In this document: positions 1 through 64,000 of the stretch, piece after piece
Layout: each line of letters begins with the position of its first letter
How positions within the stretch are numbered: position 1 is the stretch's first letter
From: Haliotis cracherodii
Lineage: Eukaryota
Assembly (NCBI RefSeq): GCF_022045235.1
Contig: NW_027266286.1
Location: 19,840,001-19,904,000, forward strand
Direction of reading: 5' to 3'
Length of the DNA: 64,000 nt
Notes under the pieces: model-generated
What the model saw: only the letters and a program-made list of their open reading frames with translations
Told to the model about the DNA's origin: nothing
Databases searched by the model: none
Translations under genes and position numbers: made by a program

Positions 1-2178
1 CATTGTTCAACTCACTCAAATAGGACAAAGCAGTCCGCCAACCAGGTCACTGTGACTTGTTAATCACTATGGAAACACTGAAAGAAAAATCTGACCTGGG
101 AGAAGGAAAACGAAAGTACGAATGACGTAACCACATTTTGTGAAAATGCATCTGTTATGGAAATCGCTCTCGATGTAAAGACAAGCATTTCGGCAAATTG
201 TTTATTGTGTCTACTTTAAAGAGAGTTTTAAGAAATTATTGATGCTGGATAATACGCATAGGAAAGTATAACAACACGTATACAACTATACACGTTGTCA
301 AAATCCTTCACACGTATTAATACATCTGGGCCTGGAGCGTTAGCTCTGGGAAGATGTGCCCAGATAGGTACTTGTTTGGGTTTATGAGGTAAAGGGTTTT
401 ACATCCTATAGTTGAATTTTGAGTTAATACAAGAAATAAATTAAAATTGATTATAAATGTATGCCATGTCAACCTTATGAAGAATCTATGGGATGTCATT
501 CTGATGTGTCATCAATGTGTGACGTCCCGAACATTCTGATGGGTCATCAATGTGTGACGTCACGAACATGAATGACGTCATGTTTGATTTTTAAACATAT
601 TCTTCATAATGCCTCAGATGACAAATCAGCGTTTTAAATCATTCAAATGGAGATGTGCAAATATCGCTTACCTATTACACTCATGTTTTTCAACTTTTCT
701 TAGTGATACTACATACCACTAGCATTCTGCTTTGTGTTGACGATGTTCCAATTAGTTCATATCTGTAAGCTTTATATCATGTTATTTTCATTACGTATTA
801 AATGTTTGGGCATATTTGTGTTTATTTGAAGTGAGACCTGGTTCGCACAGAGCTTAATATAGATCAACTTTTTATAGCTCTGGTTTGCTGCCGTCGTGTA
901 TGTGTTTACCTGAGTGACAAATAGTATACATTAGGAGTTTTAAATTATTGCTTTTATTGGTACTCACAGTTTGTTAACGTTAGTTACTGTATATTTTGAG
1001 AAGGTATTAATTTGCTTTTGATAACACAAAACATAACAACAAGAAGGTACATTAAATCAAAGTTGTTAAGGGACAGGATCTCCTTCAGAACCGTTCAATG
1101 TCGGCATTTTCGAGCGACAGGGTTGGATTTTTTAAAATCATTTATTATGTAATCTCCCAATGACCTAATTCCAAATCCCTGCGAGATCCATTTTGAACAT
1201 TCCCAAGTCCATGTGGTTTAAAGGATTTACGTACGTTTCGGCCCACACTAACGATAGGCTGGATTTAAGGTAGAATACCATATCTCTTGGGGTGAATAAT
1301 GGGATCTACGACCATTGAATGGGTGCGTGTTGTGTTGGACCTACTGGTTAGTGTTAAGTACGGTCGGCCAAATGAATTATAGACAAGTTTTGATCGACCA
1401 ATAGCTGTTGGAAAACCTGAGCGAGGACGTTCTATTTATAATGCCAACACAGCGATCGACCTGTACTTGTTGAGGACAACGTGTGGCAAACACTTTATCA
1501 GATTTAGCCAGTTAAAAGGTACGCTGAAAGCTCACAGTTCACATACACGCCCATCACACGATTCCTATCCCACCGTTGATTGGTTAGTGTGTGGACATTG
1601 ACTTGTATGTGAAATCTATACCTGACGCCAACTCACGATGTCGACTGACGTGGATCTCTTACCCCAAACTGCGTTATCTGTTTGTGACACATTTCAGCTG
1701 TGCTCGCCTAGGAGGATAAATCCCGTAGTCATGAAATGTAGTCATCGTACAGTGTTTTCCATGGGATGTTTCTGACTAATATACAGAATAAGTTTACATT
1801 TTAACATATCAACAGTGTGACCTTGAACATAACATAACCTTCCTCAATGTCGTTTTCAAGAGATTGCCAGATGCTATCATTACAAACTCTTGAAAGTGGT
1901 TTGTCCGGAGACGAATTCCGAGAATATACCAATGTGTCACACCCGGATGTGGCGTAACGAATAATACCAGGAAGGATACCTCAGCCGCGTTGCACATGGG
2001 GATCGATACGGCTCAGCGGATTCTTCCTCCAAGGTAGGCAGGGTCGTCGTTAATACTTCAGGGGTTTGTATGTATTGCGTGTTGTGGCGTAACGACCTTT
2101 GTCTGTGTTAAGCAGCCAATGAAAAGAAGCCGTGCATGACTCAAGGAATTCGAACAGGCCCTGCAATGTGTGCCATGT

Positions 2179-2180
2179 AT

Positions 2181-2211
<31 letters not shown>

Positions 2212-2217
2212 GGGGGG
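2179..2217. repeat. (TG)n microsatellite followed by poly-G
   Basis: Read directly from the sequence. Confidence 0.9.
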
Positions 2218-5200
2218 TGCTAAGGTGTGTGAACTGATGGCTAGGTTGAACTAGTCTGTCTTAGAGACCCTGATACAAATATATATCTAATACAGCCCAT
2301 GCAAGTCTATAATGTCTAGATCACTGCAGGAGGCAGTATCTGAAAATGAAGAGAGTCACTGGGCTCCTTTTTATTATATTTTTATTAAGATCACTGAACA
2401 ACTGTTTTTTTATGTAAGATGTGTTCATTTCAGAGACTAGATGTTAGTCTAAGGTTGAACTTGGGTGAGAGTATATGTCCGTGTGGGAGGGGTGGGTGGG
2501 TTGCTGTATACATATGAAGAAATTATTAGTTATAATGTTTTATTTTTGTATTTTATTGATTGTATAATTTTAGGTTTCTTTTAGGCCAGTAATGGCCAGG
2601 TGTATTATGTAAGCATGTCACATTAATATACTATATTATTATTATCATTATTATTATTATTATTATTAATGTGCAAAACAGACTGCGATAGGTCTATGGC
2701 AAATGTTGTACGTGAAATGATGACTCTCGCTGGATCCAGACCATGTGTTAATTAAAATATATATTGTCGACTAATTGATTTGGGTAGCTCTTTATCATAG
2801 TATATAACATCATATACATTTATATGTTCATATATGCAATTATGTATCCTTTTGTTCTTATTCCAAACATATGTTTCATAAATGTTTATGTTTTTCATGT
2901 AAATACATATCTCCTTGTTACTTTGCATTGTGATGTTTATTTTGGAAATCAACGTAGTCGAGAGAGGATAACTTTCGCCCAACCCCATTGATAATTTCTG
3001 TCAATAAAATATGTTTTTGAACAAAAACATCTCTTGGTCAAAATGTATTCACTGGTGATGTAGGCACATACATGTAGCATGTGCAATGTCGTGGAGTATT
3101 GACGATGAACCCGAGTGAAAATAACATGTAATCTCTCTTTACAATGTCGTGTAACAATATAAGTTCTACAACCGTTTTTATGTGCAGCGAATTTCACGCT
3201 TCACACTCTTCTAGAGTACAAAATTACAAAAATTACTTCCTCACACCAAACCTTATTACCCTTCAAAAACACATAAATGGTAAACGTGTTGTGAATGATA
3301 CATTTATTGTCATAACCAACATTGCAAAATTATAAAAAATGGTGCAAAAACTACTCACTATTCACACTGTGATGAAAATTCAACCGGCAAATTGCCGTTT
3401 AGAAGAATAACGTAATTATGATAAACTATTATTCTTGAATATGAAAGCAAACAGGTAAATAAAACATCATTGCAACATAGTGTAATTTATTTGAAAACAA
3501 AGTTGGACGTGCCATTATTTCCTTTCATATAAATAATAAGTCGGATGTGTTTTCGATAATGATTAAATCAAGTGATTGCAGTTAGACGCAGAGTTATTTA
3601 CAAAAAGGGACAAAACCATTTCCATAATCATATTAAATACTTAATTTTAAATACCCGATAAGTCACTGGAAATATTTCAGTAAAATGAACATTGCGATGC
3701 AAAATGTTGTATAATTGTACTCTATTCAATATGTAACACTCGTGTAGAGATTTATGCACATTCAGTCAAAAGAGGAAAGGAAACTACAGCACGTTTATTT
3801 CATGACTATTCCAAAACACTGGTTGTCAGGGCCAAGATCGCCAAGTAGACTAACGAAACAACAAGGATAAGTTACATATTTTAAACGAAGACACTTGAAG
3901 TCTCAATGATGTTCCAACTCTAATTATATTTGGTAATTGTCAAATATGATAATTGTTAAGTATGATCATTCGAACAAATTTAGAAGTGTAATCACATCAA
4001 CTGAGAAATACATCCTGTAACATAATAAATTTCTCTACAACATCAAGTACAATTATTTTTTCTTGAATATTTTCATATTGGGCATGTGACAATACAATGC
4101 AATGATTTTTATTCAAATGTAACTATTACTATTCTGCAAAATCTAGAATAAACTATATTGGAGGAAAGGTAAGAAAAAAAGAACGACTGCATGCACACCC
4201 CAAGATACCAACGTGTCATTTACTTATATGTCTCTAATGTAGTTCTGATAATAACGCAGGTCACTGAGCAAGTTCCAAAAAAGAAGTCAAGGGTGCAAAT
4301 AAAGTTCTTAAACGTTACCATTTACGTGAAGAAGACGACAAATTGAAATGTATTTGGTTGTTTTATCTACATGCTATTGTTATAAAATTGTAACAAAAAA
4401 TAGTTTATATACAATAGAGACGAAGAAATGAAGTTGGGGACAAGGGCGGGAACGCTCTAATAATCAAGACATTTTCTAGCAATGCTTTTAAAATGGGTTA
4501 TTTTTCAGTTACACCGCGGCGTTTCAGTTTTATGGGGGTCGTTGATGTTTGCCATATTGGTGAAACCCATTAGTACGCGTTTGATACTGACAAACCAAAA
4601 TCATAATCAGGGCGAATATGGCCCGGGTTCGAACCCACAACCAGTTAAGCCTGGCGCGCATATGAGATTAAATTCTGTAAAAGGAATTTCGGCGCCTTTG
4701 ACGAATACACTCTTGTCCTATTTGGGGTTTAAAGAGATGGGAGTAACTGATTTCAATTGTGGGTGAAAAACGGTTGATAAATAAGTTTAACGCCTTTTAA
4801 AAGTATTTATCATATCCCGGCGTTGTATGATCACCAGAATTCGGGAGGAGTGTAAAAACATTGGACAGGTTGGAAATTCAAGAACCGAGCTTTGGTGTCG
4901 ACAGACCAAGCTTCCAATTTGGGTTGAATCAAGGATTCGAATCCACGAAAAGTGACAACTCGAGGTTAAGTAACGAGGCGCCTTGGTTTACTGGCAGCCC
5001 CATGTTCTCGATGCGATAAAAAGGATTCGACAGTCGCAGGGAATAATGCAAATAGAGCTGTAGCTTCCCTTGATGTTTCTGGAATGTTTTCTGTATTCTA
5101 TATTTATTGACGATTATAATGCATGGACAAAGAAGAATAAACAAAAACAAAAATAACAGATCAACAAAAAATAGATTTCATAAACATAGACCACAACAAT

Positions 5201-5635
5201 GCCAAAAATCAATATTCCCATATCTATCCTATGTTATTCCGCATACCATACACTAAGAAAAATTGGAAAATTAAGTAAATTTCATTTTCAATATGATTGC
5301 TATAGTTGCCAAATCGGGATCCCGTTGTTAATGTTATGCAAAGTTCAGTTCAATTGCTTTATGATTTCATATCGAAAATGTATGCGTTTTTGAGTGAGCT
5401 TACGCATCTGGTGAGTGTGTCATGTGACCTAGGTTTGTGACAACATGTGAAAACAACAGTTGTATTACACTTCCTTAAACAGTAGATTATACATGTGCAC
5501 GAAACAAACATGAATGTGGGGATCATTGATAGCTGACGGGCATCTTTATCCCTGGTCTCGGTTTAAGTGTCAATAAAACTAAATCTTTACTTTTAATTAT
5601 AAATATTTTTATTTAATGGACATGTTCACTGGCAT

Positions 5636-5770
5636 GAGTGAGTGAGTATGGTTTTACGCCGCTTTTAGCTATATTCGAGCAATATCACGGGCGACACCAG
5701 AAATGAGCTTCACACATTGTACCAGTTTAAGAAATCGAACGCGGGTATTCGGCGTCTACCCCGCGCCCTA
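5636..5770 (-). mobile_element. tRNA-derived SINE (family 1), partial
   Basis: GAGTGAGTGAGTATGGTTTTACGCCGCTTTTAGC...CTTCACACATTGTACC...ATCGAAC is the reverse complement of the copies at 32974 and 58910. Confidence 0.8.
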
Positions 5771-5818
5771 CCAGAATGAAGAAATTCAATTATTCTGTGC
5801 AAAGTATTTGTTTTGTAA

Positions 5819-6030
5819 GTTTGTTTGTTTGTTGTTTAACGCCGCACTCAGCAATGTTCCATCAAATTATCGAGTCTTGAACATAAAATCCAATAATTGA
5901 CATCATAAGTATCGTTCAACGCAATTGGGATACGATAACATGCATCAATCAAGTCACCGAGGATGACCACACGATCTCGTCAGTCGCCTCTTATACGTAT
6001 ACGAATTTCGGAATTCTCACCCGGATCTGT
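5819..6030 (-). repeat. Dispersed repeat (family 3, SINE-like)
   Basis: Shares CGCAATTGGGA(T/C)ACGAT...ATCAA(T/C)CAA and CCCGGATC with copies at 17385-17550, 29350-29530 and (inverted) 58119-58265; (TTTG)n tail. Confidence 0.6.
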
Positions 6031-6879
6031 GCAGAGTGAAAAGGTTTCATTCATTACCATGCCTACATACAACCTCCTTGTTATATCAAATGCGAAAGTT
6101 TCGAAACAAACAAGGAAATCAATGCATCTAGTGTGATGTCGACTTAAACATCTCCAGTGTAAACTAGAGTGAAACCCAAGTTGCAGTCAGTGGTAATCTT
6201 ACATGCACAGTTGATGTTTCAGGGCATGTAGTATTTGAGGCACAAAACCATAATAAACACGAAGTAATTACGAATGATGACCTTATTTTCAATGGGAGTA
6301 TTAGCCGGGTATTTAAAATAACAAATATCAGGAACATACATTTATTATGTATGTATCCCATATGCTCCTAACAGGTTATGACACCAGATTATGTCATATA
6401 ACTATTGTTAATGTGTCCTGCACTGACATATTAATAACTACAGTAATATGAAATGGCATGACATATTAACTATAGTAATAATCTAAACTGATGGACCGTG
6501 ATACTAATTTTAGAGTATTATGCTATCCATAATGTGATAATGGTCATGGTGGAATTTAATCATATTTATCTGAGGGTTTTCTGTTGTATTTAGCATATAT
6601 GCTTCTTATCAAAAACCAAGATGGCATAGATAGTACAATGGAATATGTAACTTCCTTGTACGTAACTATACATCGGTCACCAATTGGCATCATGCCAAGC
6701 CCTAGCTATATTTTTCATCAGCACATATATTGTCATGTCGTTTACATATAAAAATACTTCTCACGTAATCGACAACGTACTCATGAATTTGTAAAGTAAA
6801 CAAGAAAAAAAACACACTTATAATGTATTTCATTGTGAAACGTAAGTAATATTAGTTGCTTTTAGAAAGCTATTAGTTA

Positions 6880-8408
6880 TTAACAACATTTTCCCCGGAC
6901 TGTTCCCTGGATGTGTGTCCTACAGACTGGACAACGTTCTAGAGCTGGGGCGCACATGGAACAGGCCACCAGATGTCCACAGGGAAGGAAGACGATGTTG
7001 GCAGGGTCCTCCAGACAGATCTTACACAAGCTCGACTCTTTCAGCTGCTGCATCACTTCCACAGGGCTTACTGCAAAAAGAACACATATATCACCTCACT
7101 GTTAGGCCATGTCTCTTCAGATGAATTTGGTATTTACCAGAAACATAAACATTAAGGGAAAAGGCGGCAATAAGTGGTGCACTTGTGCCAAATCCCTTTG
7201 TCTTTTTGGAAAATAAAATATGTTTAATACATAAACATTCAAAAAGGATATGTTCTCGTTGACTCTGACTCGTTTCTCTGAAAACAACAAGTGTTGCAAG
7301 GAGAGTATGAGCCAGATGAGCTCACAGGCGGAGGAGCCGGCATCAGGATAGATTCATGCATGATTATTAGCCTTTCTATACATTCAACCACCAATGCTTA
7401 AGGATATATACATCATACACGTGTTACAATCGACTCTCCTGTTTGTGCCTCTCACACAGACAATGTCGCCATCGATAATTCGCATATATATATTACTTAT
7501 ATCCAAGTACATGTCATAAAGTAACTTGTTGGCTTTAGTAGTTGAATTACAGTTTTATTTATCCTATAAAAATGCAAAGAGATGCATAACAGCAATGTCA
7601 TCATTCTGTACATACCTTCTGCTTTCGGGATTTGTTGCGGAGCCTGGCGTCTCTCCGTCGAAGCCAGTTCAAACGAAGCCAGTCTATCAGGTTCTGTGGT
7701 GTGATCAGTTACTCTATGGTTAGTGTCGGCCGTTGGACGGGGATCAGTAAGTTGTGGCTGACTCACGGGTGAATGAAGATCGATATCTGTAGTAATAGGT
7801 GGGTATCTAGAACGGGTACTTATAATACTCAACTCCGAAGGCAAGGGGCTGTCACGAAAAGTAACATTTCCACAAGGTAAACCATTCCTGTGTCGACACC
7901 CAGTTTTATGACGTTGAGTGGCGTGCATCCCGTTCCTAATGCCGCAGCTGAAGCATCTAACCTCTCTACCACCATCTGTAGAATAGAACCCGGCAGCCGC
8001 CAGCTGTATGGGGGATACATTTGCTGTGTCTACGGCGTGGAAAGATTTCAATCTCAGCGCTTCATAGACCATGATTTCCTCCAGAGGTACGCCACGTCTA
8101 GCCATTAGTTCTTCGAAATTCCCTCTTAATGATATCGATGGATATACCCAGGCAGTAATATGTGGAAATGCGTTTAGCTTTGGTGTAAAGTACCAATTCG
8201 ACGGCGCCATATTTTTATGCGATTTATTACAATACCATGACGGATCGTTTAATGCCATGATATATAAAATAGTGTCAGTCAAGCGTCCACCACTGACTTT
8301 CTTTACGATAATATTTCCATATTTCAACTTGAAGAAATATTTTCTTTTTGGCGCTGTTATGTATCGGATATAAATATTCAATATCCATTTATCCATTATG
8401 TTCCTCAT
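6880..8408 (-). CDS. IAP-1: type-A IAP-like gene, variant BIR + RING (2 coding exons: 8408-7616, 7070-6880); may be a rearranged or degenerate copy
   Basis: Exon 1 has YEALRLKSF...LAAAGFY...RCFSCG..HKTGC. Acceptor TTGCAG lies before 8417 and the first ATG is at 8408. The phase-1 donor G|GTATGT at 7616 joins in frame to acceptor TTTTTGCAG|TA at 7070, giving the RING CKICLEDPANIVFLPCGHLVACSMCAPALERCPVCR and a TAA at 6880-6882. Only a remnant of a second BIR survives (DRLASF). Confidence 0.75.
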
Positions 8409-9341
8409 CGTGGGTTCCTGCAAGAGTAAAAATAACTCTTTTAGCAAGAATTTTTGAAGGTATATGCCGACAATTTAATTCAGCTTGATGGTCATGTTGT
8501 AAATATTAATTGTCAACACCAGAAAATAACTACCCTTAAGAATAACTAAACCGTCACATAAGATATAGGCATGTGTAGGGAGAAAACATTTTCTCGTAGG
8601 ATGGCGGACAAATTAGTTCTCCCACAACTGTTTCAATATTTATTACCGACCGAGAGTAATATATTGTTAAACCCTGTTAATCCGGTAGTTTTCCCCTTGA
8701 AATGATCCTGATAAACGAAGCATGGGTTCCGAGTAAAAGCTTTTTGTTCACATATTATATTTCCAGGAGTCATCGTCCGAGTTTCAGATTATCGGGTCCC
8801 AAACTAACTAGATGTCACTTTTCGTTAAATCAACCACATACTAATCGGAATGTGTAAATGTGGCAAAGTATTGATTTTTTATCAGTAATGTTATCTGAAG
8901 ATGGTAAATAAAGCTATCATTAAATCTCAAAAATACATTTTACGTCGTCAGAGTTAAACAAACGAAAACCTTTATCCAGTGTACAAGCAAAACGGACCAG
9001 TTACGTTTCAGCAACAATGCAACACAAAACATCTTAAACGGTTCGTTTCATCTTGTAAGTTCGAAAAAAGGACAGACAACAGTAAACAATCCACAGTCGC
9101 GAAGCTCCATATAACAGTCAAGCGTCTGTTGATATATGAGTCATCAAATATTTACGAAAATTTGTGTGACAAAACGGAGGAACTATTCCCACAAAATAGA
9201 ACTCAAAATCTTTAATCTGGGCGTTTATATCCTATTTCAGGTGAACAGTAAACGGATCGCCAGAAAAAAGTATTTACTGAAGTACCATAAATGTCTGTTT
9301 AGATGCAGTTCAATCCAGTGCACCCATACATTATGGCATAC

Positions 9342-9620
9342 CTGACCAGCCGGCATATGGAGAAACCTTTCCTTCGAAAGTCAGCTCCCAAATGACGCAG
9401 TCGGGCAACAAGTACTCCCTGTCATGTCGCGCACGCGCATGCGTACCTGTACGTGTTTCTAGGGTTTTTCCGATAGTGTCTATATTAAGAAGGGGAAAAC
9501 CCTTGGATGGGGTTTTTAAAGATCAATTGATATTTGTTCACTTGTTGTGGTTATCAACTGCAGTGAACAGCTCTACACAATACACCGATCCAGTCCCGAC
9601 CGATAAGCCCCGCCCACAAG
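9342..9620. promoter_or_regulatory. Putative divergent promoter between IAP-1 (-) and IAP-2 (+)
   Basis: Locally CpG-rich. NRF1-like CGCGCATGCGT at ~9434-9444, Rel/kB-like GGGTTTTTCC at 9462-9471 and GGGGAAAACCC at 9492-9502, minus-strand donor CAG|GTATGC at ~9341. Confidence 0.35.
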
Positions 9621-12600
9621 CTGCCGTCCTCGTTGAATTTGGCTTAGAATGCTTTGTTACCAGTCGTGTGTCAAAAATATCTAAAGAGAGTTATATATGA
9701 TCTGTTTTGGGTTCAGTTTTAGTTGTCAACTTGCATATCGGAACTGAGAATGAGTCATATGTCCGATGTAATGGTGTATCGGTCAATGAGGTCACCATGG
9801 CTGAAAGTTAGAAGCGTGCATTACTTCGAAGCACTCATGTCAGACAGAGCATAATATCTTGTCAATTTACAGCATGTCAATAATACATTATTCATCCAAG
9901 GGCGGGGTAACTAAATTTTGATTTTTTACTTTCCATCGTAATTTAAGTACTAGTATATGGAATGTACTGGAAACCGTAAACACAAGAACAAGTTACAAAT
10001 CATGTGGATTTTTTGTCTGCTCTAAGTAAAACCAATTTAACCTGAAAGGCATAGAGTTAGTTGGTCTTTTTAATGTAACAACATAAAAGAAGAATTGATA
10101 AAATCAAAGCAGTACATTATTTTTCCCCCACTGCTACATTAGTCTTTATTATATAATAAATGCATCATAACATATATTATATTTGGGCATCTGGAACATG
10201 GGGTTGGGCATATCACCAGGGATAAATCTAGCCCTGCTCAGAGACTGATATTCATCCCCAAATCTGTAGCAGATGTCAGTAAACTGTCTCTCTTCAAAAG
10301 TTTTTACATATCTATGCCATCCTAAAATAATGCAGAATGTAAGGAAATATTATTAGTTTTTTCCCCAATTGTCAAGGGCACTTAGTTTGGAATTCTAAAT
10401 TTAGATAAAAATCCCTGGTTACACTTCCAGAATATAAGACTTAATAAATTACCAGTATTTAGGTACCTGGATGTGAGAACAGTTGAAAACATTGACAGGA
10501 TCCAAAATAAAATGAGCACCTGTAACTGCCATGGTTATTTCTAATCAATCGGATCTATGTTCCAAAAAAAGGAAACCTACGATTGTAAAAGTATCTGATG
10601 ACAGGGTCTGCAGTACTTCCCATCAATTTCGTCACGGTATGGCTGAAATACTGCCGATGTGACGTTAAATCTTAACTCACTCACTCACTCACTTCCCATC
10701 AAGTAACTTGCATTGATAAACTATAAAACACAAATTAAAATTCATATATGATGTTTTATTCAAAAGACTTGTCATGAATCGAAGATTTATTACTGTTAAC
10801 AACTAAACATGTAAATGAAGTACAACAAATATCTCATAAGGAAGAGAATATATGGATGTCAACTTCTTAATTATGAGGAACACCACTATCCTTAAATTCT
10901 CTTCCTTATGTGTTGCACTTCTAAATGGCATCCAAAGAATTAAATATGTCATAAGTTCAAAGCTTTAATCAACAAAATGACATCATGACATCATGTGCGT
11001 AAGAAGAAATAATTCTTTTATTGTTCCAGAAACAACATGCCTATAGGACATAACACTAAACAATATATATTTCATTTTACAAATCACATGTTAAGTGACA
11101 AGTATTACTTATGCATGAAACAACATACATTTAATTGCAAATATCAGATAGCTGGACACCTGGAGTGAACATGGCGTTTTCCTTAAATAATAAAAATACA
11201 CACAAACGGGGATTCAGACCAGTTCCTTTTCTAGTTTACTGATTGATTGTCATCCATAATGTCCTAAAGTTGTTCTAAAAAACTCGTGAAACAGCAAAAT
11301 CACTGTGAAGTAAATATAAAGTTCATTCTAAACACAATCCTAACCAAAACTTGAACAATATGTAAATAACCAACATGCTTAATAAACACTATAGCAGCTC
11401 TTGCTCAATTATCAAATATTGACAATCTCCCCACATCAAGGTAAAGAATTACAGTTTGGGTTACATACATTTCAGAATTCACAGTTATATATGAAATGTA
11501 TTAAGAATTATTATGTATTCTGTATCGGAATTGATCAGGCACTGGTTAAATCCTGATCAGGGTGTGACAAAGAGATAGTGTCTTAGTTTTTACAAATCAT
11601 GTGTATCTTGAAATAAGTATCATGCGTTATGATACTGGTAATCACTTTCAAAACTATCTTTTTTTAAATTATATTCTTTCCTATAGAAAGAGCCAACAAG
11701 TTAAGTTTTATACCAGGTGGATGTTGTGCCATCAAACATTTAGTGTTTGTTAGCGCAATTAAATTATATTAATCTTACTTTTATACGGCATTAGTGAAAT
11801 AACTGGTTGGAATAATTATTAATAACTTCCTCAGATTATATTTATATCATTACTTGACCATGTTACTCTGAGTTCATAAAAAACTTGCTGTTATTTCCAG
11901 TAAATTAATTAAAATGCCTCGACAATCATAATCGTTTCTAACAGTTATATTGTTTCACTAAAATGTTTATCAGGAACCTTCCACTAGATTCTGCCAGTGA
12001 ATAACCTATGTTGCAAACAATTTTCTGATATCAACTAATTTTTTTATTTCAATCTGTCAAAATATTTCAGTAATTAACTTCCTTCTCACGAAATTTTCCT
12101 CTTCTTTCTAACCCTGAAAGATTATTCCATTTCACCATAATAGGATAACTGCATGGGTCCTATCTCTTCATAGAAATGCTGTAATAGTTAAAGCATGATT
12201 TAATAGGGACCTTATATGAATCAAATTGAAAGATTTTGTGGAACGAAAACCATTGACAAAGAATATAATTCTTTGCCTAAAGATTTATTACTGCTAGAGT
12301 GATTTGCAATATTATGCTCCAGTAATTTGTAATATCAATAGATAGGCTTATTGTGATTTTGAAACTAAATCATACCTAAAAGTCTGTAACAAAATAAATG
12401 ATATCTGAGAGAGAGGAATACAATTTCCACTAGATTATACTTCAATGTAAATAATAGTAGATTTCGTTCTGCACTAACCGAAATCAGATCACTGGCATAT
12501 TTGTTTACAGTGTGTCACGGACGTCTCGCCTGTTATTGTTTATATGAGAACTCGGTGTTGTTTACGTGTGCTATGTATATATAGGGCACTAGTTTACTTT

Positions 12601-13732
12601 CCTAACAACAGAAATATTAGGTTAACATCAAGTGTGTTGGACCCAGTGAAAATACCCAGGTAACTTGGAGTTGAAGTGCAAAACAACCAAATAAATTGTT
12701 GACTTCATTCAACTGATTTAAAAATGCCGATAAACAGATGGATATTGCAAGACGACTCAAATTTTTACATTACAAGTTAAACAAAATGTATACGTCGATA
12801 ACCCAAGGGACTACAACAGTTAATTTAACTGAATGTATTTTGCCTTCAGTGGCTATCTACAGCTTGTTGCTGGTCCGTATTTAAAATGTTTTATTTATTT
12901 CTCTTGATAGTTTCCATCTCGAGTGACGATATTTTATTATCTAAAAATACAGAGACTCCCCCAATACAAGGTAACCTGGGTCAGTGGGGTAGCCGGGGTT
13001 AAAGCGTAAGTTTGTCACGTGAAAGTCTCCCTCACTCACTGTTTTGGAGATCTGCGACCTTTGGTAATTAGAAGTATTTTTCCAAGTAAGTGTTTAAATA
13101 TAATACATTATACGTCTTATGCGCCTTAAGGTGTAAGGCCCATGATCTTTCGATAGCTATTTGCAAGCAAGATTGTAAACGGCTCTATCACCTTACTATT
13201 TCTAATGTCAGCACTGTATCGACGTATCTCGGCGATGGCGGTAACACAGGCGAGCAATCAGGAAGCTAAACTAGCTCCACATTGAAAGCTGGTTTGACGA
13301 CCCTGTAATATTTACAGAGACATTGGCAGACACACCAGCGCTATGTATTATTACCTACCAGTGATTGGTAGATATATTTAGCAATGATGTGTCAGTGGCG
13401 TGTGTATTTATATAGACATATAACGCCAGCTATTCGCGAATGAATTTTGAGAAATTGATTAATTTTCTGTAGGAGGCAGGTTAGTCACATTGCATATAAA
13501 CGTATCAGTTACCCTGTAAGTGAAAAGCTATATACAAAGATGTAGTCATGACAATTCATTTATGATTTTTAATATTGTATGCATCGTGTATATTGGTGGT
13601 GTGTGTCATTCACGGAGTAATATTATGTGTAAGTCTTTTACATGTAAAAGATTAACTTTCTTGTAATTCTTTGTAAATATTGTCTGACAATGTCATATTT
13701 ACTGTCATCAATATTGATTTCCAGGGTTGGAC

Positions 13733-14693
13733 ATGTCTAATCGATACCGACACTTCCTGGACGACGAGTTGGTCTGCATACCCCGTGCGCTGGTCAAATG
13801 GCGAGTTAATATACATGCTCATCTGGCTCGAGCACCACGTGACCCGCCACCTGTCAGCCTCGAGGCGCTTACCAGGATCACCAGCACCAGACCTGGCAAG
13901 CACATGTGTCATACCCGGATGTGGAATTTCGAACAACGCCTGAAGACCCTGAAGGATATAGCACCCACACTGCTCCAAGGGGTCTCGGAGACCCAGGTAA
14001 AGGACATGGCAAAGGCCGGATTCTTTTACTCAGGTAAACAAAACCCTTTTCATTATCGTGAGAAAACCCTGCTTAAGCAATGTACTATTCTGATGCCCGT
14101 TTCAGACCACACTATCATCATGTGGTTATAACTCACTGTCAAATAATGATGAAAAGGTGAACGTTTCCTGCTCCACCGGTTGCACCCGTCACAAACACGT
14201 GCAAAGGCAAGGCAAGTGCCCAACCTAAAAAACACAAGAAACAATTACACAAGTCAAAATTTGGAATTTTAACGGACAATATCTTTGTCACTAATGCATT
14301 AAATTTAGAAATGTTCAATCTCAACATGAATACCATACAACACTTTGAAAGCTTTACTAATATCAGGCCTTGACTATTGTAACCTCGATAAAACCACTTT
14401 TGGGCAAGAGTCGTACGATGCTGTTGGAAATCGTCGTAGAAAGAACATGCTCGATTAATGTAGAAATATTCAAATATGAAAGTTGATATGCCACTCCTGT
14501 CATGAAATGGATTAATGTTTTCTATATTGTCTGTGCAGGCCTGGGGAACACACTACTATGCGCCCACTGTGGTAACATTCTGCATTCCTGGGTTGTGGGT
14601 GACTGTCCCTGGAAGAGGCACGCTGAACTAAACTCCAAGTGCCCTTTCCTGGCGAGAGGTTGCAGCTTGGACAAAGCCGGGGTTAGTCCCTGA
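13733..14693 (+). CDS. IAP-2: divergent single-BIR protein (exons 13733-14033, 14519-14681/14693; possible further exon from 15261)
   Basis: Acceptor TTTCCAG at 13724, ATG at 13733, FEQRLKTL...MAKAGFFYSG|GTAAAC (phase 1). Acceptor GTGCAG at 14518 leads into GLGNTLLCAHCGNILHSWVVGDCPWKRHAELNSKC, a canonical Cx2Cx16Hx6C. The 3' end is uncertain: TGA at 14691-14693, or donor GTTAGT at 14682. Confidence 0.8.
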
Positions 14694-15629
14694 TCTTTTA
14701 TCTTGTTGCTCCTTTAATTATCCTGCAATAACTAGTACCCAATGTCAATAATACTTGTGAAATTCGGTTGTCGACAATATATTTACATTTATCAATCTAA
14801 GGCCATAGAGTATCGGAAGTACCTTTTTTCAAATCGTGATTGATAGGCCTTCCATAACATCGATCTCTCTGGCATGAAACACAAAAGATAAACTGAAAGA
14901 ATAATTTTTTTTATAACCGAGGTTTAAGTACAAAAACTATTAGAATTGGAATACAGCTGTACAAACGTGAGAAAATATTGTAAAAAAAATACTACTGAAC
15001 AAAATAAAAGTATCATACTCAGAATAACAACACATATTATACATGTAGTCTGTAGCAGCATGATCGATATTGGACTTTGCTGTGACTGATGAGTGGCCTC
15101 AATTAGATAAAGTCAACCGCCACGAAAGGATTTCTTAGAATTGTGTCTTCTGTCAATTGAGTCAATAAAGCAAGATATGAGCAGTGATGCTTGAAAACTT
15201 AACTGTAGGAAGATGAATGTTTCTCTAACGAGATATAACTCACGTCTTTTCGTTTTCCAGTTGACTATTGTCAGATTTCATCTAGACACTATTCACTTGA
15301 AGATGCGCGTGGACTTTGTTATGATTCCGTTGTATGAGCACCACTCATTTCAGAGACGTAAGAAGTAATTTTAGTTGTAAAGAATACAATATATTTTTAT
15401 TCGGCATTTAAAATACTGTAGATTGTGCACAGTGCAGGTAAAGCACCATGTCTATGTTTCAGGAAGTGACATCCCTGCGTAAACGCCACAGTGCCTGCTA
15501 ACCAAGCTTCGTCAGTCCCTCCAACTACATTCCTAGTTCAGCATCTTTTACGTTTCGTAGATAGAACGTAATCTTATTATTTCAATCTAAAATACAACAA
15601 TTTGTTCAATGGCTAAGTTGCCTCTTAAT

Positions 15630-16670
15630 ATACAGACTGTTTACTTTGTTGATATGCAAGACAGAGACAATGTACTCTGTTGATATGTCAGATACAAACA
15701 GTGTGCACTGTTGATATGCCATATAGAGACAGTGTACTCTGTTGATAATTCAGATTCATGCCTTATGCTCTGCCGATATGCCAGATAGAGACAATGTACT
15801 CTGTTGATAATTCAGATTCATGCCTTATGCTCTGCTGATATGCCAGATAGAGACAGTGTACTCTGTTGATATGTCAGATAGAGACTGCGTGATCTGTTCA
15901 TACATGTAAGTCAGATACAGACTGTTTGCTCTGTTGATATGCCAGATAGAGACAGTGTACTTTGTTGATATGTCAAATACAGGCCTTATGCTCTGCTGAT
16001 ATGCCAGACAGAGACAGTGTACTCTGTTGATATGTCAGATACATGCCTTATGCTCTGTTGATATGTCAGACACAGACCGTGTGCTCTGTTGATATATCAG
16101 ATACAGACAGCGTGCTCTGTTGATATGCCAGATAGAGACAGGGTACTTTGTTGATAAGTCAGATACAAACAGTATGCTTTATTGAAATGCCAGATAGACA
16201 GTGTGCTCTGTTGATATGCCAGATAGAGACAGTGTACTCTGTTGATATGTCAAATACAGGCCTTATGCTCTGCTGATATGCCAGATAGAGATAGTGTACT
16301 CTGTTGATATGTCAGATACATGCCTTATGCTCTGTTGATATATCAGATACAGACAGCGTGCTCTGTTGATATGCCAGATAGAGACAGGGTACTTTGTTGA
16401 TAAGTCAGATACAAACAGTATGCTTTATTGAAATGCCAGATAGACAGTGTGCTCTGTTGATATGCCAGATAGAGACAGTGTACTCTGTTGATATGTCAAA
16501 TACAGGCCTTATGCTCTGCTGATATGCCAGATAGAGACAGTGTACTCTGTTGATATGTCAGATAGAGACAGTGTACTCTGTTGATATGTCAGATACAGGC
16601 CGTCTGCTCTGTTGAAAGGTCAGATACAGACAGTCTGCTCTGTTGAAATATCAGATAGACAGTGTGCTCG
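15630..16670. repeat. 31-bp minisatellite, ~33 copies
   Basis: Unit ~CTGTTGATATGCCAGATAGAGACAGTGTACT recurs at 15931, 15962, 15993, 16024 and onward. An 8-unit (246 bp) block is duplicated at ~16083 and ~16329. Confidence 0.95.
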
Positions 16671-17384
16671 TCGGAGCAGTGTTGATGTAATGTAGGCATC
16701 ATTGTTTATGTACTGCAGACATAATTGTTGATGACATACGGAATGGCAAAGTTTACACATGGTTATGTGTTGAATCTGTTGCATTAACTTCATGTTGTCT
16801 TTAAAATATAGATGTATGCAGTTAATTTCGTTGTATTTGATTATCAAATGTGAATGTCAATGACTGCATTCGTAGGCTGAATTTACGAAATTCGTGTAGG
16901 AAAATATGTGTATCTTTCGAAATTAAGTCCTTCTAAACTCACGGTGACACGAAATTTTAAATCCCTCTAACTATAAGTACTTGGATGAGACATGAAATTA
17001 TAGCCCTAATATAACAATGCAAACGCGTGCCTCCTCAGCACATGGGATATGGGATATGTGGAATGAGGAAATTAATTAGGGTGGCAACAGAAACAGGTTA
17101 AAGCACCACTTAACCATACTGGTGAGGCCGTATGTTTTGTTTACTCAAAAGTAAATAATAGCTTCATCTCAATCTCTATATATCTCATTTAACGTTGAGT
17201 GAGGATACAAGTTTAACGATCTGTTTGCTATCTATTCGGTAACGATACTTGAAGTTGACAGCCTATCCGTCAGTGACTGACATTTGAGGTTCACAGTACT
17301 CTTGCACACGTATTATGTAGCTTCATGCAAATAAAACTATGTAAAACGCAATGAGTGTTCTCTTGTCTTCTGTCGTGCCTCTTT

Positions 17385-17550
17385 TTTTCACGCCTCACGA
17401 AGCAATATTGCAGCTATATGACGGCGGTCGGTAAATAATCGGGTCAGGACCAGAAAATCCAGTGATTGACATCATGACCATCAATCTACGCAATTGGGAC
17501 ACGATGACGTGTATCAACCAAATCAGCGAGTCTGACTATTCGATCCCGTA
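17385..17550 (-). repeat. Dispersed repeat (family 3)
   Basis: GCAATATTGCAGCTATATGACGGCGGTC...CGCAATTGGGACACGATGAC...GATCCCGT, homologous to 5819-6030 and 58119-58265. Confidence 0.6.
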
Positions 17551-18920
17551 AAACAACAAACAGACAAACACAATGTAACAATAACATATCATTTTATTAT
17601 CAGTTGATTCAGAAAACAAGGAGAACTGTACTTGAATAACAATACATAAGCATTTTAAAGTTCAGTGACAGTCATATGTTAGTCAAAGCTATGAATTGTC
17701 CTTAAATTAATAGCACCAGTATATGGAGAATTATAGCTCATGGTCCTATTCTACAAAGGGATCTTAGCGCTAAGACGATAGGTTTTTTGTTAAAAGAAAC
17801 GAAGAGACGACTGGGTGACATCAAGGTTACTAGTGGATGTACATGAGTGATCTTGTTAATTATATGAAAATGATAGTATTCTTTTCGTGCATTTCTGTTA
17901 GTGAAATCAATAGAATCTATTTCTGCGCCAGGACACTGAGACAGCATGTCATCACTATTTTATTTGTTAATTTGTACACAAATATTTACACCTTAAATAT
18001 TCACAAGGTAGAATAATATGACAGTTATAATGACAACAAATATTGAAAATTGTTGCCTTTAATCTTTGTACACATTCATTCAGGCAGTCAGTCGGGAGAT
18101 AAATAAATCATGTCTTAAATCACTACAGAGACTTTAGTGTGGCGATTAGGAGATTTTTATGAATATTACGGATTATCTATTCATCGTCGCCGAACACACC
18201 GTTAATACTCAAGTGTTCAATCCGTAATCCCGTGTTTTTAGTTGGTTTAAGAAAGATGCGTAATGAAAAACTGACATTGTGTTTTCATGACATTTCCAGA
18301 AGATAATAGCATCACGCGCTTAAACTGCATTGGTCACAACTGCACCCTTGGTATCACCAACGCATTCCATTACATACAGGGATATCCAAACAATATGTTA
18401 ATTTCAAAACAAGACATATTTGGTGTTAATTTTACAAACAGATAACAAGCTAATGAAACGAAAAGTCTTAGTTGTAGCGTTTGTTTTTAATCAAAATAAA
18501 TATCATAATGTTTTCGAAAACTCTGAACGGAGACACTGAGTATTCATGATGTTTATTTCACAGAATTTCTAATATAGGGAAACTCACAGTTGTCCAATTC
18601 CCTGAAATCCGTAAAACATCTCGACGGAATGCGGATAAACAAAAGCCTTTCTCACCGGAAAGCATGGTACTCGCTCCATACCCCAAAGGAGCTAAAAATA
18701 CTCACCACTTATGAGAAGAAACAATAAAGCGCTATTAAAATATCGTATTACCATATCTGACTGACAACCGTTACAAATATGTTCAAATGATTCCAATTAA
18801 ACCTTTGTAGTTTTGCTTTTGCTTCTGAAAGACATGTATAATGAATAAGAATATCTATCTGTCTTGGTACCAATGTGCAGCCATGGGACTGGAATGTTAT
18901 GTAATATACAAATTAAAAGT

Positions 18921-21900
18921 TCACGGGACGGGAATAATTCCCCGGATGCGTGTCCTGCAGACTGGGCAACGTTCTAGAGCTGGTGAGCACACGCCACAGG
19001 CCACCAGATGTCCACAGGGGAGGAAGACGATGTTGGCAGGGTTCTCCAGACAGATCGTACATTCACTCGTCTCTCTCAGCTGCTCTGTCTCTTCCTCTGT
19101 AGCATTTAACTGGTCCTTGGTTTTATCTGTCACAGACCAAAACATAAATGAGGAATCATATAGGTTTATAGTCTACCTTTAGCGTGACCAGTTAGTGAAC
19201 TTGTTCTTAGTAAATAAAGCATTTACTACATACAATACAAACTGTGTGTCGATCTGGATAGACTTTTAAATGAAATAGAAACATATTGATGAATTGACCT
19301 ATGTTATTCCATGTACTATTTAAACATTTATTATTACTTTGTAGCGGTGTACATAGCAATCGATATGTATATACATGTAGAAGTGTCATCAATGTTGCAA
19401 TAAAGCTTTTCGCTCATTCGGGCTACCTTTGTAAGATCTTCTTGGATGTAAGTTCAGCTAGAAATGCCTGTAGCCCAACATTTAAAATTGATCTCTAGCA
19501 AATTAGGGATGTAGAGAACCGAAATCCAATTTCATAAAAATGTCAGCACTTTAATGATGATTTTCTTGGTAGTTCACCTATATAGCGTTTTGTTATACAT
19601 TATCCAAATAACGAATCCTATTCCGCACCAGAAGCCATTGGCTGCTCTCTTAAATATAAGTGATAATCAATATGTTTACCATGTTTTTGAGTCCTCTCTG
19701 CTTTCCGACTTTTACTGGTAACTGGCAAACCTAGGGAAGCATTGACAGCAGCATTCGAGTTATTGATTGCATTATTCCCTCTTTCACTGTCTGACAAAGT
19801 CGATTGCTTGGGAGAAATGTTTCCTGATATTTGTTCAGACTGATGATTATTGTAACCCATATTCGCCCCCTCTGCTGTCTGTGAGCTAGTTACAACATTA
19901 TGTGATGTGTTTTGCGTTGTTGCTTCTCGGGACGCTATATGTGCCAGATGGACACGGACAGTTCCCCGGATGTGTTTCCTGCAGACTGGGCAACGTTCTA
20001 GAGCTGGTGAGCACACACCACAGGCTACCAGATGCCCACAGGGAAGGAAGATGATGTTGGCAGGGTTCTCCAGACAGATCTTACATGCACTCGCGTCTCT
20101 CAGCTGCTCTGTGTTTTCTTTTGTGGCCTTCAACAGATTCGACTCTGTCAAATCTTTGGTTTCTTCTTTATGTTTCGGATCTATTTTCTGAGGTTGCATC
20201 TCATGGGAGCGTAATTCTGCAACCTTAAGATGAATTTAAGGTGTTTGTAAAATTGTAAATTTTTTATATAAATTTTATATTTCTTTCCTTATCATATCTC
20301 ACAATATGTAATTCTCATTCTACTTTCAATCCTAAGTGGAAACGTGCTTACAGAAAGGTTCATTGTGGTCACCTCCCAACAATCTGGGTCATGCTCGCTT
20401 CTCATCCCGAGGTACTAACACGCGCTGATCAATCTGTCATATCCAGGGATATATTTTCGCGTTTCGTAGCTGCTCTTTGAGGTTGCATCCCGTTGGAACG
20501 TGATTCAGTAGTCTAAAGATAATTTGTTAGATGTTTGTAATATATATTCTTAAAAACACATTTGCTATTTTTACCACATATCCAGCTTTGGTAAAAGAGG
20601 TTTTTTGGTCAGTAATTCCTGAACTAGAATTTCGTTATTACCTGTGGCGTTGTATCTGGGGGACATCTTGCTGCCAGGAAAGGGCAGTCTGGTCTCAAAC
20701 GAGCATGAACCCGCCACGGGTCGTCTTCTTCATCCCATGCCCTGAGCACAAGTCCACAGCGGAAGCACTGAACATTATCCGAGTTGCCTGTAAGAAGGGA
20801 TGACAATGTGCCAAGATACTCAACACAATTATACATCGGCATCATTAATTATATTGTGGTAGGTTGTGATGGTTAATTCCAAACAGCATCACGCTTTGGG
20901 GTGACAATTCAAGTCAGTTCACAGAGTTGTCAATTCATCCGAGAAATAGTAGGGAATCTATCATTTTTTTCCCGTTGACTAAAAACAATGACTAAAACCT
21001 ATCTTACCTTTAACCTTAACATTGGTGACTGCTTATTTATTAATGAAAATAAGAGGTGAACCAATCTCTAGTTCATCCGACATAAAAACGTCATATGATA
21101 AAATTAGAGATTTAGAAGATTGTATTAGAAATGAATTCCAAAATATTATCGTGGTTAAACTTGCAGAACAGTCAAAATATCAAACTGAAATGAATTAGAT
21201 TAAACATGAAGCAATTAGAGAAATGGAGATGGGAAACATAGTGTAAGGAGGATGAAAGCCATCCAGTTCTTTTTGTCACACATTCAAACAATTAATAGCA
21301 TACATAACATAATTTACATTAGAAATGAATTGCTTTAGATGCAGTAAATTCATAACGAATTTTTTACATTTCATGTATGTGCAGAAGAACAAGATGATGT
21401 ATTGCACATATTTTGGAACACAAAATGTAGTAAAAGTAGTATGCAGGTACCTGGGAAAGTTTCTGAATAACCACGCCATTGACAACCCATGAATCACTGT
21501 ATGCTTAATAGCATTTGGATACAGCGCAAGCAATACACTACATAACCATATAATACCAGCTTGCTAGAGATGTATCCTTATATGATAAATTAATAACAAG
21601 AGGCCCAACGTTGAAGAAATTCCCTAAATATTGAAAGATATATGTAAAACAGTCAAACAGTTTAAACATAGAACAAAGAAAGAAAATGATACGATGTGGC
21701 ATAAGTAAACGTGTTCACAATTGAATGTATATTTCAGTACTAATACACATATACTTTGATGGTTATATCCACTATTGATAAATTGTTATTCTTTAACAAC
21801 CTCTTTGATACTGTCAAAAGAGACAATTATATCCGTCGGAAACAGAATTTAGTCACTATTCTTTTGGAATAATTACTGTGACAAACTGGCATCCATTAAT

Positions 21901-22895
21901 TACTCTTCAGGTGCAGAAATACTGTGACATGCAGTAACAATAAGAATATGCTGAATATTTTGTTGAAACTATGCCGTATTTAGACCACCGTTGCGGATAC
22001 ATTGTTATACACGATATATCCCCCTGTTACAATTGAAATATGCATTTTGAATATGTCACATTGCAAATTATTTTTCTATGGTTTGTCATTTTGAGCAATG
22101 TGAGACATACACTAATTGAAAATTACCTGTATAGTAGAAACCAGCTGCAGAAAGTTCCCGCAAAAATCTTTCACTCGGCCACCCTCGGAACGATGCAAGT
22201 CTATTGGTTTCAGAGCTGTAACCAGGCGCTTGGTGATTAGTACCCGCCGTTGGCTGAGGAGAAATTGCAGATCTAGGACGACGGTTTGGATGAGTTATGG
22301 AGAGTCGCTGGATCTCGGGAGATGGATCATGAACATCGAAATCCGAAGTTGGGTACCATAGTTGTGTCAATGCACAGTCAATACTTGAAGACAGTGGGTT
22401 TTCGGTAAAAGACACATTTCCGCGATGTAAATCATGGTTATGTCGACAGTAATGCTTATGAGGCACACTGGCAGGTTTATCCCCATGTTGCCAGTTCCTG
22501 TATCGCACCCCGCAGCAGAAGCACCTTGTCTCGTCACCATCTCCTGTCGCATAGAACCCTGCCTTAGCAAGCTGTATGCGGGATACAGCTATATCCACAC
22601 CAAAAAATGATTTCAGTCTCAAGGCTTCGTAGACCATAACACACTCCAGGGGCACTCCATTCCGAGTCATGAGGTCTTCAAAATTCCCTCTCAAAGATAT
22701 GGATGGGTATACACGAATATGGGTATGTAGCTGTGGCACGAAACAGTGTGAGGGGATTTTATTTTCATGCGAAGTATTGTAATCATATGACACAACGTAG
22801 ATGTAAAGCTTGTCACTGTACACCAACATTATTACAATTTGACGTTTCTTCATTCTTACGGATAAGAAATATAGCATGAATGTATGTACACACAT
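18921..22895 (-). CDS. IAP-3: type-A IAP, variant BIR + canonical BIR + two RING domains (exons 22895-22127, 20787-20642, 20223-19680, 19126-18921)
   Basis: BIR1 is RCFCCG...PHKHYC. BIR2 is split at GFYYTG| (donor GTAATT, phase 1) and continues GNSDNVQCFRC...HARLRPDC. Phase-0 join to VAELRSHEMQPQK...RING1 (CKICLENPANIIFLPCGH). Phase-1 join (G|GTAAAC to ACAG|AT) to RING2 (CTICLENPANIVFLPCGH), then stop at 18921-18923. All junctions are in frame. Confidence 0.85.
20429..20512 (-). other. Duplicated, stop-containing alternative exon of IAP-3
   Basis: Acceptor TCTTTAG|ACT ACT GAA TCA CGT TCC AAC GGG ATG CAA CCT CAA... parallels TCTTAAG|GTT GCA GAA TTA CGC TCC CAT GAG ATG CAA CCT CAG at 20223. 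It has the same phase and ends in TGA after 27 codons. Confidence 0.55.
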
Positions 22896-23367
22896 GGTAA
22901 TGTTCCTTCGTATCTCCTGCACTGCAAATTCAAACATATGAATTTAGCAACACATGCAGGGCGATCTCACCTAACACCACAAATACAAGTTAAGCTAGGA
23001 TGACAACTCTATCTGCTCGCCTATATCCGAGTGTCGGAACATCAAACAGACGTACTTGAAACAGTCACACATATCTGCACAACAGGCAAACAGGACGCCA
23101 TAATGTATTAACACTTGAAGGAACGACACGGTGGACCTATAAATAGAATGTGTAACATTGACAACCAGGACAACGCACTGTTACCTGTCCACCGTCAGTA
23201 CAAGCTTATAGAAAAGTACAGGAAAATAAATGTGCGTTCAATTGATACATTACGAAAATCGATCTGTGTTCACAAACACCGTCTCTCAACCAAATCTAGT
23301 AAATCTCCAACAATACATTACGGCAACAACGCTAGATTTTTCCAGCACATGCAACTCATATCCTTAC

Positions 23368-23573
23368 CTCGAAATGGCTTTCAACTGATGACAAGCGAAT
23401 CAACTGGATTAGATAACGCCTGATGTTATTTCCTCTTTCTGATTGGCCAATGAGTTCAAGTGCCACCTGTCTTTGTGTGATATTTATAGCTGGGCATTTC
23501 CCTGAATAATTGAGCATTGTTGATAAGAACATAAAGCCTGGACTTGTACAGCGGAGGATGCGTAGAGAACTTG
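23368..23573. promoter_or_regulatory. Putative bidirectional promoter and 5' non-coding exons of IAP-3 (-) and IAP-4 (+)
   Basis: Outward-facing strong donors: minus GAG|GTAAGG at 23367 and plus TTG|GTGAGT at 23574. Between them: palindromic ATTGGCCAAT (23442-23451), TATTTATA (23481-23488) and kB-like GGGCATTTCCC (23492-23502). Confidence 0.55.
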
Positions 23574-24709
23574 GTGAGTACACAAACTAGCGATTAACCT
23601 GTAGTAACATTATTAATCAAGTTATTTCTAAATCATAATACCATTACAGAAGAATATCCCCGTGTGCTACTGAGAGAGGACAACATAATAACCTATGTAG
23701 AGCTCTCATCAAACATACTAATACATAGAAATAGGAGTACCACTAAATTAATACATAAAATGCGACCGGAAACCGCCCACACTGCATTCATGTTGTTTAA
23801 ATTGTATTTGATTCCTAATATCTAACAGGACGTTATCCATGGCTATAAAGAAATATGTCCTTTCTCAGTTAGCAATCTCAGCATTGATTTTTCTCTGTAA
23901 CGAGGCCTCTGTAACGTACGGCTGTGTTTCCGACACATATACTAAAACTACATTACAGGTTGGAATATGTGTTTTATAAAGGCAGTTTTATCCCACAACA
24001 CTTGTATCTTGTCCCTCTTGAAATTCAATGACTCAAGTCCTGGACATGGTGTAAACTAATGATATATATTAAAGAGACAAGTCAACTATCTGTGCTGATT
24101 AATGGAAGCAATGTAAATTAATAATTCGAAGAGCTGATGTGGTAAGGTTGCTGCAAACGTATGATAGGTTGCTTGGAGTGAGTGAGTGAGTGTATAACTG
24201 TCGTTTAAGGCCATTCAGCACTATTCAAGGTCAGTCACGATGGCGTGTAATAGAACGAATAAGAAAATAAGCAACGTTCCACGCCATCGGCACGACGACA
24301 CCAGTTAGAAATGTCACAGAGCCTCAAGACCACACGATTAAACTTAATCCTTCCTTAGTTTACAGATCCGCTGACCTTACAATATTGGAAAATAATCAGT
24401 ATTGCAAGGTTCTTTGTATGCAACAGGCATTAAACGTCTTTTTCATGATAAAAAAATAATATCTAAATACTTGGTATGAACTGAATCGCTGAATCGACTT
24501 ATCGTCGAGTGCAAGTTATATACAAGTCATGAAAAAAGATATTACACCTACGGTGGACCCAGTTAAATATCAAAGCCCGTTGAAAACCTTTTTATATTAA
24601 TATATTTTTTATTATTCTATGACCTAACGACCAAATATGATAAAATCTTCAATTGTCGAACTGCAAAGATGCTTTAATCGTTTGTATTCAGCTCAACAAA
24701 CAAGGAAGA

Positions 24710-27700
24710 ATGATGTTCTCTGTTCCGCCAAGAGATCATTGTCCAGCGTTCGTGCCACCAGGAGTGTATCCCAGTCGAGCAATGACCCGGAAAATGAAGA
24801 AAGAAACTTTATCCTTAAAACACAAGTACAACACGGATAACGCGAAAGAGATTTCTTACAACTGTAGCTTTGTCCCAAACATACCAGCAAAAATAGACAT
24901 ATCTTATCTTGTCCACTGTATGGAGAAAAAGGGGGATCAATTGGATGCATGTCACGTTGAAAATACTTGCAGTACAGTTGTACATTCAACCGCAAAGCCT
25001 AATATTTCTGTTACAAAAAATGCATATCTTTGTAGAGGCAATGATGTTTTGGTGAAATATATGAGATCCTTATCAAAGGACAGAGAGGAAGTAAAACCAA
25101 CAGAGTCCACTGAAATAGAACGCATCTTGAAAAGAATAGTAAAGAATTCTTCCGATCATAGTTCAAGCAACAACGTTTTGAACAACATTATTGTTTCACC
25201 TTTTTTATCACTTCAAACATACTTTGAGGGCATTGTTAGAGGGGAAGCTCTGCAAGACGATGATATGAGATATGGAGCCTTGCGCCTGAAATCATTTCAA
25301 GGAATCAGCGTTTCTGTCTCCTGCCTCCGCCTTGCATCATCAGGGTTCTTCGCTACTGGGTTAGGTGATGAGGCAAGATGCTTTAGCTGCGATATGAGGT
25401 ATAAACATTGGCTAGCAACTGACGACCCAAGACACATACACAGACGGATCTCCCCTGCCTGTAGACACATCAATGGGAGTGACAGCAGAAACGTACCTAT
25501 ATCTATTACTGCTGGCTCAGACAGGGTGTCGATATCCGCTGCAGTGGCCACAGCAACTCCTGGCGGGGACCAGACCTTGAACAATCAACAAGACCTGAAA
25601 ACAGAGAACATAGGTACTTCGTCAACAGAACATGCATCTCAAGAAGAGAATGGAGTCTTCGACCAGGTCAGGCTTGCAGGCATCCAGCACGTAAACTGCA
25701 GTTCCAGGGAAGCAGATATAATTCCATCAAGTCAACACATCTTTTGTCCGGAACGGTGTGCCCCCTCACAGCTGGCAGAGGTGGAAGTAGCTTCAGGAAA
25801 TGCAGCACCTGCATCTTCAACTCTTACATTTGCCACCGCTGTCTACCCCCACTATGATGATAGGGTAAAACGACTAAGCACCTTCAAGACCTGGCCGTCC
25901 AATCACTGCAAGAAACCAGAAGTGCTTGTTCAAGTAGGCTTCTTCTTCGCAGGTATGTATACACGTGTGGAGTTTGCAAATGATTGTTTGCGTGTCTGTT
26001 CACATCATGGTCGACAGTTGGGTAGACTGATAGTAAAAGCGATGGTTCTCACGTAATCGACTCCTAACGTGGCTGTATGGTATGAATCCAAGTTCTGGTT
26101 TTCCACCGCCATATTTTGACTGGTATAGAACAAAATGTCACGAAAAAGCCCACAAACTCACTCCTTCACGTTATGCTTCGCTGTGCAGAGATGTGTCCCT
26201 TGGGCACGGCAGAAACCTACGGTTGTGGGCTCGAAATCCGATTCGACCCGATTATGCACCATATGCACCATACCCGTGCTCGTGGGTTTCACCGAAGTGG
26301 TAAACGTCTGAGACCTGCATCACTTCGAGCTTTCCTCCCTCATTATGCTGACACATGGTGATATAATTGCAATAATGTTAAAAGCGGTGTTAAACCAAAC
26401 TCACTCATTCACACTCAGCCATGGGGAGATAATTTGATAGAGAAGTTGCTATACAACTGGACAGTAATTATAGATGTAGTTTTGTCTTTATATAGAAGCA
26501 AACCATCTATTTTGCAGGTTACTCTGACTGTGTGCGCTGTTTTGTCTGCGGTGTTGGTCTGAAGACCTGGGAGGATGGGGATGACCCCTGGGTGGAGCAC
26601 GTGCGCTGGAGGTCATCTTGTGCTTACATACTAGCATTCAGGGGAGAACAGTTTGTCCTCCAGACTCTGGGATCACTGGGACAGAAGACAAATGTAAAAT
26701 CCCTTATGTATCTATCATTCAGTGTCATGAACACGTTCTAATTTGTAAGCAGTAATTATTTCATAAATAATGGTAGTATTCATCACAGAGCTTACATTGT
26801 ACTTTATACTAAGGCTGTAGTGTACAGGTGTGTTCCTTATTCCAGACAACAGATATCATTTCAAAGGACGTCTGTCAGCGTGCACTGGGCATGGGATACA
26901 GCGAGGACAGAGTTACCAGGGCATTTCACCAGGTTAAAGCTACTCATGAAGGTAGAATGCATTTTATGTCACCCACTGTCTAAATATGTGTATAAAACAC
27001 AAGGTGAAAGCTGGTTGTCATACATTTGATCCATTATGTCACACTTTTATGCGTGCCACGCCACTTGCAATTTGTAGCTGATTAATATGTACAAATCTAA
27101 CACATAATGTAATGGTTTCAGGGTGCAGATTTCCTGATCTTGCCGCATTGCTGGAGGTTTTGGTGAAGCAGCAATGTGAGTCAGAAGGACTCACGGTCGA
27201 CGCCGATGCCAGTGCAAGGGGAACAAGGTATGCCGAAGCCAGTTCAGGAGGATCAAGATCTGCCAACTCAAGTTCAGAAGAATCAAAATCTTCTGCGAGT
27301 TGGAACAGACAGACTAATAGAACCAGGTGTCATAGCGAAACTGGAGTAGCAGGTGATAACAGAATTCTTTTAATTTCAAAGTATGGTAGATGCAATGTAA
27401 TATATAGTACTGCGTGAGTTCTAAACCCCCTGATTTGATACTTTGCACTCGTGGTATAATTAATGATAAATGATAATTTAAATTTGCATGTGAATCAAAA
27501 CGTGAAAGACTTTAGTTAGTATTACTGATACTGGTATTGCTGTCAAACGTGCATTGAAGGGACGTTATAATAGAGGCCTACGCTGAGACGTAACACAATG
27601 TGCCTGTATATATGTCCTTGGGCTATCTGGTCATAAATACTCGTACTCATCTTATAACAATTGTTATTTTTAGAGAAGCAAGACAGAGTCAAAGAGGAGA

Positions 27701-27894
27701 CACAGCAACTGAAAGAGTCGAGCTTGTGTAAGATCTGTCTGGAGGACCCTGCCAACATCGTCTTCCTCCCCTGTGGACATCTGGTGGCATGTGCCGTGTG
27801 TACACCAGCTCTAGAACGTTGCCCAGTCTGCAGGAGCCACATTCGGGGATCTGTTCGCGTCCATTTGTCGGACATGGCGTCATTAGCGTCATAA
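24710..27894 (+). CDS. IAP-4: type-B IAP, BIR-BIR-UBA-RING (exons 24710-25952, 26518-26693, 26846-26951, 27122-27352, 27674-27894)
   Basis: Canonical BIR1 CFSC..HRRISPAC. BIR2 split at GFFFAG|[32 protein letters not shown]-like CQRALGMGYSEDRV..|GCRFPDLAALLEVLV. RING CKICLEDPANIVFLPCGH..CPVCR, TAA at 27892-27894, AATAAA at 28004-28009. All splice phases are compatible; the start codon is inferred. Confidence 0.9.
26021..26416 (+). mobile_element. Degraded/interrupted SINE (family 1) in IAP-4 intron
   Basis: Head GGTAGACTGATAGTAAAAGCG, tail TAAAAGCGGTGTTAAACCAAACTCACTCA. Confidence 0.45.
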
Positions 27895-28431
27895 TATTGC
27901 CGTCTCAAGGCTCCACATTGATGTTCTTTAGTTACCAGGGGTATAGATATTCCAACTGATCCTCAATTGGATAATTGATAAATTATTGGATTACTCTAAA
28001 TGGAATAAATAAGAGCTGAGTTTAGGTTTTAATGTTTCATTATCTTGTGGTCCTTTTGTAAGATGGACCAGATGGGTGTTAACATAGCATTCGGATATCC
28101 CTGTATATAATGTAGTATGTTGGTGATACTCAGAGTACACTCAGGTAGAACCGTTTATATCAATGAAGTTCTTTGTTAAAGCGAGTGACGCTATTATGTT
28201 GTGTTTTAGGTATTCCAACAAAGCTTGATATGAACCCCTCTATGTCATAGACCCGTAGGTTGGTTTTCGGATTGCTGTGGGTTTGAAATAGGGTAATGGG
28301 CTTCTCCAACTGTAAGGTAATGTAGATACCACTTTCGACAGTTATGAATCTGTTCATGCACAATATTTGAATTATGTACAAAAGACAATTTTATCTTCTT
28401 TACTACATCGGCTATTTCTCACGGTGTGTTG

Positions 28432-28603
28432 CGAGTGAGGAACTGAGTATGGTTTTACACCGCTTTTAGCAATTTCCAGCAACATCATGATCACGACCGG
28501 GGACACCAGAAATGGGCTTCACATATTGTATTATGTGGGCAGTCGACCCCTGGCCTGCAGCACGACGAGCGAACGCTTTAAACACAAGGCTACCCTATCA
28601 CCA
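28432..28603 (-). mobile_element. tRNA-derived SINE (family 1)
   Basis: GGGGACACCAGAAATGGGCTTCAC...GACGAGCGAACGCTTTAAACACAAGGCTACCC is the reverse complement of 58910-59072. Confidence 0.85.
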
Positions 28604-28615
28604 CTGCGTGTTGAG

Positions 28616-28962
28616 GACAGCCTCCGTAGTCTAGTGGTAGAGCGCCCGGAGAGCGGAAGGTTCGGGGTTCGATCCCCGGCCGCGTCATACCAAAAGACGT
28701 TAAAAGATTATACTTGGTGTTACCCTGTCTTGCGCTCGGCATTAGGAGGCTATAAAAAGCCTGGTCGGCTCGGGGTATACTGTGTCTGAGTGTCTGAGTT
28801 GGGTTTTCATGTTAAACTGCGGCATGGTATCTCAGTGGGCCAGCACTATAAATCGGCATCAGTCCGGACTAGTACAAGCAGCCGCACACACACTATGCAT
28901 GTCGCTATATAAGTGCAATAATCTTGGACGCGACGTTATACCCCATTTCACCTGACCTCACC
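28616..28962 (+). mobile_element. tRNA-derived SINE (family 2, Meta-domain-like)
   Basis: A/B-box head (TAGTCTAGTGGTAGAGCG...GGTTCGATCCC), body TCATACCAAAAGACGTTAAAA..., (CACCT)n tail. A paralogous copy lies at 41847-42177. Confidence 0.85.
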
Positions 28963-29555
28963 TGTGTGCTGAGATACTAAGATGCACTATGATCAGCACT
29001 GTTCAATAGTTACTGGTTTGTTCAGGCGGTTCCTTACTGACTCATACTGGCTTTATCCTAATTGGACTAATAAAAATAGACATTGGACTAATAAAAACTT
29101 AAACGTAACTTTGAAAGTTTGTGATTTGTATGTTTTTGTATATCTATATATTGTGTAAGCAAGTATCAACACAACCTATATCAATCTCACTTGTCGGTAA
29201 AGTATGTGATTTGTGATTCACCGTATTTCATGTTGTCTCTGACATCAAGTTAGTGAGTGTGGGTATGTTAATTTTGCCTTCTGCCTTCAGCACAGTGGAA
29301 TCTGTGTCGTCGGATAATCGAGACCGGTTATTCTCTGCCGTTGATATATATAACACCAGTTAGCATTATTCCAGCTGTATGATGATGCCTTGTAAATAGT
29401 CATGTCTGGACAAGTCAATCAGTCGGGGCTCGAAGACATGCAATCAGTCAAGTCTCACATCCTCATCAAACATTTTCCGTTAGTGGGTTCTTACGATAGG
29501 TGAGGGATACCTGGCACCTATTCCTCCCAGGACTCCCCTAAGCGGCAGCAATATT

Positions 29556-29768
29556 CCGTCAGGTCCCGTTAATCCGACCTGGATGCTTGCATATGATTAT
29601 GTCGGATTAACGAGTTTGTCGGATAAACGAAATTAAAGTGTCGGAGCCGGAGTGCGAGACGGTCGCATAAACGGGTCTAAATAGCACTGATTAAACCGGT
29701 TCCCATCATAAGTGTCGGATAAAGCCGATTTCCAGATTAACGAGTGTCGGATTAACGAGACTTGACTG
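29556..29768. mobile_element. MITE, Tc1/mariner-pogo-like
   Basis: 23-bp TIRs CCGTCAGGTCCCGTTAATCCGAC / GTCGGATTAACGAGACTTGACTG followed by TA; internal repeats of GTCGGAT(T/A)AACG. Confidence 0.75.
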
Positions 29769-30307
29769 TATGTGTTTTAAGATTGATCATTGAGTGAATA
29801 GAACTTATTAGTATTTTAATATATTAATAAGTTGTCTCTTTCGAAGGATGTGCCGTTTAGTTGATGCATATCATAGTGAAAGACATATGAAGCACATTTC
29901 TGCTTCACGGATGAGAACATACAGCATCAAAATGGAAGCAGCTGAAGGGAGGCATCATCAGACATCATCGTAAGACAAGATGTCATTTAGAGTAACATGA
30001 CAATAGTGGATTTGCATATCTACTCATATCATCTTACACTGAATTGACCCACCTCAAAATGGCTAGATCCTTCAGTCGAGGTGCAACAAAACGTACTATG
30101 TATATTCACCAGCAAGGTACCGTTACATGCACTCATCAGCCGTTTCGTTTCCACTGTTAAAGATTGAATTAATTGTTTTAAGTTTCCAAGTATGTCATGG
30201 TTCTGACATTTCCCAATGGTTTTGTGGTACAGTCAATATATATCTAAGTCGGTTATACTGAAATGTTTGTTATAACGTACCTGATCATAACATCCGATCA
30301 CGGTACA

Positions 30308-30916
30308 GTATACGACAATCCTACTGACTGTCCACAGTTTCAGTGTAGATTACGGCAATTCTGCTGACTGTCTATAGCTTCAGTGTAGAATACGGCAATT
30401 ATCGCACTGACTGTCTATAGCTTCAGCGTAGAATACGGCAATCCTACTGACTCTCTGTAGCTTCAGTTTAGAATACGGCAATCGTACAGACTGCCCATAG
30501 CTTCAGTGTAGAATACGGCAATCGTACTGACTGCCCATAGCTTCAGTGTAGAATACGGCAATCGTACTGACTGCCCATAGCTTCAGTGTAGAATACGGCA
30601 ATTGTACTGACTGTCCATAGCTTCAGTGTAGAATACGGCAATCGTACTGACTGCCCATAGCTTCAGTGTAGAATACGGCAATTGTACTGACTGTCCACAG
30701 CTTCAGTGTAGAATACGGCAATTGTACTGACTGCCCATAGCTTCAGTGTAGAATACGGCAATTGTACTGACTGTCCACAGCTTCAGCGTAGAATACGGCA
30801 ATCGTACTGACTGCCCATAGCTTCAGTGTAGAATACGGCAATTGTACTGACTGTCCACAGCTTCAGCGTAGAATACGGCAATCGTACTGACTGCCCATAG
30901 CTTCAGTGTAGAATAC
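30308..30916. repeat. 40-bp minisatellite, ~15 copies
   Basis: Unit CTTCAGTGTAGAATACGGCAATCGTACTGACTGCCCATAG repeated head to tail; diverged at the left edge, near-identical on the right. Confidence 0.95.
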
Positions 30917-31299
30917 TCAAAACCTAAAATACTAGTTTCTTCAGATGTTAGTCAGACGTTTGAAAACATAAGACCTTAAATTATTCGATCTACGTTAAGG
31001 AAAATCGAAATAATATTATTCGATTATTCCAAGTTTCAGACAGCAATTGTCACATGTCAATCGAAAAAACCCGCGGGCAGCATCATATCAAGTGTTAGCG
31101 AAATGTTAAAGGAAACGACAGGCAGAGGGAAAAAGTAGTGGTGAACACTATGTACCGCTAACGTCAATATCGCTGTAATAGAACTGACAACAACACAAAC
31201 ACAATGTGACAGGAATCAAAACGTGACAAAGAATGCACCAGATAGCTTATCTGACAAATTCCTGATGAAACTAGTTTTTTCGCGCCTTGCGAGAGGCAG

Positions 31300-31491
31300 A
31301 CGCCGTTCAATTGGACCACGCGCTAGCTTCATGCGCGAGAGTCTCGTATATTGCCATACAAGGTCTAAGGGAATTCCCCGCATACTCATTTAACTGCATA
31401 GCCATTCATATCGACGAGGCTGAAGGGGCTGAAATAATAGTGTGCAGCGCTGTGTGTTGTATTGACAGGACATGTCCGGTTACATGTGAGT
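31300..31491 (+). promoter_or_regulatory. Putative promoter and first non-coding exon of IAP-5 with consensus NF-kB site
   Basis: GGGAATTCCCC at 31369-31379 (matches GGGRNWYYCC), local CpG enrichment, donor GTGAGT at 31486. Confidence 0.45.
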
Positions 31492-32109
31492 TTATTCATG
31501 TTTATTGATATCGTAGGGCAAAGAGTGCCGCGGGCCTATTTCAAAGGCAAAGCTAGATGGATCTCGTAATCTAGAAGGGATGCATTGAATTGATTTGGAA
31601 GATTGTGAGTGGTGGTGGGGGACTGATTCTGTTATTTATTTATTTATGTTCTGGGGTGGGTCTTACCCTAGCATGTCCTAGTTGCCTTGGGACTGCTGTT
31701 TGATAGTAATCAGGAACTGCTGTACATGTAGCGTCAGGCGACAAGCAGATTGCCTTCCCGCAGATCGTGCAGAAGGGGGTGCTACCTGTAGGGCAGGATA
31801 TGCTTGCCCTTTTCGTGAACACCTGGTGTCATCACTGATTTTCAGTTATCTATTCATATTACTTTCAACGCTATGTTGCCTTTTGGAATCTGTTTCGTCG
31901 GACAGTCAAGGTTGGTTATTGTCTGATGTTGACGCTGTATATATTTCAATATTTCAGATATGGGAATCTGAGATTGGAATTTTGGAGAGGATTGATTCAA
32001 ACGGGTAGATTGGAGAGTATTGATCCTAACACCCAGATACGGACACGCCTCTCTGTGCTCTGTGCATATAGTTTGTAATGAACTTATAAAGTTAACATAA
32101 GCAAGAACT

Positions 32110-32529
32110 ATGTCTTCAATTAGTTTGCGTGGTGACTTTGAAGCTTTGGCGAGAAGACAAGGAGTACCAATCCAGCGCACAATGCGTTTAGAGGCAATGC
32201 GTTTGAAGTCCTTTAGCAGATCAAATGTTCAAATGTCAGCCATAGTTCTTGCTGGAGAAGGCTTCTATGCTACAGGAGATGGGGACGAGACAAGATGCTT
32301 CAGCTGCGGCATCAGGCACAGCAACTGGAGACGAGGGGATAGGCCTGTTCATATTCATCTTCGAGGTTGTAGACAGAAACATAGAATAGATTCCAGCAAT
32401 GTCCGATTTTCACGCAACCCATTGCCTTCTTTGACAGACATACTGCAGCAATGTCAGTGTACCCTCGATGTCGCCAGTGATTACCATATACACCCTCCGC
32501 ACAAGATAAGCCCGGTGGGCACAATGTAA
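32110..32529 (+). CDS. IAP-5: type-A single variant-BIR ORF (truncated paralogue; mini-protein or pseudogene)
   Basis: [61 protein letters not shown]. There is an in-frame TAA 12 nt upstream of the ATG. No BIR2 or RING exons were found before IAP-6. Confidence 0.6.
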   Translation: MSSISLRGDFEALARRQGVPIQRTMRLEAMRLKSFSRSNVQMSAIVLAGEGFYATGDGDETRCFSCGIRHSNWRRGDRPVHIHLRGCRQKHRIDSSNVRFSRNPLPSLTDILQQCQCTLDVASDYHIHPPHKISPVGTM

Positions 32530-32973
32530 GAGTGAAGATACACAGTCATTGTATATTCCAAGTATCCAGGAAATGAAAATGTGTACACAACTTATGTCTT
32601 TGTCTTTAGTTGGAAGAAAGACTAAATTAATGAAGCAAGCAAGGATTGGGTGAGTTGGGTTTAACGCTGCTTTGAACATCATATCAGTTATATATCGCGG
32701 TGTATGAGCTTGACGTTGGGAGAAAGGCTGAAGTGATGCAGGTCTTTGATATTTCGATACTGATGAAATACGGGCATTGTATTGGTACAGAAACTGTATT
32801 TTAACTTGGTTATGAACCAACCATCATTGAATTTTGGCAGGTATAAAGGATACAACTCTTCACGACGAGTTGTGGGGCCTCCTACGACTGGGTCACTCAT
32901 GCAAGATAACCACATCAAGGAGATGCTTTTATAGTTACAATGTATAGCTATTATGTTTTTACTTTACAATGTA

Positions 32974-33109
32974 TTCGCTCGTCACGCCGAAGACCTGGGT
33001 TCGATTCCCGACATGGGTACAATGTGTGAAGCCCATTTCTAGTGTCCCCCGCCGTGATATTGCTGGATTTTGCTAAAAGCGGCGTAAAACCATACTCACT
33101 CACTCACTC
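32974..33109 (+). mobile_element. 5'-truncated SINE (family 1) with 13-bp TSD
   Basis: TSD ACTTTACAATGTA at 32961-32973 and 33110-33122; (ACTC)n tail. Confidence 0.9.
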
Positions 33110-33184
33110 ACTTTACAATGTAAATGATTGATGTCTTTATGGTCTGTCTACTCTATTCATTCTCCGTGCAAGGCGGTTGTGTTC

Positions 33185-34385
33185 CATTGGTTATGAGTCA
33201 TATTGTAAACCACAGGCGAATCAGATACGGGGAAAACCAGCCTTAAAATAGTAAGGACGTGTGAAATTTCCCTGTTCACCTGAACTAGACTTTATGTTAC
33301 TGCAGTCTGAGGAAATACAACTGTTGTGGATTTCTGTTTGATTCGTGTGAGGTGGGTTGTCTGATTCAAACTATGAATGTGTCGTAAGGATTGTTTGTGA
33401 CATTGATCTATTTTTAGAGTAGTAGTTTTAAAATGTTGTGCCTTTGGTTACAATGACATCAAATACAGCTTTGAATTGCTACCGTTTTAGAATGTGAATA
33501 TGTATTGATATAATCTTCCAGTGTGACTTATTACCCACTCTTTTTATCACTAAAAGACGTTGTGTTTATCGATTATAAAAGTAATATATGAATGTTCAAT
33601 GATCCATCATATTAATCTACTCGATAATCAACTTTACTTGTAAAGGACAATCACGGAATTCATACATTATCATTAATACGGTATAAATGAGACTATAACA
33701 CCCGTGATGGGACTGAACCTCCAGTGAGTTGACATGTTTTATTGAATGAAAATTTTCACTATTTGTGACATTCCACATTGTGATGGTATACCCTTAGGAT
33801 ATTTATAACCATATATCGGTTACAAAAAGACAATCCGCGTTCAGTATGTGGTAGACAGTTTTGGAATGAATCTAAATAATAGTATCGTGTCAGATCAATT
33901 AGCTCCCTCCATCTCATGCGGGAGTTTCCCTCAGTTTTCACTGATATTGATTATTTCGTATTGCAAAATTTCCTGTGAAAAACTACACAGAATCAACACT
34001 CAAGGCCTTCTTGAACCCGATGTACAAGCCTGCCCAAGACAGACAATGAGTAATATATTACACAATAAGGGATTGCGGTCTCTACGCTCTTTCTTCTTTA
34101 CTAATGCCTCGTGCAAGGTTATTATGTCACACTTATTCTCCACCATCTAAGCGGTGACATATTTGAATGAGTTGGGAAACCAGTCTTAAAATAGCCATGA
34201 GTTGTGGTATGAAATGTTACCTGTACTGCGACAAGTAGACTCTGTGTTGAAGAGTCTGAATCTGAGGAAATACATCAGATCTGGATGTCTGTTTAATTCG
34301 TGTAAGGTTGGTGGTCTGATCTGTTTCAAACTAAGAATGTAAGGTGAGGTTTGTGACATTTTAGAATAGTCATTTAGAAATATTC
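33185..34385 (+). promoter_or_regulatory. Tandemly duplicated putative promoter/first exon upstream of IAP-6
   Basis: 33229-33430 and 34173-34385 are diverged copies (GGGAAA(A)CCAG(C/T)CTTAAAATAG...TCTGAGGAAATACA...ATTCGTGT(G/A)AG|GT). AP-1 TGAGTCA at 33194-33200; kB-like sites at 33229-33238, 33263-33272 and 33920-33930. Confidence 0.45.
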
Positions 34386-35513
34386 ACTGTTGTGAGCCAG
34401 TCCAGCCATATGTTACAGTACATAATTATGACAGATGTCAGTACCGCTTGTGACTTCCCTGTCTGTATATTCTGAATCGAGGGTTATGTTGATTTGTAAT
34501 CCTCGGTATTAATCGCTTGAGACATATCTATAGTAATTGTTCTATTTATAATGTACGTGTGATGGACGTTTCATCAATACAGTATTGTTACGAAAAGATG
34601 TAATTAACTGAGACCTGATTTGAGAGCGAAACCTGTCGGCTCCGTTGGAAACATTACAGTAAATAGATATATTTATACATGGTTTCATACAAACTCACAC
34701 TAGGACATGTTATTGATTAAATCACACTATTATTGGGAACAGATGTTCGAATCTCCCAGGGTTACGCTTTACTCTTTGCTCTAAGCGGCGTAAATCCTTC
34801 ACACACTCGGAGTGTAATGATAGAGATTCCAAAAGATGCTAATGCTAACATATTATATACCCATATTTCCTGGGTGTTGCCATGCAAACACACATACACA
34901 CGACTATTTATGTAAACTTAAACTTAACGTGTATAAAGGTGCAATATATGTTTGGATCGTATGGTGTCTCTTATGGTGGAGTTCTGTATCAATAGAGTGG
35001 GTGAGTTGGGTTTAACGCCGCTTTGAACGTATTCAAGATATATCACGGCGTGTTACTTAAATGCATGTGGAAAGCCCGAAGTGTTACCACTTTGGCGAAA
35101 GGCACAGGGACGGGCATCGTGCTGAGAAACCCAGAAACATAATTGGGTTTTATATCAACAGGGGCATACAGAAATAGATATATACGTGCTGCTCATGAAT
35201 GAGAACGTGGTATTTTTCCTTCTCAACCTCTGGATCAGGAGTACACATGTGTTATCAATGTTTAGGGAATCTTCAATACATGTCAGCAGTGTTTGTTACC
35301 ACCTTTATCCAAATTCTGGTACAACGAAACGTCCATTTGAAGTGCCACGATTTTAGAATGTTAACTAGGTACAGATACAAATAGTCAGAGACAATATGAA
35401 ATTTCATTTAATAAAAATATTTATTAATTATGTAATATTTTCTAGTTGAGTTTCACCTGGAAGTACGGTTCTGAGCTGAGTTGGACACCTCCAAGCAAGC
35501 TTAATCAACTAAA

Positions 35514-38500
35514 ATGACGATCATCAGCCACAGTGCATGCAATAACTTGTCAGTGTCAAAGAGAAATAGAACACGTTTGAACCCACAATTGCAAGAATCA
35601 TCACAGAACACAATAATATATGAATATGACTCCATCAGTGCCAGATATTCATCCATAAATAGAGATGTTAAGACCATTGAATATGGCGGATGGGATTCAA
35701 ACCATCAAAAAACATCGATCCATCATGGAAGAAAGAAAAGTGACGCAACATGGCACAGAGGATGTACAGCTCCTCATCACTGTCAACACAAAAGAACTGA
35801 TGAGTTGTTTAACAACCAGATCACAACCAAGAAGTACGTTGGCAGTACTACCATATTTTACAATGTGTATAAGATGGATTCCGAACCAGAAGGGTGTAAC
35901 ATCAAGGAGGAAGAACCAACCAAATACACAACAATAGTTTATGTTGAGGACAAATGTGACACAAAATCCTCTATCACTGGTAATGAAACTGATACACAAT
36001 GGGAACTATCGAAGCAGTGTTCACAAGAAGGAAGACATTCCGATATAGAACGCAGTGAATTTCGTCATGCATGGCATGTTTCAAAATCTTTAGTCCGACT
36101 GCATTTTAATAATATTGTTATGTGTTCGAATACATCGCTGCTCTTTGAATTATTCCGCAGTCGAGCAGAATCTGAACAGCTTTTTGAAAGCGGTTTCGGG
36201 GATAATAAGTTTGTGAATGATTGGAAAAGAAAGACTCATGTGACAAAAGAAAAGGAAAATGTCTATACATGTTGGAAGCAGTGTCCAGGAAGTATGATGA
36301 ACGATAGACGAGTGAGCTCACACAAGCAAACATTATTCCCTGACATGGAATTTGAAGCGATCAAAGGATTGACTGGTTCTCATACCCCATATGCACATCT
36401 CCCATATCCAAAGGAAAGAAAACATAGCCATCCCTCAGACAGTCGAAGGGCGTCTAGTGGATTGGCAGTTGATACTGGATGGACACACGTTGCAAAGGAA
36501 CGTGGAGCAACGCCACTTGAATGTGATATAAAAGAGACTTCACGCAGAATTAGTGAATTGTGCGCTCTATACAATGTCAGCGATTGTGACTTCCAACAAA
36601 CATACGAAGAGTATGGCGGTACATCTACAACTCAAAATGAAATAAATAAGTACCTGGACCACCATGGCAGTACTTTTCCAGACAAAGACGAGGAATCAGT
36701 CGAGTCTAAACTCCCTTCCAAAGACATTTTTCGTCATATTGATATGAACAGCTATATTCAATCCCTTCAAACACTTACTGTTGCACCGTTTCTTTCTTTA
36801 CAAGGTTACTTTGTAAAGATCGCTAATCATGAACATGTTTCAAATGATGAAAAGATGGCACATGAGGGCTTGAGGCTTGGTTCGTTTTCGGGTATCAATG
36901 TAAACGCATCTTGCATCCGTCTAGCAGCCGCAGGATTCTACGCTACGGGCGATAGGGATGAGACCAGATGTTTCAGTTGCGGAGTCAGACACAGGGGCTG
37001 GCAACAGGGGGACAACATCTTCATCATCCACAAACAGATTTCCCCAACATGTCTTCATGCCATGGGAACTGACCAAACAACTGTGCCGATTAAACCTCCT
37101 CCCATAGCCGACACTACATCACCACCAGTCGCGTTGGCTAATTCATCAGATGACGCTAGTTTGACACTTGTCATGCACAAAGATCCAAACATAATAACCG
37201 CTGCGGATGATACTATGTCAAGCTTGGAGGCCGATTCAATAAGTGGCGCTGGTATCGAATCAGCAACAAGAAGTGCTCGGGAAAATCCTAACTTACACGT
37301 AGTTACATACAACAAATACAAATCATCAGCTGAATCGGTTAAAGATGAAGCCACAGTAGCATCTCCGTCTGTTTCTGATGAAGGTGTACACAGTTCCCCA
37401 CTCCATACAAACCATGAATCTGTCACAGATGACAACATGATAACCTTTCTGCCTGCCTCAAGGGAAGGAGCAGTTAGCGCGCAATTACAAAGAAGGGAGT
37501 CTACTGTACAATCTGATTCAGCAACCGGGACACGATATAACTCAGGACTTCATAAAAAGATATCTTTGAGGTTTGACAATGCCATCTACCCCAACTACTG
37601 TGACATATCAACTAGACTTTCATCCTTCCTACTGTGGCCCAAAGAACATTGCAAGAAACCAGAAGAACTTGTTCAAGTTGGTTTCTTCTATGCAGGTAAA
37701 AACAATGCTTTGATCCACATGGAGGTTGTTACCTTATATGGTCAGAATTTAAACCTGGAATTCAGATTTATAAAATGCTGAATTTCAGTAAGAAAAAATT
37801 CATTTAATAATAATAAGACAAGGTTTATGCTAATGGGAATGAAATGATACCATTATATGATTATAAATACCACAGGTTTAGTTAACTATTAAACAAATTA
37901 ATTCTCCCCCACAGACTTCTCCGACTGTGTGCGATGTTTCGTGTGCGGTATTGGTCTGAAGACGTGGGAGAAGGGAGACAACCCTTGGGTGGAACATGTG
38001 CTTCGGAGGGCGTCTTGTGCCTATGTGAGAGCCATCAAAGGAGAAGCATTTATTACACAGACACTTGCGGAGGAAGGGGAGAGAAGCAGGGTATGTCAGA
38101 TTACCTATTATACTCAACAGGCACATATCTGTCGATATGCACAATAATATTGTTCGGGGTGGGGGTGAAGGATGGGGGACTGGTACATGGTGGTTGTGAG
38201 TGTCACAACAATGGTATGTGTCTCAGACCTACATCAAGCTGACACGACCTGATATAGCAGACATACTGTTCAAAGGGGTGTTAACTGATTCATTCATTCA
38301 CTCCATATTCTATGTCTACTTTCAGGAACGTGACATACCAGAAATCAGAAATCAAGCTGGAAATACGAATGGTAAATTAAAGCGGTTACATATGTATTGT
38401 CCTAAACGTTCGAAATACGTGAGTCCATATGTAGCAACGGTATAATGATGTATTCACACACTACGTGGTACTGTTGACCACTATTGCAGACACTATTATA

Positions 38501-40614
38501 AACACAGACATACATTGTTGCAGTATAGCGTGATGACGTCACCGTTATGATTTCACGTAACGTTATTGTTATCATCTTCTCACGGTTTTCAAAAGGGAAG
38601 AAACCATTTTTCATTTTGAATTAAAGATATAAAGATAGACGTATTACACTTAAGTCTACATCATATTGATTTTACTGTGAAGACATTCGTGTATTTAATC
38701 ACACAGAACACAATTTTCGTAAAAGTGATTGATAATCTCTAACCGCTGTCATATAGCTCGAATATTGCATGGATAGCTCCCTTTAACTGACTCGTATGGT
38801 TATCATCTCAACGCACAATGCCTTAAATAATTAATGAAGATGTATATTTAACATCCACTGTATGCATTTTAATGCCCATTGAATCATTTCTTCATCAGAC
38901 GCTGGGGATGTCCTGGAACGGGAGGCGTGTCAGCGCGCCCTGGAGATGGGCTACAGCAGAGACTGTGTCAGCCAACATGCTCTGGCCATTCTCAGGAACC
39001 AGAGTAAATATAATGTTCTTGTTTCATTCACCATTCGGAGCATATAGACACTCATATAAAATTTCCTTCAAATATGTTATGGTAAAACATATTATAAAGT
39101 TTGTTTCGAATGCATGTTTATATCGAGGGAAAGCTTTAAGCAGGGAAGGTACCGAAAAATGTCTAAGATATTAGTTTTCCGAACATGTATCAATGAAGAC
39201 ATATCATTGAAACATAAGTTGGAAGGTTCTACAGCACTGTTTATACTGCTTCCTCACAGGCCATGTCTCATTGACACTGGATGTCCTGCTCGGGCAGATC
39301 ATGGCAGAGGAGGACCTGGATATGGCTGATTCTGCGGAAGGCGACTACGATGAGCAAACTGCAGCTGCTGGATCGGTGGCAGAGACGACCTCCAGCTCAG
39401 GAACAGAACTGCAAGGGTATAATGAATTAGTGACAATTGATAATGGATATACACAGGACCCAACCCAAACCATCAAAGCTGCAGCTGCAGGATCGAAGAC
39501 TCCGACAATCTCAATCCTAGGTGCAGAACATCAACAAGAACAGAACCAACAAGTCAAACAGAAACATCTTAAAGCTGGTGCAGCGAAAGCAAGAATACCA
39601 ATGGGACATGCTGATGAAACTGTCTCATGGCAGAGACCCAGCAGACAAGCATCTGAGCACACAGTGTCAGACGATGAGGATGAGGGGTATGAGGGGTCCT
39701 CCGCGTCGAAGGGAAATACGTTTCAAAGCTTGCCAGTGATGCCATCCGGAAAAAGAGCCATTACCAAGCAAAAAAAGTCATCCGCTAGGAGAAGTGAGTA
39801 TGAACATTACCTGGATTAAGTTGTACACTAACTTAACACTAACTGAAACGAAGCTTTCAAATGGAAATGGGAAAGCGAGTTGGATTTTAGACCAATTTTA
39901 GCATCATTATAAGCAACATCACGGGGGGGACATCTAGAAAGGCCGTCACACAATGTACATGTGTGGGGAATGTAAAACTGGTTCTTTGGCGTGATGAGCA
40001 AAAGGTTAACCACTGCGGTCCCCACTGCCCCTACCATATCAAATAAAAAACAATACTGGTATATGTCAATGCATCTTAAAATTGCGGTCAGTACGTATGC
40101 TCTGATTGTACTTGTTTTTACCTGAAATTAAGAGACTTTCAGTAATAAGATTTAATATAACTACATTTCGGTACTTGTCGGTACCTAATATTAAATAAGA
40201 ATATATCCTTTTCGAATGTTTATTTATGAAACATATTTTATTGTCCAAAAAGACAAAGGATTTGGGTACAAGTGTTAACTTATTACCGCCTTCTCCCTCA
40301 ATGTTTATGTTTATGGTAAATACCAAATTCATCTGATGAGACATGGCCTAACAGTGAGGTGATATATGTGTTTTTTTGCAGAAAGCACAAAGGAACAATT
40401 GAAGGCCACAGAGGAAGAGACACAGCAGCTGAAAGAGTCGAACTTGTGTAAGATATGTCTGGAGGACCCTGCCAACATCGTTTTCCTCCCTTGTGGGCAT
40501 CTGGTGGCATGTGCGATGTGCGCCCCAGCTCTAGAACGTTGCCCAGTCTGTAGAACACATATCCGGGGATCTGTCCGTGTCCATCTGGCGGCACATCTCA
40601 AGAACAAGACTTAA
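35514..40614 (+). CDS. IAP-6: type-B IAP with ~420-aa N-terminal extension, BIR-BIR-UBA-RING (exons 35514-37695, 37915-38090, 38326-38371, 38899-39003, 39260-39793, 40382-40614)
   Basis: Acceptor TTTTCTAG at 35445. BIR1 CFSC..HKQISPTC. BIR2 GFFYA(G|AC=D)[22 protein letters not shown]-like [50 protein letters not shown] at 40612-40614. Every GT-AG junction keeps the frame. Confidence 0.9.
39872..40035 (-). mobile_element. SINE (family 1), diverged, in IAP-6 intron
   Basis: ATCACGGGGGGGACATCTAGAAAGG...TTGGCGTGATGAGCAAAAGGTTAACCACT. Confidence 0.7.
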
Positions 40615-41437
40615 CAGTCTCAGTCCCTATGCAGTCTCAACGCTGAGCATGGCTAGTTTGACAATGTTCAGACAATCTTCATATATTGAGAAAGTGTATT
40701 CTACTTGATAAATCATGCGGGAGAATGGATTATTCAACTCACGGACACGATTGGCTGCATTTGACATGTTCTGTTGACAGCATGAATTACCCGTAAGTTA
40801 CAAGTTATTCGGAAAAGCTTAAGGTTGGAATAGGTTGCAACTGGAAAATCAACTGTTAGTTTTGTAGGATATACCAGCATTCCATTCATGGTTAGTATGA
40901 ATGCAAGATTCCACCAGTCTTATCAGACACACACGATGATAACACATAACTATCCCAAAGGGGTTATAATTTCCCCAAAGGAGAATGTTTTACAAAGTGG
41001 AAGTCAAGTATTTTCTCGTATGTTTAAATTGTGAAATTTACACATTAAAAACTAATGTCACTTATCATGAATGTTGCGACTCTTGTAGAATTCAGAAAAA
41101 TGTATTTGGTGCATATACTGATTCCTTATACTTGATAATTCGTCCATTGTGACAAAGACATGCAGTGTGTATATGACTACGGTACTGGAACTGTTCATCT
41201 CTGTAGTTACAAAGAAAGTATCTATCATTGATCATACGACTACAATTTGAGCTTTTTTGTACGTGCCTGAAAGAAATAGTCCACTTTAGCACATACATAT
41301 AGCTTATCCTTACTCAATCGTCTCATACCACATCGCTCACTCGTTTGCTCCATTTTTTATGAACATGAACATGTACATGGGGAAAGGATTTTGTCACTTT
41401 TACGTTAAAAAAGGTGAATAGTGGGTAATATGTATTC

Positions 41438-41526
41438 CATCTTCCCGAGGAAAAGGCGTTAACTGACAATAAAAGTCCAGAAGCAGGACTTTTATATTCA
41501 GTTAACGCCCTTGCCTCGGGAAGATG
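41438..41526. repeat. Palindromic (hairpin) element
   Basis: CATCTTCCCGAGGAAAAGGCGTTAACTGACAATAAAAGTCC pairs with GGACTTTTATATTCAGTTAACGCCCTTGCCTCGGGAAGATG around a short loop. Confidence 0.8.
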
Positions 41527-41846
41527 TATGTATTCAGATCATAAGGCTTATGGCGTTAAAATACTGATGTCAAGGAAAGCCACGAATTCCAATGCAACAT
41601 GGTTATAAAATGTAACTGGTACTCATGATGAGTTATGAAATTTCAAACAAGAAAAAGATGTAGTGTTAGAAAATAGATTTATAGATATGCCTCGAATTGT
41701 ATGTATATATTTACTAAAGTAGCCCATCTATTTCAGAAACCGGCACATAGCTCAAATAGTATTTGCACGACCAATTGTAGATAGTTCCTTCACATTCCTG
41801 ACAGAGCCTCAGTGTGCATATATAATAACGATAGTTCTTTCAAATA

Positions 41847-42177
41847 GACCGCCTTCGTGGTCTTGTGGTAGAGCGTCCGCCCGAAGAGCGGAAGGTACGG
41901 AGTTCGATACAAAAAGACGTTAAAAGTTAGTACTTGTTGTTACCCTGTCTGGCGCACGGCATAAAGGGGCTAAAACAAGGACTGGTCGGCTCGGAGTCAG
42001 TATACTGTGTCTGAGTGAGGTATTCATGTTAAACTGCGGCATGGTATCCCAGTTAGCTAGCACTATAAATCGGCATTAATCCGGACTAGTACAAACAGTC
42101 ACACACACACGTACATGCACGTCGCTATATAAGTGCAATAATCTTGGACGCGACGTTAAACCCAATTTCACCTCACC
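41847..42177 (+). mobile_element. SINE (family 2) with 11-bp TSD
   Basis: TSD TCTTTCAAATA at 41836-41846 and 42178-42188; body collinear with 28616-28962. Confidence 0.9.
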
Positions 42178-43189
42178 TCTTTCAAATACCTGAAAGTACC
42201 TCAACTTACATCCATATAATCAATGATGGATTTTAGCCCGCATATACCTGAAAACCGTCGTTTTGTGTCTAATAAATGATGATTTGATCCTTGAGAGTGA
42301 CAATGACTTGACAATGATAGCATATTCATTAAAATGCCTTAATGTGCCTTATATAATGTATATTAGATGAATGATAGATAGGTCCTTCTTATAACCGAAT
42401 GTCCCTTAAACTATATAAATATAAAATCACTGATAGATTCATTTGTTTCAATGAATGTTCCAGAAATTGTATATATATATAGAGAATATACAATAATCAA
42501 TGACAGATTCTAAGATTCTAAGATTCTGTATATAAATATATGTTCAACGATGAATTATGATTTCAAATACCTGATGTTGCCTCATAGATCTTTGTATATT
42601 GTTAGAAGTACAACATTGTTTATATTGTTAGTATATATGCCCAGTATATTTCAAATGACTAATTTATACTTACCAAAATATTGATTCACTGATTTTTCTT
42701 ATTCGGGGTATCAATTGTCACGTGTATGTGTATCATGAATAATTGTCACAAATGTATCATTAGTTACATACGTCACTCACGAACTTCAGCTACAATACTC
42801 TGGAGAACGAAATGTAGATAAGTATTTATATGACTGTATTTTCAGTATCATTTGTGAGAAAGAACTATCATTGTCTATTTTACATTGATTTGATGGACAA
42901 GTTTGAATGCAGTTTGTATTTTCTTGTTGTGACAGTTTGGCAGTGACCAAGTATGGAAACAAGTCGAATTGTAAGACTCATCTCTCATTTTGGTCTGATA
43001 TTATTTCTCATGTTTCTAATGAAACATGCAATGATTTTAGTAAGATCCTGTCAACAACATCCTTTAAATCGTTAAAGACATCTTGGCCCTGTTTCACAAA
43101 TCTATCTTAGCGCTAATGCTGTCATTACATCCAGCAATTGGTCATGTCTTTATTCATAATATATTCCTACATAAGCTAATGTCGACAAA

Positions 43190-43700
43190 TGGACAACATT
43201 GTTTAGTAATATATTTTATGATGCAAATGCTGTCTTTAAATGTATCATTATAACTATCTGATTATGTATATGTTTAAATATGTTCTATTTCGAATTCAAA
43301 ATATGCATACATGATGTTCTCTAAAGATCATTTGTACCATTGGTACACAATATTAACTTGGTAACACAAACATACTGTGTAATAACTTTTCCTTTGTCTG
43401 GGATTAGAATTGGCTTGCCAATGTTTTAGGATTTTTGTCATATCTACCAGTATATCTATTACAACCAGTCACTGGGTATTTGTATTTCAAGCGCAAACTT
43501 ATCAACACTGTTTTGTTCTAACCAGTCTTACAGTCTGTGTATGACATGACACGATGTGATTGAAGATATTGTTTCAATAACCTATTAATGTTCCCTTTTC
43601 GGTACATTTTTATAAGAAGTTAATGTGATTTTTCTGAATGCACCAACCTTAGGTCCACTGAGAGATAAAGTGTCATTGATGAACCATATGCTCATACACA
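43190..43700 (-). mobile_element. Possible highly degraded non-LTR RT fragment
   Basis: Minus-strand remnants PILIPDKGK (~43410) and MIHLKTAFAS (~43235) occur in the order expected for LIPK..YRP..DLKKAFDS. Confidence 0.3.
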
Positions 43701-44847
43701 GGTGTGGGACACACTATGAATCTTAGTATTTAAAGATCCAGACAATGATTAAAATGTATCAGATTCTTTTTCCTTTGTTGATAGGATATATACAAATCGG
43801 TTATTATGTAAGCAAAATAATTCACTATCAACGTTTGCCTTTATAGTTCATATACTTCTGGTGGGTACTGATAATACTATATGATCCTTTTATACATATA
43901 GATGTTTTATATAAACATGGAAATGATCGTGTTGTTTGTTGTATTTAGAGTGTCAAAATAGAGTGTTGTTGTGTCAATTGCTTGCATCTGTCAGGATATA
44001 TTCCTTGCAGGATGTATGGTTTGTATGAAATTGTACTCACTGAAGGAAGATATAATTTCTTCGTTGATTTGTATACACGTGGTGTGTTTTATGGTATTTC
44101 TACGCAATTTAAATCTTCATCTATATATTCAAAGTAATTATACTTGCCTTTAATGAAGTTGTAACACGTTGTGATAGCTTCATCTCACAATAAAATATTT
44201 GCAGATCAAATATGTGTAATTATGTTGTTTTTCTGGTCACGTGTCCTTCATTTAAAACATATTGACCGAATGCACATGTTTCTTTCAAATGACACTACAC
44301 ACGAACAAAGCAAATATGAAAACACATCATCAACAGGGATCAAATTGTTACGTTGAAAAGTAACCGATAAACAAATGTTTGTGGGTATATAAACGAAACC
44401 AAGATTCGTACTTGCTCTTTTATCCGTAATTTAATCAGTAAGGGTAACGAAATCTTTGAGACGAATATGGGCAGATCTAATGCCTGATTTTGAAATAGGA
44501 ATATATATGGAGTGAATATTATTACAATATATTAATATTTGACCCAATTGGCAAATTACCATATTTATACCATATTCACCAGACGTTTGTAATTATGTCT
44601 ACTGAATGAAGATAGATGATAGATGATCTATTGATATGAAATAAGTATACAATGAAATCTTAAGGCGAATTGCTTGGAACTTTCAAATATACGCTTAATT
44701 ACCACGGTCCGGTATAATCAACATTCGACAAGCAACTGAACTATTATTATCATATATAATATGTACATAAAAACTATTACCACATTTCATATAACTTCAA
44801 ATGTCTACTAAAACATTTCAAATGCCATGTCCACGACCCTAGAATAC

Positions 44848-47800
44848 TTCGACTCAGCGAGGTAATGCTGCTATTTGTGTTGCTGTTTTGACTCAGTGAG
44901 GTAGTGCTGCTATTTGTGTTGCTGTTTCGACTCAGCGAGGTAATGCTGCTATTTGTGTTGCTGTTTCGACTCAGCGAGGTAAAGCTACAATTTATGTTGC
45001 TGTTTCGACTCAGTGAGGTAAAGCTGCTATTTGTGTTGCTATATCGACTCAGCGAGGTAAAGCTACTATTTATGTTGCTGTTTCGACTCAGTGAGGTAAA
45101 GCTGCTATTTGTGTTGCCGTTTCGATTCAGCGAGGTAAAGCTACTATTTATGTTGCTGTTTCTACTCAGTGAGGTAAAGCTGCTATTTGTGTTGCTGTTT
45201 CGACTCAGCGAGGTAGTGCTGCTATTTGTGTTGCTGTTTCGACTCAGCGAGGTAATGCTGCTATTTGTGTTGCTGTTTCGACTCAGCGAGGTAGTGCTTC
45301 TATTTGTGTTGCTGTTTCGACTCAGCGAGGTAGTGCTGCTATTTGTGTTGCTGTTTCGACTCAGTGAGGTAAAGCTGCTATTTGTGTTGCTGTTTCGACT
45401 CAGTGAAGTAAAGCTGCTATTTATGTTGCTGTTTCGACTCAGTGAGGTAAAGCTGCTATTTGTGTTGCTGTTTCGACTCAGTGAGGTAAAGCTTCTATTT
45501 ATGAAGCCGTTTCGACTCAATGAGGTAAAGCTGCTATTTATGTTGCTATATCGACTCAGCGAGGTAAAGCTACAATTTATGTTGCTGTTTCGACTCAGCG
45601 AGGTAAAGCTACAATTTATGTTGCTGTTTCTACTCAGTGAGGTAAAGCTGCTATTTGTGTTGCTGTTTCGACTCAGCGAGGTAGTGCTGCTATTTGTGTT
45701 GCTGTTTCGACTCAGCGAGGTAATGCTGCTATTTGTGTTGCTGTTTCGACTCAGCGAGGTAGTGCTTCTATTTGTGTTGCTGTTTCGACTCAGTGAGGTA
45801 AAGCTTCTATTTATGAAGCCGTTTCGACTCAATGAGGTAAAGCTGCTATTTGTGTTGCTATATCGACTCAGCGAGGTAAAGCTACTATTTATGTTGCTGT
45901 TTCGACTCAGTGAGGTAAAGCTGCTATTTGTGTTGCCGTTTCGATTCAGCGAGGTAAAGCTACTATTTATGTTGCTGTTTCTACTCAGTGAGGTAGTGCT
46001 GCTATTTGTGTTGCTGTTTCGACTCAGCGAGGTAGTGCTGCTATTTGTGTTGCTGTTTCGACTCAGCGAGGTAATGCTGCTATTTGCTTTTTCTGTTTCG
46101 ACTCAACGAGGTAAAGCTACTATTTATGTTGCTGTTTTGACTCAGTGAGGTAAAGCAACTATTTATGTTGCTGTTTCGACTCGGCGAGATAAAGCTTCTA
46201 TTCATGTTGCTCTTTCGACTCAGCGAGGTAAGGCTACTGTTTATGTTGCTATTTCGACTCCGCGAGGTAGAGCTTTTATTTATGTTGCTCTTTCGACTCA
46301 GTGAGGTAAAGCTGCTATTTGTGTTGCTGTTTCGACTCAGTGAGGTAAAGCTACAATTTATGTTGCTGTTTCGACTCAGTGAGGTAAAGCTGCTATTTAT
46401 GTTGCTGTTTCGACTCAGTGAGGTAAAGCTGCTATTTATGTTGCCGTTTCGATTCAGCGAGGTAAAGCTACTATTTATGTTGCTGTTTCTACTCAGTGAG
46501 GTAAAGCTGCTATTTGTGTTGCTGTTTCGACTCAGCGAGGTAGTGCTGCTATTTGTGTTGCTGTTTCGACTCAGCGAGGTAAAGCTGCTATTTGTGTTGC
46601 TGTTTCGACTCAGCGAGGTAGTGCTTCTATTTGTGTTGCTGTTTCGACTCAGCGAGGTAGTGCTGCTATTTGTGTTGCTGTTTCGACTCAGCGAGGTAGT
46701 GCTGCTATTTTCTATTTCTGTTTCGACTCAACGAGGTAAAGCTACTATTTATGTTGCTGTTTTGACTCACAGAGGTAAAGCAACTATTTATGTTGCTGTT
46801 TCGACTCGGCGAGATAAAGCTTCTATTCATGTTGCTGTTTCGACTCAGTGAGGTAAAGCTGCTATTTGTGTTGCTGTTTCGACTCAGTGAGGTAAAGCTA
46901 CAATTTATGTTGCTGTTTCGATTCAGTGAGGTAAAGCTGCTATTTGTGTTGCTGTTTCGACTCAGTGAAGTAAAGCTGCTATTTATGTTGCTGTTTCGAC
47001 TCAATGAGGTAAAGCTGCTATTTGTGTTGCTGTTTCGACTCAGTGAGGTAAAGCTTCTATTTATGAAGCCGTTTCGACTCAATGAGGTAAAGCTGCTATT
47101 TATGTTGCTATATCGACTCAGCGAGGTAAAGCTACAATTTATGTTGCTGTTTCTACTCAGTGAGGTAAAGCTGCTATTTGTGTTGCTGTTTCGACTCAGC
47201 GAGGTAGTGCTGCTATTTGTGTTGCTGTTTCGACTCAGCGAGGTAATGCTGCTATTTGTGTTGCTGTTTCGACTCAGCGAGGTAGTGCTTCTATTTGTGT
47301 TGCTGTTTCGACGCAGTGAGGTAAAGCTTCTATTTATGAAGCCGTTTCGACTCAATGAGGTAAAGCTGCTATTTGTGTTGCTATATCGACTCAGCGAGGT
47401 AAAGCTACTATTTATGTTGCTGTTTCGACTCAGTGAGGTAAAGCTGCTATTTGTGTTGCTATATCGACTCAGCGAGGTAAAGCTACTATTTATGTTGCTG
47501 TTTCGACTCAGTGAGGTAAAGCTGCTATTTGTGTTGCCGTTTCGATTCAGCGAGGTAAAGCTACTATTTATGTTGCTGTTTCTACTCAGTGAGGTAAAGC
47601 TGCTATTTGTGTTGCTGTTTCGACTCAGCGAGGTAGTGCTGCTATTTGTGTTGCTGTTTCGACTCAGCGAGGTAATGCTGCTATTTGCTTTTTCTGTTTC
47701 GACTCAACGAGGTAAAGCTACTATTTATGTTGCTGTTTTGACTCAGTGAGGTAAAGCAACTATTTATGTTGCTGTTTCGACTCGGCGAGATAAAGCTTCT

Positions 47801-49908
47801 ATTCATGTTGCTCTTTCGACTCAGCGAGGTAAGGCTACTGTTTATGTTGCTATTTCGACTCCGCGAGGTAGAGCTTTTATTTATGTTGCTCTTTCGACTC
47901 AGTGAGGTAAAGCTGCTATTTGTGTTGCTGTTTCGACTCAGTGAGGTAAAGCTACAATTTATGTTGCTGTTTCGACTCAGTGAGGTAAAGCTGCTATTTA
48001 TGTTGCTGTTTCGACTCAGTGAGGTAAAGCTGCTATTTGTGTTGCCGTTTCGATTCAGCGAGGTAAAGCTACTATTTATGTTGCTGTTTCTACTCAGTGA
48101 GGTAAAGCTGCTATTTGTGTTGCTGTTTCGACTCAGCGAGGTAGTGCTGCTATTTGTGTTGCTGTTTCGACTCAGCGAGGTAATGCTGCTATTTGTGTTG
48201 CTGTTTCGACTCAGCGAGGTAGTGCTTCTATTTGTGTTGCTGTTTCGACTCAGCGAGGTAGTGCTGCTATTTGTGTTGCTGTTTCGACTCAGCGAGGTAG
48301 TGCTGCTATTTGCTATTTCTGTTTCGACTCAACGAGGTAAAGCTACTATTTATGTTGCTGTTTTGACTCACAGAGGTAAAGCAACTATTTATGTTGCTCT
48401 TTCGACTCGGCGAGATAAAGCTTCTATTCATGTTGCTCTTTCGACTCAGTGAGGTAAAGCTGCTATTTGTGTTGCTGTTTCGACTCAGTGAGGTAAAGCT
48501 ACAATTTATGTTGCTGTTTCGACTCAGTGAGGTAAAGCTGCTATTTGTGTTGCTGTTTCGACTCAGTGAAGTAAAGCTGCTATTTATGTTGCTGTTTCGA
48601 CTCAGTGAGGTAAAGCTGCTATTTGTGTTGCTGTTTCGACTCAGTGAGGTAAAGCTTCTATTTATGAAGCCGTTTCGACTCAATGAGGTAAAGCTGCTAT
48701 TTATGTTGCTATATCGACTCAGCGAGGTAAAGCTACAATTTATGTTGCTGTTTCTACTCAGTGAGGTAAAGCTGCTATTTGTGTTGCGGTTTCGACTCAG
48801 CGAGGTAGTGCTGCTATTTGTGTTGCTGTTTCGACTCAGCGAGGTAATGCTGCTATTTGTGTTGCTGTTTCGACTCAGCGAGGTAGTGCTTCTATTTGTG
48901 TTGCTGTTTCGACTCAGTGAGGTAAAGCTTCTATTTATGAAGCCGTTTCGACTCAATGAGGTAAAGCTGCTATTTGTGTTGCTATATCGACTCAGCGAGG
49001 TAAAGCTACTATTTATGTTGCTGTTTCGACTCAGTGAGGTAAAGCTGCTATTTGTGTTGCCGTTTCGATTCAGCGAGGTAAAGCTACTATTTATGTTGCT
49101 GTTTCTACTCAGTGAGGTAAAGCTGCTATTTGTGTTGCTGTTTCGACTCAGCGAGGTAGTGCTGCTATTTGTGTTGCTGTTTCGACTCAGCGAGGTAGTG
49201 CTGCTATTTGCTTTTTCTGTTTCGACTCAACGAGGTAAAGCTACTATTTATGTTGCTGTTTTGACTCAGTGAGGTAAAGCAACTATTTATGTTGCTGTTT
49301 CGACTCGGCGAGATAAAGCTTCTATTCATGTTGCTCTTTCGACTCAGCGAGGTAAGGCTACTGTTTATGTTGCTATTTCGACTCCGCGAGGTAGAGCTTT
49401 TATTTATGTTGCTCTTTCGACTCAGTGAGGTAAAGCTGCTATTTGTGTTGCTGTTTCGACTCAGTGAGGTAAAGCTACAATTTATTTGCTGTTTCGACTC
49501 AGTGAGGTAAAGCTGCTCTTTGTGTTGCTGTTTCGACTCAGTGAGGTAAAGCTGCTATTTGTGTTGCTGTTTTGACTAGTGAGGTAAAGCTGCTATTTAT
49601 GTTGCTGTTTTGACTCAGTGAGGTAAAGCTGCTATTTGTGTTGCTGTTTCGACTCAGTGAGGTAAAGCTTCTATGTATGAAGCTGTTTCGACTCAGTGAG
49701 GTAAAGCTGCTATTTGTGTTGCTGTATCGACTCAGCGAGGCAAAGCTACTATTTATGTTGCTGTTTCGACTCAGTGAGACAAAGCTGCTATTTGTGTTGC
49801 TGTTTCGATTCAGCGAGGTAAAGCTACTATTTATGTTGCTGTTTCTACTCAGTGAAGTAAAGCTGCTATTTGTGTTGCTGTTTTGACTCAGAGAGGTAAT
49901 GCTGCTAT
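44848..49908. repeat. 39-bp satellite array (~130 units) with ~1.6-kb higher-order repeat
   Basis: Unit ~TTCGACTCAG(C/T)GAGGTAAAGCTGCTATTTGTGTTGCTGT, seen as a 13-aa periodicity in the ORF track. Variant blocks recur 1601 bp apart (46165/47766, 46705/48306, 46790/48391), then 1523 bp apart (49289). Confidence 0.97.
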
Positions 49909-51630
49909 ACATGATAACGTTGTGACACAGTGCGATCATGGTGTAGAAGGAATGGATATATATGTGAGGAGATTTCTTTGAAAATAATCATGATTAGAAA
50001 AGCCACGACACATAAATTGCTTTTAATACTTTTAATATCTTACCTTTTAGCATGAACAAGCACCTTGTAATAAATTGAAAGTCGGTTGCTTTTATGACAA
50101 GGCAGGAGAAACTCTTGAAAATATGTATCACGTCTGTGAAAAAATAACAGATTCAACCTAAACAAAATCCAGTTACAAATGTAAATAGAAACATGCATAT
50201 ACAAAATGACGCATAATTTTTAGATATTGCCTATTTTTTTTTATATTTTCTTTGTTAACGTGATAAACTAATGTTATAAGGGGCAATGAGTCATGATAAC
50301 CGGACTCCACCTTCTCTACAATTCCTGTAGCGTGTTTGAGTCTTTCATATGTAACTTCAGTTATTTATAAACACACGTTGTTCGTGATTGGCCCGATGCG
50401 GACCTGAAATACATCTGACGTGGAATGATGGCTGTCGCATGCACAACGATATTGATCATTGGACTGCTCTCGCTGCACGCTTGATTTTACAAAGACCATA
50501 TCCAAGTGAGTTGTTTGTCTCATACCACTTTCTCCGTGGTTGTGATAATGCCACCTAAATAACCAGATTAAATAACGTGAGATAAATATTCACCCTCGTA
50601 AACTTGTAAATTCGAGTGACTCGAGAAGCGGATACCATATCTAAAAATAGTTTGTCAACATGACTTAATACGGAGGTGTGTTGTTTATATCCAAGCACAT
50701 ACAGATATAGTCAGAGTCTGCTCAGTTTTCAAAACATGGGCTGTAGGTAGTTGTTTTCAATATGGCGTAGCTGTGACAATCATCTGCACAAAAAGAGATC
50801 ATTATAGAAAGTGTTGTCAGCGTGAACGTGTCAAATCCGAAATAAACCTCCTAGTATTTCAAATCAATTTTTTTGTCTTGGTAACAACTTGTACAAATGC
50901 GCAAATCAAAAAGACGCATTTCAGTCAAATTGATCAGTAATCAGAATATTTAATCGCGTATTAAATGGAGTCACGGGAGAATGAATGTTTGCTTGCCTTT
51001 GGATTGAAGTGACCTGAAGTGCTCATATGTCGGCGGTGATAATAGCTGTATCTCTATTCATGTAGAGCTGTACACAATAGCCTGTCGCAACCGGTTCATA
51101 CAGTCATAAGGAAGTAAATCTAACACAACGACGTTCGTGTTGTGGGCTGGTAACACCATTTATATCATTTGATTTATGTTGAAATCGTAGCATGTATGCC
51201 ATATTGATTCATTATAATGACACATGGCCTTTGGTTTTTACTGTCAACTGACATGTTTATCTCTTCAAATGTATATGTTCATGAATGGTGCAGTAACGAG
51301 TTAAAATGTCAAAATTATCATGTCATGAGGTCACGTTTCCTATTTATTGTCATACCCTGACACCTGGTGCCGTCAATGATTTTCGGTGATCCATTCATAT
51401 AATGAACATCCCTTGTTTGCCTTTACGCCATGTTATAACTTTGTTCATTTTGCCTCATAGTTATAATATCAACAACAACAGTTACCCTTGACATGCTAGA
51501 TACTAGTATCCTTATCGTGGTCTGATATAAAAACAATCAGTTCGATGTCTCCTAAATTCTCATTCTCGCATCTTCACCATGATTATTTGAACTTCAGAGG
51601 AAAGACTGGTTTCATACACCCTCGACAACA

Positions 51631-53884
51631 ATGAAGCCGAAGCAATTCCTGTACTCCTTCAAGTTATGGCATGGCATGATTAGAGTGGATGTTATGGACA
51701 AGTGCTTGCATGTGAAGTCAGTGTTCCTCATGCCTTTCCCGAACTCCGTAAAGGATACCAAGACCTTGCATGATTCCAAAGATTCTTTTGAATATTCTAA
51801 ATATGAGTTTCCATTCTCAAGAATCCATGTCTTTCCGTGTATTTGTCTCAGGGGAAACTTCGAGGCATTGGTCAGAAGAGGAGGGGAACCTCTCCAGGAC
51901 AGCATGCGGCTTGAGGCTTTAAGGCTGCGATCCTTTAATGGGGTGAATATTGAAGCCCCAGCCTTAGTCCTTGCTAGAGAAGGGTTGTATGCTACAGGAG
52001 ATGGGGACGAGACTAGATGTTTTAGCTGCGGCATCAGGCACAGGAACTGGAGACGAAGGGACAGGCCTGCCGATGTCCATCTTGAAGATTGTTGTAGGCA
52101 TACTTCAAGAAATATACCATTTGCCAACAACCCATTGCCTTCGGGGTTTGAGAATCAGCCTGTCCGAACTCACCTTGCGCTGCAAGATCATGACGTACAC
52201 CTAGTCAGTAACTCCAGAGATCCTGTTATCATCCCTGGTAGTAGTAGAGGAAACCGTGCACACATGCACCAGCCAACAGGTGATTACAGTACATTCACAG
52301 AACGTCTCTCTACATATCGAAACTGGCCACATGGAAGAGATGTTGCTTTGCCCGCCACCATTGCCAGAGCTGGTTTCTTCTACGAAGGTGAAATTTTATA
52401 TCTATATCTTGTGTCTCTCTTGTCTTATCTCATGGTTTGCCTCATGTTTTGTCTCATTATTTGTCTCATGGTTTGTCTCATAACAATCCCTTGTACCAAA
52501 TCGCTAAATGTTTCATAACATTATCAGTAACGATGGAATGTTTTAACCGGAACTACAAAAAACACTCATTTCAAATAATGTCAATACATTTTTTTTTCAT
52601 TTTCTTTCTTGGAGGTTACGCTGATACTGTCCGGTGTTACGCATGTTTGACTGCCTTGCGAGACTGGGAACCAGGAGACGATCCCTGGATAGAGCACGTA
52701 AGATGGAGGCCAAGATGTGATTTCATAGAATCTGTGAGAGGTCAAAGACGCAGACGGGAGGTTGTCACGAGCATGGACCGGGTATTGTTATATTATTAAT
52801 CTTTGAAAACATAAGATTTCACAATTTGGTTATTCGGCATCTTTCTCCATATCATTATGATTAAACAAGTCTTTATGTCACATGCAGAAAACAGTCCTAT
52901 TACATTTACCGGTTGTATTTTAAACAGGCACGTCGTGGATGCGGCCATGATTCTCCATATGGGCAAAGGGAAAATGGTAAGTTTCCTTACCTGTACATTG
53001 GATGAACGGTACATATGCATGTAAATTCCCAATGCTTAATTATTTCCGCATTCTTCACGATAGTCCAAATTAGAATAAACATAATTAAGTGACTGAGTGA
53101 GTTGGATTTTATGCCGCTTTTAGCAATGTCCCAATATCACGGCCGATTGACCTAAGGATACGAACAAGTACATGTAGTTGTGTTCAAAGTTCCTTATGAA
53201 TAATCACTGTCATGTTATATTGAATGTTTTGTGTTGAGTTTGTATCTCTGATTTTGCGCTGCAGATCCTTTGGGACTTTGTCTCGAGATGGGCTACAGCC
53301 AGCACAATATCGTGGAGGCGGCACGTATTATCGAGAGAGGTAGCAAAGTGTTTATTTGTCATTAAAACTTGAATGATGGCGTTGAACTAAGGTTGTTCGG
53401 GATTGGTTCCATGTTGAGATATTTCACAGTTCATTATCATACAAAAAGTTATATATATATCTTGCTGTCAGTCAGACAGGTACGAATTATACACATTCAG
53501 TGTAACAGCATTACTGGCTGAGAACGTTGAAACTCACAATGACATGCAGTGATGTCAGAGAGCGAGAGATAACGCCATGTACCTTTTGGCAACCAATCCG
53601 AAACTTAACTTTGAATAACGAGACTTCGTTGTCATCTTTCAGATAGAGCTGTACTTTCGCTTGAACTGCTTCTCGACAAGTTGAGGGTACTAGCGGATGG
53701 CACCTCAGTAGATTACAGCTCACCCGCTCGTGGGGGGAATTGTATTGGTTGTGGGATTCAGCCAATTGCAATAAGGTTTATTCCGTGTGACCACCGTGTA
53801 TTCTGCAACAGATGCGCTGAAGACTTCAGTAGGTGCCCCCTCAGAGAGTGTGGACGAGCTATTCAGGGCGTCAAATTGATGTAG
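51631..53884 (+). CDS. IAP-7: type-A IAP, variant BIR + canonical BIR + UBA + divergent RING (exons 51631-52387, 52615-52781, 52928-52976, 53265-53339, 53643-53884)
   Basis: BIR1 CFSC..DVHLEDCC. BIR2 GFFYEG|GYADTVRCYAC..WEPGDDPWIEHVRWRPRC. UBA-like CLEMGYSQHNI..|LSLELLLDKL. RING CIGC..PCDHRVFCNRC..CPLREC, TAG at 53882-53884. Phases are consistent. Confidence 0.85.
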
Positions 53885-54109
53885 AACATAAGCCGGTGTC
53901 ACGAAATATATTCGCCCCCAGAATAAAGTCTCCCCCCGGCGAATTTATACCGGTACAGTTCCGCCCCTCTCGAAATAAACTCTCCCCCACCCTACGAAAT
54001 AAAGTCTCCCCCCAGAATATTTCCTCCCCCGGTCGTTTTATAAATACTTGCCATGCAGTTCAATATTGGTGTTATTTTGGGTTAGGTAATGTTGTAATCT
54101 ATTTTTAGC

Positions 54110-56006
54110 CATTGATTCCATTACTTTGCATAAGTTTGAAGTTGAGATTTTGGTCGATATGATGTAGCTTGATTAGCTGGTTTATTAGGTTTAGGGATTG
54201 GTATGACTAGGGCCTGTTTCCAGGGAGTAAGATATAGTTTTAGGTGTGTTTTTTTAATTATTTGTTCAGAAGTTAGGTCTAATCCTGGGGTTGTGCCCTT
54301 TTTCCTGTTTTGGATTACGTAGAGGAGCTCCTCCATTTTGAAGGGTTGGTTTATTTCTAGATTGTTATTGTTTGGTTCTTTTGTGGGTTTGTTTTTTGTT
54401 TTAAGTTTATCTTGGAATTTTTGGCTGAAGTTGGTGCTACTGCTAACGGCCGAAAAGTGGTTGGCGAGATTATTTGCTTTTTGGGCGGGGTTGGTTGAGT
54501 TGTTAATGTTAGTTTTATATGTCGTTTTAAGCCTCTAATGGCGTGGATTTTGCGCCAGACCGTTCTGGCATCTGTACGGTTATTTATACATTCGCAGAAT
54601 TTTTTCCAGTCTCTACTTTTGGCTATTTGGACTAGTTTTTGAACCTGGTGGTTTAGTTCGTGGGCTAAGTTTAGATGTGTGTAGTCGCGTTTTGCTTTAT
54701 TGAAGGCTGATTTACGTTTTCGTCTAGTCTGTTCTATTTCCTCATTCCACCATGGTACCGTGGGTTTGCCTGATGTTTTGAAGGGGATGGAGGTTTTGGC
54801 TGCCTTTATTATATATTAGTCTGTTAGGTTTTTACAATAGGTTTCTGGGTCATTATTTTCTATTTCGTTTAAGTTAGCTTCGTTGCAGATATCTTGGGAT
54901 TGGTCCCAGTTAGCTTATTGTAATAGAATTTTGGTTCTTGGTTTTCTGTTTGGATTGGTACGTTTGTATTTACTATGGTTATGTTTATCGGGAAGTGGTC
55001 ACTACCTAGCGGGACGTCGTGCACTTCCCATTGAGTACTTTGAGATAGATCTGCGGTGCATATGGTTAGGTCGATAGCTCGACATTTTTTGGGTTATCTT
55101 ATCGTAACTCGTGGGTTGGTTGTTATTTAGGAGTACTAGGTCGTTTGTTTCTATCCATTCGGAGATTAATTTGCCATGATTATCTATTTTATCATCTATG
55201 CTCCATGTAGGATGGTGAGCGTTAAGTTTCCTAGGAATATAGTAGATTTATCGCTTATTTGAAGTAGTTTGTTTAGATCCTCAGGTTGAACTTTTTGTTC
55301 CGCCCAGTGGTATATATTTATGATGTTTATTTTTCGGTTATTTAATGTGATTTTAATGCAGTTGGCTTCTAGGTTTGGCGTGTCTATTTTTATTTCTTCG
55401 TAATTTATATCTTCCCTGATAAATATGATTAGTCCTCCTGCGGCTCTTCTTGTTTTTGGTTTAGCTCTGTCAGTTCTAACTTAGTTGTAGTTAGGTAGTG
55501 TGGATTTGGATTTTTTTGAGAATTTGGTTTCCTGGATACAAGCAATGTGAGGGCCTTTATTTAGTTTAAATTTAGTGTTTAGTTCATGGCCGCGGGAGGT
55601 GAGTCCGTTGGCGTTCCACTGAAAAATATTTAGTCCTTCCATTATTGGGTTCGGGTGATAGGTGATTTAATTTTTAGTTTTTATTTTATTCGGTGACTTC
55701 TTTTAGGTGGAGGTAAAAGAGGAAGAAGGAAAGAACGGTTAATTTTATATTGAAAGCTACTTTGTGGAAGGATTTCATGCTAGCTTTTGGTGAGTTTTGA
55801 CTATGCATGTATACTAGGAGTATTTAGGAGGTTATTTAGGTTTTGGGTGTTGGCTGGTTGGGGAGTTTTGCGGTTTAGTTATTGCTTCCTTTTTGGGGCT
55901 GAGAGGGAATGTTGGTTTGTTTTAGTTGGAGTAGTGTCTATTGTTTCCTCAGTAGTGGAGAAATCTTCATCATCGGTTAGATTAGGTTTAGCTGTTTGAG
56001 TTTCCA
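54110..56006 (-). mobile_element. Degraded non-LTR retrotransposon (I/Nimb/Jockey-group-like): ORF1 remnant, AP endonuclease and start of RT
   Basis: From the ATG at 55642: MEGLNIFQWNANGL..IACIQET..GGLIIFI..GNLNAHHPTW (APE motifs). Downstream: TPGLD..WKQALVIPIPKPNKPANQATSYRP (pre-RT motif). Contains stops and frameshifts. Confidence 0.85.
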
Positions 56007-56597
56007 TAGGACGAAAACACATTAAATGGCCTGGCCCGTGTGCGAAATACGCATCAGTCGGAATGCGCACGTTGAATCTCAAAAGTAAGTAAGTAAGTAA
56101 GTCAATAGTTGAGGGTATTGCCTAAAAGTCGGGCCAGCCGGGCCAAGACGGACTAAAGTGTTATTGGCTAATTTCTTCATTATCGGTGATCATACCTACA
56201 TATCATTGATGCAACATAGACACATGAGATTTATGAACAAGCACCAACCAAAAATGAGATGTAAGCGTCGCTGATCTAGGTAACATGTAACAGATCAATC
56301 GTTAAACGAAATAAGATTTGAAACGTATCAAATATTTCCAGCTATCCTGATACAAATTTCCATCTGTCGGCGTGGCGTTTATATTTATAGGAACGTACTA
56401 TTGCTAAGTAAATACCACTTTATAATGTCACTGTTGATCGTATTTAAAGCAGACACGTTTGTTATAGTAGACCTCTTCTCCCCATACTCTCAACTGTCTC
56501 ACAAGTGTTCGGTCCGACTTGGCCCGGGCTGTCAAGATCAACTTATACCTCACAGATGTAACATGAAATGGACTCACACCTATAGACTAGTATTATA

Positions 56598-56870
56598 TCT
56601 TACTTACTTACTTACTTTGGAGATTTAACGTGCGCTTTCCGACTGATGCGTATTTCGCACACGGGCCCGGCCAGGCCATTAAATGTGTTTCCGAAAGGGG
56701 CGAGGGTGGTCTGTGCAACCCAAGAGGGGGCTTTAGGGGTTGCTTATATAGAATTTGGGAATTTTGAGATTTGGAATAGATGCCGATAGAGTGAGAGCCT
56801 TGTTTAGATTGAGGGTGGTTTGTAATGCGGTTCGATGTGTTAGGTAGTGTGTGCAGTGGATCATTTTTAC
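56598..56870 (-). mobile_element. LINE 3' end with (TAAG)n tail
   Basis: The minus strand encodes IHCTHYLTHR..., similar to the end of a LINE ORF2 zinc knuckle, followed by a 3' UTR and TAAG repeats at 56598-56615. An inverted copy of the last ~90 bp lies at 56014-56101. Confidence 0.55.
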
Positions 56871-57099
56871 TATTTTGATGGTTGTGGTCATCAGTTATGC
56901 AAATCAGTTTCGGTGTGTCTTTTTAACAAGGTGTTCTTCATTAAGATTCACGGCCAACCCGATTGTAACAATTACATGTACACTTTGCTTTGACGATGCC
57001 GGTTGATGTTATTCAATACAGGCTGGGGTGGGGGTTTTTTAAAATCTATTCTACATGCTTATCATTTCGGGAAGATGATACACATTTCTCTCTATTTTG

Positions 57100-57371
57100 G
57101 GTTACTTTGCTTATCTAATTTCCGATTATCATTCTTAGTTTTACTTTTTCTCTTCGGCTGCGGTGATATCCATCCGAATCCAGGACCTTTGCATTGTCCA
57201 GATTTAAAGATTATATATCTAAACGTACGCAGTCTTAAAGACAAAGTAGATTTTATCAGTGCTGAATTAGATAGTTATGATGTTGTATGTTTACCAGAAA
57301 CCTGCTTGCACCATGATATTCTAGCCACTGATATTACACTGATACCATTTTCAAATCGTAGCCTGTATTAA
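57100..57371 (+). mobile_element. CR1/L2-group LINE ORF2 5' fragment with 2A-like motif
   Basis: LLFLFGCGDIHPNPGP followed by APE start motifs IIYLNVRSL and DVVCLPET. Confidence 0.7.
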
Positions 57372-58118
57372 GGAATATATTTTAGATCTTAAATCAGAGT
57401 ATAACGGACAGCCTGAGCTGGAGGCGCGCGTGGATATGTTGACAGTTTTTACGTAGTTAGTGGTAAAACCGAATGTTTGCGAGGATTAATAAGATTTCTG
57501 AATTCTGTTACAACAGTAACCGTACATGTATTTGTTACATTAAGTCATTTCATTCAAATTTGTTTGGTATGATAATGTCTTATAATTATTTTAGGATGGA
57601 AGGTACAGTTACCAAATAAAATATGCTGAAATATCAATTCATTATGACCATATTTCATAATCTATTTTTTACACGTAACCCTCCTTACATTAAAGATAAC
57701 TATTTAAAGAATATAGTACTGAAAGACATTGCAACAAACCGAATAATCAGGGGGGAGACTTTACACTGAGGGGGGCGCGAAACATATCCGCCCGGGGGAG
57801 ATTTTATTTCAGAACAGATTCTCCGGGGGAGAATCTGTACCGGTATAAACTCTCCGGGGGAGAATTTGTACGGGGGAGAGTTTATACCGGGACACCGGCA
57901 CAGTACCCATATGAACTTTTCCTTAGTTGTTGTGTTGGATATCGAATTCTTACACTGTTTGATTCAGGTAGAAAAAAATATTTTCTCAATGATATGATCT
58001 CAGAAAGAAAATATAAAATGTATACAAAACAGAAAATAGATAAGATTAAGGCGAATTTCAATGTATCCAACCCTTTTGTCCTGGAGATATGTTTAAATCA
58101 ATCCCTTTACTGTTGCCC

Positions 58119-58265
58119 CCGTGAAGATCCGGGTTACAATTGGTCTTCAGCAACCCATGCGTGTCGTAATCCTAACGGGACCGGGGTTAGACTCGCTGAT
58201 TCGGTTGATGCACGTCATCGTATCCCAATTGCTTAGATCGATGCCCATGATGTCATTCACTGGAT
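58119..58265 (+). repeat. Dispersed repeat (family 3)
   Basis: CCCGTGAAGATCCGGGTT...TCGTATCCCAATTGC is the inverted homologue of 5819-6030 and 17385-17550. Confidence 0.65.
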
Positions 58266-58439
58266 TTTATATGGATATATCAGGCAATTAGAGCTGTAAA
58301 TATGTTTCTTAAAAAATTGCGATATCGGTCTATAAATATTTTCTTCAACGAATGGCATCCCACTTTGCCGGGTAGTTCACGTTACGATATTTACTTAACT
58401 TTCAAGCAAGATCTTTCTTCAATCAGAAATTTATTTATC

Positions 58440-58615
58440 AGTACTGGCAACGGAAAGCTTCAAAAAACATTTAATTAAATATCCACTTGGTGTATTCGAC
58501 CTATTTGTAAATGAAAGAAGAAAACTGTTCATTGAAATATCGGAAAAACATTGTCCATTATGTTATATAGAGATAGAAAATGAAATCCATTTTGTGTTTG
58601 TCTATTTATAATGCA
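58440..58615 (+). mobile_element. LINE ORF2 C-terminal remnant
   Basis: CPLCYIEIENEIHFVFV at 58552-58602 resembles the CxxC-x-EDExHF zinc knuckle of L2/CR1-group elements. Confidence 0.5.
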
Positions 58616-58909
58616 TGTATCTGATACTGATTCGTGAGCCAAAATATATATTCACATTAATACAAGCAATTAACAAAGATAAATGAAATTCCCAACACTT
58701 TAATAATAAAGTAACCAAGGATTCCACTTCATTCATTCGCGTGAATACCAACGCATGTCATTTCAAATGCATCACACTACATATTTGAATCTATGGTGGA
58801 AATGGATCAAAATAAATAAAAGGAAAACTAGCATTTGTCATTTAAAAAAACAAGATGCCCATGTATATGTATATGCAATAGTATTAAAATTAATATTCAT
58901 ATTGGTGTC

Positions 58910-59072
58910 GGGGCGGTCGGGTAGCCTGGTGGTTAAAGCGTTCGCTCGTCACGCCGAAGACCTGAGTTCGATTCCCGACATCGGTACAATGTGTGAAGCC
59001 CATTTCTGGTGTCCCCCGCCGGGATATTGCTGGAATATTGCTGGCGGCGTAAAACCAGATTCAGTCAGTCAG
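58910..59072 (+). mobile_element. Full-length tRNA-derived SINE (family 1) with 13-bp TSD
   Basis: A box TAGCCTGGTGGT, B box GTTCGATTCC; TSD TCATA(T/C)TGGTGTC at 58897-58909 and 59073-59085. Confidence 0.9.
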
Positions 59073-59878
59073 TCATACTGGTGTCAGGAAGACAATGTAG
59101 GTGCGGGACATTTTTGGATAAGAAAATTCACAGTCTGTATACACAACAATACCAAATAGCTTAACGTAATAGAAGTATACAGAACACCTGTATAACTATA
59201 ACGTTTCATAAAACAAGAAACACGCACACGTTGCTCATTCGAATTCAGTACGTACATTTGAGAGAAACTGCATCCTTTCCGGAGAAAGGAATCATGTAAA
59301 TACTTAGTGTTTATTATTCTCATTTTGTTATTCTATGTTCGATTGCGTATGAAATGAAAATTTACACTCAACATTGTCAAGAAAGAAAGTGTTTATCATA
59401 TTGTTTAATTTGATGATAATTAATCGAAAGATTACAGCAATGTTCGGTTCAGCAGCATACATCGTATCGGTAATGTTAAAAAAAGAGAGCTGAAAATTTA
59501 GATAATTACCATCGTTTTTGCTACAGCATCAAATACTGTCCACATTATAATTACAACTATTCTCTACGCCTGAGGGACAAAGGCCCGATATAACAACCAC
59601 ACAACGTATATATGTGTCCAGTGTCTGCCTGTATGCCACGCTTCTCCCTTATAGCGCGGTTCACAGCTGCAGGTCACGTTGACCTGGGCGACGACCGATT
59701 ACTGAGTCAGAAATAGCACTTGGGAAATACCAGTCAGGAGTAAAACTAGAATCGACGTGTCCCGCCTTATGAAGAGACTTGCATTCTTTGTGTGCGAGCT
59801 GCGTGTTAGATGATTTATGTGGCATACACGACTTGCAAATGGACACAGCCGAACTAACCGGCAGAATTACTAGTCTGA

Positions 59879-62800
59879 ATGACACACGGCTGTAACGTGA
59901 CTTCCTTTTCTGATCGGAATGATTCAGTCACAGCCAGCCGACGCCATGTTACCACCATATCCGTAAGTTGTTTAAGTCCACACTTGATACTAAAACATCT
60001 ATATGGATATCTGAAACAAGCGATTCAACGTATCTACATTTTATTGCTGTTGGAAACAGTATCTCGGTACGAGGCATATTTCATGATACGGTCTGATAAC
60101 TACCGCATTGTATTGACAAGCCGAGATATCATACATGAAGCAGCGAGGATGGGTGGTGTGAACATGATATTGAATCTATGGCTCCCTCCAATTGCATGTA
60201 GATATAGGACGGAAATATCAAGCGATGTTGTTCCCCGACCAACATTTAGTCATCAATTGATCGATACAGATGTCCTACTTTCTCTGCTGATCCACCACAA
60301 ATCCCCTGCTGATATACTGAGTCCGCCCTTGAATGACATGACCACAGATTCAACATTTGTGAATGTGTCTCAAGCAGGAGGATATATGTACCCCACTCTG
60401 AAAGATCTCTGGTCTGTTGTGACTCTTAAACAATGTGACCTGGCTAGTAAATGCAACATGTCTCAGTCAGAATCAGGATCTTTTCAGGACTGCAGCGTTG
60501 TCGGCGCACATTATCCAATGTTACAACGTAGCAATACAGTAGGTGAAATGGAATTATGTGTCAGCACATCTCATGTTACCATGATGTATGTACATAAAAT
60601 GTGTATATTGCTGGTGTCAGAGGAAGTCTGGCAAAAAGCCAGTGCATTTGTAGGTAGCTTTATCGTTCTAGATGTATGTAGCAGAAATAGAAATGGCGGT
60701 GACCATATCAATGACAAAACAACTCATACATCATTTATTGAGAGCAATATTTTCAAGCTGGTCTGTTCACATACGCGCCCAGTGTTTAGCTGTGTGTTAA
60801 ACATGGACTGGAACACAATACAACATCATATATTCAGGACTTGGCACTTGCGAGACTTGAATCTGGGACCATCTGACTTTGTAAATCTTGGAGAAGCTCA
60901 TTATGGCACTCATGTTCTCCAAAGGATATTGGAATGTAGTCAAAACACACAAACATTGAACACACAGGAATATGGTTTGAACGTCCATGTGTCTGAAATA
61001 CCAGCTGATGCATGTGAAGTTCAACCTCGTGGAGATTTGCATCATCTGATACCTACACCTTCGCACATTACAAACGTATCACATATGATGCAAATTAGTG
61101 AAGATAATATTTTGCAAAAACAGATTACTGGCGAAAGCATATCATACAATGATGATATATGTAATGATGATGATACAGAGAAGCATAATAGGCGTCTGTC
61201 TACAGCAAAAAAGAGGGAACGCAAACTTGTTTTACATACGATGGATCAACTGAGTTCCTATATTTATCCTGAGACTAGTCAGGATTTGTCTGAAACACTG
61301 GTAGAGGACATACCTTCCATTTTTGACAAAAGAGAGGCGTTTAACCTTTTTCAAAAAATGACTGACAAAAGACCCCAATATACTTGCCCATCATTTCAGC
61401 AGAAATCAGAGGAAGAGTTGAAACACATTGATAAAGATGCATTGTACGGTGATGGATTTACAAGATATGTAAACACATGGCAAGAAGTAACAGTTGCACC
61501 CTTCTATTCCCTACGACAATACTTCAGAAAATTGGAAACCGGGGAGTATTTCCTTCAAGATGAAAAGATGATATATGAAGCATTGCGACTGGGATCATTC
61601 TGTGGTATTAACATAAATGCATTTTGCATCCATCTGGCTGCAGCGGGGTTCTACGCCACAGGAGACGGGGATGAAACCAGATGCTTTAGTTGCGGCATCA
61701 GGCACAGGGGCTGGCAACAGAAGGACAATCCGTTCTTAGTCCATAGACAGATCGCTCCCTCATGTGCCCATATCACTGGAGCCGACGGGAGGAATGTCCC
61801 TATCAACCCAAACTCTGAGTCGCATCCATCTTCGTGTTCAGTCTTATCGGCTGAAGCTCCCCATGTTGCTGGAGGTGACGCAGGATTTGCATTTGGTGCT
61901 AACACCGACGAGGTCATGAATGGCCCGTCACAAATATCAGAAAGATACGAAACAATTTCAACAGTCGGTCAGGTAAGCTGTGATGGTGGGAGTAAGGGAG
62001 CATTATCATCACCAGTCTCCCTCAGCCATCCCGACAGGGTGGATGCAGATGCAGGACACACAAGACAGTATCGCGCAGCATGCATCCTGAGGTTCGATGA
62101 TGCCGTTTATCCACACTACAGCGACAATAAGGTCCGGATGACGTCTTTCCAGATGTGGCCTGAACATCATTGCATGAAGCCCGAAGAGCTTGTCCCGGTC
62201 GGTTTCTTTTATGCAGGCAAGTAAAACTTTATTATGTGTCATAGATGTTGTGCAAACGTACAGGTTCTACTACACCAAATCAGAACCAGTTAGGACAGTG
62301 CCTTCAGTGCAGATCGAGAGATATCTGCAGGCTGTGATTGGAGGATATTCTGTAATATTTTTATGTCTTTTAAATGTACATCCATCCAGTTATTAAAACT
62401 GACCATGTTTTTCTTTATTTAGTGCCTTTTTTCAACATGATTACTTATGCTGAATGTGAAAACAGCTATTTTCATGTAGGTGATATTTGGTGCGAAACTA
62501 GGGGTGGTGTGTTTATAATTAGCTTCTTGTACTCGGAAAAGGAGCTGGCTAAGCTAGTCATTTTTTATGTTTTTATTGGTGATCTAAGGCCAAACTGTGC
62601 ACACACGTACAGGTAATAGCCGTTGAATGCTTAGTTATTTTTGAAAAAAATATAACGTTACTATAGAAGTCTATGGGAAAACATGTGGTTGTGTGTAACC
62701 TACAGACTTCAAATAATGGATCATATAGCTATACGAGTGGGACGTTAAAACAAATAACCAAATAAAGGTCGTATTCTGTCAAATGTGTACATACCTTTAT

Positions 62801-64000
62801 TTCTTACATGATATTGGAAAGATGGGATAGATAGGGACGGTACAGGTTGTGTTGCAGGAAATAACAAAGGTGGAATAGGTGCTGATTGGTTAGTGTGACA
62901 TAAACATTAATAACGTATGACACCTGAACAGGTTATGCCGACTGTGTTCGCTGTTTTGTCTGCGGTGTTGGTCTGAAGACGTGGGAAGAGGGGGATGACC
63001 CCTGGGTGGAGCACGTGCGCTGGAGGTCATCTTGTGCCTACGTGAAGGCCATCAAGGGAGATGTGTTTATTGCACAGACACTGACAGGTGTTGGGCAGAA
63101 ATTACAGGTATGTTTGAATATGTAATCGGCCCAAAATGCTGTAAAAATGAAACCGTGAAATAAACTGTCACAAATACAAAGGGCAATGAAGGTATGGGAT
63201 GGCAAATAATAACATATGACTTCACTATTGAAAAGAGAGGACACCAATAGTTCCAATAAAGCTAGTGACTGTGATCGTGCAAATGACGATTTTACATTAC
63301 ATCATTTCAGACTGAGCGGACGGGAACCAATATTCCAGCTACAGGTGCCGAGGGTGTGGTTAGGAATGGTGAGCATCGTCATATAATTTTTATGTCATAC
63401 AAAAAGAAACTCGTTCTTATTAGAACAATATGTTTCAGCAATGGTGTGACTGAAGGAGAATGGTAGTTAACTCCAAAGCGTCATTTGCCAGCATCAACCT
63501 CACAATACGTTTTCGCTGCGCAAAGTGTAAATGATATATAAAAACGACAAAATTCTGTCCACAGTCATTTGAAATCTGGCCTAAAATATTTCTTTTCAAA
63601 ATGTCGTTCCGTAAAAATGTGTCAGTGCATTTATGGGACTGTAACTGATGCCTTGTGTGTTTGCTACAGTCCTGACGAACTTATATCACATTCCAATATG
63701 TATGCAAAAACATAGCATACAGTAGATAGTATCCTTTGCTGCAAATGTAAGATTACATTATTGATCGTTCAGGCGTAAGGTTGTAATAGATATACAATTC
63801 ATTATCATGAATATATTAAAAATGAAACAGTATCATGCCTCAGAACAAATTGTTACAGAGACTTGTAAGGTATACAAGTAGGAAAAACAATGATTTAGCT
63901 TTTTTAATTTATAATAAATCATTTCTTTACAGCCGTTGGTGATGTCCTGGAACGGGAGGCGTGTCAGCGCGCCCTGGAGATGGGCTACAGCAGAGACTGT
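59879..64000 (+). CDS. IAP-8: type-B IAP with long N-terminal extension, BIR-BIR-UBA(partial); runs off the window end (exons 59879?-62216, 62932-63107, 63311-63368, 63933->64000)
   Basis: BIR1 [15 protein letters not shown]2 split at GFFYAG|GCAAGT (GC donor), continuing [32 protein letters not shown]-like [14 protein letters not shown]. The true start codon is uncertain because a GTAAGT donor lies at 59963. Confidence 0.85.

What the first reader, a model, noticed from the sequence alone, without database searches (positions are those of the whole stretch)
7885..52100. A BIR subfamily with shortened zinc-ligand spacing (H-x3-C)
Seen: canonical BIRs here are Cx2Cx16Hx6C. All four type-A first BIRs differ: IAP-1 Cx2Cx11Hx3C (also lacks the conserved Trp), IAP-3 Cx2Cx17Hx3C, IAP-5 Cx2Cx16Hx3C, IAP-7 Cx2Cx16Hx3C/x4C. 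The same 3-residue loss in four diverged paralogues that keep all four ligands argues for a maintained variant fold rather than decay (inference).
Basis: partly seen in the sequence, partly recalled or inferred. Interest (0 to 1): 0.7.

Follow-up and report, generated by a model that had tools for sequence, protein, structure and literature searches.

The report
Shortened zinc-site BIR domains in abalone
A group of abalone cell-death-regulator (IAP) genes has a first domain with three instead of six residues between its last two metal-binding residues; this is kept across abalone species and likely still binds zinc, but the same spacing was already described in oysters.

Summary
The spacings are real. 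The window lies in an abalone tandem IAP cluster: 6 of 17 related first BIRs in 264 kb have H-x3-C, 4 of them in the window, and they form one clade (96/96 with the motif columns left out). H-x3-C holds in 16 of 16 sequences (four named Haliotis species plus two unnamed records) while the Cys-His loop is 11, 13, 16 or 17 residues. dN/dS is 0.27 (canonical paralogues 0.22), and orthologues of IAP-1 and IAP-7 are spliced. So the variant is maintained, not decaying. Corrections: it is one inherited deletion, not four; the losses are not identical; IAP-5 is an isolated fragment. The spacing is known: oyster 'Type Y' BIRs are Cx2Cx16Hx3C, and the yeast Pml39 crystal structure shows zinc bound by Cx2Cx16Hx3C in a BIR-like fold. 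Not found in print in my searches: the abalone clade, its loop-length variants, the Trp-less BIR-RING gene IAP-1, and H-x3-C first BIRs in ascidians, which suggest repeated convergence (not proven, AU p 0.18). Likely role: a zinc-bound, type-I-like adaptor for a RING ligase. Zinc binding and partners are untested.

The parts
7896..7955 (-). IAP-1 first BIR, zinc motif Cx2Cx11Hx3C; the Trp-containing part of the loop is deleted
   Evidence: Pfam BIR 29.8 bits; orthologues x11 (P0035, P0163) and x13 (P0012 second gene part, P0098)
6880..8408 (-). IAP-1 gene: intact 327-aa short BIR + stub of a second BIR + RING; coding exons 8408-7616 and 7070-6880
   Evidence: open reading through the GT-AG joint; joint seen in contigs of 3 of 4 runs; H. 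rufescens P0163 has the same layout
22446..22523 (-). IAP-3 first BIR, Cx2Cx17Hx3C
   Evidence: Pfam BIR 48.1 bits; orthologues P0007 (H. asinina) and first part of P0012 (H. rubra) are x17-H-x3
18924..22937 (-). IAP-3 gene: short BIR + canonical second BIR + two RINGs (matches P0008, 568 aa)
   Evidence: tblastn and peptide mapping of P0008
32296..32370 (+). IAP-5 BIR, Cx2Cx16Hx3C
   Evidence: Pfam BIR 43.9 bits
32110..32529 (+). IAP-5 open frame of 139 aa: isolated BIR exon fragment, N-terminal part, second BIR and RING not found nearby; possible truncated duplicate
   Evidence: no second BIR or RING match in 30000-35600
52018..52092 (+). IAP-7 first BIR, Cx2Cx16Hx3C (a second Cys follows at 52093-52095)
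   Evidence: AlphaFold2 BIR fold
51631..53884 (+). IAP-7 gene: intact 429-aa short BIR + type II second BIR + RING, five coding exons (51631-52387, 52615-52781, 52928-52976, 53265-53339, 53643-53884)
   Evidence: all four introns GT-AG and frame open; joints in contigs of 3 of 4 runs; P0001 94% identical
25379..25462 (+). IAP-4 first BIR, canonical Cx2Cx16Hx6C (comparison)
36969..37052 (+). IAP-6 first BIR, canonical Cx2Cx16Hx6C (comparison)
61682..61765 (+). IAP-8 first BIR, canonical Cx2Cx16Hx6C (comparison)

Best explanation
These are the first BIR domains of one clade of abalone IAP genes that share a His-x3-Cys zinc motif kept under purifying selection; the domain likely arose by one deletion, is predicted to keep the BIR fold, likely still binds zinc, and would serve as a non-caspase-binding adaptor for the gene's RING ubiquitin ligase. 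Shown: spacing, clade, conservation across species, dN/dS, splicing. Predicted: fold of IAP-7, with the His in the helix before the last Cys. Inferred: the deleted piece is the Ser-Pro-x turn of the canonical paralogues; His and Cys then close the zinc site one helical turn apart, with helix alphaC shifted as in Pml39; the peptide (IBM) groove face is lost or rebuilt while the opposite face, which binds TRAF2 and TAB1 in mammalian type I BIRs, stays available. The partner is not identified.
For: H and C at fixed i/i+4 in 16 of 16 sequences, while the three residues between them take 5 states each and the residue before His 9, and the Cys-His loop takes four lengths. One clade: 100/100 with all columns, 96/96 without the motif and the next 8 columns. 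dN/dS 0.268 for 6 paralogues, 63 codons; against 1: 2dL 49.7, p 2e-12; against the canonical 0.216: p 0.24; Cys-to-Cys part alone 0.284, p 8e-4; N-terminal part 0.19. IAP-7 BIR core in contigs of two other runs: 2 and 3 synonymous, 0 replacement changes, against 7 and 11 replacement changes in the rest of the exon. Spliced contigs for IAP-7 and IAP-1. In IAP-1/P0163, P0098, P0003 and P0006 the short BIR is the only complete BIR before the RING. AlphaFold2 IAP-7: pLDDT 76.9, helix 67-73 holds His71; best match cIAP2 BIR1, Z 9.2, rmsd 2.6, 71 aligned. Zinc bound by Cx2Cx16Hx3C in a BIR-like fold is solved in ScPml39 (PMC9586977 passages). No Glu/Gln before the His in the 6 short paralogues, the type II mark of PMC8917759.
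Against: No zinc or binding data. Model confidence falls to a mean 63 in residues 71-80, which hold His71 and Cys75. The IAP-1 model is poor (pLDDT 59.5, no helix after the sheet; best Z 6.1). dS between paralogues is 0.54-4.1, so dN/dS is imprecise, and the linker behind the BIR also gives about 0.35. The single-ratio model averages over IAP-5, which looks truncated and has pairwise ratios 0.30-0.46. With only the columns up to the second Cys the clade has just 62/59, and with 51 columns it splits without support. The aromatic residue two places after the last Cys, which caps the core in BIR and Pml39 structures, is absent in 16 of 16; the canonical paralogues mostly have His there.
Confidence: 0.72

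Rival explanations
1. Relaxed domain: the deletion crippled the zinc site; selection acts on the N-terminal helices or on the gene for its second BIR and RING, and His/Cys persist by descent.
For: Poor model for IAP-1, low confidence at the His-Cys segment of IAP-7, dN/dS of the Cys-to-Cys part a little higher than in canonical paralogues (0.284 against 0.191), further indels in the loop, IAP-5 truncated.
Against: His and Cys are invariant in 16 of 16 while neighbours vary freely and the loop length changes; the Cys-to-Cys part alone rejects dN/dS 1 (p 8e-4); several genes have no other complete BIR.
Confidence: 0.12
2. Different ligand set: zinc is bound, but by other residues, such as the second Cys of IAP-7 (x4), the first His of S1 (x4), or one of the His residues behind the last Cys.
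For: IAP-7 and P0001 have Cys-Cys, S1 has His-His, and a His follows the last Cys within 2-4 places in many members.
Against: These extra residues are not conserved: S2 has Ser for the second Cys; P0003, P0005, P0006 have Gly or Cys for the first His. Only H-x3-C is common to all 16.
Confidence: 0.08
3. Ancient subfamily: abalone, oyster, scallop and ascidian H-x3-C BIRs descend from one old variant rather than from separate deletions.
For: All are first BIRs of BIR-RING IAPs; the AU test does not reject abalone plus ascidian as one clade (p 0.183).
Against: The best tree is 18.7 log units better with them apart: abalone short BIRs sit with abalone canonical paralogues (SH-aLRT 90), ascidian ones with two canonical first BIRs, P0030 and P0086 (89). 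The residues kept differ: oyster keeps x-Pro-Asn before the Cys, abalone has no Pro there, ascidians are x18-H-x3-C with Trp before His.
Confidence: 0.08

Closest known systems
Type Y BIR of oysters (Witkop et al. 2022, PMC8917759)
   Same: Cx2Cx16Hx3C in the first BIR, followed by a canonical second BIR: three C. gigas and two C. virginica proteins in the paper's alignment, matching the counts in its text; molluscan tandemly expanded IAPs; function untested.
   Different: The oyster alignment places the gap right after the His and keeps x-Pro-Asn; abalone lacks the Pro and appears by eye to have lost the Ser-Pro-x part. Abalone adds loop lengths 11, 13 and 17, a Trp-less form, and genes in which it is the only complete BIR. 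The abalone domains are nearest to abalone canonical paralogues (55-68% identity).
zf-C3HC / Rsm1 modules (ScPml39, ZC3HC1/NIPA; BIR-like clan CL0417)
   Same: BIR-like fold with C-x2-C-xn-H-x3-C; the Pml39 Rsm1 module is Cx2Cx16Hx3C with zinc at the canonical place and helix alphaC displaced (PMC9586977). IAP-7 model to 7rdn: Z 5.7, rmsd 4.8, 74 aligned.
   Different: Those are paired modules of a nuclear-basket protein with an aromatic residue at Cys+2. The abalone domains score as BIR, not zf-C3HC, lack that aromatic residue and sit in BIR-RING IAPs.
Type I BIR (BIR1 of cIAP1/2 and XIAP)
   Same: N-terminal position, no Glu/Gln before the His, best structural match cIAP2 BIR1; type I BIRs bind adaptors on the face opposite the IBM groove (PMC6360406).
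   Different: H-x6-C spacing and a hydrophobic residue at position 80 in type I; no evidence that the abalone domain binds TRAF2 or TAB1.
Ascidian IAP first BIR (Ciona XP_078493298.1, Phallusia CAB3225565.1 and CAB3225578.1)
   Same: H-x3-C in the first BIR of BIR-RING IAPs.
   Different: x18 loop with Trp before His; groups with other first BIRs, not with the abalone clade, in the best tree. Not found described in my searches.

Membership tests
BIR domain (PF00653) / IAP | Pfam BIR score above the curated cut-off | tested here: met
   6 of 6 short domains 29.8-48.1 bits against 22.9
BIR domain (PF00653) / IAP | Four ligand residues C, C, H, C and the Rxx(S/T)-aromatic and G-aromatic motifs | tested here: met
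   R, S, F, G, both Cys invariant in alignment A1; His and last Cys 16 of 16
BIR domain (PF00653) / IAP | Canonical spacing C-x2-C-x16-H-x6-C | tested here: not met
   H-x3-C, loops 11-17: a variant, not a canonical BIR
BIR domain (PF00653) / IAP | BIR fold | tested here: met
   Predicted model of IAP-7 only: Z 9.2, rmsd 2.6, 71 aligned to cIAP2 BIR1. IAP-1 inconclusive (pLDDT 59.5, Z 6.1)
BIR domain (PF00653) / IAP | Binds one zinc ion | not testable with these tools
   precedent only
Type Y BIR (PMC8917759) | Three residues fewer between His77 and Cys84 | tested here: met
Type Y BIR (PMC8917759) | The lost residues include position 80 | tested here: inconclusive
   By eye the abalone clade lost the Ser-Pro-x part (81-83), but the codons are too diverged to place the gap
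Type Y BIR (PMC8917759) | Common descent with the oyster Type Y genes | not tested
   oyster sequences were read in the supplement only and were not in the trees
Type II BIR (IBM-binding) | Glu/Gln76, His77, Trp/His80, Cys84 | tested here: not met
   residue before His is H, F, R, P, I or V in the 6 paralogues
zf-C3HC / Rsm1 (NuBaID) | H-x3-C spacing | tested here: met
zf-C3HC / Rsm1 (NuBaID) | Aromatic or listed hydrophobic residue at Cys+2 (W, Y, F, M, L) | tested here: not met
   H 8, R 3, S 2, Q, A, D in 16 sequences; signature
zf-C3HC / Rsm1 (NuBaID) | Two H-x3-C modules in tandem and Pfam score above cut-off | tested here: not met
   second BIRs in the window are H-x6-C; zf-C3HC only 13.6 bits against 22.2, for IAP-1 alone

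The most novel reading that the evidence does not exclude
H-x3-C is a second stable state of the IAP zinc site that first BIRs have reached separately in abalones, oysters, a scallop and ascidians, repeating the first step proposed for the origin of the zf-C3HC/Rsm1 fold; and the abalone IAP-1 lineage has gone further to a minimal, Trp-less zinc finger (Cx2Cx11-13Hx3C) with a rebuilt binding face that is the sole substrate receptor of a RING ligase.
Probability: 0.35. Interest if true: 0.55.

Novelty: new variant of a known kind. Interest (0 to 1): 0.35.

Why it matters
It turns a rare sequence class (oyster Type Y, five genes, function open) into a testable series: close canonical and short paralogues side by side, with loops of 11 to 17 residues and a fixed H-x3-C. 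IAP scans that use the H-x6-C consensus will miss or call these domains degenerate although they are under selection. If the convergence holds, it shows how a BIR can step towards the zf-C3HC/Rsm1 geometry. It does not overturn anything: the spacing and its zinc geometry both have precedents.

Tried and rejected
Assembly error or hidden intron: rejected. x4 reading for IAP-7: rejected as the shared state. Membership of zf-C3HC/Rsm1: rejected. The profile for the wide search became 423 positions long, so it ranked whole IAPs and not short BIRs; only the best 150 of 9523 hits were listed, so the survey of other taxa is a sample. In one search, 401 of 471 anchors in 156 proteins were x16-H-x6-C; most of the other 70 were mis-anchored BIRs or RINGs; P0134 was first flagged as x3 and dropped because it reads as x18-H-x6-C. 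Eleven near-duplicate or doubtful rows of 85 were left out of the tree. Searches failed to print dN/dS; it was read from the logs and recomputed. The alignment behind one search dropped one column of the IAP-7 motif. A search for short relatives of IAP-5 (76-244 aa) found none, which does not show that it stands alone. The lists of differences were cut (15 of 18 for X1, 23 of 24 for X10). Earlier findings of the scan: none. No complex prediction was sent, since no partner is named. Other short BIRs elsewhere in the genome were not excluded: 150 of 338 candidates were scored, and none of 13 outside loci scanned showed H-x3-C (7 gave an anchor).
Full report
Setting. The window is G000:C23:19840001-19904000. 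Named proteins place it in an abalone: P0001 (Haliotis rufescens) is 94% identical to IAP-7, and P0002 and P0008 (H. cracherodii) match genes of this cluster at 97-100%. In 264 kb around the window there are 17 related first BIRs, 6 with H-x3-C and 11 canonical. Four of the six lie in the window; S1 and S2 lie 52.5 kb and 7.2 kb upstream.

Observation. All six short domains pass the Pfam BIR cut-off. For IAP-7 the first of the two adjacent Cys is the homologous ligand. The loss is not the same everywhere: between the second and the last Cys lie 20, 21 or 15 residues against 23. What is constant is the His-Cys distance.

Not an artefact. The motif lies within one exon. Contigs of runs X1, X5 and X10 span the IAP-7 exon with no indel listed in the BIR, and skip its introns; three of the joints are read as GT..AG in at least one run and all four introns are GT-AG in the gene model. 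The runs are only guessed to be RNA, but intron-free joints point to spliced transcripts. The IAP-1 BIR exon is joined to the RING exon in X1, X5 and X10. IAP-7 is an intact 429-aa BIR-BIR-RING gene; IAP-1 an intact 327-aa BIR-RING gene with only a stub of the second BIR; IAP-3 matches P0008 with two BIRs and two RINGs. IAP-5 is an isolated BIR exon with no second BIR or RING match in 30000-35600 and may be a truncated duplicate.

One origin, then maintenance. The short domains form one clade: 100/100 with all columns, 96/96 without the motif and the next eight columns (with a long-branch warning), 62/59 with only the columns up to the second Cys. So four paralogues are one event, not four. 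The better argument is what happened afterwards. In 16 of 16 sequences (6 paralogues here, and 10 from H. rufescens, H. rubra, H. asinina and two unnamed records) His and Cys stay four apart, while the three residues between them take five states each, the residue before the His takes nine, and the Cys-His loop is 11, 13, 16 or 17 long. The Trp-less IAP-1 form is shared with P0035 and P0163 (x11) and with P0012 and P0098 (x13). The codon model gives dN/dS 0.268 for the six paralogues, far from 1 (2dL 49.7) and not different from the canonical 0.216 (p 0.24); the Cys-to-Cys part alone gives 0.284 (p 8e-4 against 1; canonical 0.191). Limits: dS is 0.54-4.1, the linker behind the domain also gives about 0.35, and one ratio covers all branches. 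In the IAP-7 exon the listed differences to X1 and X10 are 2 and 3 synonymous and no replacement changes in the BIR core, against 7 and 11 replacement changes outside; the numbers are small, the lists were cut, and the two runs share most changes.

Structure. AlphaFold2 on a 25-row alignment gives IAP-7 a BIR fold, pLDDT 76.9, with a helix at 67-73 that holds His71, and Cys75 just behind; confidence is 86-92 in residues 21-70 but 63 in 71-80. Foldseek lists BIR domains throughout its shown rows; VIA-align gives cIAP2 BIR1 Z 9.2 (rmsd 2.6, 71 aligned) and Pml39 Z 5.7 (rmsd 4.8, 74 aligned). The alignment held canonical paralogues, so the model may lean to the canonical fold. The IAP-1 model is poor (59.5; best Z 6.1) and decides nothing. 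Ligand distances could not be read from the models.

Mechanism. Shown: spacing, clade, selection, splicing. Inferred: 10 of 11 canonical paralogues read His-x-x-x-Ser-Pro-x-Cys, one has Ala for Ser; the short clade has no Pro there, so the turn was likely cut out, leaving His and Cys one helical turn apart. The crystal structure of ScPml39 shows that this closes a zinc site in a BIR-like fold: its Rsm1 module is Cx2Cx16Hx3C, zinc sits where it does in canonical BIRs, and helix alphaC is displaced (PMC9586977, passages). The change falls on the face that forms the IBM groove, between beta3 and alpha3; type I BIRs bind adaptors on the opposite face (PMC6360406, passages). The short domains lack Glu/Gln76, as do their canonical paralogues, and their N-terminal part has dN/dS 0.19. 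I therefore read them as likely zinc-bound, type-I-like adaptors for the RING. In IAP-1, P0163, P0098, P0003 and P0006 no other complete BIR precedes the RING, which makes a dead first BIR less likely. No partner was identified.

Prior art. PMC8917759 (passages, section 7 whole, supplement file 7 parts 1-2 of 4) names Type Y BIRs, with three residues lost including position 80, in three C. gigas and two C. virginica genes. Its alignment shows exactly such rows (XP_011437445.1, XP_019925758.1, XP_019926829.1; XP_022287934.1, XP_022287983.1), all Cx2Cx16Hx3C in the first BIR. One more row, XP_021365104.1 (the scallop by my inference from the paper's species list), also reads x16-H-x3-C with the gap before the Cys. 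'Type Y BIR' occurs in that one paper of the library. PMC10162418 (passages) gives H-x3-C as the ZC3HC1/Pml39 signature. PMC13159474 (abstract, passages; supplements not seen) uses H-x6-C and has no 'Haliotis' or 'Type Y' in its main text. Searches (listings only) showed no paper on abalone or ascidian short BIRs; subscription journals are largely missing from the library.

Wider spread. Among 156 proteins scanned, H-x3-C first BIRs also occur in Ciona (P0056) and Phallusia (P0117, P0131), in the unnamed P0130 of the same group (x18, Trp before His), and in the unnamed P0054 (x12). In a 74-row, 51-column tree without the motif the ascidian group sits with two canonical first BIRs (P0030, P0086) and the abalone group with its canonical paralogues; forcing them together costs 18.7 log units but is not rejected (p-AU 0.183). 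Different residues are kept in oyster, abalone and ascidian. Convergence is the likelier reading but is not shown.

Verdict. Real, maintained, and a variant of a described class. Interest 0.35.

Noticed in passing
G000, many contigs; L023, L024, L025, L028, L030: Dozens of near-identical BIR matches are spread over many contigs. Five fetched loci are 95-99% identical over 1.7-3.2 kb. In L023 the BIR frame lies beside frames that look like a cysteine protease and a P-loop ATPase, which recalls a Maverick/Polinton-type element (recalled, not tested). Much of the genome's BIR count may be mobile-element copies.
   Followed up: partly
window 13718-14642 (+): IAP-2: a divergent single BIR split by an intron (joint 14030-14536, GT..AG, in 4 of 4 runs); canonical H-x6-C, first exon only 13.5 bits to Pfam BIR. 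Similar split BIRs lie about 72, 81 and 96 kb from the window start.
   Followed up: no
window 18924-20226 (-): IAP-3 ends in two RING domains in tandem.
   Followed up: no
window 44777-49987: About 5 kb of a short tandem repeat with long open frames on both strands and strong strand skew.
   Followed up: no
window 35505-37781 and 59879-62224 (+): IAP-6 and IAP-8 have first exons with 450-560 residues of no Pfam match before the first BIR; P0010 keeps the IAP-8 extension.
   Followed up: no
P0130: This unnamed four-BIR IAP has H-x3-C in both of its first two BIRs (sequence).
   Followed up: no
window 54121-57371: Fragments that look like a LINE-type retroelement (reverse-transcriptase and endonuclease-like frames; by recall, not tested).
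   Followed up: no
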